From a virus (Duplodnaviria > Caudoviricetes): a stretch of 64,000 nucleotides of DNA. Every line of letters begins with the position of its first letter. The first letter of the stretch is position 1. The notes below the pieces were generated by a model. That model was not told where the DNA came from, ran no database searches, and worked only from the letters and a program-made list of their open reading frames with translations. Location of the stretch: positions 9,536 to 73,535 of IMG/VR virus record IMGVR_UViG_2568526092_000002. The stretch is one strand, 5' to 3'. Below are positions 1 to 64,000 of this stretch, piece after piece. The position numbers were made by a program, and so were the translations under genes.

Positions 1-308
1 TCAGATATCAACAGTGGGCTATTTCCCAGAATCATTGCGTTTTCGTTTTTGTCCATCATCAGTTTTACCTTCTTTCGCTTGAGAGTCTTTGTACCTTTAC
101 TTCTTGCCGCCCTTCTCACGATAGAACATGCCACCCTTCCATGCGGGGCTATCCTCACCACGGAGCACAATAGGTACGAGTTTAATGACGTACAGGTGGA
201 TCTACTTTTCGTACTTTTTGTTTCTTCTGTCCGTTCTCGTTCACTTCATCGGTAGTCGTTCTCAACTTGTTTGTTGAGTCCTTCAACCTTGGTCTATCCT
301 TTTGACAA
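1..308 (-). pseudogene. Relic of a basic protein with a GEDSPAWKGG motif (NUMOD/HNH-endonuclease-associated type)
   Basis: Minus strand at 131-159 reads G-E-D-S-P-A-W-K-G-G, resembling the GxxNPxWKGG motif of HNH-associated DNA-binding repeats; the frame is broken by stops on both sides. Confidence 0.3.
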
Positions 309-366
309 TGGAATCACTTCTTAATGTATGGTGTGCAAACTCCTTAATTAAGAGGGACAGTGTAAC

Positions 367-864
367 CTAGATGGAAGGAGCGAACTTAAAAATTTGGCAG
401 ATACAGTCGGGGTCATCGCATCCGTTAGCATTAGTGTTCCGATCAGGAAGGATCTCTTGGTGCTCATAGTACCCTTGAGCTACGACCGTGATGATACGGT
501 CTTCATCGTGCATACGTATGATGGCTGAATCTCCTGCTCCGATGAAGTGGAACTTACCTGCTTCTAGTTCTGCCTGTGCGGCAGAAACCAGACCATCCTG
601 AATCTCTCCGTCGGTAAGTTGTCCGGCATTTCCGAAGTATTCAAAACCCTGCGGGAACAAAGGGACTGCGAAGGCTTCTTCTGACTTAAGCGTTTGTTGA
701 GCTAAAGTGCTTTCTAATTCCTCGACACGTTTCGATAAGTCTTTATTTAACTTGACCGTCTCGTCATAGCGCGCGGCTTTTTGGATGATGGCAAGAAAGT
801 CACCACCGTTCATGCTAGGCACTACAGGGAAACCGAAAGGCTTAAAGGAAATCTGTTTTGTCAT
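367..864 (-). CDS. Hypothetical protein (probable start MTKQ at 864)
   Basis: ORF 367..966; GGAGG RBS precedes the ATG at 864; short coiled-coil and C-terminal CxxxxCxC. Confidence 0.6.
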   Translation of the reverse strand: MTKQISFKPFGFPVVPSMNGGDFLAIIQKAARYDETVKLNKDLSKRVEELESTLAQQTLKSEEAFAVPLFPQGFEYFGNAGQLTDGEIQDGLVSAAQAELEAGKFHFIGAGDSAIIRMHDEDRIITVVAQGYYEHQEILPDRNTNANGCDDPDCICQIFKFAPSI

Positions 865-896
865 TGTTGTTACCTCCGTTGTTTGTTTTACTGTCC

Positions 897-1430
897 CTAT
901 AGTGGTCGCTCCATACCAGTTGTTAGTTGCGATTGATTCTGTAACTTCGTCGTGCTCCGTTCCCATGACAACATTTTCGTACTATGTTCGGTCAAAAGTA
1001 AAGCTAGTTTAGTGTTGCGGCTAAAGCATTCGACTTCGCCGTTAGTAATACGTGTGAAGCTGGCATTCGGACCCTCGGCTGCAGCTTTGTTCTTGTAAGA
1101 ATCTCTCATTTCACCAAAGTATTTATCATTATATACTTTGTCACTTTCCCGTAGCTCAATATATTCGTCGCTCCTTAGCACTAAGCATGTCCACATCCGT
1201 CTTAGCAGAAACCCGCCCGTCTACTTCTACTAGAGTAGCTTCTGCCAATCAGGTGTTTCTCCCTTGTCTATCGATGACATGTCCATCACAAACCAGACCT
1301 CCCAGATAGTTAACGAACAACTACTAGAAGGCCTGAATATTAGCTATTATAGGCTTGGAACGTAGGTCATCAACGTGAGTAGCCGCAGAAAAGAGTAAGT
1401 CTCGATAGAAATTCGTGCGGGGGTAAAACT
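897..1430 (-). pseudogene. Probable decayed gene of unknown function
   Basis: Protein-like segments (YLGGLVCDGHVIDRQGRNT*LAEATLVEVDG..., EYIELRESDKVYNDKYFGEMRDSYKNK) lie in different frames, interrupted by stops. Confidence 0.3.
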
Positions 1431-1490
1431 CAGCAAAGAAGTACATCAAAGAACCTTAGTGGGCAGGATTAGAACCTATCCAGGCTACTA

Positions 1491-1832
1491 TTAAATAGTT
1501 GTGTTATTGGTAGGCTCTGTTGCCTCCTCTTTCACTTCTTCCGCTTTTAATGTCCAGTATGCCACCTTTGTAAAGTGAACCCCTGATACCTCACCCAAGA
1601 TGTTTTCTACGGCGAATACTTCACCTTCCTTTTGATACTTACGGAATATTTTCTTGTATTCATCCTGTACGTCTTTAGCCGCCTTGAGGATTATTTCCAC
1701 AGGCTTGTCTACGCCATCCTCGATAATCTTACCTTTAAGCTTAGGGTCAATCTCGAACCAATCGACCCTCTTAACTTCACCATTGTCAAGGAAAAAATCA
1801 GCTGTTATCTGAACCCTCATTCTTAAAGTCAC
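1491..1832 (-). CDS. Hypothetical phage protein
   Basis: 113-aa charged ORF overlapping the upstream gene; plausible composition. Confidence 0.65.
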   Translation of the reverse strand: MTLRMRVQITADFFLDNGEVKRVDWFEIDPKLKGKIIEDGVDKPVEIILKAAKDVQDEYKKIFRKYQKEGEVFAVENILGEVSGVHFTKVAYWTLKAEEVKEEATEPTNNTTI

Positions 1833-2154
1833 CCTCTTCGTCTATATACTGGTAGTCTTTAAAGTCTTTAATGTGAATCTCAATGCCCTCCATCCATTCA
1901 CCTTGCTCGTTAAGCATCTGTTCGATCTCCATGAGTTTCTGAAGGTTGTACTTGCTAACCGGAGGAACGATAGATTCCTCGCCCTCGTCGTACCGAACCC
2001 ACCACCTGCGGACAGTCTCGATAGTAAATGTCTGATTGATGAAGTTTCCGCAGTGACTGCACCACAGCACCAACGCCTTATCACATTCCATCTCTTCAGG
2101 TGTAAAAGAAGAACGTGCCCCACAGTGGGGGCACTTGTTTAAGAATCCTATCAT
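1798..2154 (-). CDS. Zinc-ribbon hypothetical protein
   Basis: CPHC...CSHC pair near the N-terminus; GAGGTG RBS upstream. Confidence 0.7.
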   Translation of the reverse strand: MIGFLNKCPHCGARSSFTPEEMECDKALVLWCSHCGNFINQTFTIETVRRWWVRYDEGEESIVPPVSKYNLQKLMEIEQMLNEQGEWMEGIEIHIKDFKDYQYIDEEGDFKNEGSDNS

Positions 2155-2242
2155 TTATGTCACCTCTCTATAATGGTCAGCGTATGATTAGCGGGAGTTA
2201 CAAAGTCCTTTCTTCAGGTCTTCAAAACTAGTTTTAAACCTT

Positions 2243-2554
2243 TTACTTATTTGCGCTCTTGTCTGCTAAGCTGTGGGAAGGTTTAATGAAGGAAGCAAGC
2301 AATGCAATACCTGCAAAGATTTGCGGTAAAGCGGAAGCGGGAATTGTTGTGTGGAAAATAGCACTCAGCGTACCAGCCACGAATGAACCCGCAATGAGTT
2401 TTAACCCGAAGCCGATAACCCAACCTACCAAGAGAGCAAACAAAGTTTTAAGTAGAATAATACTAATAATAATTGCTAACGCTCCTGCAACTCCGACTGC
2501 TCCTGCCGCACCAATACCCAAACCTGCCAATAACGCTCCGACTACTTTTTTCAT
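2243..2554 (-). CDS. Small membrane protein
   Basis: About three hydrophobic Gly/Ala-rich helices; ATGA overlap with the upstream gene. Confidence 0.7.
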   Translation of the reverse strand: MKKVVGALLAGLGIGAAGAVGVAGALAIIISIILLKTLFALLVGWVIGFGLKLIAGSFVAGTLSAIFHTTIPASALPQIFAGIALLASFIKPSHSLADKSANK

Positions 2555-2769
2555 TGTCGAATCTCTCCCTTAAAGTATTTGAAGTAGTCATGCTCATCAC
2601 TTAATGGCTCGTACTTGATTCCGTTATCGGCGGGATATGGCTCAGTGTGAATTACTTTTAATTCCTGAATCTCTTTAGGTATTCCATTAGGGTAAGCCGC
2701 ACAGGTCATGTTCTCCCGTTCGTCCCTATTAAAGTGCTTGCAGAATATGCAAGGAATTGTAATATCCAT
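2551..2769 (-). CDS. Small Cys/His protein of the type seen downstream of MuF-type toxin domains (candidate immunity/partner)
   Basis: Probable start MDITIP at 2769 (GGAGAGGGG RBS); motif CxxCxH...CxAYPxGIPxEI...HxxPxxxDNGIxYE. Confidence 0.6.
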   Translation of the reverse strand: MDITIPCIFCKHFNRDERENMTCAAYPNGIPKEIQELKVIHTEPYPADNGIKYEPLSDEHDYFKYFKGEIRQ

Positions 2770-2966
2770 TATAAAAATCCCCTCTCCATTGCTGCCAATT
2801 CCATCTCTTTCGTATACGTGACTGATTGAGTTTCTTCTATATAAAGGAGCTTCACTCAGGACAGGCAAGGCAACGTAAGACGCTTTTAGGAAGTTTGCTC
2901 CCTCTTACAGAGATATAGTGCTCGTTATTAAAGAGATGATTTTATGAAACACATGTTGGCACATTG

Positions 2967-4085
2967 TTACCACCCCTCACATTTGAATCCACCGTACTGC
3001 TCGTACCACTCCCATATCTTCGCATCAATAGGCACTCCGGTTATCTTGGCGGTGAATGTTTCAGGCATCATTTCAATAGGAAACCACTTGGTCGCATAAT
3101 TACAAAGGTGGTTCGCAATATACGTCGATTCCGCATTGGTGAGGATTGTCTTCGCTCCGTAGTTGTCAGGGTCAAGGGCAGAGTACGTATAGAACTGTTG
3201 TGCTCCAATGTTGTGATAATGAAGCCAGTGCCCAATCTCATGAATGACCGTCCTCAGTTTATTAGGAGAAGACTTCTGTCCAGTATCGTATTCCATCTGA
3301 GCGATGACATCCGCGTTGGCGTAGTCATACGTCTTACTTACAACAACCTTTCCAGAGGAAGGGTCAAAGTATCCATTCGCACCATTACCGTTCTCAATCT
3401 TAATTGTTAGCTTATGCTTCTGAATCATATCAGCGAAGCCGCCGCAGGTATTCAGGAGTAACGCCAATGCTTCGGTCACATAGTTAGCGGCATCAATCTT
3501 CTTAGCGAAGTTTACTGACACTCCTAAGTTACTTGCCCACTTCTCAGCTTCAACAACGGAAGTAAACGGTTGCCACGTAACAGGAAGCTGTATGCCACTT
3601 TCCGGTGCGTCCGGTGGTTGTTGGTCTTCGGCTGGCTCTTCGGGCGGGTCAGGGTAGTTACCTAAGTCAGTTGTTCCGGTGAGTACAAGGTTAACGTCAG
3701 GCTCAGTAAGGAAGTGGAACATCAACTCAAGGTTCTTTCCGTCTCCGTGTGGTGTGTGGTACTCGAACAGGAACTCTTTACCTGCCACCACTGGATGCGC
3801 TACCTGTAAGTACAAGCCTTCCTCGTAGTTCTTGCAATGAATGTTCTTGGCGAGTACCTTTCCGTCCACAGTTAAATTCCAGTAGTCTTCGACGGTATTC
3901 ATGTTCGTTCTGATGGATACCGCATAGAACTCAAGGTCATGGGACATTGTAAAGGTATCTTTGATCATCCTATCCCCGTTCGCCTTAGCAGGAACCGTGA
4001 TTGCCCTGCCCACAAAATGAGGGTGAGGTTTGGTAGGGTAGTAGGGTGGGTCTAGTCGCCCACCGACAGCATAACGATCGAACAC
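2967..4085 (-). CDS. Fusion protein: tail-module paralog domain + Pro/Glu linker + HExxH zinc metallopeptidase
   Basis: N-terminal ~125 aa share GGRLDPP[YF]xPTK, DYWNLxV, KNI[HY]xK and EG[LM]YL with ORF 47303..47689; C-terminal HEIGH zincin motif; GAGGAGG RBS. Confidence 0.8.
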   Translation of the reverse strand: MFDRYAVGGRLDPPYYPTKPHPHFVGRAITVPAKANGDRMIKDTFTMSHDLEFYAVSIRTNMNTVEDYWNLTVDGKVLAKNIHCKNYEEGLYLQVAHPVVAGKEFLFEYHTPHGDGKNLELMFHFLTEPDVNLVLTGTTDLGNYPDPPEEPAEDQQPPDAPESGIQLPVTWQPFTSVVEAEKWASNLGVSVNFAKKIDAANYVTEALALLLNTCGGFADMIQKHKLTIKIENGNGANGYFDPSSGKVVVSKTYDYANADVIAQMEYDTGQKSSPNKLRTVIHEIGHWLHYHNIGAQQFYTYSALDPDNYGAKTILTNAESTYIANHLCNYATKWFPIEMMPETFTAKITGVPIDAKIWEWYEQYGGFKCEGW

Positions 4086-4640
4086 TACTGACCCTCCTCA
4101 GTCTTGGAATCCATTATCTCTGTAATCACCCTAAGACGGAACCCACAGGTTGCTTTGAGGTCCTGGAACTCTTCCATAAATTTATCCTTGTGATGTTTTA
4201 CAAGTGCCAAGCGCGTAAAAGCATCCTTGTTTTCACGGTATCTGGCCTTCTTTCCAGCAAGATGCTTACCCCTGTGTTCGTGGTATTGCTTAATCCCCCT
4301 TATTCTCTGGTCACAACAAGTGAATAGATGATTACTGCTACATATTTTTTGGAAGGTCTTACCGCTTTTCTTGCAAACAAAATCCTGTTTTACTCTGGGT
4401 TTGTAAGGCGCAACGAAGGTCATACCCCCTATTTTTTTAAAGTCAGTTGTCAAGTTAGACCAATTAATAGTTGAAATTTTGGGTATCACTTTATCTACTC
4501 CCATCTGTCGGAGAAGTTTGTATAGCCAAGTACGGAGGGTGAAGATACCTTCTCTTTCCTATGGCTGGCTTTGTTCTCATATCTTTACGAATTCCTATGT
4601 AATCTCTGAGCATTCTCCAACCTTGACCAAGTTTCCTTAA
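4085..4640 (-). pseudogene. Probable pseudogene; 139-aa 3' remnant still open
   Basis: The same frame continues upstream of 4504 with protein-like sequence broken by TAA, TAG, TGA and TAG stops. Confidence 0.4.
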
Positions 4641-4667
4641 CCATAATACTTACTGAAGATGATGGAA

Positions 4668-4850
4668 CTAATCGTCTTCACTGACGCCCTTCTTCAGAAA
4701 AACACCGCCAACAGAGACGTATCTTAAACCAGCGTATTTTTCCTCAGCTACATCGTTCGAGTCATCCCAAAGGGCATTCATCTTGTTTGCGTCCTTGATG
4801 GTGTTACCGCCCATGGTAAGCAGAATCTCTTGCAATGGCTCAGCACTCAT
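4668..4850 (-). CDS. Small hypothetical protein
   Basis: 60-aa ORF with GAGG RBS, in tandem with neighbours. Confidence 0.5.
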   Translation of the reverse strand: MSAEPLQEILLTMGGNTIKDANKMNALWDDSNDVAEEKYAGLRYVSVGGVFLKKGVSEDD

Positions 4851-4860
4851 GTGTTTCCTC

Positions 4861-5064
4861 CTAGTGTAAAATAGTTGGTTCGCCGTTCATCTGCTCAACT
4901 TGATTCATGACTTGCATCATCTCTTGAGCGAAGGTGATAATCATTGCTGCGGCTATATCAGAATCGACTTCCTCTTGCCGACCGCCATTCTTAGCGATGT
5001 TCTTTGCCGTGTGAGCAACCTTACCTGCGATGATTTCTGCGTATTGTTCTGTTGTCATCTTCAA
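4861..5064 (-). CDS. Small hypothetical protein
   Basis: 67-aa helical ORF with AAAGGGG RBS. Confidence 0.55.
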   Translation of the reverse strand: MKMTTEQYAEIIAGKVAHTAKNIAKNGGRQEEVDSDIAAAMIITFAQEMMQVMNQVEQMNGEPTILH

Positions 5065-5284
5065 AGCTTGTCGCCCCTTTCTCTATAGTGGTCGCTACAT
5101 AGTCTCGGATAGTTGCAAAATCAAATTTTCAAGGAAAGGAGTGCGAAAGCAGAAACGCCCATCTTCTTGCTCAGACCTAACTGCCCTTCATAATCAACTC
5201 AAGAGTGGATGGAAAATCCAAAGGACGAATACTCGACCGCTCCGTAGTGACGGTCTTCCTTGTTCCGTTCAATGTCTCCGGTTC

Positions 5285-5668
5285 TCATACGCTGAATGTC
5301 CCCGCTTTACGTCCAACCTGAAGCTTGTTAGATTGCAGGATGTAAAGGAGTTGAGCAGTTGTCACAGAACCACCGAACTTACTTTCAATCTCACGAGTCA
5401 GAACATCTTGAGCACGTTCAGGTCTCGGCAGGATTGCGGCAGGTTCTTCGACCAAAGTGTAGCTGTGAATACCGTCACCCAAGTTGTCAACACGAATCTT
5501 GTAGCCTTGCTTGTACAGTTCTTGGAGACGTGCCGCCCAACGCTGGCTGATTTCGTACATTTCGTAGTTAGCCAATCCTTTAGAACCTGCGTTACGCAGT
5601 GCGTTCAGCACCATCGCTCGTTGAGAAGTACGCTTCTGCGTATTAGGGTTGAATTTTATTGTTGTCAT
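5285..5668 (-). CDS. Winged helix-turn-helix DNA-binding protein
   Basis: SQRAMVLNALRNAGSKGL...ARLQELYKQGYKI pattern typical of phage wHTH (HTH_39-like); probable start MTTIK at 5668. Confidence 0.65.
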   Translation of the reverse strand: MTTIKFNPNTQKRTSQRAMVLNALRNAGSKGLANYEMYEISQRWAARLQELYKQGYKIRVDNLGDGIHSYTLVEEPAAILPRPERAQDVLTREIESKFGGSVTTAQLLYILQSNKLQVGRKAGTFSV

Positions 5669-5751
5669 GTGTCCCTGGCTCCGTTTCGATTGTTTGTTTT
5701 GCCTTACACTCACAGTAGTCAAGCCATCGACGTAAAAAGGTGCGATAAAAT

Positions 5752-5776
5752 AAAAAGACCCCCGAAAGGATCTTTT
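5752..5776 (-). terminator. Rho-independent terminator
   Basis: Minus strand AAGATCC-TTTCG-GGGGTCTT followed by a T-run, just after ORF 5775..6212. Confidence 0.75.
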
Positions 5777-6212
5777 AGGTCTTCTTGGCTTGGACTCTTG
5801 AGGTTAAGTTAACCATCGCCAGAGTAGGTACAGAAGCCGAAACGGGCGGCTGGACTTGGTATGGCTTGTCTCCTATAAAGGCAGTAGCGCCATTACCGGA
5901 CACCGCTATTGTTACGTTTGCCTCCTTATCTACTGCCTCAATGACAAGCACCGTTCTTGGGTTATCGTCGTGGATACCGCCCACCTTGGCGTAAACAGGG
6001 CATCCTGCCGCTGTTAATCTACTTGCGATATGCTGAACCAGTTCGGAGGTTACATGCGTATGGCTGGTCTTATACTCCCCTGCGTTTAATGTGATGGGGT
6101 AATCCGTTCCGTTGACAGTAACGACGATGTTGTCATTAGCTCCAGTTTTAATCTCTGTTTCTTGGGCAAGAGAAACGTTTCCCCACACCCTAATCCCTGA
6201 AGCTGTTGCCAT
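5775..6212 (-). CDS. Beta-rich hypothetical protein, possibly virion-associated
   Basis: 145 aa, AAAGGAG RBS; flanked by its own copy of the late-type promoter motif and a terminator. Confidence 0.7.
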   Translation of the reverse strand: MATASGIRVWGNVSLAQETEIKTGANDNIVVTVNGTDYPITLNAGEYKTSHTHVTSELVQHIASRLTAAGCPVYAKVGGIHDDNPRTVLVIEAVDKEANVTIAVSGNGATAFIGDKPYQVQPPVSASVPTLAMVNLTSRVQAKKT

Positions 6213-6241
6213 GTTATCACTCCTTTCAGACTAGTTATCTT

Positions 6242-6271
6242 CAATATAAGGTACTTACTTTAGTTAGTAAC
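6242..6271 (-). promoter_or_regulatory. Candidate phage-sigma promoter GTTA-N17-CTTATATTG
   Basis: Read directly; one of 8 copies with identical 17-nt spacing. Confidence 0.6.
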
Positions 6272-6291
6272 AAATAACAAAGAAGCCGTTA

Positions 6292-8877
6292 TTATGCGGC
6301 CTCCTCTTCTTCCTCTTCGTCAGCCTTCTCAGCAAACATACCGACTTCATACTCGATACCGAACTTGGAAAGCTTCTTCTTAACCTCTTCCTCGAAGATA
6401 TCTCTCCAATCCAAAGCACCTTCGTTCATAAGACGGATTTGCTCTTGCGAGAAGTTGCCGCCCCAATAAGGAGATACCTCAATATCCGATTTGAATTGGA
6501 CTCCTGCATCGTTAGGGATAACATTAGCCATCGTATCTGTAATCGCCTTTAGTACGGCTAGATCAACGGTCTCAGGGGCGTCGAAAATCAACTCGTCGTG
6601 TACCTGAAGGACAAGGTGGATATCATCCTTCTCAAGTTGAGAAACATAGCCGTTAATTACCCACTCACGACGGTTTAAGCACGTAGTTCCGTCTGGTCGT
6701 TTAGGGTAGAACAGTTCCACCATCGCCTTCTTGGATTGGTCAGCGCTTGAGCCCTGGATTTTGGCATTACAACTCTGCCGCTTGCACTTTTCAATTTTCC
6801 AGTGCCAACCAGAACGCTTCCACAGATCCTCCTGTTTAGCTTCAGCAATGGTCTCACCGAATCTGCGTTTGCGTCCAAGAACAGTCTCAATGTAGCCCTT
6901 CTCCATAACCTCTTTGTGGGTTGTTCCTTCCCACCTAAGGTAGTTAGGCATGGAGGACTTAAAGCCGTCAATCAGTTCCTTTGCTTCCTCTTTACTGGAT
7001 TCAATTTGGTCACTTAAGCCCAAGTCCGTAATACCGTAAATTACACCGAATACTACGGACTTGGTTTTCTTACGAAGTAACTCAAAAAATGTGGAAAGGC
7101 GTTCAATGGTCGGACGGACAATCTCCGTAGTAGAAGAGTTAGTGCCCTGTTCTTTACTGTTCATATAAGTTATTGCATAGATAAGTTCATGAGAACCTGC
7201 ATATTTCGTAATCGCTTCATCTACGTTAATGCTGGTCTCTTCTTCTGAATCCCCCTTGTAACCCCGAATCGTCTCGAACATATCATAGTCGAAGCTGTGA
7301 ATCTGGCATGTTACCCGACTGTGCATATCAAGCCCTAGCTTGAAGATATCAATGAGGGTTTGTTCCTGAGTAAAGATAGCCAACCAGCGCAATTCCTGTT
7401 GCGAGAAGTCTCCGCTGACCAGTAGTCTCCCACTAGGGGCACGGAAGGCATAGCGAATCAGGTCAAATTTAGATGGAATTTGCTGAAGGTTTGGTGCTGA
7501 ACAGGAAACACGTCCAGTCCTTACCAGTTGGTTGTAGGAACAGTGGATGATTCCTTCTACCGTATCGTCAGGAAGCTTATTACAGAAGGCATCAATTAGC
7601 TTCGACAGCCCACGGTATTCTAGAATATAGTCGATAATTTTGTGAGTCTTATCACCAAGGGTCACGGTTACCTTCTTATTCCTTGTAAGTACCTTCTTAC
7701 TTGTAGACAGCTTAGGTACTTTACGCTTTAGGTCTTTGTCGTAAACCATTTCAGTCTCAAGAATCTTATGCTCTACATATAGTTTGCTGGCTAGTTGTGC
7801 GGGAGAGCCTAGGTTAAACTCTTCCACTACTTCGTACTCTTCCTTAAACTTAATCCCTTGTCGCTGTCGGGTTCGTGACTTAATAAGAGTAATCGTTCCG
7901 CCTAAGACGGCGAAAATATCAGCCTTAAGTTCGTCCAATTTCTCTTGTAGAACTTTACCAATAATATCTTTCAGAAACTTGGAGTCTAGCTCTACTCCCC
8001 GTCGTTCTGCTGTAGCAAAAACAGCCAGCAATGGCATCTCAACTTCTCGGAAAAGACGGTAAACTCCGTCAAGTCCAAAAGATGGATTTTCCACAATGCT
8101 TTTTTGATATCTGAACACCCAATGAGTCATGAATACGTCATGGCAAGCATAGTAGTTAGCAAGCCTGTGAGGTATACTATCAAATGGAATCTTGTCGAAC
8201 ATGTTACCGAACTTAAAAGTTGGGCGGCTAAGTTCATCATGGCTCAATTTACCTTGCTCGATTAGCCAAGGAAGAGCGTAAGAGTTGTACCATTCCTTCA
8301 GACCTTTTGGTTTATTTTCGTTTAATAAACCGCCCATAATCATCGTGTCCCAATAGATATTAAACGTAATGTCAATATCTGCCCAATTCTTGAGTGCGTG
8401 AATGTCAAACTTTGCGTTTGCCATGACAATCATTTCCTCTTCTTCTAACAACGGTTTAAGAGCGGTTGATACCGTATCAAAAGACAAACATTCAACATTT
8501 ATCGACATTTCATGTAAAAAAGGGCGCATGGGTATATTAAAATACTCTTCTGATTCAAAACCTATGGAAATTGAGATTAAAGTGTCCCGCCAGTTGTTTA
8601 GTCCATAAGTCTCAGTGTCGAGATAGACATAGGCATCGCCTTGATACATCGTTTTATATGCTTTGTAGTAGTTGACTAATCGCTGAAGTAACTCAGGAGT
8701 ATTGATGAGCGTGTAATTGTCAGGCATGACGATCGATGCTTCTACGTCTAAGATTTTCTGTTCTTTCTTAGTGAGTTTCTTCGCCTTTTTAACTATTTCT
8801 GTATTCCTAGTGCGTGTGGTTCGGGCAGACTTCTTTTCGCCCTTAGTTAAAATGTTGATGACTTCGTTATCTGACAT
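6292..8877 (-). CDS. polA: Family A DNA polymerase (3'-5' exonuclease + polymerase)
   Basis: Exo I YLDTET; motif A GDFSQQELR; motif B RKKTKSVVFGVIYG; motif C LQVHDELIF all intact. Confidence 0.97.
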   Translation of the reverse strand: MSDNEVINILTKGEKKSARTTRTRNTEIVKKAKKLTKKEQKILDVEASIVMPDNYTLINTPELLQRLVNYYKAYKTMYQGDAYVYLDTETYGLNNWRDTLISISIGFESEEYFNIPMRPFLHEMSINVECLSFDTVSTALKPLLEEEEMIVMANAKFDIHALKNWADIDITFNIYWDTMIMGGLLNENKPKGLKEWYNSYALPWLIEQGKLSHDELSRPTFKFGNMFDKIPFDSIPHRLANYYACHDVFMTHWVFRYQKSIVENPSFGLDGVYRLFREVEMPLLAVFATAERRGVELDSKFLKDIIGKVLQEKLDELKADIFAVLGGTITLIKSRTRQRQGIKFKEEYEVVEEFNLGSPAQLASKLYVEHKILETEMVYDKDLKRKVPKLSTSKKVLTRNKKVTVTLGDKTHKIIDYILEYRGLSKLIDAFCNKLPDDTVEGIIHCSYNQLVRTGRVSCSAPNLQQIPSKFDLIRYAFRAPSGRLLVSGDFSQQELRWLAIFTQEQTLIDIFKLGLDMHSRVTCQIHSFDYDMFETIRGYKGDSEEETSINVDEAITKYAGSHELIYAITYMNSKEQGTNSSTTEIVRPTIERLSTFFELLRKKTKSVVFGVIYGITDLGLSDQIESSKEEAKELIDGFKSSMPNYLRWEGTTHKEVMEKGYIETVLGRKRRFGETIAEAKQEDLWKRSGWHWKIEKCKRQSCNAKIQGSSADQSKKAMVELFYPKRPDGTTCLNRREWVINGYVSQLEKDDIHLVLQVHDELIFDAPETVDLAVLKAITDTMANVIPNDAGVQFKSDIEVSPYWGGNFSQEQIRLMNEGALDWRDIFEEEVKKKLSKFGIEYEVGMFAEKADEEEEEEAA

Positions 8878-8989
8878 ACTGGCCCTCCCTATCGATATGA
8901 AAATAACGTTGTAATGAATATTATTGACTGTCGTGTTTAAATAGGGTATTTAATAACGAGGGCCATCTCAGCCCCTCACTCATTACAGA

Positions 8990-9646
8990 TTAGAATGGAA
9001 GTTTGCGTTGTGTTGCAGGTACTCCTTGTTGCTCATAGGCTGGCTGAACACCTTGTGGTGCATGATTATAAACGTTAGATTGAGTCTGGGCACCTGCTAC
9101 TAACGCTTGCATGAAATCTGCAATATCGTCTGGGCTATGTGGTGTAACTTGCGGTGTAATATCAGGCATCTGGTCGATTAATTCTTGCGTCGGGAAGTCC
9201 AGAACAGGTTTTCCAGCTTCAGGGTTTGTCACATAGCGGCGGGCACTATAGGCAGTGTCGGAAGCACCTCTACCAGTGCGGTAAAGGGTTACGAAGTTCT
9301 TAGTAGGGTCGCACTCGTCAAGATTGAATTCTTGGTTCAACTTTTGAACATGAGACTTAGCCAAAGAGACGAATTTGACTCTCTTCTCTATAGGGTCATA
9401 CACACGGAACTTAATCCGCAATGCAGGATATTTAAAAGGGTTTGCTTTGCAAAGTGGGCAAATGTCTTTGCCGGGGCAACGAATGTATTTAGGTGTCAGA
9501 CCGGATTCATAGTGCTCACGGATACCGAACAGGTCTTCAAACCAGTCAATGAAGAGCATAGTCATTGGCTTTCCTTCTTCAAAAGTAATGAATTCTGCAC
9601 CGCCAGAGAGAATTGCTCCAAGACCACGAACGACTGTGTTAGACAT
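8990..9646 (-). CDS. Putative single-stranded DNA-binding protein (phage gp32-like)
   Basis: EHY...CPGKDICPLC zinc-like motif, RxGxGxxDTxY segment and a low-complexity tail ending LPF; sits in the replisome cluster. Confidence 0.65.
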   Translation of the reverse strand: MSNTVVRGLGAILSGGAEFITFEEGKPMTMLFIDWFEDLFGIREHYESGLTPKYIRCPGKDICPLCKANPFKYPALRIKFRVYDPIEKRVKFVSLAKSHVQKLNQEFNLDECDPTKNFVTLYRTGRGASDTAYSARRYVTNPEAGKPVLDFPTQELIDQMPDITPQVTPHSPDDIADFMQALVAGAQTQSNVYNHAPQGVQPAYEQQGVPATQRKLPF

Positions 9647-10136
9647 AATGTGTTTCCTCCAATGTATTTTGTATTTGAGGTTCGCTGACCTCTTACTATT
9701 AGTCGTCGTTCCATCTTTTCAAAAAGGAGCGAATGACTTTTCAAGAAATTGGATAGGATATATTAAAAAGCGATTTAATCTTCTTTTAATATTTCTTCCT
9801 TAATATCAGTAGTAGATGTATCTCTTTGGAAATCTGTGTCATTTGCTTCAACTACTAAAGGATTGGGTAATTAATATGATCTGTAAAATTATAGATTTGT
9901 TACAAAACCTATTTTAATTGCACTGTTTTACAACATAGTGTATTGACACTACTCTAAGTGCAGTTGTAGAATGTTTCTATGAGATATTTGAAACATATAT
10001 AGGAACAGTTAAAGGTTTTTTAGGCAAAGTATGTTATACTTTAAAAGAGAGAAATACTGAAGCTAAAAACTCCCAAGACACTCTTACTAATATCTATCTA
10101 TGTATGTATATCTTCTAAGGTAGGTAAATTAGGGTG

Positions 10137-10667
10137 TTACCCCTGACATAATTTTTTTAACGTTTTCATCGCACGGGAAGCATGGGACTTGTTCAAGCCA
10201 AGTAAGTTAGAAATCTCTGTTGGCTTCATATCTATCCCTTCCTCTGTGAAGAGCATGAAATCAATGATTCGACGTTGTTGCGGTGTAAACATACAGAGGT
10301 TGTTCAAGTAATCAGTTTTTACGTCAGACAGTCCATAGCCTATCTCTTCAGTTGCGTACGAGAAGTAATCGATAGTTGAACCATATTCTTCATCTGCCCC
10401 ATCGCAAAAATTAACAGAGGTGCTGTTTTTGCTAATCATACGGTTGTTTTTGCGGTAGTAGTCAAATACTGCACGTTGAACGACAGTATGAGAGAATGTG
10501 AAGATATCTTTCTTAACTTGTCCTTTGTCGATGGCTGTAAGAATACGAAGCACAGCTTCTGATTGAACTTCTTCACGGTCTTCACTTCTCACGCCTTTCA
10601 GTATAAATTTGAAGATAGGTGTTAAGGACTCGATATCGAAGTTCGATATCGTTGTTTGAGTTGTCAT
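10137..10667 (-). CDS. Phage RNA polymerase sigma factor (sigma70/ECF-like, regions 2 and 4)
   Basis: Region 2: DREEVQSEAVLRIL...RAVFDYYRK; region 4 HTH: TPQQRRII...KPTEISNLLGLNKSHASRAM. Confidence 0.85.
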   Translation of the reverse strand: MTTQTTISNFDIESLTPIFKFILKGVRSEDREEVQSEAVLRILTAIDKGQVKKDIFTFSHTVVQRAVFDYYRKNNRMISKNSTSVNFCDGADEEYGSTIDYFSYATEEIGYGLSDVKTDYLNNLCMFTPQQRRIIDFMLFTEEGIDMKPTEISNLLGLNKSHASRAMKTLKKLCQG

Positions 10668-10771
10668 AGTTAATATTCCTCCAATGGTTTCATGTGTAAT
10701 GTGTTGCCAGTAATATCAGAGGTCGTTGCTTCGTTTGAGTAAGATGCGACTAAATTTGAATAGAATTTTGC

Positions 10772-11860
10772 TTACTGGAACATTGACCCGATTAGGTTCA
10801 CGTTGTAGGTGTCGAGACGGTCTAGTAAACAAGCATTAAGCAGTTCATTGCTGTCTTTGAGCGCAGGAAAGCTAGGGTAGCGTACACGGTTCACAACGAA
10901 CCCTGCCCTATCCAGTAAGATTGCGGCGTCTTGCATTCCCTTCTCGCCCGCTTTATCGTTGTCTAGCATCAAATCAATTTCCTCGATGCCAGCCAACTGC
11001 AACTCCCGAATTTGATTCCTGAAAAGAATACGTCCGTTAATCGAGATTGCGGGGATATCCACCTGATAGTTGGACATACAGTCAATAGGTGATTCGACCA
11101 TCCTGACTCGCCTAATTCGGTGTTTCGTGGTTCTAAGTGTGTTAATGAAATGGAGACCAAAAATAATATCTTTCTTTATCGCGCTGCCTTCATTAATGAA
11201 CTTAGTACCGTGATAGCTGTTGCCTATCTTTCTCTTCTGCACAAAACGGAGTTCTCCGGATCTCGTCCTCTGAGGGAATACAATTGTCGCAGTTGCAGTG
11301 TCAACACAGATTTCGTAGGTTTCGAGGGTTCTGTCGTTAAATCCCCTAGAACGCATGTAATTTATGCCAGTCTGATAGAGTAGTTCATTACTAGCCCTCG
11401 AATCTTTCATGCTAGTAAGAACGCTCTCTTCAAGATGGGGAATAACGTACTTGTTCCTGCGATTATCTATGAAGTCAACCATATCGAACGTTCTTCGTTT
11501 TTCTTCCTCGATGATATAGGTAGAAAGCAAAACTTTAATGCCCTCTCCTTCATTCAGGTCAAGAGCGTTCTCTATTAAAGTGTCTATTGTTCCTAAGTAG
11601 CCACAAAAAAAGCAGTTACAGTGATAGGGCGGTTCTTTAGAGATGCCAAAAGATGCCCTTGTTTCGGAATGTAATGGACAGCAACTCATGACCCATCCCC
11701 CCGTATCATTCAGTCCTGTGAATGCTTTAGGGTTACTTAGAACCTTCGAGAGATGCTGATACGAGAACCTGAGTTCATCTGTCAACTCTTCAGGATCAAT
11801 GTACAAGGATTCAAGAATCTCAATATTGGGATCCTCTTGTTTGAGAGAGAGATTAATCAC
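10772..11860 (-). CDS. dnaG: DNA primase (CHC2 zinc finger + TOPRIM)
   Basis: CCPLH...CxCFFCG zinc finger; VESPID and LDNDKAG TOPRIM motifs. Confidence 0.92.
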   Translation of the reverse strand: MINLSLKQEDPNIEILESLYIDPEELTDELRFSYQHLSKVLSNPKAFTGLNDTGGWVMSCCPLHSETRASFGISKEPPYHCNCFFCGYLGTIDTLIENALDLNEGEGIKVLLSTYIIEEEKRRTFDMVDFIDNRRNKYVIPHLEESVLTSMKDSRASNELLYQTGINYMRSRGFNDRTLETYEICVDTATATIVFPQRTRSGELRFVQKRKIGNSYHGTKFINEGSAIKKDIIFGLHFINTLRTTKHRIRRVRMVESPIDCMSNYQVDIPAISINGRILFRNQIRELQLAGIEEIDLMLDNDKAGEKGMQDAAILLDRAGFVVNRVRYPSFPALKDSNELLNACLLDRLDTYNVNLIGSMFQ

Positions 11861-12032
11861 TTCCCTTTCCCCCTATCTGGGCGAAACCGGGAGAGTGGAT
11901 TTCTATCTCGTCCTCATGAACATCGACGTGAACGTTGAAAAAGTTAGGGAAGTATTGGCAGTGAGCCGTTAACTCCTTACTCTCCTTATACGCTTCTAAG
12001 CTGATAGAGTTAAGGTACAGTTGTACCCACAT
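11853..12032 (-). CDS. 59-aa hypothetical protein between helicase and primase (below the ORF-track cutoff)
   Basis: Manual translation MWVQLYLNSISLEAYKESKELTAHCQYFPNFFNVHVDVHEDEIEIHSPGFAQIGGKGSD*; GGGAGG RBS; fills the gap exactly. Confidence 0.55.
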   Translation of the reverse strand: MWVQLYLNSISLEAYKESKELTAHCQYFPNFFNVHVDVHEDEIEIHSPGFAQIGGKGSD

Positions 12033-12051
12033 GGGCTAGTCCCTCCCTCTC

Positions 12052-13335
12052 TTAGAAGTATTGTTCGTTAATGGAATCATCCAGGAGAGAGACGATACCA
12101 GAGTCGAAGTCGTAGCGCACAAGGAACGATTGTCCGCTTGCATTTTCACGATTTTTTATGACCAAGATTCTAAAGGTGTTGTCACTCACTTTTACGATAG
12201 AGATGCCCTTTGAAGCATCCTGTACGATGGCGAAGGTTTCCCCAATATCTCCAGCATCAACGTTCTCCGTAATGTCCTTCTTTACTTTCTTAAGGGCATC
12301 GCGGTTCGCTTGAGCGACAACTATTGCGGGCTTACCAGTATCGAGAATTAAGTCTCGAACTCCTGCCGAAACATCATACAGGCGCTGTCTAAGGTCGCCG
12401 CTCCCCCGTGAGGGAAGTCGTAACTTTGATAATTGGTCGAGTGTCCAACGATTGTGTCCTTCTCGTTCGAGTATCCGGTGGATTTCGTCGAGCGTGTAAG
12501 GTTTGCCTCCATTACTCTTAAGGTCGTAAATTACCATGTCTTTCTTCTTCTGCTTAAGGCGGTCAATAAACTCCGCATAAGCATCTCTCTTTTCGTTAGA
12601 GAGCGTACCGCGTGTTAGAGCAAGCCGTGACACTTTGGCAAGTGTATTGTCCCAGTTATGGGCAATTTCTGACGCTCTTTGCTCCAAGGCGAAGTAGGCT
12701 GGATAGTCATCATCTAATGTACTGTTCCATGCCGCTGACATCATAAAGGATGATATGAGGGTCTTCCCCATGTTTGTTGGCGCAAACACGAGAAAGTAAT
12801 CGACCGCCCCATCTGTGTATTCAAGTCCGTTGGTCGCTAAATCTAGCGGCTTGAATCCAGTAGTCATTCCTATGATTTCATCTTTTGCCCTACCGTGGAT
12901 TTTGTCATAAGCATCGAGACGTTGTTGAGCATTTTCGATGTAGGAGTAGCCCTGACCCCTTAAGCCGATAGACTTCAGAAATCTTCCTGCTTCCATCTGA
13001 AGTTGCTGAATAGCCGCTGTCGTTTCCTTTTTGGCGAAAGTCTCCGAAGCAGATACCAGTATCGGTTTGAACTCCCTATAAAGAAAGTCCTCCCTCACCG
13101 CTCGCACAACGTGGTCGATGTTCTCCAATTCCACCAACTCAAACGTATCAAACTTGTTCATTACCGTTTCTATTGTTGGCAAGTATCCGTTTTTCTTTTT
13201 GAAGCCTTTGACGTACTCGAAGGTTTCTTTGTGTACCTGAAAGTAGTCCTCAGTAATACCTGCATCCTCGACAACGCCCCACTCTTTAACGTTTAGGATG
13301 TGGTTGAGTAGCTGAAGTTCTTCGATTGCCGCCAT
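12052..13335 (-). CDS. dnaB: DnaB-like replicative helicase
   Basis: Walker A APTNMGKT; DQLS and QANR motifs; KNRE near the C-terminus; probable start MAAIEE at 13335. Confidence 0.92.
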   Translation of the reverse strand: MAAIEELQLLNHILNVKEWGVVEDAGITEDYFQVHKETFEYVKGFKKKNGYLPTIETVMNKFDTFELVELENIDHVVRAVREDFLYREFKPILVSASETFAKKETTAAIQQLQMEAGRFLKSIGLRGQGYSYIENAQQRLDAYDKIHGRAKDEIIGMTTGFKPLDLATNGLEYTDGAVDYFLVFAPTNMGKTLISSFMMSAAWNSTLDDDYPAYFALEQRASEIAHNWDNTLAKVSRLALTRGTLSNEKRDAYAEFIDRLKQKKKDMVIYDLKSNGGKPYTLDEIHRILEREGHNRWTLDQLSKLRLPSRGSGDLRQRLYDVSAGVRDLILDTGKPAIVVAQANRDALKKVKKDITENVDAGDIGETFAIVQDASKGISIVKVSDNTFRILVIKNRENASGQSFLVRYDFDSGIVSLLDDSINEQYF

Positions 13336-13584
13336 TGTGTTCCCTCCCAATTTCCGATTACACTCTTAGTAGTCGAGTCATCTACGGAAAAAGGTGCGGC
13401 GTGATTCCAGCTAAGGCTCTATGTGACTTCATTTCCCTCATCGATTATGTACAAGTCAGACTTGTCCTCCTGACCAATTTTCAATAACAACACCCTTTAT
13501 GGGGATTTTTACCCCCCCTAATTTCAGGATAAAACATAATATTTCTTCCGCCGGAAAATTTAATCCTATATTATGGAAATAGAA

Positions 13585-13634
13585 AAGGACTCACCGAATA
13601 CAATTAGAAAAGTAATTGTATTCGGTGAATCCTT
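13585..13634. repeat. 22-bp inverted repeat (1 mismatch) with a 6-nt loop; terminator or cruciform
   Basis: AAGGACTCACCGAATACAATTA-GAAAAG-TAATTGTATTCGGTGAATCCTT. Confidence 0.85.
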
Positions 13635-13863
13635 ACGGGTTTTCATGTAGCGACAGTGCTTGAGGTAGGTCATGCGATCAGCGCAACTAAGTTGTCTGAT
13701 AAATGCTCCTTTGGGCTGTTTTCGCTTGCCTCTCTAAGTTCGTATCGAGCTGTTATGAGCTGTATCACAACATATATAGAGTCTCTTTCAACTATGTTGT
13801 TCACAAATAGCTCGACAATAGGTAAATCTTCACTAAACACGTCAACAAACGCTCCACTTAAAT

Positions 13864-14640
13864 TTAGTATTTGTAGGTATTATCTTCTCTTCTGTCTCTG
13901 CCGCCCAATGGAATGACCATCGTATTGTAAAGCATTCGAGATACAACCATGTCTCCAAGCATGTCATCTTGACGTAATATTGAATCAGGGAAATTGCTTG
14001 TAAAGATTGTACTTTTCTGTGCTTCTTTACGGAAGTCAATAACATCATAGATAAGGTCTCGAATGATTGGGGTGATTCGACCGCTCCCGATATCATCTAG
14101 TATTAGTAGCGGAACGTCATTCATGTGGTTGAGTTCTCGGTGGGCTTCGTAGGTAAACTTCTCGTCACTACGAGTGTAAATATCCCGCTGACGGTTAGCC
14201 CAAGCTCCAAATTTTACATACATTCCCACAGGGGTTTCATAATCAAACCATTGTGGGTCACGACAAACTTTGTAAATAAATTCATTAAGAACGGCATTGG
14301 CTGTCCATGATTTACCTGTACCTTTGCCCCTGTTAATCAAGGCAAGGTTCGTACCTGAAGTGACAAAGCCTACTGAATTAGATAGCAAGTCCTTCAGGAT
14401 GGTTGCAAAGTCAGCGTTGTCCGCATCCTCAACGTAGTTGTGCAGGTTGGCAGTACGGTACTCCTTGGGGATTTTAGCCAAGCCGATAGCCTTTTCCAGT
14501 TTATCGTAGCCCACACAATAGGTGAGCGTATGCTCGGGCGGCAACTTCACTTCACCGCTACGAAGTTTGCACCAGTCCTTTACCACACAGGTTTCACATG
14601 TGCTAAACAGTTCTGTCTTTGTTTCAGTCAATATACTCAT
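13864..14640 (-). CDS. DnaC/IstB-like AAA+ helicase loader
   Basis: N-terminal CxxC...C; Walker A GKGTGKS; Walker B LLILDDIG; IFTSN; GRDRR. Confidence 0.9.
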   Translation of the reverse strand: MSILTETKTELFSTCETCVVKDWCKLRSGEVKLPPEHTLTYCVGYDKLEKAIGLAKIPKEYRTANLHNYVEDADNADFATILKDLLSNSVGFVTSGTNLALINRGKGTGKSWTANAVLNEFIYKVCRDPQWFDYETPVGMYVKFGAWANRQRDIYTRSDEKFTYEAHRELNHMNDVPLLILDDIGSGRITPIIRDLIYDVIDFRKEAQKSTIFTSNFPDSILRQDDMLGDMVVSRMLYNTMVIPLGGRDRREDNTYKY

Positions 14641-15722
14641 TAGTTACCTCCTTTAATCCTCTTCAGGAAGTCTTCAGCAGACATGCCGCTCTTTGTCTGT
14701 ACGGTAGTCTCAACCATTTCCTTCTTCTCTTGCGCCGCGATATAGAACGGTTTCTTGCCTTTCTCGACGAACAAATCAATCTCTGCCGCCCGTCCTGAGG
14801 TACAGAACCACTCAAGGGATTGATTGTCGTATCCAATTTGGAAAAAGGCATTAATTCTTAGCTTAATTAGCGCCTTGTTGCCGTCAACATTCTTGAGCAA
14901 GCGCCCAATCATTCCACGGTGTTTACTTCGGGCGGTTTCGTGTGTTCTGCCTGTAGCGTCAATAAACTTCTCGTAGAAGTATTGAACGAAGTTGTCGTTC
15001 TTCCATCGATCAATGTCATCAGGCAGGGAGAACCTGCTTTTCCCTTCCCCAAAGTTGCCCGCTTTTTCAACATTGCCACCTAGAACGTTTCTCATTACTT
15101 CCTTTGTCGCAGGTTGGTCGGAGATATCAGGCTTCGCCTTTCCAGCGTACGGTGGGTTGAACATATCGTCACCTTCCTTCTTCACCCTGCTTAAAAGGGT
15201 CTCACGTATATGTGATTCAGTCTCAGCATCGACAGGAATCTCCCGAAAGATGATTCCCTCTTTGTCAAGCTTCTCAAGCATCTTAATGAAGCATTCGTAT
15301 ACATCTTCGTATAGGCATACCTCAACTTCTTTGTACACGGAATTTACAGTCCGCCAGAACATTTCGGATACATGTAGATGGTCAATCTTGTCTATGTCCA
15401 TCAGATAGTAGGAGTTCGTCTTCCGATTACCGTTACGTTCCTTCAGGATGAACCCCTTCTCGCAGAGTTCGTCAATGTACTTGATTGCCGTTTTCTTGGT
15501 GCAGTTGCAAGCCATAGCAATTCGTGATACGGCAGGAAATGCTTCTCTTCCGTTCTCAAAAACGTACTTGGATATCACGCCGTAGGCTATCTTAGACGTG
15601 TCCGATAATTCCAAACAAGAAACCACCATGTTCGGCAGTTGCACATGCCCTCTGTTTTCAGAGTCACGGTAAACGAATTGCTTTTCGCTAGATACTATCA
15701 CTTGTCCTTTGTATTGCCCCAT
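14640..15722 (-). CDS. Phage replication initiator / replisome organizer (N-terminal wHTH)
   Basis: AFPAVSRIAMACNCTKKTAIKYIDELCEKGFI...NSYYL (HTH_36-like); directly upstream of the loader; probable start MGQYKG at 15722. Confidence 0.8.
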   Translation of the reverse strand: MGQYKGQVIVSSEKQFVYRDSENRGHVQLPNMVVSCLELSDTSKIAYGVISKYVFENGREAFPAVSRIAMACNCTKKTAIKYIDELCEKGFILKERNGNRKTNSYYLMDIDKIDHLHVSEMFWRTVNSVYKEVEVCLYEDVYECFIKMLEKLDKEGIIFREIPVDAETESHIRETLLSRVKKEGDDMFNPPYAGKAKPDISDQPATKEVMRNVLGGNVEKAGNFGEGKSRFSLPDDIDRWKNDNFVQYFYEKFIDATGRTHETARSKHRGMIGRLLKNVDGNKALIKLRINAFFQIGYDNQSLEWFCTSGRAAEIDLFVEKGKKPFYIAAQEKKEMVETTVQTKSGMSAEDFLKRIKGGN

Positions 15723-16058
15723 TGTTAAATCATCTCCCTGCTCTAAGTGGTCGGCGCAAGTATTAACAAAGTTGCGGGAGATGTTACGTCCAGCCCCTTC
15801 CCTGAAGGACTTCGGCGGGCGACCCTTAGGCGTAAACTTGCTGATAATACTTGTGGTATTCAGTAATAAGATTGGACATATTGACCGTCTCACCTGGCTT
15901 CCTTTAGAGCAGGGGATGTCACGTTGTTCACGTGTATGACTCCGTTGATAGCACAGTGGATTAGGCATATAGCTGTATGTCGCATATGTCTCAACCCCTC
16001 TGTTATCAATAGTCGATCTATCTATGGAAAAAGATGTTCGCTCGAAGGCGGGACTTTA

Positions 16059-16450
16059 TTAACCGATTACGTGTACTCCTATTGCTCGAAGTTCTTTAAT
16101 GAATTTGGAGTACGTTGTGTTAGTGAAGGTAAAGAGTTCGGTCGCCTTCTTGATTTCCTCGTTGGTCAGGTCTCGAAGGTTGCCTTCGCTGTCGCCCATG
16201 CTTACAAAGATCTGTCCAGCCAGGACTTCGACCTTTTGCCGTCTTCGTCGTACAGTGGGCGGTTGAGCATTAGCCCGTCCAGCTTTCCATTTTCATTGCA
16301 GAAGATATCGAAGTCGTGATAACGAACCAACTCGATGTACCCGCCGGGAATCGCTTGCAGTTCACTTAGTTCGTTCTTGATCGTCTTCACGTATGAGTGA
16401 ACCTTATCCGGTGCGACCACCACCATCCTGATTAAATGTTGCTTTGCCAT
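16059..16450 (-). pseudogene. DUF3846-family gene with a 1-nt frameshift
   Basis: ...CNENGKLDGLMLNR... stops early at 16202, while the expected C-terminus (VEVLAGQIFVSMGDSEGNLRDLTNEEI) continues in another frame after the A4 run at 16234-16237; span 392 nt = 3n+2. Confidence 0.7.
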
Positions 16451-16527
16451 GTACCCATTTCTTTCGCAAGCTCTTTAACACTGGGTATACCGTTCTCCTC
16501 CAGACGATACAAAGAGATCTGCCAATC

Positions 16528-16830
16528 CTATTCCCTTTTAATTCCTAGTTTCTTCAGCCAATCACTCAGATAGTTAGCCCCACGGGACGCTAGTAAGCCA
16601 GCGGCTACTGTAGATGAGTATGCGGCAATTCCGGTAAGTCCGAATGGATTAAGTCCGAATGCAAATGCCAGTCCTACGCCTACTATAATAGAAACTGCAT
16701 ACGTGCCTGTATCCTTAATAGGCATTACTTTCTTGATGACTTCCGTGATTGCTTCTGTTAAGCCCGCCACAAGCATCCACAGACCGATTGCACCTACTGC
16801 TGTAGCCAATACTTCAGTTAAAGTTACCAT
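16528..16830 (-). CDS. Holin-like membrane protein
   Basis: About three TM segments, basic C-terminus, immediately after the endolysin. Confidence 0.7.
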   Translation of the reverse strand: MVTLTEVLATAVGAIGLWMLVAGLTEAITEVIKKVMPIKDTGTYAVSIIVGVGLAFAFGLNPFGLTGIAAYSSTVAAGLLASRGANYLSDWLKKLGIKRE

Positions 16831-17609
16831 TATTTCTTCACCGCCCTAGCAATTAGGATTGTGTTCAGGAACGCCAGTTCAGAAGCAGTCAGCGTACCAT
16901 TCTTGGCTTTGGTAATCCAAGCTTCGTCCGTAAAGAACCCTTTATCCTTAAAGTCTGTCAGGTTCTTTACAAGCATGTCTAATGCCCACTTATCAAGCTT
17001 CATAGGTTCATCGTCCTCCGATACTTCAGTTTTAGTTGGTGATTCAGGCGTACTGCAATTCTTCAGTTCAGCCGCCACATCGTTTAGGAATTGAGCCTTA
17101 CTGATTCCCATAATTTTCAAAGCGTTCTTGTACGGGTCGGACTTGCGGTTCGGATCAAGCTCATTGTGGCCTGAAATCCGCTTCAAGGGATTCAATCCGT
17201 ACTTGTTACATAGATACGCCATATACCACACGTACCGTTTGTAAGCTTCTTGATTATTAATGCTCCCCTTCTTATTGGAGTAACACAGTTCTGCGCCGAT
17301 TGCGTGGTCATTGGAGTCAAAGCCGTAAAGGTCATTGTCTGTAGTGACGTTATACAACACGTGCCAAGCCTTCTCAGTGAGTGGCACACACTCAATGATG
17401 ACCTCATCATCAATAAAGGTATGCGCAGAAGCACTCTCGACGTTGGCAGAGTTCGTATAGTAGTTCACGTTACCCACCGCTGTACTGCCGTCATTGCCCG
17501 TGTCATGAGCCACGATAAATACAATTCCTCGGTTCTTTAGGCCGGAACGTCTCTTCGTATTGACTGGTATGTATTTCTGTACAATGGAATACTTCATCTT
17601 GAAAGCCAT
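16830..17609 (-). CDS. Endolysin, N-acetylmuramoyl-L-alanine amidase (Amidase_2)
   Basis: VAHDTGN, AWH, IGAELC and GHNELDPNRKSDP zinc-amidase motifs plus a short C-terminal binding domain. Confidence 0.92.
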   Translation of the reverse strand: MAFKMKYSIVQKYIPVNTKRRSGLKNRGIVFIVAHDTGNDGSTAVGNVNYYTNSANVESASAHTFIDDEVIIECVPLTEKAWHVLYNVTTDNDLYGFDSNDHAIGAELCYSNKKGSINNQEAYKRYVWYMAYLCNKYGLNPLKRISGHNELDPNRKSDPYKNALKIMGISKAQFLNDVAAELKNCSTPESPTKTEVSEDDEPMKLDKWALDMLVKNLTDFKDKGFFTDEAWITKAKNGTLTASELAFLNTILIARAVKK

Positions 17610-17626
17610 CTAGTTCACCCTTTCTA

Positions 17627-17968
17627 TTAAATCTTTGGGGTGCTATCCCCTACCTTTTCCTCCGCGATACTATAGACACTTTCTACTTGAGAATTACCAG
17701 GAACGGTCATGGTAGTTTCTGTATTGGTAGTTTTGAACTCCCTCACTGTCTGTACTGCGAATACCCCGCCCACGATGGTCATAACGACAGGGCTAAGGCT
17801 TCCTATCATCTCAATCGAGACGGAGCTGACCGCTACCCCGAAGAAAGGTGCAAAGAATATAATCAGCAGGAACAGTGCAAACAGACCGCCAAACAGTACC
17901 ATTAGAAAATCCTTAGCGGAGAAGCCGTCATTGTCGTTCCAGAATGCGTTCTTCACAAACTTCACCAT
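17627..17968 (-). CDS. Two-TM membrane protein of the lysis cassette (holin-like)
   Basis: Two hydrophobic helices; position upstream of the amidase. Confidence 0.6.
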   Translation of the reverse strand: MVKFVKNAFWNDNDGFSAKDFLMVLFGGLFALFLLIIFFAPFFGVAVSSVSIEMIGSLSPVVMTIVGGVFAVQTVREFKTTNTETTMTVPGNSQVESVYSIAEEKVGDSTPKI

Positions 17969-17969
17969 C

Positions 17970-18290
17970 TTAGCGCACGTCTCCCCTCCGTCTTGAGAGT
18001 TGAGCCACTAATTGCTCTACCTTGATATTCAGCAGCCTGTTCTCACTAATCAGTTCCATGTTTTCCTGACGAAGCGTGATGACTTCGTTGCTTAGTCTCT
18101 CAATCTTTTCTTCCGAAGCTGTGAGACGTTCAATCAACCTTTCACGGAAGGCCTGCTCGTCCTTGGAGAGCAATTCTCTATCCGTTACCTTGTTATTGTT
18201 TTTGCCGCTGGCGTAGCCGATTACACCGGATACAGCAGTACCAACGAGGCCAACGATTGCTGTAATTACACCTACGTCCATATCTATCAC
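17970..18290 (-). CDS. Single-TM + coiled-coil lysis-cassette protein (XhlA/BhlA-like architecture)
   Basis: N-terminal hydrophobic helix followed by a heptad coiled coil; first gene of the lysis cassette. Confidence 0.6.
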   Translation of the reverse strand: MIDMDVGVITAIVGLVGTAVSGVIGYASGKNNNKVTDRELLSKDEQAFRERLIERLTASEEKIERLSNEVITLRQENMELISENRLLNIKVEQLVAQLSRRRGDVR

Positions 18291-18383
18291 CTGACCTTTT
18301 CATTCTGTTTGTGGCACGTTAATAAGTCACATAATAATCCGGTGTATATTGTGTGACTATAGACAACGGGATGTGATGGAATA

Positions 18384-18599
18384 ATGAATGATGTTGGGAC
18401 GTTCCTACTCTACCTCCAAACAGATAAGAACTCGTCCGAATTGACCCTAGAAACCTCTGTTCCCACATCTTCCTTCACAAATTTCGCCACCCACATGCAT
18501 AACACTAGTTGTGACATGGCTCTTGTTCCGAATTATCTCGTTCACACAGAAATAGCCGCAACCAAGATTTATGCCAAAGTATCTCAGAAAAATGAGTAG
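18384..18599 (+). pseudogene. Internally deleted XerC/D-like tyrosine recombinase relic
   Basis: N-terminus FLLYLQTDKNSSELTLE resembles the Xer N-terminus; C-terminus (H-I-F-L-H-K-F across a 1-nt shift) ATHMHNTSCDMALVPNYLVHTEIAATKIYAKVS matches box II HxLRHSFATH...LGH...TT.IY. Confidence 0.7.
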
Positions 18600-18632
18600 G
18601 AAAAATAAGAAAGTTTCATCCTCTTGCAACTA

Positions 18633-18662
18633 CAATATAGGTAATTTCGGGCAAAAAATAAC
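18633..18662 (-). promoter_or_regulatory. Candidate late promoter for the lysis cassette, GTTA-N17-CCTATATTG
   Basis: Read directly, just downstream of the fibre-gene terminator. Confidence 0.6.
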
Positions 18663-18683
18663 CCCTACCAAGTAAGGTAGGGG
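18662..18683 (-). terminator. Rho-independent terminator after the 2188-aa gene
   Basis: CCCCTACC-6nt-GGTAGGGG followed by TTATTTTTT on the minus strand. Confidence 0.8.
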
Positions 18684-18691
18684 CTTCATAA

Positions 18692-21600
18692 TTACATAAT
18701 GAAGCAATATCCGTAGTCAGCAACTACATCAATTGTGGATACAAGGTCGTTACGGTACAGTACATAAAGTTTCGATGGGACTGTACGGAATTGCCATGTC
18801 TCAATGAAGGAAGGGAGGTCTGATTTATCGCTCCGTCTTGCTACGATTCTACCGTTGAGGTCTTTGTCAGCACTTCTTCTGATAGTAATTGTAGCCTTCA
18901 GGTCAGCCTTTTCAGTTCTCCTTACGGTGATTGTACAATCTAGCAAGTCACTCTTTTCCAAGACTTCAAGACGCATAGGGGTTTCAGAGAAAGCACTTCT
19001 GCGTACAGTGATTTTGGAATTAAGGACTTTCCACTGGATGGTGTTGATCCTACCTCCAATGTCGCTGTTGTCTCTTCTCCGTACCGTAATCTTGCAGGTC
19101 TTTTCGGACATGCTCGAACGCCTTACGGCTAGTTGCGAGTTCAGGTCAGAACTGAAGAGAACGTAAATGCTGGAATCAAGGTCAGCATCAGCAACAGGAA
19201 TAATGAATACCTTGCCTGTCATTTTATTTAATGCAGGTACACCTAACGTATTCGGCAGGTCTTCGTTCTTTCTGTAGACGATGCTTGCGTTCGCAGGAAG
19301 GTCGCTCTTCCCTTTAGCCCGCACTTTCAGGCTAGAAGGAATGTTGTACTCAGCGTTCAGTACAACTTGGATGCTTCCCACGATATCAGATGCAGGTGAG
19401 ATTTCAATACTTCCGTCAAGGTCGGTCTGTCCAACAGGGATGAAGTCAACGTGACCTGTCATCGTGTTGTCGAATCGTACACCGATTGTCGAAGGGATAG
19501 TATATCTCATTACAGGGACAATGACGGACACTAGGTCACTAACTCCGTGTCTAACGACCGTCAGGCTACCGCCCACATCGTGGTCTGCCCAATTCCTTAC
19601 TCCGATAGTCCCGACGAACTGTGACCATTCTTGTACTTGCAGTGTAGTTGGAATCTCAGAGATGAAACGATTCTTTACTCCGATTGTACCTTTCAGGTCT
19701 TTGTTTCCGTAAGCAGGTACGGCGATTACCGAAGCCAAGTTACCCGATATTACTTGAATGCTCGAAGGAATCATGCTTGCCCCTACTACATCTAAGGTCG
19801 AAACGATTTCATTCATGTACTTAACGAATACCTTAGAACCTAAGTCTTTGCTATCCTTGAACATTACGTTAATGGTTGACCGCAGGTCTTTGTTAAGCAC
19901 TACGTTAACTACGCCCGCAAGTTCAGGTCTGCTTACAATCAAGCCGCCGCCAAGGGATTGCTCTGCATCGACTTTGACCTTAACAATAGAAGTAACGTCT
20001 GAGCGGTCAGTGACTTTAATGCTTGACTGAAGTATGTCCCTACTTACCGTAATACCCGCCGCTAGTTCACCTTGACCGAATGCGTTGACCGTAATAGAAG
20101 CGTCAATGTCGGCAGGGAGAGTAACTTCAAGGCTAGAAGGTAAATTAGGTCTGCTTACTTCGAGAGTCACAGGCAGGAACTCGAACCAAGTCGGATTGAC
20201 CGTTAGTTTCGATGGCAGTACTTCCGCATTGGATACGTAAAGCGTACTGCCCAAGCTGTAACCTACTACGACGAGCGCAGAAGGGATTTCAGCTTGCCCT
20301 ATACCCATTACCATTACTTCAGAGTAAAGGTCTCTGTTGACCCCTACGTTGACCGTAACGCTTCCGTCTATGCCCTCTTCCACGTTGTGACGAACTGTGA
20401 TGCTGGAAGGCAGGTCACCATTCTCAGAAGGTTTGGCTGTTATCGAGCCGCCCAAGTTCGGTCTGGAAACCGTTACCTGAGTGGTTAAGTCTTCAGCATT
20501 CTCCCCACGAACCGTAAAGCGCAATTCGATATCGTTGTGCGGGAGAACAGTCAGGGATGCAGGTCTCTCTTTTACATTGACTACCAGCCAAGAGAAGAAG
20601 TCTTGCTCCGTCCAAACTCTTACGCCGACCGTCGAAGGAAGGTCTACTCTGTTTTTAACGTAAAAGCTGATTGGGAGGTCAGGCTTGCTTACTGACATTC
20701 TGCCGTCAACCTTACTAAGAGACTTGTTAGATACTCCCAAGCTAGACGGGATATCAAGTTGGTCACGGTACATGGCAGTGATACTCGAAAGCATATCAGG
20801 TCTGCTCACGTTAGCTACGCCTGTGAACTCATTGTTACGAGTTACCTCAAGGGATGCAGGAATGCCTAATTCCAACCAAGCTGGTTTTCTAACTCTAATC
20901 CTAGACGACAAGTTCTTACGGGAAGGTACTCGAACGCTAGAGTCGATATTAGAACGTCCAAAACTCCATACAGCAGGGTCAAAGTATGTGACCACTAACT
21001 GAGGGGCTAGGCTTGCTTCTTTGGAGAAGAAGTACTCGTAGTTAGGTTCGGATTCGTCAGCCGCCATCAAGTAGAAGTCAACTAAGTTGTTTCCTACTGT
21101 GTACTGCTGTTCGATGAAGTCTGTCACATCGAATGTTACGTGTCCGTCTACAGTGTTTACCGTGTAGGAGTTGGAGATTTCAGTCCCAATGTTCGGACGG
21201 TTGTCCCATGTCACTCCTGTTTCCGACCAGCTTCCGTCTACTGCGAACAGCTTCAGATTCTTAGTCGGTACTTGACCGTAAACCATACGGAGTTCAACCT
21301 TGTCGATATCATAGCTTGATTTCAGGCTAGAGATATCAAATCCTAACAGGGAGCGAAGCACCTTGTCCTTGTAACTACCTACTGCGAAAGTTGTCTCTTC
21401 ACCGTAGTTGAGAGTCGGAACGTCTTCCCTTACATAAGCGTCTTTGACAGTATCCAGAACAACCTCTTCACGGATTGGTAAAGTGATATCCACAATACCT
21501 GTCATTTTGTTCGTAGGCGTGACTCCCATGATACTAAGGAGGTCTCTAGCCCCGCCCTTCACTACGTCGATTTCGGATTCGAGGTCGCTGTGAACACGAA

Positions 21601-24600
21601 TCTTAGCAAGGATTTTAGAAGGGATTTCGCTTTGTGCAGGGTACATGACTTTGATTTTACTGTTCAGGTCTGTGCGACTTGGGACAATAACGCTACCCGC
21701 TAGGTCATCGTGCCACAAAATGAACATACTAGAATCAATATCGGACTGTGCTTCTCTACGGACGGAGATTCTACCGTTCAGGTTTCTTACAATCCAAACA
21801 TTGACTTTACCTGTCAGGTCTTCGTTTTCGGTTCTCATTACCGTAATCTTAGATTCTATGGACTTTTCAAAGAACTGACGTACTGTAATACTTCCGTCAA
21901 TCGTGTCGTATTGAACAACTTCGATGGCAGAGTCAAGGTCACTTGCCATACGCACCCTAACGGTAAACTCACCGTCAATATCGACGTTCCCGTAGGCAGG
22001 GACTTCAATCCTACTAAACAGGTATCCAGAGTTTACTTGGATGCTGGACGGCAACATGCTTGCCCCTACAATGTCCATCTCAGCCAAAATGTCTTTTCTG
22101 AACGGTACGATGATTTTGGATTTAAGGTCTTTATCAACGGTACGTCTGACTGTGATACTTCCTGTGATCTCACTGTGGATAATCGGGAAGATTAACCCTT
22201 TCAAGTCAGGTCTGGATACTGCCGCCTGTCCTGTTAGTTCACTTCTGTCAGCCCGTCTTGCTGTAACCATGCCATCCAAATCACTGCGGAATCTGACGTA
22301 AACTGAAGAGTTAAGGTCAGGTCTGGATACCGTCAGGCTAGAATCCTTTGTGCTGTCGTTCGTGTGCCTTACAGAGATGCTACCCTTGTAGTCGATGTAA
22401 GGGTTGACCTCAATCGTGCCGAGTAACTGGTACTGGTTGGCAACGATGCTTGAAACAATGTCAGTGTCTTCGCCGCCCCTTGCAATCATCACAGAGTCTA
22501 GGTCACTACGATTCAGGACTTCAATCGTACCAAGTTTATTACGCTCACTTACAATGAACTGCGCTGTCAGGTCTTCGTCCACTGTACGCATTACCTTGAT
22601 TGTACCAACTTTGTCGATGTACGGTCTTACGTAGACGGTGGCAGGACGCTCTTTAACGGTTACAATTGCCCACCCGTAAAGGTTGTCGTCACCCCATACT
22701 CGAACACCTAGCTTCGACGGAGTGTCTTTTCTGTTGGCTACGTAAAGAGTCTGTTTCAGGTTTGGTCTGGATACCGTAATGCTACAGTTCTCAAGGTCGT
22801 TCAGGTCTGCTTCCCGTACCGCCACTTTGGAAGTCAGGTCGCTCCAAGTCCCTACTCTTACGATACCTTTACCTTGCAGGTTTGGTCTGGAAAGCATCAA
22901 ACGGGAAGGAAGGTTCTCGAACCGATTACCTGAAGGTGTGACCGTTATTTTCGAGGACATGTCGTTCTTATCGGATTTCTTGAATACATTAATCTTGGAC
23001 GACCAATCTTTTGTACGTGGATACATTACCAAGATGCTAGTATCAATTCCAGAACGTCCGGTGCTTCGGATTACTTCATCAAAGTACGTGTATTCGATGG
23101 ATGGTGCTAAAGATACCCCTGCATCCATTGAGAAGAACTGAGACGATTCGTCAGCTTCGTTTACCGCCCGAACGTAGAAGTCTACGATGTTCTTACCTTC
23201 AGCCTTAGCTTTCAGGATGTATTCGGTGATATCAAAGGTGATGAAGCCTTTCTCTACGTCTGCTGTAAAGTCTCCTTGGCTTACTACATCGCCAGCATTG
23301 GGTTGGTTGTTCCAAGTTACTCCGAACTCTGACCAATCGCCTGTTATGGCTCTTAGTTCGAGTGGGTATGTTGGGGTACGACCGATGGAATGCTTAAGCT
23401 TCATTGAGACTTTTTCAATCTTGTAATCGTCGGACATGCCCAAGATATTCGTGATATCGAAACCTACAAGGCTTCGGAATATCTCTGTACGAGTGGCACT
23501 GTACCCTGCGACCAACGTCTGTTCCCCGCCATAGTTCAGCTTAGGGTACGCTTCACGAATGAAAGCGTCACGTTTCGCAGTTAGTGTGTCTGTTACTCTC
23601 GTAGGCTGTTGAATGTCTACGATTGCGGTCATCCTATTGGAAGGAGTTACACCCAAGGTCATCGGCAGGTCAGAGACTTGCTTTACGTTCACCTCAGAGG
23701 TTACGTCACTATCCCCCGTGCCCCAAATGTCAGTTCTACCTGTCATCGAGTTCCGTAAGCGGACACCAATTCTACCACCAATAGCGGACTCACTAACACC
23801 CATTGTGAAGATACTGCCGCCTATTTCCTCTGTTCCCTGACCGAAGATATCGACCGTGCCTTCCATTGTGTTCAACTCTCGAACGGCAATCTGAGATTTA
23901 AGGTAGCTGTCGCCCTTCCTCTTGACGCTCACTTTCGAGCCGAGGTCAGCTTCCCTCACGCCCCATATAAACGATGTACCGTCCATTGTGTTCGTCTCAG
24001 TTACGGAAATCTTAGAGGGTAGATAGGAATGACTAGGTACTGCTAATGTACTCTCCAGGCTAGAGCTTACGACAGGCTGTATAACCCCTGCCATGTCACT
24101 GCTACCACTTTCACTGACTGTAAAGAAGGCACTAAATTCATTCCGGTAAGGCACATTAAGCGAAGAAGTAACGTCAGATACCTGCTTGACATTTATAGAA
24201 CTTGCTAAATTACTTACGGGAATTATGCCTTCCCATGTGTAGCCACTTAAACCACTACTATCCATTACATCAATAGTGATGGAATTGATAAGGGAAGTGT
24301 AATTACTCTCAGGCACAGTGTATGAAAAGTTGTAAGGCGTTGCTTGCAGTTTGCTCCAATCCATTACTACCACGCCGTTGACAGAAATCCTGTATTTGGA
24401 GTTGCCGTTAGCGGGGTCTGTTACTGAGCCGCTTACGTTGCCTTCGTTGTCCACTGTTGATGACACAACAGGCGGGAGTTTCAGGAATGTAAGGACTGCC
24501 TTACCACCACCTAAGTTACTACCTGTTGTTGATGTACTGCCAAAAAGCGTAAGGTCAATGTAGTTGTGACCACCTGCACCGCCACCACCTCCACCGCCCG

Positions 24601-25258
24601 ATGCGGCGTACCAGTCTCCGGGAGTAGCAGAAGCACCGCCACCGCCACCTGCACCGCCACCGCCATCATAATCAGTCGCACCGCTGTTTCCAACCGAACC
24701 TGTACTGCCCTTGCCGTTGTAGTAGGATTCAGAACCACCTACACCGCCAGAACCGCCACCATGTGGAAATACGCCACTTGCTCCACCTGCACCTGCTGAA
24801 CCTCTATATGATATGCTACCGCCGACTCCGTTTGTCCCACCAGAGCCAGCGTTACCTCCCGTGCCGCCAGTACCACCTGCGGCAGTTCCTCCACTGTGCC
24901 CTGCCGCCCCTCCGTTACCTCCACGTCCACCGCCACCACCTGCGGCAATTATGACGGAACTACCTCTCTTGACATAAGTCCCACCTGCGCCGTTTGTGCC
25001 GCTACTACCGGGACTAGCAGTACCGCCACTAGCTTTACCTGAGCCGCCACTACCGCCGCTACCACCATTAGATTGACTGCCTACTGTAATAGCTAAGACT
25101 TCACCTTTGGTGAGGTTTATTTCCCCTTTTACGCAGCCGCCACTACCGCCGTTCGTACTACCTGCTCCGCTTAACTCTATTAAATAACGTCCGCTATTGG
25201 GTACTGTCCAAGATGACGTAGTGGACGTAAAATTAAACTTATCACCGACGACTGCCAA
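18692..25258 (-). CDS. Giant tail fibre/adhesin: Gly-rich domain + Ig-like domain + two DNRLRE (CBM96-like) domains + ~12-aa repeats
   Basis: WTVP...G.GG Gly-rich N-terminus; two copies of DA[FY][IV]RE..P.LNYG.E...RSL.GFDI...W.E.GVTW.N.P; very many DLxSxIxV repeats; last gene of the tail module. Confidence 0.75.
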   Translation of the reverse strand: MAVVGDKFNFTSTTSSWTVPNSGRYLIELSGAGSTNGGSGGCVKGEINLTKGEVLAITVGSQSNGGSGGSGGSGKASGGTASPGSSGTNGAGGTYVKRGSSVIIAAGGGGGRGGNGGAAGHSGGTAAGGTGGTGGNAGSGGTNGVGGSISYRGSAGAGGASGVFPHGGGSGGVGGSESYYNGKGSTGSVGNSGATDYDGGGGAGGGGGASATPGDWYAASGGGGGGGAGGHNYIDLTLFGSTSTTGSNLGGGKAVLTFLKLPPVVSSTVDNEGNVSGSVTDPANGNSKYRISVNGVVVMDWSKLQATPYNFSYTVPESNYTSLINSITIDVMDSSGLSGYTWEGIIPVSNLASSINVKQVSDVTSSLNVPYRNEFSAFFTVSESGSSDMAGVIQPVVSSSLESTLAVPSHSYLPSKISVTETNTMDGTSFIWGVREADLGSKVSVKRKGDSYLKSQIAVRELNTMEGTVDIFGQGTEEIGGSIFTMGVSESAIGGRIGVRLRNSMTGRTDIWGTGDSDVTSEVNVKQVSDLPMTLGVTPSNRMTAIVDIQQPTRVTDTLTAKRDAFIREAYPKLNYGGEQTLVAGYSATRTEIFRSLVGFDITNILGMSDDYKIEKVSMKLKHSIGRTPTYPLELRAITGDWSEFGVTWNNQPNAGDVVSQGDFTADVEKGFITFDITEYILKAKAEGKNIVDFYVRAVNEADESSQFFSMDAGVSLAPSIEYTYFDEVIRSTGRSGIDTSILVMYPRTKDWSSKINVFKKSDKNDMSSKITVTPSGNRFENLPSRLMLSRPNLQGKGIVRVGTWSDLTSKVAVREADLNDLENCSITVSRPNLKQTLYVANRKDTPSKLGVRVWGDDNLYGWAIVTVKERPATVYVRPYIDKVGTIKVMRTVDEDLTAQFIVSERNKLGTIEVLNRSDLDSVMIARGGEDTDIVSSIVANQYQLLGTIEVNPYIDYKGSISVRHTNDSTKDSSLTVSRPDLNSSVYVRFRSDLDGMVTARRADRSELTGQAAVSRPDLKGLIFPIIHSEITGSITVRRTVDKDLKSKIIVPFRKDILAEMDIVGASMLPSSIQVNSGYLFSRIEVPAYGNVDIDGEFTVRVRMASDLDSAIEVVQYDTIDGSITVRQFFEKSIESKITVMRTENEDLTGKVNVWIVRNLNGRISVRREAQSDIDSSMFILWHDDLAGSVIVPSRTDLNSKIKVMYPAQSEIPSKILAKIRVHSDLESEIDVVKGGARDLLSIMGVTPTNKMTGIVDITLPIREEVVLDTVKDAYVREDVPTLNYGEETTFAVGSYKDKVLRSLLGFDISSLKSSYDIDKVELRMVYGQVPTKNLKLFAVDGSWSETGVTWDNRPNIGTEISNSYTVNTVDGHVTFDVTDFIEQQYTVGNNLVDFYLMAADESEPNYEYFFSKEASLAPQLVVTYFDPAVWSFGRSNIDSSVRVPSRKNLSSRIRVRKPAWLELGIPASLEVTRNNEFTGVANVSRPDMLSSITAMYRDQLDIPSSLGVSNKSLSKVDGRMSVSKPDLPISFYVKNRVDLPSTVGVRVWTEQDFFSWLVVNVKERPASLTVLPHNDIELRFTVRGENAEDLTTQVTVSRPNLGGSITAKPSENGDLPSSITVRHNVEEGIDGSVTVNVGVNRDLYSEVMVMGIGQAEIPSALVVVGYSLGSTLYVSNAEVLPSKLTVNPTWFEFLPVTLEVSRPNLPSSLEVTLPADIDASITVNAFGQGELAAGITVSRDILQSSIKVTDRSDVTSIVKVKVDAEQSLGGGLIVSRPELAGVVNVVLNKDLRSTINVMFKDSKDLGSKVFVKYMNEIVSTLDVVGASMIPSSIQVISGNLASVIAVPAYGNKDLKGTIGVKNRFISEIPTTLQVQEWSQFVGTIGVRNWADHDVGGSLTVVRHGVSDLVSVIVPVMRYTIPSTIGVRFDNTMTGHVDFIPVGQTDLDGSIEISPASDIVGSIQVVLNAEYNIPSSLKVRAKGKSDLPANASIVYRKNEDLPNTLGVPALNKMTGKVFIIPVADADLDSSIYVLFSSDLNSQLAVRRSSMSEKTCKITVRRRDNSDIGGRINTIQWKVLNSKITVRRSAFSETPMRLEVLEKSDLLDCTITVRRTEKADLKATITIRRSADKDLNGRIVARRSDKSDLPSFIETWQFRTVPSKLYVLYRNDLVSTIDVVADYGYCFIM

Positions 25259-25275
25259 TTTTTATCACATCCGTT

Positions 25276-25314
25276 CCCATTGTATTGAGAAGTTACCTGC
25301 CCATTGTATTGAGA
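25276..25314. repeat. 15-bp direct repeat CCCATTGTATTGAGA x2 (24-bp period)
   Basis: Copies at 25276-25290 and 25300-25314, between the promoter/terminator and the start of the 2188-aa gene. Confidence 0.85.
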
Positions 25315-25322
25315 CATAGAAA

Positions 25323-25364
25323 AGCCCTTACCACCATTATAAGATAGTAAGGGCTATTCCTAGC
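25323..25364 (-). promoter_or_regulatory. Terminator hairpin overlapping candidate promoter GCTA-N17-CTTATAATG
   Basis: AGCCCTTAC stem (25323-25355) whose loop is CTTATAATG; followed by a T-run. Confidence 0.6.
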
Positions 25365-27678
25365 TTTTTCTTGGGTCAGCTTTGACTAGTATATCGAACA
25401 TCCCGCCCCACATTGCTTGACGATTAGTAGCTATACGAACATAGAAGCTAATCTTTGCATTGTGGTCTAACTGCTCTACATAGACAAGCTGAGGACGTGG
25501 CTCAAAGGGAGCGTCCAGCTTACTTACTTCAGCCTTGGCGTTGACCCCATCAAGTTCTCTTTGGTCAACCCAAAGCCTGACGTTCTCTACGGGGTATCCA
25601 AGGGTGTTCTTGACGTACACCCTCTCTGCCGCTGTCGTCTGCCCCGCCACCATTGTACCGAAGTCAAGGTACTTTAGCACATCTCCGAAGTCGTCTGAAT
25701 AGAACGACTCTGCCGCATCACAGAACAACAACCCTGAGTACACGCCCATGAAGGTAATGTCCAGCGACTTCGAGCCGCCCAATTCATCCAACGTTTCAAT
25801 ACGGACAGTGTTGCTCTTGCCCTTATTTACTTTCGTTTTCGGAATGACATACTGGATTGTCAATGGTACTGGATTGTAGCCCGTGTACCCATTCTCAGGG
25901 TAAAGCTGTGTCCCGTTCAGGAGGATTCTGTATTGCACCTTATCTGTGTCGGGGTCTGTGACCTGAGCGTTGATAAAGTTACCAAGAACTGTGCCTGTGA
26001 TTGTAGGTGCGGTGTTTGTCTTGATGATTACCTGCGTCCACGTGGTTAGTGTGCCCAAGTCATCCTGCACTTCAATCTTGAGAGTGTTCGCCCCCACGTT
26101 GAAGTCTGCGTTGTTGATTACTAGCCCAATGTCAACAGGTGGAGGGGTTAGTTCTGTGAATCCTGTAATCGGATACTTCTGTATGTTATTCAGTAGCACA
26201 CGGTACTGTACTCTATCCCCTTCAGGGTCGGATACTGTACCGCCAATCATGACGTTATCTTTGTGAATCTGAGCCGCAGATAATTCAGGAGAAGCTACAG
26301 GGGCAACATTAGTCTTCGTTGTAGTCCAAGCAATGGAGTCTGTAAGCCCTTGTGAGTCCTGCACCTCTAACATTACCATGTTACTTCCGAGATTAAAGTA
26401 CGTATGCGATAAATCCTTAGTAAGAATGAAGTCCGTCAACTGCGAAGAAGTCCATCCAGATGAAGGGAATCTCTGTGTACCGTTAACCAAAACCCGATAC
26501 GACACCAGGTCATTGGCTATATGTCCGATGGTAGTGACAAGCTGACAGTCTTCCTTATGAAATGACGGTGTGATACTTGAGTCTGAGAAAGTGAATGAAA
26601 CCTCACCGCCGCCCATAAGCCTACGAACGTCACTAGCCACATTCTGCCAAGCAACTACACCTGTGCTACTGTTGTTGTTCGTAGCAGTTCCCAACATACC
26701 GTAATAGTTGTACCCTACGCCCCTTACTTTACCATCGTTGTCCAGTACAAGAGTATAGTAGTAACCCATAGCTACTTGCCTAACGTTGGTTGTGGCAAGC
26801 CTTGGAGTGTAGTTTATACTTCCAGATACATACCCCATCCCTAACTGCGCATAGTCATCGTTTCCGAATGTGTACAGCTTTGAATCGTTTGTTATCACGC
26901 CTGAGAAGTAGCCGCCGCAGACGACAGAGCGGCAGTTATCCATAATCTTGTGCGGTACTCCATAGAAGTTGTTTGTACCATTTCCTAGACTTCTACCCGT
27001 CTGCCCGTGGTAGTTATACCCCGTACCCCACACAGAACCGTCAGTTTTCAGGAATAGCGAGTGGTATATGCCGCCATCTACCTGTCGAACGTCATCCATT
27101 ACAAATGTGAACGAAAGCTTATTGCTTGCGTTATTAATCCCTAAACCACCGTACCCATTGTACCCTGTTGCGTATAGCTTATTTTGTTGGTCTATGATAA
27201 ACGAGTGAGTGTATCCTGCCCCTACCCTCCGAATACCCGTTGCGACCTTCTGAGGGGTGTATGTGTCTGAAGTCCCACCATTGCCTAACTCCCCGTGAGC
27301 GTTGTACCCGAACGTGTATACATCACCATTGTTCTTTAAGGCAACGGTTTGCAGGTAGCCGCAAGCTACTTCTTTAACATCTGACATGACCTTTACAGGC
27401 GAATAGTTAGAGTTACCGTTCCTCCAACCTCTAGCATCCCCTAACTGCCCATAGTACCCGTATCCGAACGTGTACAAGTCGCCGTTCATTAGAAGTACTG
27501 CTGTATGGTAGTACCCTTCAGCGACCATCTTCACGTTGGACAGTGAAGTTAATCTTGTCTGTATAGGGTAGACGGAAGCACTACTAAATCCTAACTGACC
27601 GTGGCTGTTATATCCGAAGGTATAAGCATCACCGTTGTTCTTGATATATGATGAATGGAAAGCCGACTGTGTACTCAT
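25360..27678 (-). CDS. Tail-associated protein: RCC1-repeat beta-propeller + Ig-like domains + shared C-terminal module
   Basis: Repeated [YF]TFGYNxHGQLG...V..V..G..HT motifs; C-terminal FYSDDFGDVLKYL...KNTLGYPV...FYVR shared with the next two genes. Confidence 0.8.
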   Translation of the reverse strand: MSTQSAFHSSYIKNNGDAYTFGYNSHGQLGFSSASVYPIQTRLTSLSNVKMVAEGYYHTAVLLMNGDLYTFGYGYYGQLGDARGWRNGNSNYSPVKVMSDVKEVACGYLQTVALKNNGDVYTFGYNAHGELGNGGTSDTYTPQKVATGIRRVGAGYTHSFIIDQQNKLYATGYNGYGGLGINNASNKLSFTFVMDDVRQVDGGIYHSLFLKTDGSVWGTGYNYHGQTGRSLGNGTNNFYGVPHKIMDNCRSVVCGGYFSGVITNDSKLYTFGNDDYAQLGMGYVSGSINYTPRLATTNVRQVAMGYYYTLVLDNDGKVRGVGYNYYGMLGTATNNNSSTGVVAWQNVASDVRRLMGGGEVSFTFSDSSITPSFHKEDCQLVTTIGHIANDLVSYRVLVNGTQRFPSSGWTSSQLTDFILTKDLSHTYFNLGSNMVMLEVQDSQGLTDSIAWTTTKTNVAPVASPELSAAQIHKDNVMIGGTVSDPEGDRVQYRVLLNNIQKYPITGFTELTPPPVDIGLVINNADFNVGANTLKIEVQDDLGTLTTWTQVIIKTNTAPTITGTVLGNFINAQVTDPDTDKVQYRILLNGTQLYPENGYTGYNPVPLTIQYVIPKTKVNKGKSNTVRIETLDELGGSKSLDITFMGVYSGLLFCDAAESFYSDDFGDVLKYLDFGTMVAGQTTAAERVYVKNTLGYPVENVRLWVDQRELDGVNAKAEVSKLDAPFEPRPQLVYVEQLDHNAKISFYVRIATNRQAMWGGMFDILVKADPRKS

Positions 27679-27703
27679 TATTTAACCTCCCAATGACCGC
27701 CTA

Positions 27704-30622
27704 TTAAGCGGGGTCTCCTACGACTCTGACATCGAAGAAGCCGCCGCCAATGGCTTTTCTTGAAGTGCTTATTCTTACGTAAAACGTAGCTTGTTCACCG
27801 TGCTCAAGAGAACTTAATTCCAGCATGTGCGTTGGTGTGAACGGTTTGTCTGTCAGGCTCAACTGCACTTCTTCGTCTACGGGGTCTAAGTCCTTCTGTG
27901 CCGTGGTTAGTATAATATTCTTGACCTTGTACCCTACCGTATTCTTTAGGAATACCTTGAAAGTACCTGAGGTGTTACCCGCCACGACAGTACCGACTTC
28001 AAGATAACGAAGAACCTCTCCGATATCGGTAGAGTAGAATTGGTTACTTTCAGAGACGAACATCAGCCCTGCGTATTCAATCAGAGGATTAGTCACCCAA
28101 CTAGATGTGACTCCCATGTCGTCTTCCATGACAATCTTTACCTCATGCACGTTACCCAAAATAATTGATTCTTTTGGCAGTCTATACTGGACATTAATTG
28201 GTGTTGGGAGGTATTGAGTCATTGTCCCAAGTGTAGGAGGGTATACTTGATTCCCGTTCACTAGAATCTTGTACCTTACAGCGTCTCCGTCACCGTCAGT
28301 AATATTGGCATATAACATCTGCCCCCTGACCGATGCTTCTTCAGCTTTGGCTTCTGCATTGAACTTCTTGATCGTAAAGGATTTTGTCACAGTAGAGCCG
28401 AACTCGTCCACAACATTGACCGTTACTAAGTTGTCACCAATGGAGAGTCTGCTGTTCCTAATGGTGTGAACGTATGTGTAAGGAGTCTTGAGGTTTTCCG
28501 TGAAACCTGACTCTGGATATTCCGCCTCCCCGTTTATCAAAATCCGGAACTTTGTCATATCCCTCTCAGCGTCAAACACAGCAACCTCCAGGGTCACATT
28601 TTCCTTGTGGCAAGTCAGAGTCGAAGCCGTCAGGTTAAGGTTAGTATCTGTGTTTATCTTGGCGATGTTTAATACAAAAACAGAAATGCTCCCGCTAGAA
28701 TCAAGTGCTTCCACGGTCACGGTGTTGATTCCGATTTCTAAATCTTTGTTCATTAGTAGATGATTTACTGCGATTGGAGAAGGCAGTGTAGTTACCGATA
28801 CCTTCTCCACACCATTCACGAAGACTTTATAAGACATTGGCTTATTGTCGATATGGGATATACTACCTGTAAGAGTATAGTCTTGCCTAGCCACAGTAGC
28901 AGGAGTTACCTTCATGTCGTTGAAATATGGCTTCCTGTTTCCAATTTTCAGTTGGGTCAGAGCGTACTGGTAGCCGTTAGCCGTTACAAACGTTTCCCCG
29001 TCATAGTTATAACTTGAAGCGTTGAAGTAGCTGTTAACGTTATTTGCAATCGGGTAGGCATTAGCTAAATGCCCATCTCTAACACCAAACGCTCCTACGT
29101 GCGTCCCTGTTGAAGTAGGAAGAAACACATAGTCATCAGTCACCGCGAAGCTACAAAGGTTGTTTGGGAAATACCAAGGAATATCTGTAACGAACTCAGG
29201 TACAACGTTGTCCGTATCAAGCTTAATCCTGTAAAGCTTGGCGATACTTCCGGCCGATTGGTGGTTAGCTAATACGTAGGCGTACCCGTCATTTGTCTGC
29301 TTGTTGATTGCAAACTTTACGCCCGCCCAACTATTTAGCGTGTCTCCACTAGCCACGCTATTCACGATACTGTAAGCCTTAACAAGAGAGACACTCCACG
29401 ACATACCATTCTTAGTGATTAGGTATTTATGCATCGTAAACGGGTCTTCATTATGGACGGTGTAAAGGTGTCCGTTGAAGGGGTTGTAATCGTAGCAGTC
29501 AGGGTATGATGTGGTTTGTCGCCACCCTGTTATTTGGTAAGATCTTACGCCCTGAACAGCGCCACGGATGTTGGTGGCCCTAGTCATGTGCCAGATATCA
29601 TTACCGCCGTGACCCGTATCCCCGATAACGTCCAGCGTATTGTCAATCTGAACCAATTGCATATTGTACGTATACCAAGCAGGGATACTCCCCATATTTT
29701 TAATAGAGCTGTCAAACCCCTTGCTTAGAACGTCTCCGTAGAACTCCACTTGCTGAATCGTTTGGTCTTTACTTGCCCCCTTCCTGACAAGGGTTACACT
29801 CTTTCCGTACCAATTACCATTTAACGTAGTGTAGGTCCCTGTAATAGTTATGTTGTCCGCTACCTTGAGGTTATCTATATATATGGAAGTATTATACATA
29901 GGGAAGCTTACGTGAGACCTGAACTTCAGTTGAGTAAACCTAATTGGCGTGTCCCACTGGAACATGAACCCTGCGTACAGGTCTCCGTTGTCGTCAAACG
30001 GGTAAGAAGTACTTCCGGTCATTAAGGCGGTAGGATTCCACCCACTGTACCCACTGGCAAATGCGTAGTCGTACTGAGGGGCAACATTCTCAATAGAATC
30101 TGTGTACCATTGCCCGATAAGTCCATTACCTGCGGGCAGCCCTTCTGGCGTGGTCATTGCTAACGAGACTTCTGCTGCAGATAACTTTCTGTTCCAAATA
30201 CGAAAATTGCGTATATAGCCATTAAACAAGTAACTACCACTAGCCCCAAAGCCACCAATCCAAGCAACATTAGTGACTGAACGGTTAGCGTTGGATGCGT
30301 TTCGGTTGGATATGACTTGCTTCACTCCGTCGACGTATAGTTCCACGTTCGTTGCGTTGGGTATTCCATTGTAGAATACTCCCGCTACATGTACCCATCT
30401 GTTGGCCAGGGAAGCGCTAGGGATTCCTAATACATCGCTGTTGTTTGTGTTAAATCCAAAACCGCCACCAGAAAAATAGAGGTCATAGTTACTCCAACCA
30501 AACGGCATAACGCCTTCTACTCCACGCCAGTACATCCAAAATTCAACAGTGTTTTGCGCCCCCGACGCAAGGTTAACCCCTGTCGCATCAATCTGAACAC
30601 GTTGACCTTTTAGATTAGCCAT
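27704..30622 (-). CDS. Tail-associated protein: LamG/ConA-like lectin domain + further beta domains + shared C-terminal module
   Basis: TVEFW...WVHVAGV...LYVDG...FNGYIRNFRIWNRKLS LamG signature; shared C-terminal module. Confidence 0.8.
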   Translation of the reverse strand: MANLKGQRVQIDATGVNLASGAQNTVEFWMYWRGVEGVMPFGWSNYDLYFSGGGFGFNTNNSDVLGIPSASLANRWVHVAGVFYNGIPNATNVELYVDGVKQVISNRNASNANRSVTNVAWIGGFGASGSYLFNGYIRNFRIWNRKLSAAEVSLAMTTPEGLPAGNGLIGQWYTDSIENVAPQYDYAFASGYSGWNPTALMTGSTSYPFDDNGDLYAGFMFQWDTPIRFTQLKFRSHVSFPMYNTSIYIDNLKVADNITITGTYTTLNGNWYGKSVTLVRKGASKDQTIQQVEFYGDVLSKGFDSSIKNMGSIPAWYTYNMQLVQIDNTLDVIGDTGHGGNDIWHMTRATNIRGAVQGVRSYQITGWRQTTSYPDCYDYNPFNGHLYTVHNEDPFTMHKYLITKNGMSWSVSLVKAYSIVNSVASGDTLNSWAGVKFAINKQTNDGYAYVLANHQSAGSIAKLYRIKLDTDNVVPEFVTDIPWYFPNNLCSFAVTDDYVFLPTSTGTHVGAFGVRDGHLANAYPIANNVNSYFNASSYNYDGETFVTANGYQYALTQLKIGNRKPYFNDMKVTPATVARQDYTLTGSISHIDNKPMSYKVFVNGVEKVSVTTLPSPIAVNHLLMNKDLEIGINTVTVEALDSSGSISVFVLNIAKINTDTNLNLTASTLTCHKENVTLEVAVFDAERDMTKFRILINGEAEYPESGFTENLKTPYTYVHTIRNSRLSIGDNLVTVNVVDEFGSTVTKSFTIKKFNAEAKAEEASVRGQMLYANITDGDGDAVRYKILVNGNQVYPPTLGTMTQYLPTPINVQYRLPKESIILGNVHEVKIVMEDDMGVTSSWVTNPLIEYAGLMFVSESNQFYSTDIGEVLRYLEVGTVVAGNTSGTFKVFLKNTVGYKVKNIILTTAQKDLDPVDEEVQLSLTDKPFTPTHMLELSSLEHGEQATFYVRISTSRKAIGGGFFDVRVVGDPA

Positions 30623-30639
30623 TATATTGACCTCTCTTC

Positions 30640-32679
30640 CTACAGGGCATTGCCTGTTACTTTAATCTTGAAGTTTCCGCCGCCAACCGCATCATCGTTC
30701 ATAGTCAATCGAACGTAAAACTTCAGTGTGTCTCCTGTGTCGTATAAGTCAGGGTAAAGAAGCTCACTCTCAGGAGAAAACGGTGCATTACTTTGGCTTA
30801 TTTCAACCTTCTCTGATACAGGATCAAGTTCTCCTTGAATGGGTGTCAGCTTAATGTTCTTCACCGGATACCCTAGGGTGTTCTCTACAGTAATTTCATA
30901 GATGCCTGACTGCTCTCTTGCGTAAAGGACTCCAACGTTTAGGTATTTAAGAAGAGTACCGAAGTCAGTCGTGTAAAAGTTACTTTCCGTATCTTTAAAC
31001 ATCAATCCGCTGTACCCTAGTGCTCCTGTACTTGTCCACATATCTGTATCGCCCGCCGAATCAACCACCTCCACAACAACCGTGTTTGATTGGTTAGTGA
31101 TTACTTCTTTCTTGGGTAACGTGTACATGATTGACGTTGGAGAAGGGAAGGGAATGGAGTAGCCTGATTCTGGAATAACCTGCTTCCCATTCAGTAACAC
31201 TCTGAACCTTACTTGGTCTCCGTCAGGGTCATTAAAGTCCATGTAAAGCGTGTTACCTTTCATGACTACACTGACCACTGGCTTCTTGTTAAGTTTTGTG
31301 ATTGTGCTTTGACCGGACACTACGGTAGTGTTGGTCTTAAAGTTATCTTTCACTTCAATCTTAACTTCGTTAGCACCCATATTTAATTGGTCAGACCTGA
31401 ACGAACGTCTAACAATAAGCGGGGAGTTGTACCCCGATACTGTCCAATCGTCCAAAGGAACGTCGTTCAAGAGAATCCTGTAAGTCATTAAGTCTGTTGG
31501 TTCGTCCGTCACTATTGCTTCAAAAACAACGTTCTCTTTGTGGGTAGTGGCACTTGATACGGAAGTCACTATACTAGGTTGGTCATTGGTTACGGTGATA
31601 GTAAATACCTTTGTGCTTATGCCGCCATAGTTATCCTTTAACTCTAAGGTGAATGTGTTCGCCCCAATGTTCATAAGAGAGATAGGAACTATCACACTAT
31701 TATTAGTCACTGGAAGTGGCAGTAAAGGTGCAAAGTTATTTAACTCAGTCCCGTTTATTAAGGCACGGAACGTTGCAGAAACGGTGCTTCCCCTTGAGTC
31801 ACCAGTAATATCGAACTTTATTGCAAGGTCGTTCGCGTGAGTCGTAGTAGGGATGGTTGTGTTAGCTACATCAAGAGTGGTGAGGAATAGTGTCTTGAGT
31901 GTAGGGCCGAAGGTAAAGTAGTAAGCTATGCCGGGTTGTGTAGGGTTAGGCTGAATACATCCAGCCGCCCCGTTGATTGCTGTTACTCCGAACGAGGGTA
32001 GGTTGGAGTTTGTCATCTTGCTTCCTACGAGTGCCCCTGTATTCACATCAAAGCAACCAAGGAGACCATCGGTTTCGTTTGAGCCTGAACCCCAATAAGC
32101 CTTGTCTCCCGCAACGTACAGACCGCTCCCTGTGTAGCTTGAGTCTAACGAGTAACCACCACCTTCGATGGTGCATGTCTTTACCATAGCCGCTGTCTTA
32201 TTATTTAAGTCCCACTTATAAAGACCGTTGCCAGATCTGTTCCAGAACCATACGTACTGCCCGCCATCCCATCCACCACGACCATAGCTACTCATGGTAC
32301 TAGGTGCGCTGTACTGGACACGGCTAACAACTGCTTGGTCACTCTGTCTAATAGTCCACATAAACAAAAGGTTGTGGCTACTCGACCACCCAACAATGTA
32401 GTCCTGACCATTCTCTGTGAACACGGCGTATCCGTAAGGGACAGAACTTCCACTTCTACAGATGTACGAAATATAACTGTCATCACTGACCCAATTTCGG
32501 CTTCTTACATATGAACCGAGAGTGCCGTCAGAGTTTTTATTGTAAACATATACATTGTTCAAGTTTTGGTATGCAACGTATATGTATTTATCTCCAACCA
32601 TAACGTCAGCAATGTTCCCCGTAAGTGTTTGGGAAGTCGCCTGACCTGTAAAAACTAAGTCACCAATTTGATATGGCAT
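30640..32679 (-). CDS. Tail-associated protein: propeller-like N-terminus + Ig-like domains + shared C-terminal module
   Basis: Aromatic beta-rich N-terminus; DPDGDQVRFRVLLNG and FYTTDFGTLLKYL...ENTLGYPV module. Confidence 0.75.
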   Translation of the reverse strand: MPYQIGDLVFTGQATSQTLTGNIADVMVGDKYIYVAYQNLNNVYVYNKNSDGTLGSYVRSRNWVSDDSYISYICRSGSSVPYGYAVFTENGQDYIVGWSSSHNLLFMWTIRQSDQAVVSRVQYSAPSTMSSYGRGGWDGGQYVWFWNRSGNGLYKWDLNNKTAAMVKTCTIEGGGYSLDSSYTGSGLYVAGDKAYWGSGSNETDGLLGCFDVNTGALVGSKMTNSNLPSFGVTAINGAAGCIQPNPTQPGIAYYFTFGPTLKTLFLTTLDVANTTIPTTTHANDLAIKFDITGDSRGSTVSATFRALINGTELNNFAPLLPLPVTNNSVIVPISLMNIGANTFTLELKDNYGGISTKVFTITVTNDQPSIVTSVSSATTHKENVVFEAIVTDEPTDLMTYRILLNDVPLDDWTVSGYNSPLIVRRSFRSDQLNMGANEVKIEVKDNFKTNTTVVSGQSTITKLNKKPVVSVVMKGNTLYMDFNDPDGDQVRFRVLLNGKQVIPESGYSIPFPSPTSIMYTLPKKEVITNQSNTVVVEVVDSAGDTDMWTSTGALGYSGLMFKDTESNFYTTDFGTLLKYLNVGVLYAREQSGIYEITVENTLGYPVKNIKLTPIQGELDPVSEKVEISQSNAPFSPESELLYPDLYDTGDTLKFYVRLTMNDDAVGGGNFKIKVTGNAL

Positions 32680-32705
32680 GAACGTTTCCTCCTTATATAG
32701 AAAAA

Positions 32706-32726
32706 GACTGTCTTAGGAAGACAGTC
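32706..32726 (-). terminator. Rho-independent terminator
   Basis: GACTGTCTT-3nt-AAGACAGTC followed by a T-run on the minus strand. Confidence 0.7.
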
Positions 32727-33327
32727 CGAAATTGACTTCGCCGCCCACGCCTTTTCTGAGTGGTGCTTTGAGTTCTGTAGCAATGCGATTATTCTTCTTA
32801 ATCAGGAGCACACCGTCCATCTTTTGGTCTGCGACTAGCCAGAAGTTAATGTGTATCGGCTGACCGAATGGGATTTTACAAGTAGCCTTGAACTGGAATG
32901 TTATTCCGTCAATTTCAATAACGGACTTATACCCGAAGTTATATTGAGTTATAGTAGTGTCAGTGATTGTGCCGCCCCGACCACTTGCAAAGTTTACAGT
33001 TGATTCAGCATCTTTGTAGGTGATGATATCATTAAACTTTCCGGAGTGACCCGTAAGGTTATACTCCTTGTCTCCGTCCTTGTAAATAACTTCTATGCCG
33101 ATGCCGTCAAGGTTGAATACCCCGTCACTCTCGAAGAAAAACTTGCTACCGTGACCCATGACACCAAATCGAACCAGCCTGTCCCGTTGAATATCGTAGA
33201 AGCTGTTCTCTTTTAGTGTGTCAAAGTTAAATTCGGATAGGTAAGTACCGTCATCGTACTCACCCACCCATATAAAGTCTTGTCCTACAGGAGAGACCCC
33301 GTTGTGCTCATTGAAAATCGAAAGCAT
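32713..33327 (-). CDS. Hypothetical tail-module protein
   Basis: 204 aa, AAGGAGG RBS, within the structural cluster. Confidence 0.7.
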   Translation of the reverse strand: MLSIFNEHNGVSPVGQDFIWVGEYDDGTYLSEFNFDTLKENSFYDIQRDRLVRFGVMGHGSKFFFESDGVFNLDGIGIEVIYKDGDKEYNLTGHSGKFNDIITYKDAESTVNFASGRGGTITDTTITQYNFGYKSVIEIDGITFQFKATCKIPFGQPIHINFWLVADQKMDGVLLIKKNNRIATELKAPLRKGVGGEVNFGLSS

Positions 33328-33365
33328 GATACAATTTCCTCCTTCATTGTATTGAAGTCAATTTC

Positions 33366-33839
33366 TTACACGTACTGGTAGGACACACGTGTCAAGAATG
33401 TTACCAAACCTGCTGTAGCCGTTGGTGGTACGTTTGCACGAAGAGTAACCTTCGAGAAGTTTGCGGTTGTGTTAGCTGTATTAACGTTACCGTCATTAGC
33501 TGGCCCTTTGATTGTTTTCGCAGGAGTGTCGGACTTCGTAGCACGGATATCTTTCGTAACCGTCCCACCTACAGCCGTAAACGAGGATTCGGATAGCGAG
33601 TCAACTTTAACCTCAATCCAAGTATTTGTTACAAGTTCGCCTGTGTTACCGCCCGAACTATCCTTAGTTGTAAGTGTGCAGTTCTGCATGTCGGAGACTG
33701 CTGTCGAACCGCCACGGTTATTCCAAATCAGTACCGTAAAGGTAGTGGACAACGAACCTGCGTCAACTGTACCGATATCCCATTGCGTTACTTGCGAAGA
33801 GTTATCGGATGTATACCAAGAAACTATTGGTGCTGGCAT
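33366..33839 (-). CDS. Hypothetical beta-rich tail-module protein
   Basis: 157 aa Thr/Ser/Val-rich Ig-like composition; GGGAGG RBS. Confidence 0.7.
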   Translation of the reverse strand: MPAPIVSWYTSDNSSQVTQWDIGTVDAGSLSTTFTVLIWNNRGGSTAVSDMQNCTLTTKDSSGGNTGELVTNTWIEVKVDSLSESSFTAVGGTVTKDIRATKSDTPAKTIKGPANDGNVNTANTTANFSKVTLRANVPPTATAGLVTFLTRVSYQYV

Positions 33840-33893
33840 TGTATTTCCTCCCTTAATTGCTTAGTTCTAGAATTGTTCTTATCAAGCTATAAA

Positions 33894-33923
33894 CAATATA
33901 AGTTGGGCAGGTGAAACCTTAAC
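33894..33923 (-). promoter_or_regulatory. Candidate late promoter GTTA-N17-CTTATATTG
   Basis: Read directly in the intergenic region upstream of 33839. Confidence 0.6.
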
Positions 33924-33980
33924 AATTGCCGTGTAAAGAATCTAGTAGAGTAGTTGCTATGTTATCTAGCAGCGTTGCAA

Positions 33981-34012
33981 AATAAAAAGACCCTTAACGG
34001 GGTCTTTTTATT
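33981..34012. terminator. Bidirectional-type terminator
   Basis: AATAAAAAGACCC-TTAAC-GGGGTCTTTTTATT. Confidence 0.8.
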
Positions 34013-35243
34013 ACAGAATCTTCTTGTACTTGACGTACAGAACATCAGGGATTCCGTCAGTAACCTTGAGAGTTTCAGGTGCGAAGTTCACACCACGGAT
34101 TCCTCCGTTTCCGTCCACAAGGTACTCGAAGTTAATAGCAGGTGTCTGTACTTGACCGTTGATGGACAGAAGGACAGTCTTAGGTTTAGCCAAGCCGTTA
34201 AGGAACACGTACTCAGTTTCGCCGCCAGCCGCTTCAAACACTTCTTCTTCATCTTCAGTTTCAAGATTCACTAAGCGGTCGTTCTGAGCCTTAAACTCAG
34301 CATCAGCGACAGTCTCAAGGTTAACAATACGCCCCTCAGCAGTGCCGAAGTCTCCTGCTTTAAAGTAACCATTAGCCGAGTCAGCGTCACGGTCAGCAAT
34401 ACCAGCAGTCAGTGATTCAACGTCAATCACACGCTGTGCAAGGTCAGCTAGGACAGCCTGTACATTAGCACCATCGTAGTTAGGATCAACGACTACACCG
34501 ACAAGGCTTGCTCCTTTAGTCGCCGCTGTGGATGCCAAGTCGTTACGGATAGCTGTATCAGCATCAGTACGTGCTTGAATCTCGTTGGCAATTTGTTGTA
34601 CAATGTTAGTCGCAAGATTAGCATTACCATCATTGTCCAGTGTTCCAGAGCCGCCGTAAATATCCTTCATCAACTGGTTAAGGTTCATGTAGGCTTTAGC
34701 GTCAACAGCATCGGCTACAAGACCTGCCCCACCGCTAACAATAGCGTCAACAGGGATTACAGACAAGTTAGTACGAGTGATGTACTTGTAGTCGATTGTT
34801 ACAGCGTCAACGAATGTGTAAGGAACTTCTGCTCCTGCAACCTCACTGAAGAAGTCGAGGTAGAACTCTCCTGCATCCTCACGAACTTTAGCGTAAACTC
34901 GATCGCCGTCATCATCAATGAACGGGAAGTCTTGCGTCCCATTCTTACGTATTTCGAGTTCCTTACCGATCACAGTTCCTTCGGTGTTGGAATCTACCGC
35001 TACGACAGTGTTCAGAATGTCAGACGTGATTGTGATGGTGTTGAGACCCTCACCTACTGCAACTGCATTCTTTTGAACGAACACGTCGATTTTGGTATCT
35101 TCAAGGGATTCACGATGAGCGTGGAAATCAATATCCAAGTACTTCTCATTGATTTTGTTAGCAACGTCGAAGTGGTTGTTACGCATCAACTTGTTGTTCA
35201 ACTGCTCACCACGGAATCTAGCAATACCTCTAGTTCCTGCCAT
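34011..35243 (-). CDS. Virion structural protein (fibre-like, coiled-coil + beta domain)
   Basis: ORF 34011..35267; probable start MAGTRG at 35243 (GAGAGGTG RBS). Confidence 0.7.
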   Translation of the reverse strand: MAGTRGIARFRGEQLNNKLMRNNHFDVANKINEKYLDIDFHAHRESLEDTKIDVFVQKNAVAVGEGLNTITITSDILNTVVAVDSNTEGTVIGKELEIRKNGTQDFPFIDDDGDRVYAKVREDAGEFYLDFFSEVAGAEVPYTFVDAVTIDYKYITRTNLSVIPVDAIVSGGAGLVADAVDAKAYMNLNQLMKDIYGGSGTLDNDGNANLATNIVQQIANEIQARTDADTAIRNDLASTAATKGASLVGVVVDPNYDGANVQAVLADLAQRVIDVESLTAGIADRDADSANGYFKAGDFGTAEGRIVNLETVADAEFKAQNDRLVNLETEDEEEVFEAAGGETEYVFLNGLAKPKTVLLSINGQVQTPAINFEYLVDGNGGIRGVNFAPETLKVTDGIPDVLYVKYKKIL

Positions 35244-35295
35244 ATTTTTCACCTCTCTTATTATCATTTTGCGGTGTCTTCCTTTACCGCAGATA

Positions 35296-35325
35296 CATTA
35301 TAAGCAAGAAATCAAATATTTTACC
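35296..35325 (-). promoter_or_regulatory. Candidate late promoter GGTA-N17-CTTATAATG
   Basis: Read directly upstream of the 34011..35243 gene. Confidence 0.55.
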
Positions 35326-35347
35326 TGATAGGTGGTAGACTGAGGTA

Positions 35348-36187
35348 CTACCTCAGCCGAATCACTAGTTCTATAGTGACACCTTCAATGCCTTCGCCCC
35401 GTTCGACCACGTTAACGCGGAAGTGGTCATCCTTGTTGATTCGAGGAACGGATACAGCGTAAGGTCTACTTGACGTTCTACTAGAACGCTCATCCCCATC
35501 CACGACAAGGTTGGTATGGAAGATTGTCTCCCACACAGGGGTTGCGCTGTCGTAGCTTTCCTGAGAACACTTTTCAATCTGGAATGCGGTGTCTGCTATC
35601 CCTTCACGGGAAGTGGAAGCATAAACCTCAGTGATATCTCCCTCATACGGGAATCTCATGACTAGCTTGGCTATACCATCAAATACCCGACTCAGGACGA
35701 ACACTATTGTCTTTGATTCAGCCCGCCGCTCAATAGAATCGAGACGGTCGTCAAGGCTATTGAAGGGAGCATGTCCGTCCTTGTATTGCCTAGCCTTATG
35801 TACCTCTTCTTCCAGAGCCAAGAACCTGAGCCCATCAATGTTGTCATTTCCTTGGCGGTATTCCGGTTTCCAAGTCCTGATAAGGATTTCATCGCCAACC
35901 TGTAGCTGTACAGTCTGTCCAGCATACGGCGTGTCTCCTTGATACTTGCCCAGGTCCAGACGGATAGTTGTAGGGTCAATCTCTTCGTAGCCACCGCCTT
36001 CCAGCAAGTGTGCTCCGTTAAAGTACACATCTAATTGCTTAGTGCCCTCCCGGTATTCATGGTCAAGGTGAAGAAACAGCCCACGCTCTAACGCAAGGTA
36101 CTGCTCGTCTACAATGATTTCCTGCTCGTCCCAATATTGAAACACCCCTCCACCGTAGCGCCGAAGGGTCATCTTAGTTCCTGCCAT
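35348..36187 (-). CDS. Hypothetical tail-module protein
   Basis: 279 aa; LDVYFNGAHLLEGGGYEE beta domain plus a SLDDRLDSIE helix, typical of fibre/baseplate accessory proteins. Confidence 0.65.
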   Translation of the reverse strand: MAGTKMTLRRYGGGVFQYWDEQEIIVDEQYLALERGLFLHLDHEYREGTKQLDVYFNGAHLLEGGGYEEIDPTTIRLDLGKYQGDTPYAGQTVQLQVGDEILIRTWKPEYRQGNDNIDGLRFLALEEEVHKARQYKDGHAPFNSLDDRLDSIERRAESKTIVFVLSRVFDGIAKLVMRFPYEGDITEVYASTSREGIADTAFQIEKCSQESYDSATPVWETIFHTNLVVDGDERSSRTSSRPYAVSVPRINKDDHFRVNVVERGEGIEGVTIELVIRLR

Positions 36188-36201
36188 TCACTCTCACCTC
36201 C

Positions 36202-37284
36202 TTACGTGTGGTTAATATCCAGAATAAAGTGCAGAGGTTTAATCTGGAAACGGTCTTCCATCTTCTCGACTTTCATCCAGAACTTTCGTTCCCCAAGAGG
36301 TGGCAAACTGTCCATGTCCAGAAGCTTTGAGAAATCCCCAGTCGGCATATCTGCTCCATCATCATGGCAAATATCTGCCCACTCGTACCCAAACGTCTCC
36401 ATATACTTTAGGATACCAAGGGATATAGTATTTGCAGGCTTCTCCTTGGAAGGGTTCTGTAGTACCATCTGAACAAGAATCTGATTGTCGTACATAGTTC
36501 CAAGATACGTGTCGGTCTCCTTGTTAAGTTCTTTACCATTCCAGACGACCTTCAGTTCTGTACCGAACAGGTAAATGTCGCCACCATAGATATCGAAAGC
36601 ACCAAGGCTGGACAGGAGCGTCCCTTGCGTATCATAGACTCTAATAATGCCGTTGTACGGGACAGCGGGTAGTTCAATCTCGCACCCCGTCCAGTTTGGT
36701 TCGACTACAGCCGAAGCCACCGAATTACCATCAGGGTCACAAAGGTAAACTGAGTACCCCATTGGTAGATTACCTACTGTAATCTTGTCACTCTTGCAGA
36801 CTACGACTCTATCAAGATTGATCGTATCGAAGTTATCCTGCTCACGGTTCTTCAGGATGACTCCCATCTTCTCAGCTACCATAGGAGCGGTGTCGAATAT
36901 CTCCCATCCACTTCCGCGGTCTGCATAGAACGTCCACTTATTCCCTTTCTTCAAAGCCCGCCATTTGCTGTATTCTCTTGTGGTGGTGTCCTTACTCTCA
37001 AGAAACTCCAAGCGGTGGTATCCATCTTGCCAGATGATAATACCGCCTTCATCGAGAAGTTCCGTGGGCACATAGTCTGCTGTCACTTCCATTAAAACGG
37101 TCTGCTCTTCAGGAACGTCAAACATAATAGAAGTATCGTTGTCTGTGTGCGGCATAATGACCTGACCCAAAGGATTGTCGATTGAAATAGCATCACTAGG
37201 TGAAAGGGCATAGCGGGAATGGATGCTCCCGCTATCGAACCTATCATCGAAGATTAAGCCACTCGACTTTTTATAGACTCCCAA
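36202..37284 (-). CDS. Tail-module protein with ConA-like/beta-sandwich N-terminal domain
   Basis: FDDRF...GGIIIWQDGYHRLEF...W...K.G..W.FY pattern. Confidence 0.55.
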   Translation of the reverse strand: MGVYKKSSGLIFDDRFDSGSIHSRYALSPSDAISIDNPLGQVIMPHTDNDTSIMFDVPEEQTVLMEVTADYVPTELLDEGGIIIWQDGYHRLEFLESKDTTTREYSKWRALKKGNKWTFYADRGSGWEIFDTAPMVAEKMGVILKNREQDNFDTINLDRVVVCKSDKITVGNLPMGYSVYLCDPDGNSVASAVVEPNWTGCEIELPAVPYNGIIRVYDTQGTLLSSLGAFDIYGGDIYLFGTELKVVWNGKELNKETDTYLGTMYDNQILVQMVLQNPSKEKPANTISLGILKYMETFGYEWADICHDDGADMPTGDFSKLLDMDSLPPLGERKFWMKVEKMEDRFQIKPLHFILDINHT

Positions 37285-37294
37285 TTATTATCAC

Positions 37295-40200
37295 CTACCT
37301 TGTTTTCTTCCAGTTCCAGATACTCCAAGAAGCTATCTTACCAAGAATGAGCCAGATGCGAGGTTTCTTTGGTTCTTCAGGAGTCTTCAGGATGCCGCCC
37401 TCCGGTCTCTCAATCGTCGTCTCAATTTCACGTTTAGGTCGTGTTGCGCCTTCCGCTTTCTCAATATCGACTTCAAAGACACGCTTAGGTCTGTCGGCTT
37501 CTTCTGACTTCTCAATACCGACCTCTACTGCCCTGGCTGGTCTAGCGGCCTCTTCCGGTTCAGCGATGTGCGTCTCGATAGGTTCACGGTTATTCACAGA
37601 TTCAGTGTCATCATGGATATCGGTCACAAGCTGTTTTCTCTTCCGTGTGGCAGAATCCAGTTCCTCAATGACCGATTCGTTTTGATACGAACTGTAGTCA
37701 GCGAGTTCTTCTTCCTGAATAACTGCGTTCATCTCCTTGCCGCTCGTAGCTTGCTCAGATTTATGGACGATGGCTTCAGCATTGGTTGTCGATGTTGCTG
37801 TCTCCATTTCCGAGATAGTTCCGACTTTCCTGCTATCATCAAGATAAGCTGACTCAACCTCATGAATAACGCCCTCTGTAGAACCGTCAGGGTAATCTGC
37901 GGATTCTAACCCGAGAACGCCAGCTTCCTCTGAAGTAAAGGATGTTGCCCCTTCAATCTCAGACAGCACTGCATCTGCAGACTTGTTCTGCGTTGCCCCT
38001 TCCAGTTTGGTCTCTTCCATCTCGTACTCTCTGTCACCGTAGGTTACTGATTCCAGTTCGTGTAAAACGGACTCTCTTGCCACATCGCTCTGCCAAGCAC
38101 CTTCAATTTTATGGAGGATAGATGGAGAGTTTCCGTCACTAATTCGAGCGCCTTCGATTTCATGGGTCACGCCTTCTTTGTCCGCCCGCTGTTCAGCTAA
38201 CTCAATGCCGAACCATACTCCGTCTCTGCCTGTTTCATTGACTGCGGTCTCCGGTTTGTGCTCATAGCCGACCTGCTTGGCATCTGACTGCTCTGCTGTC
38301 ACCGTCTCCTGCATGACACCTTCAGCACTGGTCATATGGTCAGCCGTTTCTGGTCTTTCCATCACCCCGTCATACTCCATGCCCGCCGAACCTGTCTCAA
38401 TCCCTGCGACCACGCCTTCAGCGGTTGGGTCGGATACTGCTGTCTCAGGGAAATGTACTACGCCGTCCTTGGTAATGTCGGACTCTGCGGCAGTCAACGT
38501 GTTCGGTCTCAGCCCTTCTCCGAATGTGGTCTGCTCTGCCGATTCAATCGTCTGCATAATGCCGATGTGCTTGTTCGCTTCAGAGATAGCCCGACCAATC
38601 TCAGACACGTCTGCTGTCCGGTGGAAGTCGAATAAAGATGCTCCTGACATTTCCTGCGGCATCGTTCCTTCCGGTTCGTTGATGTACCGTCCAGTAGAAG
38701 GATTTTCTACAGCAAGTTCTGCCCCTTTGTTATGCTCTGCCTGTACTTCATCCTGATTGGTGGCGACGACTGTCACACCTGCGCCCGCCTGTTTCATTCT
38801 TTCAATCACAGCTTGTGTGATGGCAGGGAAGTCGGCTTGAGTAAAGCCTTGAGTGATGCTGTCTTGGATGATGTGCTCCATGCCAGCTTCGATTAAATCG
38901 ACAGCTTTCGAGCCATACATAATCTCCATGAGCCGCACAGCCTTAAGGATTTCAGGAGACTCCGCAATCACGCCTTGTATCTGCTCGAACGTAACCAAGG
39001 ATTGGACTTCAGCTTGCATACGCTCCGTGACTTCTGCATCCGTCATCTCTTCTACCTCTGCGTCCGTCCGGTCGCTGACATTATCTGCGCTCATGAATCT
39101 ATCTACCAGTGGGTCACCGCCCACATAAATCTCAGCGTTGGTCACAAGTTGGATATCACTACTACTGCTTATGAGGTGTCCGGCATCTGTCGCCGTCTCC
39201 ACGTCAGCGGCGTACGCCTGATTGACCACTGCCTGTGAAGAGAACTCTAGTCTACCTTCGGCTTCAGAGTCGCTAGAAGCTTTTGTAATGCTCTCATTTC
39301 CCCATGCGTCCGAAGTGTACTCTGCCGACTCAAGACGATTCTCAGCACCGTTTGCAATGCTCGATGCGCCTGTAAAGAAGGAGATTTCACCGCCCTTATC
39401 GAAGTAGAACGATTGCTCTAATACATCTGTTCTTGCATCGTAGTCCATCTCTACCTTGCCACTCTCCAATGCAGGGATGACCCCGCCCTCCTGCAGAGTG
39501 TCAGCAGTGCTTATCCGGTCAATTTCCAGAAACGAACCCGACTGGCTGTCAGTTACTTCAATGGTCTCAAACTGCCCGTCCCGCCTTGTCTCATACGTAA
39601 AGAACTCCTGAAGTTCTGCTGTTGCCCTTTTGTCCACGGTCTGCGTGGTTTCGATTCTAGCATCCTTGACATGTTTGGTAGCTTGACTGGACGACTCAAT
39701 GATGTAAACGTCCTCACGGGTTGTCGATTCGGTATACAAGTCAAGGTGTGCAGGCTCATGAACCAACGTTTCGTAGGCAATGCTCTCATGTAAATTAGAA
39801 TCGTGTACGGTCTCGCCTTGAGTGAGCACCCCATCAATACCCCCTTCATAGACGGGTTGAATGAGGTCACCTGTCATCGTATCCTGCTGGCTGGCTTGCA
39901 TGACCGTATCTGTCTGCCCAAACTCCTGCACGTCAACATTCTGATAGGTGTACACTTGGGTAAAAGTCTCAAGGTGAGTATCCTTGTGCGTGTCTACCAT
40001 GATAAATTCACTCAGCATCGTCGGGTCATGGTAAAGCGTCTCTGTTACAGTGCGCTCGTTTACCTCTGCATCCCCGCCGCCGTAAGTATCTGTCAGCGTA
40101 GTTAGCGTCAGGTCTGCTTCATTCTGCTTCTCTGCATGAATATACGCTACGTCTTGTGCATCAAAAGCCATGTCGGATACTGCGTTCTCTGTCTGTGACA

Positions 40201-41164
40201 GAAATGCGTCCTCCGTGACTTCCAGCCGCCGTGCTTCTTCGATATTTTCAAGAGGTCCCTCTTGCCTTGTATCAGCCAATTCGTACGCTTTAAGGGAAGA
40301 ATCCTTGGTACTAATCTCAGCAAGTTCGTAACCGAACTCCTTACTTTCACTCACAATGATTGCATACTCAACCGGATAGGATTCTCTGTCTGCCCTGTAC
40401 ATACCAACCTCTGCTGACTTGAAACGGGCAGTTTCTCCTTGCATCGTGATGTTAGGGTCATGGGTAGCAGTGCTCAGTAAAGCAATCTCCCCGTCCAAGA
40501 TGTTTCTTACAATGTTCGACAAAACCGCCCGACCTTTTTCCGCATTAAGGCGAACCCCATTCTCAGCCGTGTCGAAGCCTGACATTTGAGCGTCCGCTGA
40601 TATTCCTGAGGTATTGGACTCCAAGGCATGAATAACACTCTGCTTGTTAGATAGTGAAATGGATACTCTGTTCCCTTCCTCAATGGAGACCTTCACGTCA
40701 TAAAGATCACCGGAGGATAATTCGTCAAGAAGTGCCAGATGGTCTGTTCGACTGCCTTCTCTCACCGCCGCACCTTCAGCATCAAGTACCTGCTCTAGCC
40801 TGCGTACGCTCTGTTGCTCTCCAGTTGTTACGTCCGTGACTGTTTCGCCGTTAAAATACTTATGTATGCCCGACAAATACGATACGATAGATGCGACTAC
40901 AGTCTCCACCTCAAAACCGTCATACTGAGTGACGTACTCAGCACTCCCTAGCCGCCCGAATAATCCAGTAGCCGAGTGAGGCACTTTATTTGCGCCCTTC
41001 ATGGTATCTTCAATCAGTGTTCGATAGGTACTGTTAACGGGAGCGGTCAGGTGATATTGATTGTTTGCATTGATAATCTGCTCAAACCCAATTGTCAGTT
41101 CATAGCCCTTTTTAGAAAAAAGGGCGGTGAAGCTGATCAGGTAAGATTTCTTACCGTTCATCAT
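37295..41164 (-). CDS. Very acidic 1289-aa repetitive protein with basic Trp-rich C-terminus
   Basis: Glu/Asp/Thr-rich degenerate repeats; ends KKPRIWLILGKIASWSIWNWKKTR. Confidence 0.8.
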   Translation of the reverse strand: MMNGKKSYLISFTALFSKKGYELTIGFEQIINANNQYHLTAPVNSTYRTLIEDTMKGANKVPHSATGLFGRLGSAEYVTQYDGFEVETVVASIVSYLSGIHKYFNGETVTDVTTGEQQSVRRLEQVLDAEGAAVREGSRTDHLALLDELSSGDLYDVKVSIEEGNRVSISLSNKQSVIHALESNTSGISADAQMSGFDTAENGVRLNAEKGRAVLSNIVRNILDGEIALLSTATHDPNITMQGETARFKSAEVGMYRADRESYPVEYAIIVSESKEFGYELAEISTKDSSLKAYELADTRQEGPLENIEEARRLEVTEDAFLSQTENAVSDMAFDAQDVAYIHAEKQNEADLTLTTLTDTYGGGDAEVNERTVTETLYHDPTMLSEFIMVDTHKDTHLETFTQVYTYQNVDVQEFGQTDTVMQASQQDTMTGDLIQPVYEGGIDGVLTQGETVHDSNLHESIAYETLVHEPAHLDLYTESTTREDVYIIESSSQATKHVKDARIETTQTVDKRATAELQEFFTYETRRDGQFETIEVTDSQSGSFLEIDRISTADTLQEGGVIPALESGKVEMDYDARTDVLEQSFYFDKGGEISFFTGASSIANGAENRLESAEYTSDAWGNESITKASSDSEAEGRLEFSSQAVVNQAYAADVETATDAGHLISSSSDIQLVTNAEIYVGGDPLVDRFMSADNVSDRTDAEVEEMTDAEVTERMQAEVQSLVTFEQIQGVIAESPEILKAVRLMEIMYGSKAVDLIEAGMEHIIQDSITQGFTQADFPAITQAVIERMKQAGAGVTVVATNQDEVQAEHNKGAELAVENPSTGRYINEPEGTMPQEMSGASLFDFHRTADVSEIGRAISEANKHIGIMQTIESAEQTTFGEGLRPNTLTAAESDITKDGVVHFPETAVSDPTAEGVVAGIETGSAGMEYDGVMERPETADHMTSAEGVMQETVTAEQSDAKQVGYEHKPETAVNETGRDGVWFGIELAEQRADKEGVTHEIEGARISDGNSPSILHKIEGAWQSDVARESVLHELESVTYGDREYEMEETKLEGATQNKSADAVLSEIEGATSFTSEEAGVLGLESADYPDGSTEGVIHEVESAYLDDSRKVGTISEMETATSTTNAEAIVHKSEQATSGKEMNAVIQEEELADYSSYQNESVIEELDSATRKRKQLVTDIHDDTESVNNREPIETHIAEPEEAARPARAVEVGIEKSEEADRPKRVFEVDIEKAEGATRPKREIETTIERPEGGILKTPEEPKKPRIWLILGKIASWSIWNWKKTR

Positions 41165-41190
41165 TCACCGCCAACCTCCCTTGCTATTTA

Positions 41191-43011
41191 TTACGAGTTC
41201 TTCTTCAACGTTTCTTTCAGGATGCCGAGACCAATTGGGGCAAACGGCGACATGTTAGCCAATGTGAACGGACTGACAGGTGTGTCTGCCAACGTGTAGC
41301 GGTAAAGTTGCTTGTACTCGTAAGTAGCAAGGACTTCCGATTCAGCCACAGGTGCTTTTCCGTCAAGGAAGTTGATTGTCTTCGTCTCGATATCAACTGT
41401 GTAGTCTGTGCCGAGCACTTGGTCTACGCAATCCACCTGAACTTCCAACTTAAACGGAGTTCCGTCATCCTTCAGAGAAGGCGAGTGCGCCATATGGAAG
41501 ACTTTGTTTACGCCTGTGCCCTTGCCCACTTCTTCATGGTCGGATGTCTCCACTACTTCAAGTTCATCGAGTTGGGAAATGTTCTTAGGGTGTACGGCGT
41601 AACATTCATCCAGCTTACCTACAAAACCATCATTCGGGTGAACAATGTACATCGGGGAGATGTGATACTTACCACTATAAACCGATGGATTAAATCGGGA
41701 CTCACCCGCATCAACGTTCTTATCGTGCGTTATGAACGCGAGGTAATGCTGTTGGTAGTATGTACCACCGATGGACTGTTGAAGCTGTACCCCGCGGTTT
41801 CCGTTGGATGTGTTGTTACCGTAGTCGACGTAAATCGCACCCAACTTCATGTCTTTCTTCCATACAACTTCGTCTGCTTCCCGACAACCAGAGATAATGA
41901 CATTGTTTTTGCGAGGGGACTTACCAAGAGTCGTTAGCCGCCCGATGTACAATGGAGCGAAGTAAGTATTCTCAGCGCCCGGAGTAGGATCTGGACGGAA
42001 AAACATTACGATTCGGTCTTTGGTCACATTCCCCCAATAGTACATCGTACTATCACGTTGCCATCCTCTATCAAAGTTCTGCAACGGAGTGAAGGACAGA
42101 GCCGTTGGCAGGGATGGATAGATGTAATAAATGGATGAGTAAACAGCATTCATTAGATCATTCGGTTTATCGGGGTCAAAGTTCTTGACTGTGATGTCAC
42201 CGTAATTCAGCGTTTGGTTTCCAGTGGCATTCAGAATTCTGATGTAGGATGCGTGTAATTCTGCGCCTGCGTCTGGTGCTTTGCCAACGAACGTTACACT
42301 ATTTTTAGTGTAGTCAACTGTGTATAACGTTGAATCCTGTTCAACCTGATTCACATAAACCCTTACAGTGTCCGCTTTAATCGTCGCCACCGTTGGGATT
42401 TGGAACAACTTACGAGTTCCATCACCATCCGGTAAAATGGATTCAGGGTCACCAACGACTACAGAACCGCTAACACCTTGTACGATTCGTTCGCCCCGCA
42501 CATCATCGAATGTGAAGAAGTACATGCGCTTCACTGGCTGAGGTGCAATTGGAGATGGGGAGTAGTTTGCTGTAATTGCGTCAGTCGGCAATGGTGCAGA
42601 CGTGAATGTGATGATACCGTTCGTTTCATCAAGAACGTAGTCTGTAGAAGCAACAGCGTTACCGTTCTTATAGACGATGACAGAATCTCTGAGTACAGGG
42701 AACACTTGGAAGTGGAACTTCGTGTTTAATGTCTCGTTTTCAATCAACGCACCAAGTACGGAGTTCTGAGAAATAAACTCTTGCTCGCCCAAGGTTGGAT
42801 TGCTTTTCTTGCCGTATCCGTAAACCATGCCGAAGTTCCGCATTTGGTTGTCCGAGCCGAGAGACCGGAACAAGCGGACATCTGCGAACTTCTGACCGTC
42901 TTGAGATACGGAGCGGTACTTTATGAATGTATCCCATCCCTTGGAGTTAAACAGTGCTTCAAGGTCTTTAGGGAATAGCTGAATCGTGGAATCTCCATCA
43001 AACCAACTCAC
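41191..43011 (-). CDS. Virion structural protein, paralog A of the PSxYSGKxH family
   Basis: NPSVYSGKYHISPMYIVHP motif; three inserted V..DG......DY.VD...G.ITF..AP beta domains. Confidence 0.7.
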   Translation of the reverse strand: MSWFDGDSTIQLFPKDLEALFNSKGWDTFIKYRSVSQDGQKFADVRLFRSLGSDNQMRNFGMVYGYGKKSNPTLGEQEFISQNSVLGALIENETLNTKFHFQVFPVLRDSVIVYKNGNAVASTDYVLDETNGIITFTSAPLPTDAITANYSPSPIAPQPVKRMYFFTFDDVRGERIVQGVSGSVVVGDPESILPDGDGTRKLFQIPTVATIKADTVRVYVNQVEQDSTLYTVDYTKNSVTFVGKAPDAGAELHASYIRILNATGNQTLNYGDITVKNFDPDKPNDLMNAVYSSIYYIYPSLPTALSFTPLQNFDRGWQRDSTMYYWGNVTKDRIVMFFRPDPTPGAENTYFAPLYIGRLTTLGKSPRKNNVIISGCREADEVVWKKDMKLGAIYVDYGNNTSNGNRGVQLQQSIGGTYYQQHYLAFITHDKNVDAGESRFNPSVYSGKYHISPMYIVHPNDGFVGKLDECYAVHPKNISQLDELEVVETSDHEEVGKGTGVNKVFHMAHSPSLKDDGTPFKLEVQVDCVDQVLGTDYTVDIETKTINFLDGKAPVAESEVLATYEYKQLYRYTLADTPVSPFTLANMSPFAPIGLGILKETLKKNS

Positions 43012-43099
43012 GATAAATCACCTCTCGTTTGGAATTACCCTGCCGGTTATCCTGACTAAATATACTTATTTAATAGGAATTTATGCCAGGGCTATATTG

Positions 43100-44578
43100 T
43101 TATGGGGTTGTAGGCTGTGTCGGTGTAGGTGTCGGAGTGACCTCCACGCCTTCATCATCTACAGTATTTAAGTACAATCCAATACCCGCTGGACGGTACT
43201 GAGTTCCCGGCTTACTTGTCAGTGGGGATACACCCTCAACCAAGAAGTAACGGAATACATCGAATTCATCTGGGCAGTGATCCTTCTTCACACGCAGTTT
43301 GTTTGCGTTAAAGGACAGCGCCGATAATGCGATGGTGTCTTTCAGTGCTCCCCGCACCCCTTCTTCTGGATGAACCACGTACAGCTTGGAAGTGTGAACC
43401 TTACCGCTGTATCGGGAAGGGTTAAAGGAATACTTGTAAAGAGGATTCTCAGCGTTGTTCCAAGCCCGCGGATAGTCTCGCTTGCCATCCTGCGAAGTAC
43501 GCATTGGAGGGATGGCATTGGCTGGTGCGTTCCAAGACAGGTAGTACGCCTGATATCGAGCACCGAGTTTACCACGGCTGACCATAACGTTGTCCAATCC
43601 GTTCGCAGGATTCTTAGGGTAGGTTTTCATCAGCGGCATGATGTTCGGTTGTCTCTTCGTCGTATCATCGAAGTCGTACTCAGCGATAGCAGTCAACCCC
43701 GCTGAACCTGTCTGTGTCACGATAGGTACACTACCTGCGAACATTGCGTAGGCATCATCACCTTCTTCAATGGCATCCAGCTTACCGAAGTAGAGAGGAA
43801 TGATTGGAACAAGGTTTCCTTCCGGTGCAGGTACGTTGTCACATTGGATGATGAAAAACAGGCTATCTCCGTTCAAGTGACCTTTAATAGAGATTTCTGA
43901 GTCAGCCCACCAGTTCGTATTTTGAATCGCATAGTTGATATCGTCGTCGTGGTATTTTTCCAAAAGGTTGGTGCGAAGACCAGCTTGCATGATTGGAGAC
44001 TGCATCCGATTCCCTTCAGCTTTAGATACAGTGAAGGTAGCCGTCGAGCCTGTGCCTACCCAACCTGCCGCTTCTACTTCGATATCCAGAGCCGCCCGTT
44101 TAAGGTCGCCCGAGTTAATCCAAGGCAGTGTTACGTCAGAGTAGTTAGGCATAAGTCCCGCCAAATTCTCGACCATATAGAAGTACAGAGTCTGAGGGGA
44201 ACGATACTTACGGAACTCGTTTGTAGCCCATTCTGAGAACACCGCAAGTGTTGCAGGAGCCGGAGCTTTAGAATCAGGTGACTTGTTTAGCTTCCGAAGT
44301 TGACCAAGGTTCTGATTCCATGTACCAAGAACAGCAACGCCAAACATCTTGCCCGCAGTGTTCTTGTAAATGAAGTGCTCCGCCACGTAGATTGGAATGT
44401 CGGCCGAATCAAGACCGGTGTACGTGCTTCGCATAATACCTGCATCAAAAACCACTTTCTTAAAATTAGCGACCGTATCCCATCCTTGAGTAGCAAGTAG
44501 GTCTCCTAACCGAGGTTGAATATCCTGTTCCGTTACTTTCGGGGTAAACGATGCAGGAGTTGTGTCGATAAATGGCAT
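43100..44578 (-). CDS. Virion structural protein, paralog B
   Basis: NPSRYSGKVHTSKLYVVHPEEG; GARYQAYYLSW. Confidence 0.7.
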   Translation of the reverse strand: MPFIDTTPASFTPKVTEQDIQPRLGDLLATQGWDTVANFKKVVFDAGIMRSTYTGLDSADIPIYVAEHFIYKNTAGKMFGVAVLGTWNQNLGQLRKLNKSPDSKAPAPATLAVFSEWATNEFRKYRSPQTLYFYMVENLAGLMPNYSDVTLPWINSGDLKRAALDIEVEAAGWVGTGSTATFTVSKAEGNRMQSPIMQAGLRTNLLEKYHDDDINYAIQNTNWWADSEISIKGHLNGDSLFFIIQCDNVPAPEGNLVPIIPLYFGKLDAIEEGDDAYAMFAGSVPIVTQTGSAGLTAIAEYDFDDTTKRQPNIMPLMKTYPKNPANGLDNVMVSRGKLGARYQAYYLSWNAPANAIPPMRTSQDGKRDYPRAWNNAENPLYKYSFNPSRYSGKVHTSKLYVVHPEEGVRGALKDTIALSALSFNANKLRVKKDHCPDEFDVFRYFLVEGVSPLTSKPGTQYRPAGIGLYLNTVDDEGVEVTPTPTPTQPTTP

Positions 44579-44626
44579 TTAAATAGCACCCCTTTACTTA
44601 TTAGCTTTATATAGCAAGTCCTGCTG

Positions 44627-47287
44627 TTACACAGGACAGTTTACCAGGTATTCCCACGACGAACTTGACCCCGAACTGGAGGACATGACCACCTTTATTT
44701 GTGTTACGCCGCCAACAGGACTGTATTGAAATTGGAGTGAACCTCCGTTAGATACTTCCATGTTGGTGCTGGCAAGCAACTGGTTCTGATAGTAAACATC
44801 CATACGGTCAGCTACCCCATACATGTTGTAGGTGATAACGACTCGTCCAGATGAATTGCCCATCTCATGCAGTTTCTCCGTATAAGCACCGCCGCCAGAA
44901 TCGTTCAGCTTACCGCACTGCAATGTATTAGCCGGTGGGGGTGGTGGAGGTGGTGGGGGCACGTACTTGGCAGTTACCGTTATGGTTGCCGTAGCCGTTG
45001 CCTGCTGACCTATTTCATTCCACACCGTAAGCTTGACCGAATACGTGCCGACATTGCTGAACGTAAACGTTGCATTATCGACTGTATACAAGCCCTTTTT
45101 CACGTCACTCGTCACTTCCCACCTGTAATTCGTAATAGGGGAGTGCTTACTGTACAGCGATGTGAACTTGATTGACGTGTCCTCTTCTATGCTTGAATAA
45201 CCAGGGTCGATTGACAGAATCAGAGCTGGAGATTCAGGCGGTGCAGGAGGAATCTCAGGAAGAGTGTACCCCGCCTTTAGAATGCCGAGAGCGGCAGGTC
45301 TGTATGGCGTTGCAGGCCTCTTTGTCAGTGGCGAAATTCCTTCGACCAAGTAGTAAGAGTAAACCTCATACCTATTCTCGTCGTCACAGTAATCTCTCAC
45401 AGCCTTTAACTCGTCACCATTCATTATAGTTAAGGGAGAGGTTAAAATAACGTTTCGCAGTGTTCCGAACGTACCATCTTCAGGATGAACCAGAAGTGCA
45501 CGGGATGAATGGGCTTTCCCGCTGTACCTTGACGGACTGAACTGGTACTTGTATTGCTCGTTCATGTAATCTTTCCAAGCCCTTGGGTGCTTACGGTTGT
45601 CAGCATTTTCCCTTAGCGGTGGCATAGAATTAGAAGGAACATTCCAAGACAGGTAATGCGCCTGATACCTTGCACCGAACTTATTTCGCTTGACCATAAT
45701 GGAGTCAATACCGTTACTTGGGAAGTGCGGATACTCCTTCATAACAGGAAGCAAAACCTCTTGCTTGATGCTTGCATCGTCATAATTAAATTTACCAGAC
45801 TGCTTGAGAGCGTCTTCTACAGTAGCCCCGTCCTTGTTGTATGCCGTCCCTGAGAATAAGGCAGAAGGTGTGCCTTCAGCGTTTCGATTGGTCTCGATAT
45901 GAATCTCAAGAAACATCCGACCGGATACCGGAGTGTAGCCACTCACTCCATCTCCACTCACTGCTTCAATGGTCACAGAGGACATGCCCTCGATTCCCGT
46001 GATATCGAATTGCCCCATCAACTGAGCATCGTTCCTGTTACTTGTCGGCTCTACCGCCCCGATGGTATTGAACTTCCCTATCTCCTGTCCTGCGATGGTC
46101 AGCGTGACAGCTTCGTCAGGCATGTCGCCGTCCGTGTCACCCATTAGCCATACTTTTACATATGACCCCGCATTAACCATTGGCTTGCCTGAGATAATTG
46201 TGGAAGTCTTCGTCTGCTTCCGGTAGAAGTCGAACGTGATATCCCGATTAATAACCTCTTCTGTCAAGCCGTTAACATCGAAGTCTCCCATGTAGAGAGG
46301 AATCGCAGGTACGGCGTTGTCATCCCAAACGGGAGCAGTGTCCGCAACTATAATCAGCATGAGCGACTTACCGTCCACGAACCCTTTGACGAACACCTTA
46401 CTGTCGTCCCACCAGTTCGTAAATTTTACGTCAACGAAGGCAATCTTCTCTGTGTGCTCAAGCTGAGGGATTCTTGTATGGGACGTGACTATTGGCGACT
46501 GGTACATCTGAGGGAAGGAATCAGTAATTCGTGACTGAAGAGCGTTTGTATTATCGTCCAGCCCCCACATGCTTGTCTGCACTTCAACATCCAAAGCCAC
46601 CCGTTTCAATTCATTGACGTTCTCCCACCCAACCAACATCTTCCCGTTTCCAATCCACTTCTCAAGCTGGTAGAAGTAAAGCGTATGCCGCTCAAAGAGG
46701 GCATCTTCGTTAGCCTTCTGAATCGCCCAAGAGAATACGCCGCTGTCCTGCGGTGTTAACTGAGTACCGTAATCGGCATTTTTGTCATAGATTGCGAATG
46801 GTACTTTACAGTCCGTCCGTCCAATCTGCTCATTAATGTGAGCCAGCATTGCCATGCCAAACAGGTTTCCCGATATATTTTTGACGACGATGTGCTTGGT
46901 CACATAGAAGTCGAAGGTGTCTGCTGACCCGACCGTGCTGTAGTAAATTGCTACCTGACCGGATACCCCTGCTTCAAAGGTAATCGTGATGGTTTCGTCA
47001 GTGTTCTTGACCGCTATGTAATAGGATGTTGGAGCAATCTCTCCATCAAGGAAGATGTAGTAATCATCGTTCAGTACCTTAGGCAAGTCTATTTCAGGGT
47101 TAGCCATCGGAAGGTAGAAACGCTTGATTGTTGGCTTGGTCAGCTTGTTGGAGTAGGTTACCTTAGTAAACTCAGCTACCTTTGACCAGCCGTTGGTTGT
47201 CATGATACCAGCAAGCCCTTCTAGCAAAAACTCTTCATTTATGGTCGTGTCGAGCCAAGGCGTTGGCTGGTATGACGTATCTGCCAT
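44627..47287 (-). CDS. Virion structural protein, paralog C, with PKD-like and extra C-terminal beta domains
   Basis: SPSRYSGKAHSSRALLVHPEDG; GARYQAHYLSW; PKD-like Y.W...FTFSNVGTYSVKLTV; poly-Pro linker. Confidence 0.7.
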   Translation of the reverse strand: MADTSYQPTPWLDTTINEEFLLEGLAGIMTTNGWSKVAEFTKVTYSNKLTKPTIKRFYLPMANPEIDLPKVLNDDYYIFLDGEIAPTSYYIAVKNTDETITITFEAGVSGQVAIYYSTVGSADTFDFYVTKHIVVKNISGNLFGMAMLAHINEQIGRTDCKVPFAIYDKNADYGTQLTPQDSGVFSWAIQKANEDALFERHTLYFYQLEKWIGNGKMLVGWENVNELKRVALDVEVQTSMWGLDDNTNALQSRITDSFPQMYQSPIVTSHTRIPQLEHTEKIAFVDVKFTNWWDDSKVFVKGFVDGKSLMLIIVADTAPVWDDNAVPAIPLYMGDFDVNGLTEEVINRDITFDFYRKQTKTSTIISGKPMVNAGSYVKVWLMGDTDGDMPDEAVTLTIAGQEIGKFNTIGAVEPTSNRNDAQLMGQFDITGIEGMSSVTIEAVSGDGVSGYTPVSGRMFLEIHIETNRNAEGTPSALFSGTAYNKDGATVEDALKQSGKFNYDDASIKQEVLLPVMKEYPHFPSNGIDSIMVKRNKFGARYQAHYLSWNVPSNSMPPLRENADNRKHPRAWKDYMNEQYKYQFSPSRYSGKAHSSRALLVHPEDGTFGTLRNVILTSPLTIMNGDELKAVRDYCDDENRYEVYSYYLVEGISPLTKRPATPYRPAALGILKAGYTLPEIPPAPPESPALILSIDPGYSSIEEDTSIKFTSLYSKHSPITNYRWEVTSDVKKGLYTVDNATFTFSNVGTYSVKLTVWNEIGQQATATATITVTAKYVPPPPPPPPPANTLQCGKLNDSGGGAYTEKLHEMGNSSGRVVITYNMYGVADRMDVYYQNQLLASTNMEVSNGGSLQFQYSPVGGVTQIKVVMSSSSGSSSSWEYLVNCPV

Positions 47288-47302
47288 TTAATCACCTCCT
47301 TT

Positions 47303-47689
47303 CTATTTGAGCGTTTGGTAGTTTGCCCATACTACCTTAGGCTTGCCGCCCTCATTAAAGAACTCAAAGTGAAGTTGTGTTCCCTGCTTACATGGGATAA
47401 TCGCCGTCAGGTACATCCCCTCCGGTAAATCCTTCGTGTAAATGTTCTTACATACCAGCCGTTCCCCTACGTACAAGTTCCAATAGTCTCTTGCTTCATA
47501 GTTGGATACGCCGACTGCAACGGAAAGCAACTCACAATCCTCTTGAATGGTCAACTTGTGTTCGACCTTGCCCGCCATTGGGGACTCTATCATAATCCCT
47601 TCAATGTACGGGTTCGTTTTGGTAGGCATAAAAGGAGGGTCGAGTCTACCGCCTACCAGATAACTCGCAAAATTTGCTCCGCTAGACAT
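47303..47689 (-). CDS. Small tail-module protein (paralog of the N-terminal domain of 2967..4085)
   Basis: GGRLDPPFMPTK...DYWNLYV...KNIYTK...EGMYL. Confidence 0.75.
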   Translation of the reverse strand: MSSGANFASYLVGGRLDPPFMPTKTNPYIEGIMIESPMAGKVEHKLTIQEDCELLSVAVGVSNYEARDYWNLYVGERLVCKNIYTKDLPEGMYLTAIIPCKQGTQLHFEFFNEGGKPKVVWANYQTLK

Positions 47690-47692
47690 TCA

Positions 47693-48157
47693 CTACACCG
47701 CCTTAATATATTCGAGTTCCAGATTCTTAAATAATCCGTTCTCTCTAATAATAGTCCCTCTAACTGTGCTGAAAGATGCGATATCTGTTTCCTCTTCTAA
47801 TTCCTCATTGACCAAGGCAGGATATGTAATCTCTATCAGGAAGCCTTCCACAATTAAATTGGCATCCCTCTCAAGGGTCAGAATTTCGATTACACCGTTA
47901 TCGTATGTGTATACCACAGAAGTTACGAGAGCAGAATAACCTGCCAATTCTCTGCGGGCTTCCACGTTAATTACATTCGGTTCTACAAGTGCATCCATGA
48001 CAGTTAATTCATCGCCGCCAGTGTAAAGACCGGATTTCTTCATCTCCCTACGAATTAAATCGAGTATGGGATAGATTTCATTCGAGTTTACAAAGTTCCT
48101 AGTGTCCAAAGTATACACCTCACCTTCAATAGCATTATAAGAAAAAGCAGGGAACAA
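47693..48157 (-). CDS. Hypothetical acidic tail-module protein
   Basis: 154-aa ORF filling the gap in the operon; start codon uncertain. Confidence 0.6.
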   Translation of the reverse strand: MFPAFSYNAIEGEVYTLDTRNFVNSNEIYPILDLIRREMKKSGLYTGGDELTVMDALVEPNVINVEARRELAGYSALVTSVVYTYDNGVIEILTLERDANLIVEGFLIEITYPALVNEELEEETDIASFSTVRGTIIRENGLFKNLELEYIKAV

Positions 48158-48194
48158 TTAGCGCCGTAAGCGTAAGTGCTCCCTGCCTATGTGG

Positions 48195-51100
48195 TTATCC
48201 TAATTCTGATAAAGACTGCCACGTCAACTCGAGGTAATTGACGATGCCATCGCTGTTACCGACGATTCTGTTCCCCTTAACCAGGAAGTAATTGGCAGTG
48301 AACGTATTGGAATCGTATACGTAAACAGAGTCAAGCAGTTCGATTAACGGATTACCTTTGACGACTACGTTCTTCGTCCTTGCCTGACGTTTGTAATCAA
48401 AGAAAATCTTATTGGCTACGTCCTCCTTCAAGTCTCTCAAGGAGTTTCCATCGATCTCTTCAATCCAGTCCAACTGAGCGCCCGCCGTGCGGATATTACC
48501 CTTGGTTGCGATAATCAGAGACTTGTCGAAGAAGTGTTCCACGATACCCGCTGTACCGGAAATCATCAAGTGATTTCTGACACGCGAGTAATCCGTAGAA
48601 GAAGTAACTTCCAGTAGATTCTCTCCATCAATGAACTCCCACTTCATGCCCGCTACCATAGCCCAGTCTGGTGAATCGAGGAAGTCCATCTTCTCCATTC
48701 GAAACGTCCCATACCTGTCGCAGTAGGCACGGTAAGGAATATCTTGAATAAGGGACTGTACGGCATCTGAAGCGTTCGTACCTATTGGGAAGGATACACT
48801 TGCCACGAACGGATTCTGCCAGCCGCCCACTTCCATAATATTCTCCTGAGTCACGGCCTCAAGTTCTCCGCTCTCCTTATTAAATTTCATGAAGGTGTTC
48901 TTCCCTTTGTTCACGTCGATGTAAACTGTGTCCTCAATCACGTAGTCAGGGTTGCTCATATCCTCCGAATGAAACTTCCAAGCGCTCATTCCTGCATGGA
49001 CAACAATGTCTTCTACAATGCTTGATTTAATCCAGGAGAATGCCCCGCCATCTCCTGCATAAGCTTCTTCCGGCGGGTAATGCATAGGCTTGTAGAAGAT
49101 AAATTCCTCAAGCATGTCGTACCTGTCCACACAGATAAACGAGACGGTCTTCTCGTCAGAGTTCTCCGTAATTTCGCCTTTAATCATTCCAGTGAATACA
49201 CGGACAACTTCTTCCCCGTATCCCGCATAAATCCTGATTGGAGTGTACTCGCTAATAACATGTCGCAGTTCTCCTTCTTCGTAATAGCTCAACGGAGACT
49301 TGTCCGTCTTAAATGAGTCAGGGAACTCTGGTCTACGCTCCCAAGATGGAGAATAAATACCCGAAGAGTTGTCCAGCGTTAGCCGTGCGGTGCTGATAGT
49401 CGTATCAAGGTGGGTGTTGATTTCCCAACTCATTACATCTTTCTCAATGGTGTACATGTCTTCATAAACGAAGTCCCCAACTTCATACCACTTCTCGTCA
49501 TACGTGTCACCGATGGCAGTAGCTAGTTGCTCGATGGCATAGTCGTTGGCAGCGTACTTCACACTGTCGAGATACATCGTTCCATCCGTCACTGCAAACA
49601 GAATTCTGCTTTGGTACGGATAGTCGAATGCCGCCCCACGGATTCCGGTGTTAACCCAGACATCATTTATCTTCACATATACATCGATATCCGTTTGGTC
49701 ATGGCAGACTACAGTGTACTCGATAAAATCAGAAGTCGTGTTTAGCTTATACGTGCCGCCACCAGATGTATAAATTTGGTCATCCTTGATGTTCAGAAGA
49801 AACCCCTTCGTTCCATTACTAATAACTAACTTGCCGCTGGTACCGGCGGCTGTCTTCAGGCTAAAGTTAATCGTAAACGGAAACTTCTTGATTTTACCTA
49901 ACCGCTCGATACCTGCTTCGCCTCCGCTGGTTGAGATTGCTTGATAATCTCCCTTGTCCTTCTGTACAACTGTGCTGTACGGTGTCCATTTGTTGGCACT
50001 GTTCATTTCATCTTCAAAGTCCCACATCGCCTTCGACTCAATGGTCTCTACATCGAACTCTTTCGCTCTGAGCCACAAGATACCGAACTTTCCTCTCGAT
50101 GCTTTCGAGGAATTGGCGAAAGTGAATTTCACCACGTTATGTCCTTTGGGCATCGGGATGGAAGGTGGGTATGCCACTCCGTTTTTAGCGCTAACCCCGT
50201 TGATACGAACTACTTCGTAATCATTAACTGTGACAATAATTGTGTCATCCAGTTCAAGGTCAGAGAAGTATGCCCAGCCAAGGTTTCCTGCCTTAAACCA
50301 ATCGTGCTCGAAAACCAGCGTTTTTGCCTGCCCTGCCCCGCCCGTTCCGTTAAATCCGAGAACGTTCATCGAAGTCTTGTCATCAACAACGGTCATTTGC
50401 ACTGCACCGTTTGTCTCTGTGTACTTCTTGACATCAAGCGTAGTCTTCTTGGTCGTAAAATCCTTAAAGTAGGTTTGTTTAGTGGTTGTCCTGTTGTATT
50501 GGTACGTGACGATTTCCTTATCGATGCTGGCATCTCCAGTCGAGTCTGCCGTTCTTGGTTTACCATCGCCCCAAGACTTGACTCTTACAACAACGGGCTG
50601 CCTTCCAAACTTGAGGGCATTCGCCTTCGTATCATAAAGAATGTCAATTCGGTTGCCTTTGATATCCCCGCCCGTATCATCTGCAAGATACTCTCCCCAA
50701 CTCGTTCCATTGACAATCAGTTCCACTTTGCTCTTCAAAGGGATGACAGAGGGATCTACCGCAATAATCTTCCAGCTCTTCCATGTACGAACGTCTGTAC
50801 CGCCCCGTGTGATTCCAATACAGCCGGGGCAGTCTGCTACATATGCCGTTGCTTCCATGTTGTATTCCACGTAGGAGGTCGAGTCTGCCATTACCCCTGA
50901 AGCGTCCATTAGAACAGAAGCATCCTGAATGTTCCTTGGGTCAATTTTCTTGCTTGCTGTCTGAATAGTTTTCTTGCCCCGAAGGTACGGTTCAGGATTC
51001 TGTGCTACGTCGTTAAATCGTACTTCAAAGTGCAAGTGTGTTCCGTCACCGCCACCACTGGAGATGGAGTGTCCGGTATTACCTCCAAGACCTACAAGAC

Positions 51101-51683
51101 CACCTGCGTTAACCTTGTCCCCCACACTGACACTGATTTTGTTTAAGTGGGCATACCTTGTCTGCCATCCGTTTCCGTGATTGACGTAGACGACTTTACC
51201 GTACCCTCTCAAGGTGCTGGCGATGGCTACTGTACCTGTCCACACAGCGTATACAGGGTCGTTCATCGCAAGGTCAAGGTCAATCCCTTTATGCTTCTTC
51301 CGGGAACAGCGAGGGTCTGTCTCGAACCAGTCGGTGATATACATCCCGTTGATGGTACGCTCCCCATTCTCCTTCCCATGCATCGTTGAACTAGCTTTTA
51401 TTGGCATTGAGAAGTCTGCGTTTCTCAGGTCGGTGCTGGTATCAACCAGCGTACCGTCAACGTAATTCGTAATCTTCTCCGCTTTGTCGATGGATAGCAT
51501 ATCATTCACTGCACTGTCTACCACGTACTGGACTGCATCGTATTTTCTACGGAAGCCCCGCACGTATGATGTTTTGTCCAACTCTACGATTACCTTCGGC
51601 TCGTTCCCTAGCGCGTTTACACGCTCCATAATTCCTTGTAGCAATTGCCTTGAAGGGTAATTACCGTTAGATACATAAGCCAC
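48195..51683 (-). CDS. Tail-associated lysin/hub protein with M23 endopeptidase and 3D domains
   Basis: M23: HKGID...YAHL...HLHFEVR; 3D: EATAY...IAVDPSVIPL...DDTGGDIKGNRIDIL; C-terminal tail-hub-like region. Confidence 0.9.
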   Translation of the reverse strand: MAYVSNGNYPSRQLLQGIMERVNALGNEPKVIVELDKTSYVRGFRRKYDAVQYVVDSAVNDMLSIDKAEKITNYVDGTLVDTSTDLRNADFSMPIKASSTMHGKENGERTINGMYITDWFETDPRCSRKKHKGIDLDLAMNDPVYAVWTGTVAIASTLRGYGKVVYVNHGNGWQTRYAHLNKISVSVGDKVNAGGLVGLGGNTGHSISSGGGDGTHLHFEVRFNDVAQNPEPYLRGKKTIQTASKKIDPRNIQDASVLMDASGVMADSTSYVEYNMEATAYVADCPGCIGITRGGTDVRTWKSWKIIAVDPSVIPLKSKVELIVNGTSWGEYLADDTGGDIKGNRIDILYDTKANALKFGRQPVVVRVKSWGDGKPRTADSTGDASIDKEIVTYQYNRTTTKQTYFKDFTTKKTTLDVKKYTETNGAVQMTVVDDKTSMNVLGFNGTGGAGQAKTLVFEHDWFKAGNLGWAYFSDLELDDTIIVTVNDYEVVRINGVSAKNGVAYPPSIPMPKGHNVVKFTFANSSKASRGKFGILWLRAKEFDVETIESKAMWDFEDEMNSANKWTPYSTVVQKDKGDYQAISTSGGEAGIERLGKIKKFPFTINFSLKTAAGTSGKLVISNGTKGFLLNIKDDQIYTSGGGTYKLNTTSDFIEYTVVCHDQTDIDVYVKINDVWVNTGIRGAAFDYPYQSRILFAVTDGTMYLDSVKYAANDYAIEQLATAIGDTYDEKWYEVGDFVYEDMYTIEKDVMSWEINTHLDTTISTARLTLDNSSGIYSPSWERRPEFPDSFKTDKSPLSYYEEGELRHVISEYTPIRIYAGYGEEVVRVFTGMIKGEITENSDEKTVSFICVDRYDMLEEFIFYKPMHYPPEEAYAGDGGAFSWIKSSIVEDIVVHAGMSAWKFHSEDMSNPDYVIEDTVYIDVNKGKNTFMKFNKESGELEAVTQENIMEVGGWQNPFVASVSFPIGTNASDAVQSLIQDIPYRAYCDRYGTFRMEKMDFLDSPDWAMVAGMKWEFIDGENLLEVTSSTDYSRVRNHLMISGTAGIVEHFFDKSLIIATKGNIRTAGAQLDWIEEIDGNSLRDLKEDVANKIFFDYKRQARTKNVVVKGNPLIELLDSVYVYDSNTFTANYFLVKGNRIVGNSDGIVNYLELTWQSLSELG

Positions 51684-51697
51684 TTAAGCCACCTACC

Positions 51698-52741
51698 TTA
51701 TCTATATTTCTCCGTAATCCACTCGATAAATCTATTGAGGAAGGTTACCGCTTCCGCTCTTGTAATACATGCTTCCGGTTCAAACTTGCCATCTTCATAA
51801 AGTGGGAACACATAACACCCGTCATGGAATTTTTCATCTAACAGGGTCAGTACATCGTTCGAGTACCATTTGGAAAGGATAACATCCTTATCCACAATCG
51901 GTCTCAGCGGCGTATCATTGTATGTGAACGCACGGTCGGTGTACCGATTATGCAGGTTCTCGTAAATACGGCTCATTAGTGCGAAGAAGTCTCCGCGACG
52001 AATACGAACGTCTCCGAAAAATCGGTCGTTGTATGTCACCCGCCCTGATTCCACGACGACCGTTTCACTTGTACGTCTATTCACCCCATTAATTACGGCG
52101 TTATACCCTATGACAGCAGGGAAGCCATTGTACATGTATGGTAGGTAAACTTCACCTTTATGAATTACAAACACGTCACGCTGAAATCCGATAGCGTTCC
52201 GGATGACCACGCCTGCATCACTTCCTGCGCCAACAGTAACGAAAAGTCTCTTCAGCTTAACCCCAAGGACTGTACAAGACTCCGGTTGGTTGCTGTAGCT
52301 GAAGTAGTATGTAGAAGCGTACTTCAGGGTTGCGTGTGGCATCCGGTAGTCGCCTACTCCATTGTATGGGGTATTGACACACCCGATATCTTTCCGGTCA
52401 GGGATGCCATAAGCAATGACCACGACTTCGATACCCGCCGACAGTGGGTTGGTCATTGTGACTTTTCCGTTCTCTACCTTCTCAGGAAGAACCTCTACCC
52501 CGTTCACGATAACGAACACCGGATTACTCATGTGGTATTTGTAATCAGGTACAAGAAACTCTTGCTGTCCGCTTACGGTCACGAAGCGCTTAACCATTCT
52601 CTCGTACCCTTCTTTGAACACGTTGTACGTCATGCCGCTTAAGACTTCTACGTCACCTGTCAAATCCGTTCTCATACGAGTAATCTCAAGTGTGTCACGG
52701 TAATACCAATCCAGCGGATCTACGTCAATCCATCTTTTCAT
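51698..52741 (-). CDS. Tail protein with split SLH-like repeats
   Basis: WIDVDPLDWYY (N-terminus), IRRGDFFALMSR, KWYSNDV and GKFEPEACITRAEAVTFLNR. Confidence 0.65.
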   Translation of the reverse strand: MKRWIDVDPLDWYYRDTLEITRMRTDLTGDVEVLSGMTYNVFKEGYERMVKRFVTVSGQQEFLVPDYKYHMSNPVFVIVNGVEVLPEKVENGKVTMTNPLSAGIEVVVIAYGIPDRKDIGCVNTPYNGVGDYRMPHATLKYASTYYFSYSNQPESCTVLGVKLKRLFVTVGAGSDAGVVIRNAIGFQRDVFVIHKGEVYLPYMYNGFPAVIGYNAVINGVNRRTSETVVVESGRVTYNDRFFGDVRIRRGDFFALMSRIYENLHNRYTDRAFTYNDTPLRPIVDKDVILSKWYSNDVLTLLDEKFHDGCYVFPLYEDGKFEPEACITRAEAVTFLNRFIEWITEKYR

Positions 52742-52744
52742 TTC

Positions 52745-53365
52745 TTAGTACCCCCTCAGCAACTTGTCTACGTGTCGGTACGTCCGCATAAGGAACGTAA
52801 TGGATTCTGCTCTTGTAGCCGCTTCGTCCGGACGGAAGTAAACAACAGACTCCCCGTCTGCTTCCCAGTTCGTTGCGATAAGTCCAAGCTGTTGCATATT
52901 GTCGATATACTTGTTTGCCCAATGATCTTCGATATCAATGAACTCTGTCATGTACTTGTATTCAAAATCTTGCTTGCGGACAAGAGACATGCCGATGGTT
53001 ACGATGTACTTCGTTTCCATCTCAGCGGTCTTAATATCGGGTTCTCCGGTCACGATGCCGATGTAAACTGTACCCTTCTCGTCGTAATACTTATGTTGAG
53101 AGCCGATGAACTGAAGCCAGTCGGCATATTCCTTCTTAGAATAAAACAGCATGGTTAGGGTAGCGTTATAATGAGACGTTCCGTTCTGCACAAGTCCCGC
53201 AGAAGATGCCAAGGTCTGGTTGACATGGGTCTTCAGGTAAGGCGCCGGCGGTTTGTACTCCGTAATCAGCTTTGCTTTGACCTGATTAAACTGGACTCCG
53301 TTGTCGTAAAACAGTTTCTTCTTATATACCGAATCCTCTGACAAGAGGTTATTTTGTTGTGTCAT
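52745..53365 (-). CDS. Distal-tail-position protein with a C-terminal SLH domain
   Basis: First gene after the tape measure; FIDIEDHWANKYI...LGLI...FRPDEAATRAESITFLMR. Confidence 0.75.
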   Translation of the reverse strand: MTQQNNLLSEDSVYKKKLFYDNGVQFNQVKAKLITEYKPPAPYLKTHVNQTLASSAGLVQNGTSHYNATLTMLFYSKKEYADWLQFIGSQHKYYDEKGTVYIGIVTGEPDIKTAEMETKYIVTIGMSLVRKQDFEYKYMTEFIDIEDHWANKYIDNMQQLGLIATNWEADGESVVYFRPDEAATRAESITFLMRTYRHVDKLLRGY

Positions 53366-53387
53366 GGTCGTACCTCCTTATAAAATA

Positions 53388-53428
53388 ACTCCCCATCTCA
53401 TTATAAGACGGGGAGTGGTTTCGCTAAC
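53388..53428 (-). promoter_or_regulatory. Terminator hairpin overlapping candidate promoter GTTA-N17-CTTATAATG
   Basis: ACTCCCCGTCT-TATAATG-AGATGGGGAGT on the minus strand (53388-53416); the -10-like element forms the loop. Confidence 0.65.
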
Positions 53429-56400
53429 TTCTATAGTTGCTAGGATTCATAGCCTGTTGGCTACGAAGGTTTCCTACCCGCCCTACAGACAAGCCTTGTC
53501 CAATGGATTGTCCGACTTGTTGCAACTGGCGGTTTGTCATGCCGTTGGTGATGTTAGGAAGCGTGATGTTGACGGTGACATCCCCTGTACCGATGGTTGT
53601 CGTGTTGTGAGTGTTGCCACGGGTAAGGTACTCGTAGCGGCTCATAGCATTTACTCCATTAGGCATGTTGAACGTTCCCGCTGTGGATTTCATTTCATCC
53701 AAGATGCCCAACTGAGCCTGTAAAGATTGCTTTTGCAAGTCTCGAATTTCAGCGTTAATCTTAGTTGTTTCGTCCGCTCCAGCCGAAGGAAGTTTAGCTT
53801 TCAGATCGGCAATGACTTGGTTGATTTCAGATACCTCTTCCTTGGCATTGGCAATCCGCTTGTTACGAAGAATAGGCGAGGAGTCGTCAGGGTTTCCAGT
53901 CCGTAACTTGAGTTCCAGCAACTCATTCTCACGTTCAGAACTGTTGTCCTGAATCTTAGCCCTGCCAATTCCGATGGAAGCAAGATTGTACTCCTTAATA
54001 AGGGCTTGCTCATTGGCGATTTCATTCTGAAGCTGTAAAACCTGCGTTGCTTGGTCTTCGGATAGGTCTCCGATGGCTTGGATTGCTTGAAGATTCGCCA
54101 ACTCATTTTTCATCTGAGATAGCTTAGTCAGTGTAATCTTCTTCATGGTGTCCAAGTATTCTTGAGACTGAGTGTCCATGTTGTACGCCGCCGCCAGTTC
54201 CTTTGCTTGAGCAATAAGGTCAATGCGAGACAAACTGTTGTTAACCTTACGAACCTGACTTTGATACGAATCTTGTTTTGTGTTCCACTCTTCCCGAAGA
54301 ATGTCAACTTCCCCTTCCGATGCCACTTTATCTCTTGTCGAAGTAAGGTTATCGTAAGCAGTTTTGGCATCTTTGTACTCTTGCGACTCAGGGTCAGCGC
54401 TGTCCATGACCGTCTTGGCGTTGGCGATATACTTGTCAATGATATCCAGTTCTTCATTCAATACCTGACGCATGGATTCAGTCTGCTTCTTACGCAGTGC
54501 AATGTACTCGTCAGAGTCAGTCTTCATTCCACTCATGAGGGCACGAAGCGTGTCAATTTGGCTAGTGTCCTTAATCTCATTGATACGGTCAGAGACACGG
54601 CTTAGAACAGAGTCAGAGTCGATGGAAGGGGAGTTGACCGCACCTTTCTTGTACTTCTCCTCATAATTCTTCTTCGCAATCTCTTCGAGTCTCTTCTGCT
54701 CTGCCTCTTCAAGCTTTGATGCTTCGTACTGCTTGGTAATGGCTTTCTGACGGATCTTTTCTGTTTCCGCAGAACGTCCGGATTTGGTGTTAAACTCAGC
54801 AACGGCTTCCTCTACTGTCTGTCCGCCGCTGGCTTCCCGTTGTTTGAGCCATTTTGAAAAATCCACCTGACTTCCCGAGAATTTGAAAAAATCCATCATC
54901 TCGCCCATCATGTCGTCGCCTTCAAAGTAACCGAAGTTGGATGGAGTTCCACCGAATGCGGAAGATATCCCGTTCATTGCGGAGTAGTAAAGCCCTGTCG
55001 CGGTATTCCGAGCCAAAGCCCAAGAGGCTTCGCCTTCAGCCTGCGCATTAATCTTGTTAGACATGCCTTTCAGGTCGTTGTCACGGTCGTCAGCCTGAGC
55101 AAGTAACCTTTCGTCATCTGTTGACAGGTAGGACTCTGTCAATCCTTTAGCCGCTTGAGCGAGACCGATTGCCCCGGCAATCTCCATAGCCATCTTAGCG
55201 AAACCTCCCGCCAAGTTTTTAACAGAAACCAGAGCCCCCTTGCTTAAGTCTGGAATATCCTTCAAGAACTGTTTGAACCCATTCTTGAGGGACGCCGTAG
55301 AAGACATTCCAGAGTTCATGCCTCGTACAGCATTGGACAAATCTCCGAAGGCAGGGGAGGCTTGTCGAGCAGAAGCAGCGGCTTCCCGCTGGGTCTTCTC
55401 GTAATCATCCATCGCATTATTCAGCTTTTGGATATCGTCAATCGGAGGTAATCCGTTCCGCTGCCTGTCCACCAAGTGGTTTTCAAAGCCCTGGAATTCT
55501 CCTTGAGACATTTGGGACATCCTATTGGACAGTTCAGAGTAATTGGTATCGCTTGCTCTTTGTGTATCAAACACTCCCCGACTGGCGGTGCTGCTGTTCA
55601 GGGTGGTCAGGAGGGTAGGGGTAATGACGGAAGCCAATTCAGTTCGGGTACTTAGGCGGCTGTTGTACTGCTTCGTCCGGTCGAATTTTTCATCATCCGT
55701 CAACTCCTTGCCCGGATTCCAATTTTTAGCTTCGTCCATCGTGCTAAATAGAGTCGGCAAGTCTTTAACCTCTACCTTATTAGAATCCAGGTAGTTCTCA
55801 TAGTGCTTGCGTTGCTTTTCCGTCAATCCGTTCAAATCACGTAAATAACCACCAAGTAATGGGTCTTTCTGCATCTCCCCGACCTCTTTACGCGTCATGT
55901 TCTTGATAGAATTATCAACATTCATGCCCGATACGTTCTCCAGAAATGAAGTACGTGCAGACTCCCTCTCGAAGTTTGCACCAATCTTCCCAGCGCCCCA
56001 CTTAACTCCCTTAAGCAGCATCATCCCAATCAATACGTTAGTTAGCACATCTCCTAACTTGACGAACAATTGGGCATTCTTTGTCACGTTTTCTGCCATA
56101 TTCATAAGTGCGTAGGACACTTTATTGATGGTAGGGGTCATCTCCTGAACAAGAGCATCAAAGGCAATGGATATGCTTTGCCCTGCCCGTTTAGTGTTGA
56201 CGAGTGGGTTGTCTACAGACGACTTAACCATGTTCTCATATTTAGATTTGTCAAATTTTCCGCTAACTTCCATGACTTTAACGAACGTGTTCATGATTTT
56301 GTGCATCGTAGCCGCACCTTTGGAGGATTGGTACGTACCAAACAAAGCATCGTTGGTATTGCGGACGGTAGGGCTGTCTGCACCGGACAACTTCTGGGCA

Positions 56401-58631
56401 ATGGACTTAAACAGTTCCTCCGCTGGAACAAGAATCTTCGCTCCTGTGTCATCTACTTTCGCTAGACCAAGTTCCTGCAATTTCTTCATGGCTTCAGGAG
56501 ATTGAAGTCTGTTGGCTACTTCTGCACTGTCGTCGCCGTAGTATGGATCAACCTGTGATTTATCCATCTTGTTCAGTGCACTAGGAGACTGTAATCTGTT
56601 CAGAATGGAGTTGTAGAAGTTACTGACATTCGCCCCTTCAAGTGATTTTGCTTGGAGGGTTGTACCCGCCATAACGATTGACGTTTCAGGGTCAACTTTG
56701 GAACTTGAACTTTTCAGTGCATCAATAAGTTGCTCAATACTTGCTTTTGTCACGTCGGATACAACCGCCAAAGGTTGTGCGATTCTATCCTCCAAGTCAG
56801 CCACCTCAAGTCCAAACTGAGCCTTCGTTGACTCAAGACCATTGGCGATATTGACAGGACTACTTCCAGGGGCTAGTGTATGCAACTGAGCAGTTACGCG
56901 GACAAACTCCTTCATTTCTATAGGATCATCAAGCAAACCAGAAGCGATGCCCCCTACTTGATAAAGCTGTTTGTAATCCGTACCGTAAAACATAGACTGC
57001 TGTCTTATAAAGTTTTGCAGATCACTAACAGCACTCTCCACGCCAGCCATGTTCGTCGTTCCAAGAGGGTTGCCGTCTTTGTCTTGGTTGTATTCGTCCT
57101 TCAACTTCAAGTTCCGCATCATTTTAATCTGTTCAGGCTGAATATTCTTAAACGCCTCAACCGCTTTAGACATCGCCATCATTAGAGCATTATCGAAGGC
57201 TCCCGAAATTCTTTGACGTATGATGTTAATGATTGCCCCTTGTACAGCTTCGGCGTTAACCGCTCCCGACCCACTATCCTTTTCACTGCTACTGCTTCCT
57301 TTAGATGCAGTTCCTCCACCGTCGCTGTGACTGTCAGAAGAAGACGAACCAGAACGAGGAGTAGAAAGGCCAAGTTTTCCTGCATTCCGAATCTGAGTAT
57401 CACTGTTAAGTCCACCTGGTCCGGATTGAACCTTATTAATCTCTTGGATGATAGACTGCACCTGAACGTTTACCTGCTCACGGATTTTGTTAATCAACGC
57501 ATTGTTGATGCGGTTAATCTGATTCACGAGGTGATGCTTTAGCTTAGGTTCAGGGGTGATTTCCACATCGTGTATTGCCTTTATTAATTGGTCAATCTCT
57601 TCCTGAACATTGTTGCTCATTTTCTTGTCAAGAGCCTTAGCCACTCGTTCAAGTTGAGCCTTCAATCCAGCGCCACGAATAGAGCCTAAATCGACCGTGC
57701 CGAGCGCTTCCAGCTTGTCCACCGTCGTGTCAAGTTCCTGAGCAAGAATTTTCTTGACCTTCTTGCTCAGGTCGCCTAATGGAATCTGCATCTTGCCCGC
57801 CATTGCAGTGTTAATTCCTGCAACGGTTTTGTTGACGTATTCATTCAGGCTTTGTTCAAGTTCGTTAGGGATTCTCTTTACCTTGTCCGCAACTTCCATT
57901 CCGCTCATGTCAGGAACTTCAACATTTATTGCCTTCAACAATTTTTCCTTAGCTTCCTTGATTACCTTGTTCAAATCTGCCTTGGAAATTTTCATGTCAC
58001 TGGCATCAGCTACGTCAGGGTTCTGAAGAATACTCAAAATCTTTTGTTTGATTTTATTGACGAAAGCCATGACCGTTTCCTTGCCAATCGTAATCTGTAA
58101 ACTGTCAAGAGTTTCCGATTTCATCAGATTGGATTTTTGCTTTTGGATAGCACTGACAAGGTTGCGAATTTGCAGTTTGATGACCTTGGCTACTTCTTTA
58201 TTAATCTCGTTAAAGTCATCTTTACTGATAGGAAGCTTCTGTCCGCTGGCGTAGTTAGGGTCGATTTCAATGTGCATGTTACGAACGTACGTCCGCAAAT
58301 CCTCGTTGATTTCATTTTCTACTTTGCCCAAGATACCTTGAAGAGTCTCAGGTTTAACCGTGAGCCCAGCCGAACCTAACTGCTCAAGGACAATCCCATT
58401 CCCTGCGATGAGATTGTTGAGTTCATTTGTCAACGACTGACGGAGATTGCTTCCAGCCTCACGTGATACCTGCGATTGCAAACCGGACAGGGACGAACGC
58501 ATTGCGTCAATCCGCTGCTCTAATCTACCAAAACGAGAATCGAGAGTTTCCATCTCCTGCCCATATCGAGCCATATTATCTATGGATTTCTGCAACTCTA
58601 AAATCACGTCAGTTTGGATTTTGCTGTTCAT
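53424..58631 (-). CDS. Tail tape measure protein
   Basis: 1735 aa, largely helical/coiled-coil, follows the chaperone pair; central TMP-like helical region. Confidence 0.88.
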   Translation of the reverse strand: MNSKIQTDVILELQKSIDNMARYGQEMETLDSRFGRLEQRIDAMRSSLSGLQSQVSREAGSNLRQSLTNELNNLIAGNGIVLEQLGSAGLTVKPETLQGILGKVENEINEDLRTYVRNMHIEIDPNYASGQKLPISKDDFNEINKEVAKVIKLQIRNLVSAIQKQKSNLMKSETLDSLQITIGKETVMAFVNKIKQKILSILQNPDVADASDMKISKADLNKVIKEAKEKLLKAINVEVPDMSGMEVADKVKRIPNELEQSLNEYVNKTVAGINTAMAGKMQIPLGDLSKKVKKILAQELDTTVDKLEALGTVDLGSIRGAGLKAQLERVAKALDKKMSNNVQEEIDQLIKAIHDVEITPEPKLKHHLVNQINRINNALINKIREQVNVQVQSIIQEINKVQSGPGGLNSDTQIRNAGKLGLSTPRSGSSSSDSHSDGGGTASKGSSSSEKDSGSGAVNAEAVQGAIINIIRQRISGAFDNALMMAMSKAVEAFKNIQPEQIKMMRNLKLKDEYNQDKDGNPLGTTNMAGVESAVSDLQNFIRQQSMFYGTDYKQLYQVGGIASGLLDDPIEMKEFVRVTAQLHTLAPGSSPVNIANGLESTKAQFGLEVADLEDRIAQPLAVVSDVTKASIEQLIDALKSSSSKVDPETSIVMAGTTLQAKSLEGANVSNFYNSILNRLQSPSALNKMDKSQVDPYYGDDSAEVANRLQSPEAMKKLQELGLAKVDDTGAKILVPAEELFKSIAQKLSGADSPTVRNTNDALFGTYQSSKGAATMHKIMNTFVKVMEVSGKFDKSKYENMVKSSVDNPLVNTKRAGQSISIAFDALVQEMTPTINKVSYALMNMAENVTKNAQLFVKLGDVLTNVLIGMMLLKGVKWGAGKIGANFERESARTSFLENVSGMNVDNSIKNMTRKEVGEMQKDPLLGGYLRDLNGLTEKQRKHYENYLDSNKVEVKDLPTLFSTMDEAKNWNPGKELTDDEKFDRTKQYNSRLSTRTELASVITPTLLTTLNSSTASRGVFDTQRASDTNYSELSNRMSQMSQGEFQGFENHLVDRQRNGLPPIDDIQKLNNAMDDYEKTQREAAASARQASPAFGDLSNAVRGMNSGMSSTASLKNGFKQFLKDIPDLSKGALVSVKNLAGGFAKMAMEIAGAIGLAQAAKGLTESYLSTDDERLLAQADDRDNDLKGMSNKINAQAEGEASWALARNTATGLYYSAMNGISSAFGGTPSNFGYFEGDDMMGEMMDFFKFSGSQVDFSKWLKQREASGGQTVEEAVAEFNTKSGRSAETEKIRQKAITKQYEASKLEEAEQKRLEEIAKKNYEEKYKKGAVNSPSIDSDSVLSRVSDRINEIKDTSQIDTLRALMSGMKTDSDEYIALRKKQTESMRQVLNEELDIIDKYIANAKTVMDSADPESQEYKDAKTAYDNLTSTRDKVASEGEVDILREEWNTKQDSYQSQVRKVNNSLSRIDLIAQAKELAAAYNMDTQSQEYLDTMKKITLTKLSQMKNELANLQAIQAIGDLSEDQATQVLQLQNEIANEQALIKEYNLASIGIGRAKIQDNSSERENELLELKLRTGNPDDSSPILRNKRIANAKEEVSEINQVIADLKAKLPSAGADETTKINAEIRDLQKQSLQAQLGILDEMKSTAGTFNMPNGVNAMSRYEYLTRGNTHNTTTIGTGDVTVNITLPNITNGMTNRQLQQVGQSIGQGLSVGRVGNLRSQQAMNPSNYRS

Positions 58632-58695
58632 AGTCTCACCACCCTCATAAAATAAAACTCCTGCCCCTCCCTAGAAGGAAGCAGAGCAGGAGGAT

Positions 58696-59040
58696 TTATA
58701 ATAGCTGTGCAAGGAAATTCATGTCTTCCGCATCGGCTACTTTATAACCATTCACGTATTTACCGTCAGTTGTTACTTCCTCTTCACTGGTTGAATCATC
58801 AGCAGGAACGCTTCCGCCGAACAGACCGCCAAGCGACATGGTAGAAACCTTGATAGTAAACTGAATGTGTTCGTTGCATTGTTCCAAGTAGTAACCTAAC
58901 TGAGGTAAGGTTAACTGCCACACATCATGCTTTTTCAAGTGGCAATAGTGGGCAAGTTTGAAGAAGATGTTAGCCCAATCGACAGGCGGCTGACTGTCAT
59001 AGTCTTCTTCCTCTTCCTGAGTGGTTACATGGACTTTTTT
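58696..59040 (-). CDS. Tail assembly chaperone, frameshift-extension (T-like) part
   Basis: In the -1 frame relative to the upstream chaperone, entered at the slippery site; DWANIFF...W.LT.PQL pattern. Confidence 0.75.
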   Translation of the reverse strand, partial: KKVHVTTQEEEEDYDSQPPVDWANIFFKLAHYCHLKKHDVWQLTLPQLGYYLEQCNEHIQFTIKVSTMSLGGLFGGSVPADDSTSEEEVTTDGKYVNGYKVADAEDMNFLAQLL

Positions 59041-59483
59041 AGCCCATTGAGACCAATCATGCAATCGATAATCTGTTTAGCCGTCTCCAAATCAACGTAC
59101 TCGCCAAGATGCTCGACCGTCATGTGTTTGTAATATGGCTTAAATGCCATAAGGAGCACTTCAAGCAATTCTTCAAATCTATCTTCCCCATCTTCAGGGA
59201 TAAGGTTAGCGATGATTACACCGGAATCAATCGTATTAAGTCTCTTCATCAATCTTCGAGCATCAAGCAACCCTAGTGGTGGGATGTAATAAGTCTTACC
59301 GTCACGTAAACGAACCTGTTCATCTGTCTCGAAGAATACTTTCTCGCGAATGTCAGCTTCCTCTTGGGTCAGTGGCTTCTTCTCTTCTTCAGCTGTTACC
59401 TGTGGAGTCTGCTCTTCTACTTGACTGGCTACTTCTTCAGCGATGCCGCCAGCTTTTGGGATAACTAAATCTCGTTCACTCAT
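59025..59483 (-). CDS. Tail assembly chaperone (G-like)
   Basis: Between the major tail and tape measure genes; probable start MSERD at 59483. Confidence 0.8.
   Translation of the reverse strand: MSERDLVIPKAGGIAEEVASQVEEQTPQVTAEEEKKPLTQEEADIREKVFFETDEQVRLRDGKTYYIPPLGLLDARRLMKRLNTIDSGVIIANLIPEDGEDRFEELLEVLLMAFKPYYKHMTVEHLGEYVDLETAKQIIDCMIGLNGLKKSM
59034..59040 (-). other. Programmed -1 ribosomal frameshift site A AAA AAG
   Basis: GGG CTA AAA AAG TCC ATG TAA at the end of the chaperone; the -1 frame is open into ORF 58696..59064. Confidence 0.85.
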
Positions 59484-59572
59484 TTTAATAGCCCCCTTTA
59501 TATTTCTCCCCCAAGAAAAGTGAATCGAATTGACCACAGAGCGGGGGAAGTCCCTGCAATCAACTCACAGAA

Positions 59573-59602
59573 CATTCTAAGTAAGTAAACCTAGACTCTA
59601 AC
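59573..59602 (-). promoter_or_regulatory. Candidate late promoter GTTA-N17-CTTAGAATG
   Basis: Read directly between the major-tail terminator and the chaperone gene. Confidence 0.55.
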
Positions 59603-59617
59603 ATTAGGTATGTAAAA

Positions 59618-59637
59618 AGACTCCCCGAAGGGAGTCT
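59618..59637 (-). terminator. Rho-independent terminator after the major tail gene
   Basis: AGACTCCC-4nt-GGGAGTCT followed by a T-run. Confidence 0.8.
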
Positions 59638-59642
59638 AGTGA

Positions 59643-60701
59643 TTAGCAATCTTCCGCAGATACAGAACCAACTTCGTAACGCTTGATAGAACCAAGCTTA
59701 CCGTCCGGACGTTCAGGGTCGATTACAGTCAGCGTTACGCTATGCGTGGACGCTTGTTGACGTTGTGCGTCGAGAGTGAAGTTGGACTTCACACGGCATT
59801 GGAACAACTCAGTTTGATAACCTTGGATTGTACCGTCCTTCTGCTCGAACTGACCATCGTGAACAACGTGTACTGTCAACGGCATGTCCTTGGTTGTGAT
59901 ATCGAGGATATCAACAACTTCGTTCCGCTTGTAGTTGACATAAATGTTTACATCATTGAGGGCCGAGTTGAACTTCAGAATGCCGCCACTTACTAAGTAC
60001 TGGTCTTCAGTAGGAGTAGAGCTAGTCGTTTTCTTCAGCAATTTGTTACCTTGCAGAGTACGAACAGAAATCTGAGGGTCAACGTTCAGGGATGCTCCGT
60101 ACACAAGATCAACAGTAAAGTCTGAGCCGTTCTGTTTAACCGTGTGCTTTTCTTCCAGCACCCACACGAAGCCGTCAGGGTCTGGTGTAATCCCAGCCAG
60201 TGCCGCAGCGTAAACGATGACAACCGTTTTACCTGCCAGCGCCATATCGAATACGACATCCTGACCCGTTACCGTAACGTCTGCACTCAGGTCAGCGCCG
60301 CCCACAGCACCCTCGAAAGACTTAGGTGTTGGAGAAGCAAGAGCGACTTGAGTAAGTTTCGCTTGATACGGAGAAGCGGAAGGGACTACAAAGGTCTCAG
60401 TGACCATGCTGTACGCCGAACCAGAAATTCCTTCACGGAGTTTCGAGCCAGTAGCCAAACGTACAAGGTTAAGGTCGAACTTAGCGGATTCCGCTGTGAT
60501 ATCAATTGTCTTCTTACGAAGCAACGTATCCAGTGCTACGCTAGAGTCACCGCCCTCAATGTCCTGCATGTCCAGCTGAATATCCAGACGCATGTTGTTC
60601 AGCGTACCGATTGTAACGAGGTCGTCACAGTTCGGGATTTTCGCCATGAACTTACCAGCGCCCTTAATCAACATTTTTTTGTTCTTAGTAATCTTACTCA
60701 T
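59643..60701 (-). CDS. Major tail (tube) protein with internal insertion domains
   Basis: Position before the chaperones and tape measure; beta-rich; no sheath gene nearby. Confidence 0.75.
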   Translation of the reverse strand: MSKITKNKKMLIKGAGKFMAKIPNCDDLVTIGTLNNMRLDIQLDMQDIEGGDSSVALDTLLRKKTIDITAESAKFDLNLVRLATGSKLREGISGSAYSMVTETFVVPSASPYQAKLTQVALASPTPKSFEGAVGGADLSADVTVTGQDVVFDMALAGKTVVIVYAAALAGITPDPDGFVWVLEEKHTVKQNGSDFTVDLVYGASLNVDPQISVRTLQGNKLLKKTTSSTPTEDQYLVSGGILKFNSALNDVNIYVNYKRNEVVDILDITTKDMPLTVHVVHDGQFEQKDGTIQGYQTELFQCRVKSNFTLDAQRQQASTHSVTLTVIDPERPDGKLGSIKRYEVGSVSAEDC

Positions 60702-61163
60702 TCAGAAAACCTCCTTATATTCATCTATCCCAATGGTGAAGCATATTTGGGTGAAATACTTGTAGGTGTTCTCTAGATCAATGTCGTCTTCAGCACTTGT
60801 GACATACTCACCCTTGAACACACTTCCTTTTGGCATCCAAAAGTATTGGACGTCGAAAATTTGGCAAATACGGTCAGCGATGTTCACTGCCAGTTCCACG
60901 TCATCCTGTGTATAGATATCGAAGTCAACGATGAACCTATACTCAAGGTGATTTTCGCCTCTTGCGCCAGGATTTTTGTAGAACGTAATCAAGGGCAAGT
61001 TGTGCTGAACTAAGTCCTTCGGCTTCTTCCTCTTCTGAATCTTCGTTCCCAAATCTTCCAGAGAAGTGTCTGCCGCCAGCCCTAGCATGGCAAAAATCTC
61101 AGGGTCATGACGAAGCGTGGAATGAATATAGGCGTAAACATCAGAGACGCTGATCTTTCCCAT
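60702..61163 (-). CDS. Tail terminator/completion-like protein
   Basis: Directly upstream of the major tail gene; LPLITFY...FDIYT...IADRI pattern; probable start MGKISV at 61163. Confidence 0.6.
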   Translation of the reverse strand: MGKISVSDVYAYIHSTLRHDPEIFAMLGLAADTSLEDLGTKIQKRKKPKDLVQHNLPLITFYKNPGARGENHLEYRFIVDFDIYTQDDVELAVNIADRICQIFDVQYFWMPKGSVFKGEYVTSAEDDIDLENTYKYFTQICFTIGIDEYKEVF

Positions 61164-61167
61164 ATCA

Positions 61168-61432
61168 TCACATCCTCTTATGAATGCTTCGTATACCAAT
61201 ATAAGTTGAAATGGGTATATTTCTAACCGCCCTGTGTACTGCGTTGTCCACCATCGAAATGGACTTATTAAGGCTATATTCGAACAGTGAGACGGTGGAA
61301 TCTCTACCTAAATGGTTCTTTTTCATTCTATTAGGAGCGCTCCTGACGTTGGATTCATGGATGTTGTCGCCCAAGTCTACCCACTGCCCATAGGGTCTTT
61401 AGAAGCTAAGTAGCTGGTGTGTGTTCTATCGA
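61168..61432 (-). pseudogene. Decayed neck/tail-completion-like gene
   Basis: Short broken frames (…PYGQWVDLGDNIHESNV…IPISTYIGIRSIHKRM*) at the position where such a gene normally lies; stop overlaps the RBS of the next gene. Confidence 0.35.
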
Positions 61433-61465
61433 TGACCATCACCTTCCATCCCAACTGCCCTTTCT

Positions 61466-61804
61466 TTACTTGATTTCGATAATGGATGCCACAGGCTGGC
61501 TACCCGAAGTCATAAATAGCTTCCGAGCCTTGAAAGCCTTTTGCTCCTTGAAAAGCAAACGTTGCTCTTCATTGCCCACTCGGAGATTCGGCTTGTCACT
61601 AACATAGATATCTCCGAAGCCCAAGTTCTCGACAATCAAGGTTGTATCTTCTTCTTGAGCGTTATAAATGAACTGACCGAAGATAGAAAGTTGTTGGGTG
61701 AACTCTGCAACCACATCGCCCTCCAATCCATCCACGCTAACCGTCTCGGTCTCTTTCTCAGGGGCTTTAGGAGTCCTCTTCCGTTTGTTTGTTGTTCCTG
61801 CCAT
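61466..61804 (-). CDS. Hypothetical protein, first intact gene of the tail operon
   Basis: 112 aa, GAGGGGAG RBS. Confidence 0.7.
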   Translation of the reverse strand: MAGTTNKRKRTPKAPEKETETVSVDGLEGDVVAEFTQQLSIFGQFIYNAQEEDTTLIVENLGFGDIYVSDKPNLRVGNEEQRLLFKEQKAFKARKLFMTSGSQPVASIIEIK

Positions 61805-61954
61805 TGTTAAAATGCTCCCCTCATTGTGATATGTAATAATTCAAACCAAGTAAAAAGTCGTCCACTAATTTCTGACCAGACTTGTGTTCAGACGGGTAAA
61901 CATGTTCTTTCAGCATCCCAAACTTCTTACCACCTTTCTGTCTTTGTCACAAGT

Positions 61955-61984
61955 CATTATAGGTAGGTGGAGTCTCGCTTTAAC
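61955..61984 (-). promoter_or_regulatory. Candidate late promoter GTTA-N17-CCTATAATG heading the tail operon
   Basis: Read directly. Confidence 0.6.
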
Positions 61985-62090
61985 CGAAAGCTTTTAAAAA
62001 CAAATAGCGTGACCCGCAGGGTAACGCCACGCTTTGCATAGTTTTACTCAGTGAGTATTTTCACTACCCCTTGCCAATGTTTTATTATTC

Positions 62091-62135
62091 TATATATCTT
62101 TCTTTTATATATCTTTCTTTTATATCTCTTTATAC
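62091..62135. repeat. 15-bp tandem repeat TATATATCTTTCTTT x2 plus a partial third copy
   Basis: Copies at 62091-62105 and 62106-62120, degenerate copy from 62121. Confidence 0.8.
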
Positions 62136-62349
62136 GGTGTAAACTTTACAATACAGAACTCACAACAAATGCACTTTTTACACTTCATAGGGGTCTGTAT
62201 GGTAAACCGTACACTTCAGACATAACATGCAGTACGTATCTGGCGGCGGGTGCTAGATATTGTATAAAAAGTGATATATGAACACGTATATAATCTACTA
62301 ATCTTGTGAATAATGTCTCTACCCACAAAATGAGAGGTAGTGAGATTAC

Positions 62350-62628
62350 ATGAGAGCAAGCACGTACGGCGTGGTAAAGGACGTAGAAAACGAGAGGTAT
62401 TTACTGGCGGCTGACCTATTCGAGAGAGGGTTGAATGCTTCGGCTATTACCACATACCTTGCGGTGACGAAGCTTCTGAGCGATGGTAGGACGGAGTTCC
62501 CGTTGCAAGATGAAATCGTAAAGCTGACTAAACTGAGCAGGAAAACAGTTGTCATATCGTTACAGGCTTTGGAGGATTGCGGACTACTGGTCTACGTTTA
62601 TACCAAAAGAAACAGAGCCACGGCGTAA
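62350..62628 (+). CDS. wHTH protein (HTH_36-like), possibly truncated
   Basis: EFPLQDEIVKLTKLSRKTVVISLQALEDCGLL; GAGAGG RBS; the only plausible intact plus-strand gene. Confidence 0.65.
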   Translation: MRASTYGVVKDVENERYLLAADLFERGLNASAITTYLAVTKLLSDGRTEFPLQDEIVKLTKLSRKTVVISLQALEDCGLLVYVYTKRNRATA

Positions 62629-62862
62629 GTTGCCTGTGGCTTTGTCTTTAGTTTCTGGATGCCCCCATGAGGGAAGGCATTGGCCAGTGTTCCAGTTCTT
62701 CAGGGTCTTTTGCAAAGTCCATGTTCAAGTCTTCCCATTTGATGTTCGGGTTGATTTTCCACGATGCCCGATAGATGACATTATCTCTGGAAACTCAGGG
62801 TCTTGTCCCTGTTTGTACTTGTACATCTCTTCCGAATCGGCAAATTCAGCTATATCAATCCA
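62600..62862 (-). pseudogene. Putative terminase large subunit relic
   Basis: Frameshifted fragments WIDIAEFADSEE and IYRASWKINPNIKWEDLNMDFAKDPEE, recalling the [ST]WE[VI]NP...ED...F..DP motif of large-phage TerL proteins (recalled, not searched). Confidence 0.45.
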
Positions 62863-63004
62863 TCCCTTCTAAGCGCATATCAAAACGTTCAATCATAAAC
62901 TCGAAAACGGCAGACAGGTTTCCCTCAAAATAGTGGTCAGCCACCTCCTGCAAATACTTTTTATTCTCCGGAGTTGTTCTCAAGTAGATTCTCTCTGTTT
63001 TCAT
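62855..63004 (-). CDS. 49-aa ribbon-helix-helix-like protein (below the ORF-track cutoff)
   Basis: Manual translation MKTERIYLRTTPENKKYLQEVADHYFEGNLSAVFEFMIERFDMRLEGMD*; GAGAGGG RBS; start overlaps the upstream stop. Confidence 0.65.
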   Translation of the reverse strand: MKTERIYLRTTPENKKYLQEVADHYFEGNLSAVFEFMIERFDMRLEGMD

Positions 63005-63264
63005 CACGATAACCCTCTCTTCTTCATACACGGTCTACAGCCAGTGAGTGTTTTTGGCAGAACTTGCATCCGTTGGTTAGAATCATCTAACTCTTCAGGC
63101 AAGACCAAGTAGCCGTATCGGTTCATGACTTTTCCCGTAATTTTACCGATACAATGGAGACAAAGCAGGGGTTCTCCTTGAAGCCCTTCGGCAACAAAGT
63201 TCTCCCTTGCTTTATCTGTGACGTACCTGAACTCGCACTTAATGCACTTGATTAGCGAATCCAT
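63004..63264 (-). CDS. Zinc-ribbon hypothetical protein
   Basis: CIKC...CLHC. Confidence 0.6.
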   Translation of the reverse strand: MDSLIKCIKCEFRYVTDKARENFVAEGLQGEPLLCLHCIGKITGKVMNRYGYLVLPEELDDSNQRMQVLPKTLTGCRPCMKKRGLS

Positions 63265-63776
63265 TTTACGTCAATCCCTTTGTTCGACTTCTTACCGGAA
63301 AGAGTCAAGTGTGATTGAGATGGGAACGATTCTTCAAAGCCGTCACGCACCGCATACTCCGCAGTGTTGACAATCGTATTTCGGCAAACCAGCCAACGCT
63401 TCTCTTCTCGAACCAATCCATTGTACGGGTCAATAGCGAATCTCTTGATTGGCTTACTAAATTCCTTGTGCCAATGCCCACAATATGTAACGTTCAAAGG
63501 TTTTACAGGCTCAAGCTTGTCCATTACAAAATAAATTGGTTCTCTTGGATACATATATTGTATATATATTCCACCTTTACTGAGTTTTATGACTCCTTCA
63601 ATATAGTCACCGTTCAGTAGAATACGAAAGTTATGTTCATTAGTCTTGGCGAAGTCAATCGCTCTATCAAGCAACCTAATATCGGCGGCTTCAGACCCGA
63701 TATGCAAATCATTAAGTAATAGTACATTCAAGTTCTTCACCGATGGGGCGGTAAAACCTGATTTCAGGTATTTCAT
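63252..63776 (-). pseudogene. Calcineurin-like metallophosphoesterase with an in-frame internal deletion
   Basis: DLH, NGD and GHxH motifs present, but the intervening GNH[DE] and H motifs are absent; only ~40 aa between NGD and GHWH. Confidence 0.6.
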
Positions 63777-63778
63777 TG

Positions 63779-64000
63779 TTATCCCCCTAGTCCAAGTAAT
63801 TTTCTACGTATCTCCGCTTTCTTCTTATCTTGAGCACAAGGTCGGCACTCGTAAATTCCCATGTACCTATCCACTAACTCTTGATAAGGAACATTCAAGG
63901 TATCCGATAGACAGTGGATACATTTACTGCCTTCCGTCTCATAGATAGTGGCTAGAGCCTTTGCATTCTGCGTAATAAACCTTCCGCAACCGCATTTCAA
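63779..64000 (-). CDS. Cys-rich hypothetical protein (may extend beyond the window)
   Basis: CxC...CxxC...CxxC; reaches the window edge. Confidence 0.55.
   Translation of the reverse strand: MKCGCGRFITQNAKALATIYETEGSKCIHCLSDTLNVPYQELVDRYMGIYECRPCAQDKKKAEIRRKLLGLGG

Follow-up and report, generated by a model that had tools for sequence, protein, structure and literature searches.

What a zinc peptidase domain is doing on a protein that begins like a small product of the phage tail genes is the question raised by one gene in the window, the whole 64,000 nt stretch of DNA analysed here. The gene (2967..4085, complement; GTG start), which comes from a phage-derived element in Paenibacillus, encodes a 372 aa fusion of an N-terminal anchor domain, a linker and a zincin domain. 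The Pro/Glu-rich linker and the HEIGHWLH motif picked out in the first-pass annotation were both confirmed in the translated sequence. The protein matches PHROG 28013, labelled 'virion structural protein', over its full length (E 3e-208), its architecture is common to 24 clusters of homologues, and an AF2 model of it has a mean pLDDT of 86. Both domains are under purifying selection, with dN/dS around 0.06 (reference L007). The same fusion is present in Jenst and SecTim467, both complete siphoviruses; the Jenst homologue owes its 'virion structural protein' label to homology transferred through the N-terminal domain only. Jenst-like phages are siphoviruses with a non-contractile tail. A scan of positions 2100-4700 for promoters and terminators gave nothing above chance.

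The anchor domain spans residues 1-140 (3666..4085, complement) and, on the basis of BLASTP, PHROG matches and the AF2 model, comprises a conserved N-terminal peptide, GGRLDPPYYPTK, and a predicted nine-strand beta-sandwich; the modelled strands lie within residues 21-140, and residues 1-14 have pLDDT values below 50. It had been likened to a stand-alone 128 aa protein encoded 43 kb away, in the tail-tip module (47303..47689, complement; PHROG 5955, E 3e-50), and the two are true paralogues: residues 2-117 of the fusion align with residues 7-118 of the shorter protein at 35% identity and 51% positives (BLASTP, E 2e-23), and the anchor domain itself matches PHROG 5955 (E 1e-25). The motifs on which the likeness was first based, GGRLDPP[YF]xPTK, DYWNL, KNI[HY] and EG[LM]Y, sit on columns conserved across the whole family, the first of them being the N-terminal peptide conserved in both paralogues, and an alignment of nine diverse members has P17, K19, D50, E52, D67, W69, G90, K117 and L126 invariant. 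Comparison of the anchor fold returned generic jelly-roll matches only (Z 7-10) and no specific known baseplate component. Homologues of the N-terminal domain that carry other C-terminal domains were looked for and found, with Ig-like domains and others; a word-based search for longer relatives of the 128 aa protein found none.

Gene order and one peptide detected in virions are the grounds for describing the 128 aa protein as belonging to the tail module. In the window, the gene for the TMP (53424-58631) is followed by genes for proteins of 206 aa and 347 aa, a 1162 aa M23/Tal-like protein (48195-51683), a 154 aa protein and then the 128 aa protein, after which come genes of 886, 492 and 606 aa; the peptide, identified by MS, belongs to the homologue ORF128 of phage 0305phi8-36. 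The 128 aa gene is intact in 18 of 18 relatives. That GGRLDPP[YF]xPTK is common to both paralogues suggests that this probably unstructured peptide would dock each of them to the same partner at the tail tip, such that a few copies of the protease might be mounted on the tail.

The linker (approximately residues 141-165; 3591..3665, complement), identified by direct reading of the sequence, contains two Pro-Pro dipeptides; it is predicted to be flexible, with pLDDT below 50 at residues 150-157, and its length differs between homologues. Beyond it, structure and profile searches identify residues 166-372 (2970..3590, complement) as a gluzincin of predicted lethal factor (LF)/PPEP-like fold. The HEIGH motif that would bind zinc and form the catalytic site (H282, E283 and H286; 3228..3242, complement) is invariant in 19 close homologues, 11 diverse zincin domains and 81 remote relatives, with H289 also invariant in the 19. 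Conservation likewise marks out E338-x3-E342 (3060..3074, complement) as the predicted helix providing the third zinc ligand, and Y330, lying upstream of it, as a candidate catalytic tyrosine; these three residues (Y165, E173 and E177 in the alignment) are invariant and fit the consensus of the remote family, VSxYAxxxPxEFVAExFA. We take them to be the counterparts of LF Y728, E735 and E739, an equivalence assumed rather than drawn from a residue-level superposition.

When compared using VIA-align, the zincin model aligned with the catalytic domain of anthrax LF (1yqy_A) over 169 residues, with a Z score of 11.1 and an rmsd of 4.0, followed by PPEP-2 (6fpc_A; Z 7.9) and PPEP-3 (9g0j_A; Z 7.8). 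Foldseek matches to LF had a probability of 0.98, and those in BFVD were named 'MuF-like minor capsid protein', 'Metalloprotease', 'Lethal factor' and, in one case, an 'ART-PolyVal-like' protein. Pfam searches of the 372 aa protein returned not ATLF (PF07737) but only DUF4344 and M48, at E values of 0.03-0.05; PDB sequence and profile searches gave nothing significant, and there was no NCBIfam match for any of the three proteins examined. The model thus places the domain with LF and the PPEPs by fold only: the HExxH motif, the downstream Glu and Tyr pattern and the catalytic-domain fold of family M34 are all present, whereas membership of that family was not found at the level of sequence.

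A profile search with the zincin recovered 95 relatives, the carriers of which indicate where the domain is normally housed. In remote homologues it lies at the C terminus of MuF, minor head and portal proteins; Pfam Phage_Mu_F is present in seven of the 81 remote relatives, and the PHROG labels of the carriers are head morphogenesis, minor head, portal and pilot. One such protein (P0051) is a MuF-zincin fusion, and in another locus (L016) the portal gene is followed by one for a 617 aa protein with a C-terminal zincin. No MuF domain (PF04233 or TIGR01641) was found in the 372 aa protein in Pfam, PHROGs or NCBIfam. Since the family resides mainly on MuF, minor head and portal carriers, the earlier proposal that a head carrier has here been exchanged for a tail-module paralogue holds. 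Nor is this exchange confined to one anchor, as the zincin rides on other tail-module carriers in two metagenomic phages: in L017 a PHROG 9258 paralogue bears it within the tail module, adjoining a homologue of the 128 aa protein, and in L020 a different N-terminal part carries it, again in the tail module, followed by two proteins with N-terminal anchor domains.

The position of the fusion gene itself might point in another direction. It lies 43 kb from the tail module, amongst replication and early-type genes (ligase, DNA polymerase), and overlaps the stop codon of the small gene upstream; hence the timing of its expression may differ from that of the tail genes. These surroundings would suit a cytoplasmic phage protease that never enters a particle, its N-terminal domain being a duplicated protein-binding fold that targets a host or phage protein. 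We regard this as very improbable, as the docking peptide and core motifs are held in common with the tail-module paralogue, the two nearest outgroups have the cassette in their tail modules, beside homologues of the 128 aa protein, and the remainder of the zincin family is found on virion proteins.

The first-pass annotation proposed the next gene as the partner in a candidate tail-delivered toxin-immunity pair. There is indeed a 72 aa ORF (2551..2769, complement; translation matching PHROG 33375, E 4e-44) lying 197 nt downstream of the zincin gene and preceded by a GGAGAGGGG ribosome-binding site; it encodes a CCCH zinc-module protein, here termed B72, in the family of which C7, C10, K11, C23, A25, P27, G29, I30, P31, I34, H41, D48 and E54 are invariant. 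It has no Pfam or NCBIfam family, its AF2 model (pLDDT 54) is too poor for a fold search, and a word-based search yielded relatives from the same lineage only. B72 is directly downstream of the zincin gene in all 12 close loci and also follows a zincin in L017, L020, L023 and L024, the family being found after zincins on at least five carriers. In Jenst an extra 69 aa gene (gp076) separates the two; no remnant of it was found in the 197 nt gap of the window. Other neighbours behave differently: a 103 aa membrane protein (2243..2554, complement; PHROG 30257), the start of which overlaps the B72 stop, is a variable accessory shared only with the closest relatives and Jenst, absent from L007-L013 and L015, and is outside the conserved pair, whilst a 118 aa zinc-ribbon protein (1798..2154, complement; PHROG 35899, E 2e-56) is a conserved downstream neighbour, retained in all related loci.

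A classical polymorphic toxin system, in which an antibacterial zincin is delivered by the tail and the 72 aa protein binds the protease to protect the producer, would account for this tight linkage; a protease made in the cytoplasm would probably need restraint during assembly, and cognate immunity has been demonstrated experimentally for a MuF toxin (Apk2, IapK and Aph1; PMC12226406). Yet the B72 family is not faithful to the zincin. Amongst 43 distinct loci it follows a zincin in 21 (counted using a broad profile and a motif check), RadC-like 'HNHP' proteins in seven and ADP-ribosyltransferase (ART) fusions in at least five; four MuF-ADP-ribosyltransferase fusions upstream of B72 family genes were verified by Pfam. 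Furthermore, the 50 aa CCCH module occurs as an N-terminal fusion to MuF itself and also to an ADP-ribosyltransferase, tandem copies exist, and it is better conserved than the zincin it accompanies (in L017 and L020, identities are 40-45% for the module and 24-30% for the zincin). The immunity role is therefore unsupported, because a cognate immunity protein should normally co-vary with the fold of its toxin and such fusions would not be expected of one, and we consider a toxin-immunity pair improbable. Most likely, B72 serves virion-loaded effectors in general as an accessory module, for instance as an adaptor for loading or an escorting chaperone.

Five genomes bear on how the pair moves. 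In these, a second paralogue of the anchor lacks the zincin, ending exactly at the linker; B72 is missing too, and the 118 aa gene directly follows the shortened anchor gene. The joint loss of zincin and B72 is probably a single indel event, so their shared absence is weak as independent evidence of an association. Taken with the carriers described above, we read the zincin and the downstream B72 gene as a mobile two-gene cassette, grafted in this lineage onto a tail anchor.

If the protease is carried on the tail, it might act on the outside of the cell rather than within it, as a tip enzyme cutting S-layer or wall-anchored proteins of the host to open access to the receptor or wall, by analogy a protein-directed counterpart of the tail depolymerases. 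Pro-Pro endopeptidases, enzymes that cut proteins on the cell surface of Paenibacillus and Clostridioides, are the nearest folds to the zincin after LF; the hosts Paenibacillus and Brevibacillus possess S-layers. In Jenst, the homologue of the 206 aa tail gene carries an S-layer-homology annotation, the long flexible linker is suited to tethering, and an M23 wall peptidase is already present on the tail. Most relatives of the zincin, however, are on MuF, minor head and portal proteins, which are inside capsids, from where a surface layer would be out of reach before ejection. The B72 partner, moreover, is found with ART and RadC-like enzymes as well, whose targets are cytoplasmic, and five related elements manage without a zincin. 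Such a surface role is, in our estimation, unlikely.

The two Pro-Pro dipeptides of the linker, together with the resemblance of the fold to Pro-Pro endopeptidases, raise the alternative of a processing enzyme that cuts its own linker or trims tail proteins during assembly or firing. Iyer et al. (2017, PMC5512222) argue that the main work of zincin-like peptidases in virion-delivered proteins is to process their own carrier polypeptides, and proposed such a role for the zincin domains of polyvalent proteins; certain relatives of the present zincin also hit a PHROG with the label 'head maturation protease'. However, Pro-rich linkers are common and there is no conserved cleavage site here beyond YPDPP, and with a single cargo domain there is nothing else to release. 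The tail genes are intact in the five zincin-less elements, hence tail assembly does not require the zincin, and on that ground an essential tail-maturation protease was rejected as the main reading. We give little credence to processing as the function of the domain.

It had also been suggested that the fusion would fit a headless particle. The head module of the window survives only as remnants (61171..62826, complement), detected by searching the window with Jenst head proteins (tblastn): the terminase is reduced to residues 246-288, with a frameshift, and the portal protein to residues 113-134, and the gp161 homologue is partial. No match to a capsid protein was found anywhere in the 73.5 kb record. 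The searches used Jenst protein queries; the Pfam capsid and terminase families miss even the head genes of Jenst itself. The window nevertheless has intact tail genes, among them those for the major tail protein and TMP. This pattern recurs in 15 Paenibacillus and Brevibacillus genomes, in all of which the major tail protein is intact and the capsid protein unmatched save for one 31 aa scrap, with Jenst as a positive control. Judged from its genes alone, the element thus has the intact tail genes and lacks the head and packaging genes, as expected of a tailocin, and both anchor paralogues are intact in elements without head genes. Hence the loss of the head is real, but the fusion is not peculiar to headless particles, being found in the complete phages Jenst and SecTim467.

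With modest confidence, we favour the interpretation that the 372 aa protein is a particle-borne protease effector and B72 a general accessory module for its loading or escort. The effector would be a catalytically complete LF/PPEP-like zinc endopeptidase, tethered through its flexible Pro-rich linker to the beta-sandwich anchor and carried at the tail tip; when a target cell is contacted or penetrated, the protease would be delivered to cleave a host protein. The lineage with the grafted cassette encompasses both complete siphoviruses and chromosomal elements stripped of their heads. A bolder extension, which we put forward only tentatively and think unlikely, is that Paenibacillus and Brevibacillus chromosomes maintain a domesticated, headless and non-contractile tail particle, armed with an LF-like warhead that a structural-subunit paralogue mounts on the tail tip, and that the 50 aa CCCH module is a hitherto unrecognised factor that universally loads or escorts virion-delivered effectors, whether zincin, RadC-like or ART, on head (MuF) and tail carriers alike.

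Several known systems resemble this arrangement in part. MuF polymorphic toxins (Zhang et al. 2012, PMC3482391; Jamet et al. 2017, PMC5576092) likewise combine a virion protein as N-terminal carrier, a variable C-terminal enzyme and a small downstream ORF; a metallopeptidase is present in 20% of them, and the C-terminal domains of Phage_Mu_F proteins include homologues of the present zincin. Looking for peptidase types in the supplement of Jamet et al. gave no matches. The present system differs in having a beta-sandwich tail-module paralogue as the carrier, in its gene not being beside the portal gene, and in a small partner that is not toxin-specific. Polyvalent proteins are also virion-delivered and multidomain, with LF-like zincins the commonest domain and MuF among the hubs (Iyer et al. 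2017, PMC5512222), whereas the protein here has only two domains and a tail-module rather than head carrier; a text search of that study brought up no small zinc-module partner gene. With anthrax LF and the PPEPs (MEROPS M34) the zincin shares the modelled fold, HExxH and the downstream Tyr and ExxxE helix; unlike LF, it lacks protective antigen-binding and substrate-docking domains, is fused to a phage anchor, shows no sign of a eukaryotic target and has no detectable sequence relationship.

The comparison extends to machines that lack a head altogether. The F-type (non-contractile) tailocins and other phage-tail-like bacteriocins are comparable: the element studied here is chromosomal, is conserved across species and combines intact tail genes of siphovirus type with decayed genes for head and packaging, although it also retains a large replication module; to our knowledge, tailocins kill without an enzymatic cargo. 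In specialised ('evolved') components of the type VI secretion system (T6SS), PAAR, VgrG or Hcp bear C-terminal toxin extensions, and plain and extended forms coexist. The logic would be the same, an effector-bearing paralogue replacing the plain subunit at low copy, but this is an analogy only, the folds being unrelated and the machine here being a non-contractile, siphovirus-type tail.

Virion-delivered effectors have been known almost exclusively from inside heads, as MuF fusions, T4 Alt and polyvalent proteins. In the present case a single type of effector cassette occupies no fewer than three distinct carriers from tail modules, and one headless lineage retains both tail and effector under strong purifying selection. 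Furthermore, the small ORF that follows MuF toxins should be read differently: at least the widespread CCCH family described here behaves as a constant accessory, in some cases fused to MuF or to effectors, rather than as toxin-specific immunity. Hence an effector cassette usual in phage heads can move onto tails and, if the proposed interpretation is correct, phages and tailocin-like particles would load enzymes onto their tails by subunit paralogy, much as the T6SS does with PAAR and VgrG.

The gene for the 372-aa protein (2967-4085, minus strand, GTG start) is followed, 197 nt downstream on the same strand, by that of a 72-aa protein (2551-2769), which has the ribosome-binding site GGAGAGGGG. 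Residues 2-117 of the larger protein align with its paralogue, the 128-aa protein encoded at 47303-47689, again on the minus strand (35% identity, E 2e-23 in a pairwise protein alignment), and both match PHROG 5955. A match to PHROG 28013 covers the entire 372-aa protein, and the 72-aa protein matches PHROG 33375. Hence ORF analysis, alignment and PHROG matches uphold in every point what the first-pass annotation had read from the sequence: a fusion, its paralogy with the stand-alone protein and a small next gene. A 103-aa multi-pass membrane protein, confined to the closest relatives and the Brevibacillus phage Jenst, is encoded at 2243-2554, its start lying 4 nt inside the 3' end of the 72-aa gene.

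The four-part AlphaFold2 model of the 372-aa protein (mean pLDDT 86) begins with a low-confidence peptide (pLDDT <50 for residues 1-14); residues 21-140 fold into a nine-strand beta-sandwich, and a disordered Pro/Glu linker connects this to an alpha/beta domain at residues 170-372. Twenty-four homologue clusters share this architecture and length. When compared with 48,161 PDB representatives using VIA-align, the C-domain matched best the catalytic domain of anthrax lethal factor (LF; Z 11.1, 169 residues, rmsd 4.0), followed by the Pro-Pro endopeptidases PPEP-2 (Z 7.9) and PPEP-3 (Z 7.8), with a concordant result from Foldseek. The N-domain had only generic jelly-roll matches, with Z of 7-10, the range of common arrangements. 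Pfam, PDB sequence and profile searches found no sequence-level link to the LF or PPEP families; this zincin groups with the M34 gluzincins by fold, but not by sequence. The catalytic motifs are intact: H282, E283, H286, H289, Y330, E338 and E342 are invariant in an alignment of 19 members, and the pattern HExxH ... Y ... ExxxE, which 81 remote relatives share as their consensus, matches that of the LF active site. Relative to a provirus homologue, the N-domain has a dN/dS of 0.063 and the zincin one of 0.067, and therefore both halves are under strong purifying selection.

With a C-domain profile, 95 matches (E <= 1e-3) were obtained among 1.84 billion representatives, with the window's architecture in a single cluster only; in the remainder, the domain is C-terminal in proteins of 200-3000 aa. 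Pfam Phage_Mu_F was found in seven of 81 relatives scanned, among whose PHROG labels are head morphogenesis, minor head protein, portal and DNA pilot. In one locus, the portal gene precedes that of a 617-aa protein whose C-terminus is the zincin, Pfam confirmed another protein (P0051) as a MuF-zincin, and among the BFVD structure matches are 'MuF-like minor capsid protein', 'Metalloprotease' and 'Lethal factor'. The first-pass statement that this peptidase type occurs in MuF-type loci was therefore correct; 20% of MuF toxins carry a metallopeptidase (Jamet et al., PMC5576092). The 372-aa protein is not itself a member of that family, as it lacks a MuF domain and is not adjacent to a portal gene, but it has an effector domain in common with these toxins and would work like one. 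A rival reading, after Iyer et al. (PMC5512222), is a self-processing peptidase.

The two closest zincin outgroups are non-MuF fusions. In the locus L017, the zincin is carried by a paralogue of the PHROG 9258 virion proteins, to which the products of the window's 886- and 492-aa genes also belong, and the fusion directly follows a homologue of the 128-aa protein. In L020, the zincin is on another, different N-part, followed by two proteins in which an N-terminal anchor domain precedes Ig-like or other extensions; homologues of the N-domain thus do carry other C-terminal domains, as the toxin reading had implied. The anchor domain is therefore an N-terminal unit of modular use, and at least three distinct carriers from tail modules have received the zincin. 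Carriers have hence been swapped between head and tail.

In each of 12 related loci, the 72-aa gene comes straight after that of the zincin, amid variable flanking genes, and homologues take the same place in L017 (42% identity, E 8e-19), L020, the MuF locus L023 and L024. C7, C10, C23, H41 and the AFPxGIP motif are invariant, and the protein is better conserved than the accompanying zincin. The larger gene has an orthologue that ends at the linker (158-163 aa) in five genomes; exactly these lack the 72-aa gene, and the zinc-ribbon gene normally beyond the pair comes immediately next. This joint absence, probably a single event, is read as a clean cassette boundary. Up to this point the small protein looks like a partner, but its proposed immunity role, as one half of a cognate toxin-immunity pair, is opposed by a census of 43 distinct IMG/VR homologues outside the window's lineage. 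Twenty-one come after a protein whose C-terminus is an HExxH zincin; at least five follow MuF-ADP-ribosyltransferase fusions (four Pfam-verified); and seven follow MuF-like proteins (in L055, L056, L057, L069, L071, L072 and L079) ending in a RadC/JAB-like HNHPxG...S..D domain, identified by motif only, no Pfam family having been found for it. The 50-aa CCCH module can also form the N-terminus of a fusion protein, joined to Phage_Mu_F (424 aa, four contigs), an ADP-ribosyltransferase (367 aa) or, by a weak match, a 2H phosphoesterase; elsewhere it is present as a tandem pair. These fused and tandem forms lie at L073:2872-4143, L055:4431-5531, L095:2902-3885 and L115:2743-3171. Because the module does not change when the effector does, and can be fused to carrier or effector, its behaviour is that of a trafficking or accessory module; guesses as to its role are a DNA-end tether, a loading adaptor or an escort chaperone. 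One MuF-ADP-ribosyltransferase (L064:437-2923) has a weak Intein_splicing match between its domains (residues 317-611, E 4e-6, below the Pfam cut-off).

The closest sequenced phages, the Brevibacillus phages Jenst and SecTim467 (76% protein identity), are siphoviruses with heads of 87 nm and tails of 286-415 nm (PMC4909266). Using tblastn with Jenst head proteins, only scraps of 20-40 aa were found in the window, at 61.8-62.8 kb (within the region 59643-64000): terminase residues 246-288, broken by a frameshift, and portal residues 113-134. The capsid protein, gp166, gp167, gp162 and gp163 had no match in the window, nor had the capsid in the remainder of the 73.5-kb IMG/VR 'provirus' record, of which the window is 64 kb. 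By contrast, gp160, the major tail protein and all genes downstream, including the tape measure and tail-tip genes, are intact, which bears out the earlier remark on a headless particle. With Jenst itself as positive control, the capsid protein had no match in 15 bacterial genomes and two proviruses save one 31-aa scrap, whilst the major tail protein kept an intact 350-375-aa frame in 18 of 18. The head-less, tail-intact state, common to 15 Paenibacillus, Brevibacillus and 'Bacillus sp.' genomes, appears conserved, making this a candidate non-contractile tailocin-like element that retains a large replication module. As head-bearing Jenst and SecTim467 have the same fusion, it is older than, or independent of, head loss.

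Paenibacillus vandeheii has an identical copy of the 128-aa protein, and other Paenibacillus chromosomes near-identical ones. The two paralogues are 43 kb apart in the window and G001, and about 23-25 kb apart in three other genomes (G002-G004), between which and G001 their order also differs; in Jenst they are on opposite strands. By this comparison, the element is rearranged from host to host. Genes for a replication initiator and a ParM-type partition protein lie near the left end of Jenst (1469-4288), an indication that the complete phages of this lineage may persist as plasmid-like prophages.

Along the minus strand, the major tail protein is followed by chaperones, the tape measure (1735 aa), 206- and 347-aa proteins, a 1162-aa M23/3D Tal-like protein, then proteins of 154, 128, 886, 492, 606 and 1289 aa; the 886-, 492- and 606-aa proteins (41191-47287; PHROG 9258, 11431) are consecutive paralogous virion proteins. 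A homologue of the 128-aa protein, ORF128 of phage 0305phi8-36, was seen in virions by one peptide, a result from which the 'low copy virion structural protein' label on Jenst genes was copied. Elements without head genes keep both paralogues intact, which favours the tail over the head; assignment of the 128-aa protein to the tail is reasonable but indirect. A further rival reading of the 372-aa protein is a non-virion protease. Immediately after the tape measure, the 206-aa gene (52745-53365) shares 81% identity with Jenst gp155, which carries the annotation S-layer-homology-domain protein; this may hint at binding of secondary cell-wall polymer by the tail tip. The PPEP-like fold, S-layer-bearing hosts and this SLH-annotated tail gene would also suit a surface-layer protease.

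We propose that the shared N-terminal peptide and sandwich would dock the 372-aa protein at the site of the 128-aa subunit, such that the tail tip would carry a few protease copies, which may act on a host protein during infection or killing. What is new is that a tail-anchor paralogue, an LF-like zincin and a CCCH module occur together and are kept so in headless elements.

Follow-up and report, generated by a model that had tools for sequence, protein, structure and literature searches.

The window, the whole 64-kb stretch of DNA analysed here, belongs to a 73.5-kb provirus-type virus record whose host context is a Paenibacillus chromosome. All its long ORFs lie on the minus strand. Among the kin of the element are the Brevibacillus siphophage Jenst (126 kb) and, closer, a head-bearing viral contig referred to below as L010, with amino-acid identities to Jenst of 50-87% across collinear genes. 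On sequence grounds, the window covers the greater part of a ~71-kb element that derives from a 126-kb siphophage of the Jenst/L010 type and is integrated in the chromosome. The remaining 9.5 kb of the record encode a 319-aa sigma factor, a thioredoxin, IS200, broken DDE transposases and a Peptidase_G2 fibre-like ORF, together with a Gam relic detected by tblastn with Jenst ORFs; no head genes are present in this part. The late end of the window contains the following features.

63779..64000, minus: first late-operon gene, Jenst gp176 homologue, 73 aa, Cys-rich (tblastn 79% identity over 73 aa; phrog_32445)
63252..63776, minus: exonuclease/phosphoesterase, Jenst gp175 homologue, with an in-frame internal deletion of ~80 aa (174 aa vs 254 aa in Jenst)
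63004-63264, minus: Jenst gp174 homologue, 86 aa (tblastn and PHROG match)
62855-63031, minus: Jenst gp173 homologue, 58 aa (tblastn and PHROG match)
62699-62826, minus: TerL relic, aa 246-265 and 266-288, in two frames (tblastn with Jenst TerL)
62654-62707, minus: TerL relic, aa 538-555 (tblastn with Jenst TerL)
62350..62628, plus: wHTH gene (Pfam HTH_36, E 1.9e-7)
61955..61984, minus: late-promoter-like motif GNTA-N17-CYTAKAWTG, now directly upstream of the tail operon
61827-61892, minus: portal relic, aa ~113-134 (tblastn with Jenst portal)
61466..61804, minus: gp164-like protein, 112 aa, with a conserved C-terminal beta-barrel and a shortened Lys/Glu-rich N-terminus (tblastn with Jenst)
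61171-61398, minus: relic of the connector gene gp161, C-terminus, aa 131-209 (tblastn; blastn vs L010)

Remnants of the head and packaging module

No ORF for TerL, portal, protease/scaffold or capsid lies upstream of the first tail-operon gene (61466-61804). This had been noticed in a sequence-only reading of the same DNA, and tblastn with Jenst proteins indeed recovers relics only. That reading had also described frameshifted fragments resembling TerL, a wHTH gene and an internally deleted phosphoesterase, which correspond to the two-frame TerL matches, the HTH_36 gene and the shortened gp175 homologue listed above. Its RHH gene is the gp173 homologue (62855-63031), a candidate RHH protein whose PHROG has no assigned function. 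Compared with Jenst, TK, TerL, gp169, portal, gp167, gp166, MCP and three connector genes are gone. Six deletions are visible by blastn against the head-bearing L010: one of 4.1 kb took the rest of the portal gene, gp167, gp166 and MCP, and another of 1.4 kb took gp163 and gp162, both absent, and most of gp161. The gene at the TerS position, gp172, is lost and an ORF search finds no TerS-like ORF, cis-acting pac/cos sites not being recognisable from sequence. The TerL relics (62654..62827) share 93.9% nucleotide identity with the intact L010 gene over 131 nt, so that head loss in this clade is not ancient.

An insertion of ~370 bp relative to L010 carries the wHTH gene, which is found only in the closest copies and is frameshifted, hence decaying, in four of those; judged from this distribution, it is no conserved part of the system. 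The start codon of the gp176 homologue coincides with the last base of the record. This gene is retained in nearly all head-less relatives and the gp174 homologue in all head-less loci; the gp175 homologue (dN/dS 0.51) is more eroded or missing in other head-less loci. The gp164 homologue lacks the first ~29 aa relative to Jenst (dN/dS 0.28) and is the first gene kept past the head deletion in most head-less loci. In Jenst, gp164 comes after the capsid gene, and we have no explanation for its retention in a head-less element.

Intact terminase, portal or capsid genes elsewhere in the element would have spoken against the sequence-only reading. None was found in the rest of the record, and none of the Jenst lineage in the 45 kb past the record end in a near-identical provirus. 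Nor is a Jenst-type TerL or MCP present in the five host genomes that harbour the element, where the whole-genome queries were Jenst TerL and MCP only and cover heads of this type. A functional Jenst-type tailed phage or prophage is rejected, since intact TerL, portal and MCP are lacking, as is a GTA or PBSX-like defective phage with heads packaging host DNA, since head genes are absent.

Tail, lysis and replication genes

60702..61199, minus: tail terminator, Jenst gp160 homologue (77% identity)
59643..60701, minus: major tail protein (MTP), 83% identity to Jenst gp159, annotated 'virion structural protein'
58696..59537, minus: tail assembly chaperone pair G/GT, with the -1 slippery site A_AAA_AAG at 59034-59040
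53424..58631, minus: tape measure protein (TMP), 1735 aa, collinear with the Jenst TMP (1738 aa)
32713..53365, minus: conserved tail-tip/baseplate block (Pfam)
48195-51683, minus: Peptidase_M23+3D wall hydrolase of 1162 aa within the tail-tip block (Pfam)
18692..32679, minus: variable receptor-binding-type genes of 679 aa, 972 aa (LamG), 772 aa (RCC1 propeller) and 2188 aa (two CBM96) (Pfam)
18384..18602, plus: tyrosine recombinase relic, aa 1-24 and 238-278 (match to Jenst integrase)
16528..18290, minus: lysis cassette with holin-like proteins of 106 aa and 113 aa, an Amidase_2 endolysin of 259 aa and a 100-aa protein (domain matches)
6292..15968, minus: replication block encoding, in order, initiator, DnaC/IstB-type loader, DnaB, Toprim/CHC2 primase, 176-aa sigma, 218-aa protein and PolA
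4583-4850, minus: ATP DNA ligase relic (tblastn with Jenst ORFs)
2967..4085, minus: 372-aa protein, Jenst gp075 homologue ('virion structural protein'), its N-terminal domain paralogous to the 128-aa tail protein, with an HExxH metallopeptidase
1381-1519, minus: RecB-type exonuclease relic (tblastn with Jenst ORFs)
1005-1076, minus: RNA ligase relic (tblastn with Jenst ORFs)

The AlphaFold model of the gp160 homologue (pLDDT 67) matches lambda gpU, T5 p142, SPP1 gp17, the monocin cap (structure 9j1j) and the R2 pyocin collar (Foldseek E about 4e-4), and on this model the protein has the tail terminator fold. The MTP has a dN/dS of 0.09. The slippery heptamer of the chaperone pair is invariant and at the same position in 29 related loci, with variation at the synonymous sites around it. 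Jenst, whose TMP is of nearly the same length, is a siphovirus with a tail of 286 nm by TEM (PMC4909266).

Besides the wall hydrolase, in which the M23 HxxxD/HxH motifs are present, the tail-tip block encodes an 886-aa PKD protein and a 606-aa DUF2460 protein (Pfam). In four other head-less elements all its genes but one, a length-variable 1289-aa gene (37295-41164), are full-length ORFs; dN/dS is mostly 0.03-0.13 across the block, with 0.35 for 47693-48157 and 0.21 for 37295-41164. The receptor-binding-type genes are strongly diverged among copies, with saturated dS. No tail protein matches a sheath family in Pfam, and the locus encodes a complete siphovirus-type tail without sheath, as F-type tailocins do. 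The late-promoter-like motif has nine matches in the window, all on the minus strand, vs 0.04 expected. In Jenst it precedes gp169, portal and gp167. The region of the copy at 61955..61984 is homologous to L010 2528-2926, upstream of the portal gene, where both Jenst and L010 have copies of the motif.

The lysis cassette (dN/dS 0.11-0.40, with 0.11-0.12 for the holin-like proteins and the endolysin) is likewise of the kind found in F-type tailocins, its holin-like and endolysin genes being intact. A Xer relic had been noted in the sequence-only reading, and the integrase is present only as the tyrosine recombinase remnant listed above; the P. amylolyticus copy holds a different piece, aa 9-68, and no other recombinase was matched by Pfam among the ORFs scanned. 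In the replication block the initiator is an HTH_36 protein whose true start is probably near 15720, and the family-A polymerase is uninterrupted, with a 3'-5' exonuclease and motifs A, B, C and ExoI. The dN/dS of the block is 0.07-0.15, except for the 218-aa protein (0.21) and the initiator as called (0.35). Two sigma factors are thus carried by the element, the 176-aa one here and the 319-aa one outside the window. The gp075 homologue (dN/dS 0.06) is kept beside the sigma genes in replisome-less elements. The claim of an intact set of tail, lysis, sigma and replisome genes stands for the PolA, M23 and amidase motifs and for the series from initiator, loader, DnaB and primase to PolA, and is unconfirmed for SSB, to which no ORF gave a match; the supposed DUF3846 frameshift has no counterpart in the ORF domain search, where no DUF3846 match was seen.

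Selection and head loss among relatives

When a Jenst ORF is counted as kept at a coverage of at least 80%, the tail block retains 20 of 21 ORFs, the lysis/integrase block 4 of 5 and the replisome block 8 of 13; the head block retains none of 8, and 8 of 68 other early genes persist. Selection was measured against the P. amylolyticus copy (dS about 0.15-0.3), in which the same portal relic lies immediately upstream of gp164. Because this copy has the same head-deletion junction, dN/dS measures selection since head loss. Neutral evolution of the tail and replisome genes would have spoken against the sequence-only reading; the conserved tail genes instead have ratios of 0.03-0.27, and those of PolA, primase, DnaB, loader and the 176-aa sigma lie at 0.07-0.15. 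The relic region is 13% diverged between the two copies, with 45 gap positions in 752 aligned columns. Conserved tail genes are full length in the P. massiliensis, P. tengchongensis and B. laterosporus elements at 55-75% identity, and contain no stops in copies at 55-98% identity. The dS of the distal tail genes against the P. amylolyticus copy is uneven (0.5 to over 1), which points to recombination, so that part of the ORF integrity could come from functional phages. Taken together, these comparisons indicate intact tail, lysis, sigma and replisome genes that have been under purifying selection since head loss. On both counts, the absence of head genes elsewhere and the non-neutral evolution of the retained genes, the sequence-only reading is supported. 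As in F-type tailocins, the locus is maintained and not decaying; its insertion site is not conserved.

Head-less relatives occur in at least 12 Paenibacillus and Brevibacillus genomes, at unrelated loci in many species of the two genera. PolA and DnaB are open in six genomes with head-less elements; some relatives have no replisome, yet retain tail, lysis and both sigma genes. The head-side connectors gp163, gp162 and gp161 are lost or erratically retained across these loci. The terminator is missing in three of them (L026, L028, L031) and fragmented in a fourth (L032), so that capped tails are not universal. In the MTP and TMP trees the head-bearing Jenst and L010 nest within head-less clades, which forces at least three changes and suggests that head loss occurred repeatedly. 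The P. amylolyticus copy is circularly permuted and lies where P. vandeheii has an empty site, which implies that the element moved after head loss. As this lineage changed chromosomal site and circular permutation after a shared head deletion, the term domesticated element used in the sequence-only reading is too strong; the selective retention on which it was based holds. Many species repeat the head-less layout, and their tail ORFs are full length. Distal tail genes are mosaic and exchanged between elements.

A probable tail-producing element and its possible role

The locus is best explained, with somewhat better than even confidence, as an F-type tailocin-like element with its own replisome, kept by selection to make head-less non-contractile tails. 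The recurrence of head-less copies in many Paenibacillus and Brevibacillus genomes makes tail-only killing particles the most likely product. Upon induction, the two element sigma factors would drive the GNTA-N17-CYTAKAWTG promoters, including the copy that immediately precedes the tail operon. Initiator, loader, DnaB, primase and PolA would amplify the locus, either in place or after excision as a circle, and this amplification could raise gene dosage or be required for late transcription. Tails of ~285 nm would be assembled on the 1735-aa tape measure with the terminator as cap, and released when holin and amidase lyse the producer cell. The swappable LamG, RCC1 and CBM96 receptor-binding proteins would attach them to related bacteria, where the M23/3D hydrolase would breach the wall and kill without DNA delivery. 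To our knowledge, F-type tailocin loci have no replisome, which counts against this reading. The changing sites and permutations are more in keeping with a selfish mobile element than with a weapon fixed in the host.

The element could, less plausibly, be a helper-dependent tail-bearing satellite that replicates itself, makes its own tails and takes capsids and packaging from a co-infecting phage of the Jenst/L010 type in order to pass from cell to cell; it would then be the reverse of the capsid-forming PICIs (cf-PICIs). Its replication module (initiator, loader, DnaB, primase, PolA) is complete and under purifying selection, its kind sits at unrelated loci in two genera with a site and permutation altered after the shared head deletion, sequence collections contain close relatives that bear heads, L010 among them, and a size of 66-73 kb is about half of the 126-kb Jenst headful. 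Against this reading, the integrase is a relic only, neither TerS nor TerL nor any recognisable packaging function remains after the loss of gp172, the connectors gp163, gp162 and gp161 are lost or erratic and some lineages lack the terminator. In addition, Jenst-type head genes are not resident in the five host genomes (TerL/MCP queries), and many relatives without a replisome keep tail and lysis genes. Tail genes are few or absent in the satellites known to us, whereas here they fill 43 kb, and we regard this reading as unlikely.

That the tail and replication genes are kept for some other role, as a recombination reservoir of tail and receptor-binding modules, for superinfection interference or as cell-bound adhesive structures, seems improbable. 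The mosaic distal tail genes would suit such a role, and the nesting of head-bearing phages among head-less elements is compatible with phages taking tail modules from these loci; a reservoir, however, leaves unexplained the purifying selection on lysis genes, terminator, chaperone frameshift, sigma genes and late promoters as a coherent expression unit, and we know of no precedent for this reading. Finally, an ordinary defective prophage in neutral decay, its head module by chance deleted first, could account for the many early-region relics, the IS insertions, the integrase relic, the eroding exonuclease and a TerL relic still 94% identical to the L010 gene, but is largely refuted by dN/dS far below 1 over ~43 kb of tail genes and the replisome, in copies that split later than head loss, and by full-length ORFs in diverged copies, and is made very improbable also by the invariant heptamer, the recurrence of head-specific loss in several lineages and the strongly non-random gene retention.

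A bolder proposal, which we hold to be doubtful, is that of a long-lived, capsid-less, self-replicating lineage in several stages of reduction, either a mobile tail-forming satellite with borrowed capsids and packaging or the first tailocin amplifying its own locus by a complete phage replisome. Given a retained replisome, a sigma cascade and a move that followed head loss, one may ask whether amplifying the locus helps particle yield and whether borrowed capsids let a tail-only element spread. A graded series exists, from complete phage to head-less elements with replisome and to head-less elements without it (tail, lysis and sigma); with apparently repeated head loss and datable relics, it makes the phage-to-tailocin route directly testable.

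The F-type tailocins of Bacillota known to us are the monocins. No paper on a siphovirus-type tailocin of Paenibacillus or Brevibacillus was found in the literature searched, and the family would add large, widespread F-type tailocins to soil- and insect-associated bacteria used as biocontrol agents. With its variable LamG, RCC1 and CBM96 proteins mounted on a chassis that is conserved, the element would lend itself naturally to retargeting. In at least one genome paper, a Jenst-like region is given as an 'intact' prophage in several Paenibacillus genomes, apparently from the output of an automated prophage caller; if those regions are head-less copies, this label is wrong.

Comparison with known systems

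The element is collinear gene for gene with Jenst (Jenstvirus jenst, NC_028805) and L010 from the terminator to the lysis cassette and over the replisome, and shares with them the late-promoter motif and the tape measure length. Unlike them, it has no plasmid-type rep/par arm, no tRNAs and lacks most nucleotide-metabolism and recombination genes. Its early and late blocks run in the same direction, whereas they are opposed in the head-bearing relatives, and PolA is uninterrupted where that of Jenst is split.

PBSX-type prophages and R-type tailocins, among which the PBSX-like particle of B. laterosporus (PMC9406221) belongs, are also phage-derived Bacillales loci with their own lysis genes, known there as inducible particles and here from genes alone. 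They have contractile sheathed tails, no replisome and no homology to the Jenst-type siphovirus module, and PBSX keeps heads packaging host DNA whereas the element has no head genes. PBSX-type and R-type loci are also carried by Paenibacillus and Brevibacillus genomes.

With cf-PICIs the element shares phage descent, a chromosomal location, one half of the virion accompanied by a replication module and signs of mobility. It is the tail half that is kept and not the capsid, with no packaging genes and no functional integrase, in 66-73 kb vs about 15 kb for cf-PICIs, which make capsids and steal helper tails.

Known F-type tailocin clusters span roughly 10-20 kb, whereas the present tail module, from a 126-kb phage, covers about 43 kb and is accompanied in this subclass by two phage sigma factors and a full replisome; TerL, portal and integrase relics remain, and site and permutation changed after head loss. 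The common ground with the F-pyocins of Pseudomonas aeruginosa, the monocins of Listeria monocytogenes and rhizoviticin is a chromosomal cluster of siphophage descent that encodes a full non-contractile tail set (MTP, G/GT, TMP, terminator/cap, tip and receptor-binding proteins, here as genes alone) with its own holin and lysin, and without capsid, portal and terminase.

Collinearity with phage Jenst and relics of the head module

The window covers bases 9536-73535 of a single-contig virus record of 73,535 bp. A gene's start codon falls on its final base, suggesting that the record is a provirus trimmed at gene boundaries and not a complete replicon. All long ORFs lie on the minus strand, tRNA genes are absent and the GC content is ~45%. 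Megablast of 12-20 kb of the window against phage and plasmid collections returned no match. Brevibacillus phage Jenst, a siphovirus of 126 kb with a head of 87 nm and a tail of 286 nm (PMC4909266), has a major tail protein (MTP) that shares 83% identity with the one encoded here. In whole-genome alignment, Jenst 20.5-60.8 kb is collinear with window ~16.5-61.2 kb, from the tail terminator to the lysis genes, and the Jenst replisome block with window 5.2-15.8 kb.

Jenst ORFs retained by the element (coverage of at least 80%)
Tail: 20/21
Lysis/integrase: 4/5
Replisome: 8/13
Head: 0/8
Other early: 8/68

The family-A polymerase (PolA) is a single uninterrupted ORF of 861 residues (window 6292-8877) with motifs A, B, C and ExoI intact; in Jenst and in the genomes G021 and G009 it is broken into pieces by endonuclease or other inserts. 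Every head-less element compared has a complete version of a 418-residue tail-module protein (window 34011-35267), whose Jenst counterpart is just 119 residues long. A protein of 372 residues (window 2967-4085) combines an N-terminus paralogous to a 128-residue tail protein (47303-47689) with a HEIGH metallopeptidase motif. It is retained even in relatives devoid of replisome, with a dN/dS of 0.06, and may be an enzyme associated with the tail whose gene lies apart from the tail operon.

The 8.5 kb of Jenst carrying gp172, thymidine kinase (TK), TerL, gp169, portal, gp167, gp166 and the capsid gene are replaced by ~1.2 kb in the window. The sequence-only reading had seen no terminase, portal or capsid ORF upstream of the tail operon but, besides a wHTH and an RHH gene, TerL-like fragments and an internally deleted phosphoesterase. 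The head-gene and phosphoesterase observations hold: the Jenst counterpart region is gone except for relics, and the phosphoesterase is an exonuclease with an in-frame deletion of ~80 residues. The SSB, RHH and DUF3846 genes of the same reading found no supporting Pfam or PHROG match. The following relics were located by tblastn, the TerL pieces falling where that reading had put them:

62654-62826: TerL, residues 246-288 in two frames and residues 538-555
61827-61892: portal, residues 113-134

Further tblastn remnants are the gp161 C-terminus and a gp164 shortened at its N-terminus. Integrase, ATP DNA ligase, RecB-type exonuclease, RNA ligase and Gam persist as fragments only. Nucleotide comparison with L010, a closer head-bearing viral contig, mapped six deletions and one insertion of ~370 bp, and the TerL fragment is 93.9% identical to the L010 gene. 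The wHTH gene sits in the insertion; it was discarded as a conserved tail-operon regulator because it is confined to the closest copies and frameshifted in four of them. In most head-less elements gp164, which follows the capsid gene in Jenst, is the first gene retained past the deletion. Its family (window 61466-61804) is very confidently predicted to form a beta-barrel of ~85 residues, preceded by a disordered arm that is rich in Lys and Glu and differs in length, and fold searches of the PDB and BFVD libraries gave generic cupin-like beta-barrel matches only.

The remaining 9.5 kb of the record hold no head genes and encode a second sigma factor, thioredoxin, IS elements and a Peptidase_G2 fibre-like ORF. 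The near-identical provirus G008 (120 kb) reaches 45 kb beyond the window end, and this flank encodes Schlafen/AlbA, DNA ligase, SRAP and RHS proteins and no head proteins. A six-frame search of five whole carrier genomes, with Jenst TerL and MCP as sole queries and so directed at Jenst-type heads, retrieved the same TerL relic and nothing else. One genome paper called a Jenst-like prophage region 'intact' in several Paenibacillus genomes. The element of the window is not a functional Jenst-type phage, the head genes being absent but for relics. Outside the window, the early region of the record carries an IS200-type Y1 transposase and two broken DUF772/DDE transposase copies (record positions 1520-2050 and 5134-7714), insertions that neither the P. 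amylolyticus copy nor Jenst has. At its far left end (positions 1-1301) lie Peptidase_G2 (intramolecular chaperone) and YadA-head-like fibre ORFs; at the same boundary in G008, the Peptidase_G2 gene is reduced to an inverted fragment of 74 bp.

Recurrence and mobility of head-less elements

MTP searches located the element in large chromosomal contigs, the closest being those of P. vandeheii (98%), P. amylolyticus (97%, complete chromosome) and P. polysaccharolyticus, and also in eight further Paenibacillus-type genomes, Brevibacillus laterosporus and many IMG/VR proviruses. The element of P. vandeheii F6_3S_P_1C matches the window at 98-100% identity. TerL, gp169, portal, gp167, gp166 and MCP are missing from the 10 kb upstream of the MTP gene at 12 of 12 chromosomal loci in Paenibacillus and Brevibacillus, as well as in B. 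chungangensis (L033) and most viral contigs. All six are present in Jenst, L010, the related locus L017 and B. tequilensis-type elements. What remains between gp174 and the MTP gene differs among head-less loci: TK in some, gp163-gp162 in one and a full gp161 in one. The terminator is absent in B. laterosporus (L031) and in loci L026 and L028, and looks frameshifted in L008 and L009. Such variable content is the pattern expected if the connector genes had turned dispensable. In Paenibacillus sp. NPDC057934 (L025:9425-11047) the terminator and MTP genes form one ORF of 540 residues. At 55-98% identity, the conserved tail genes of P. amylolyticus, P. massiliensis, P. tengchongensis and B. laterosporus are full-length, with near-equal ORF lengths; the distal genes (LamG, RCC1, CBM96) vary between copies.

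A single origin of all head-less elements was considered. Early and late blocks are co-directional in every head-less element examined and opposite in head-bearing relatives, and all the head-less ones resume at gp164 past the deletion. However, in MTP and TMP (tape measure protein) trees Jenst and L010 branch within well-supported head-less clades, and the TerL relic of the window matches the L010 gene at 94% identity. The starred branches of these trees require at least three changes, which amounts to four or five losses if heads can only be lost. Trees and relic tentatively favour either several losses from an ancestor of L010 type or a swap of head modules; tail modules may have been exchanged instead.

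The replisome is unevenly distributed. PolA and DnaB are open and beside the tail module in six genomes with head-less elements (PolA 65-99% identity) and missing from seven further genomes. Where the replisome is lacking, in the elements of P. massiliensis and B. laterosporus, the genes directly next to the lysis cassette encode, in order, a 176-residue sigma factor, the 372-residue tail-domain/HExxH protein, a 319-residue sigma factor and thioredoxin. Since both sigma factors are kept there, the sigma pair counts as conserved core, with the replisome as an optional part. Head-less elements comprise two grades of reduction, with and without replisome.

The P. amylolyticus copy (chromosome 139,967-206,312; L035-L039) differs from the window's element by a circular permutation, the break falling between lysis genes and initiator (window 15787-16522). 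Its gene order is replisome, sigma, gp176, tail and lysis; that of the window is gp176, tail, lysis, replisome and sigma. In P. vandeheii, 243 bp separate the two sequences that flank the P. amylolyticus copy (G001:C46, ~286,659-286,902), which represents an empty site; the P. vandeheii copy is located elsewhere and has the permutation of the window. The TMP tree nests the permuted copies (P. amylolyticus, P. polysaccharolyticus) among window-type copies, and the relics are common to all. Together with the empty site, this indicates that an already head-less element took a new site via a circular or tandem intermediate. Different integrase fragments are retained in the window and P. amylolyticus copies, hence the integrase decayed independently after the move. 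Neither a working recombinase nor att repeats were identified for this permutation and insertion, and direct repeats between the two ends of G008 did not exceed chance. No empty site was found for the window's own permutation: the G008-type flanks consist of variable island DNA and do not lie side by side in P. amylolyticus or P. polysaccharolyticus.

Selection since the head module was lost

The P. amylolyticus copy carries the same portal relic immediately upstream of gp164, so the ancestor it shares with the window element was already head-less. dN/dS values between the two (dS ~0.15-0.3) were calculated for the main modules.

dN/dS, window element against P. amylolyticus copy
Conserved tail genes (MTP through 36202): 0.03-0.27; one small gene 0.35
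PolA: 0.12
Primase: 0.15
DnaB: 0.11
Loader: 0.09
176-residue sigma: 0.07
319-residue sigma: 0.12
Amidase: 0.12

The relic region is 13% different, with 45 gap positions in 752 aligned columns. The selective retention of tail and replisome genes proposed from sequence agrees with these values, well below 1 after head loss, and not with neutral evolution. A -1 slippery heptamer, A_AAA_AAG, lies at window 59034-59040, six bases ahead of the chaperone gene stop (G/GT pair), and is invariant in 29 related loci while neighbouring synonymous sites vary. The gp160 homologue was modelled with moderate confidence (pLDDT 67) as a tail-terminator fold matching lambda gpU, T5 p142, SPP1 gp17, the monocin cap and the R2 pyocin collar. 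The motif GNTA-N17-CYTAKAWTG occurs nine times in the window, all on the minus strand, against 0.04 expected, and precedes gp169, portal and gp167 in Jenst. Its copy at 61955-61984 now stands directly upstream of the tail operon; the DNA around this copy is homologous to what precedes the portal gene in L010.

Probable function and comparison with tailocins

The window probably represents an F-type tailocin-like element. From its genetic anatomy and the selection acting on it, we infer induction, amplification, particle release and killing. A sigma cascade would switch on the late promoters; tails of ~285 nm would be assembled, capped and freed by lysis of the producer cell, and would act on related bacteria by means of exchangeable receptor-binding proteins and an M23/3D hydrolase. 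In this subclass, the replisome would amplify the locus or serve late expression. Mobility and the replisome would also suit a tail-bearing satellite dependent on a helper, which is rather unlikely given the loss of connector, packaging and integrase genes and the existence of replisome-less relatives. Another role, such as a reservoir of tail modules, is still less probable, for it leaves selection on a coherent expression unit unexplained. Neutral decay of a defective prophage, the least credible reading, is rejected on the low dN/dS, the full-length tail ORFs of diverged copies, the invariant heptamer, the terminator fold, the late-promoter motif and the intact PolA motifs.

The literature search found no paper describing a siphovirus-type tailocin from Paenibacillus or Brevibacillus; the particle described from B. 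laterosporus is PBSX-like and contractile (PMC9406221). The element is neither PBSX-like nor a GTA. It displays every computationally testable feature of the F-type tailocin class and would resemble F-pyocins and monocins in its mode of action. It differs from them in its size, its retained sigma factors and replisome, and its mobility after head loss.
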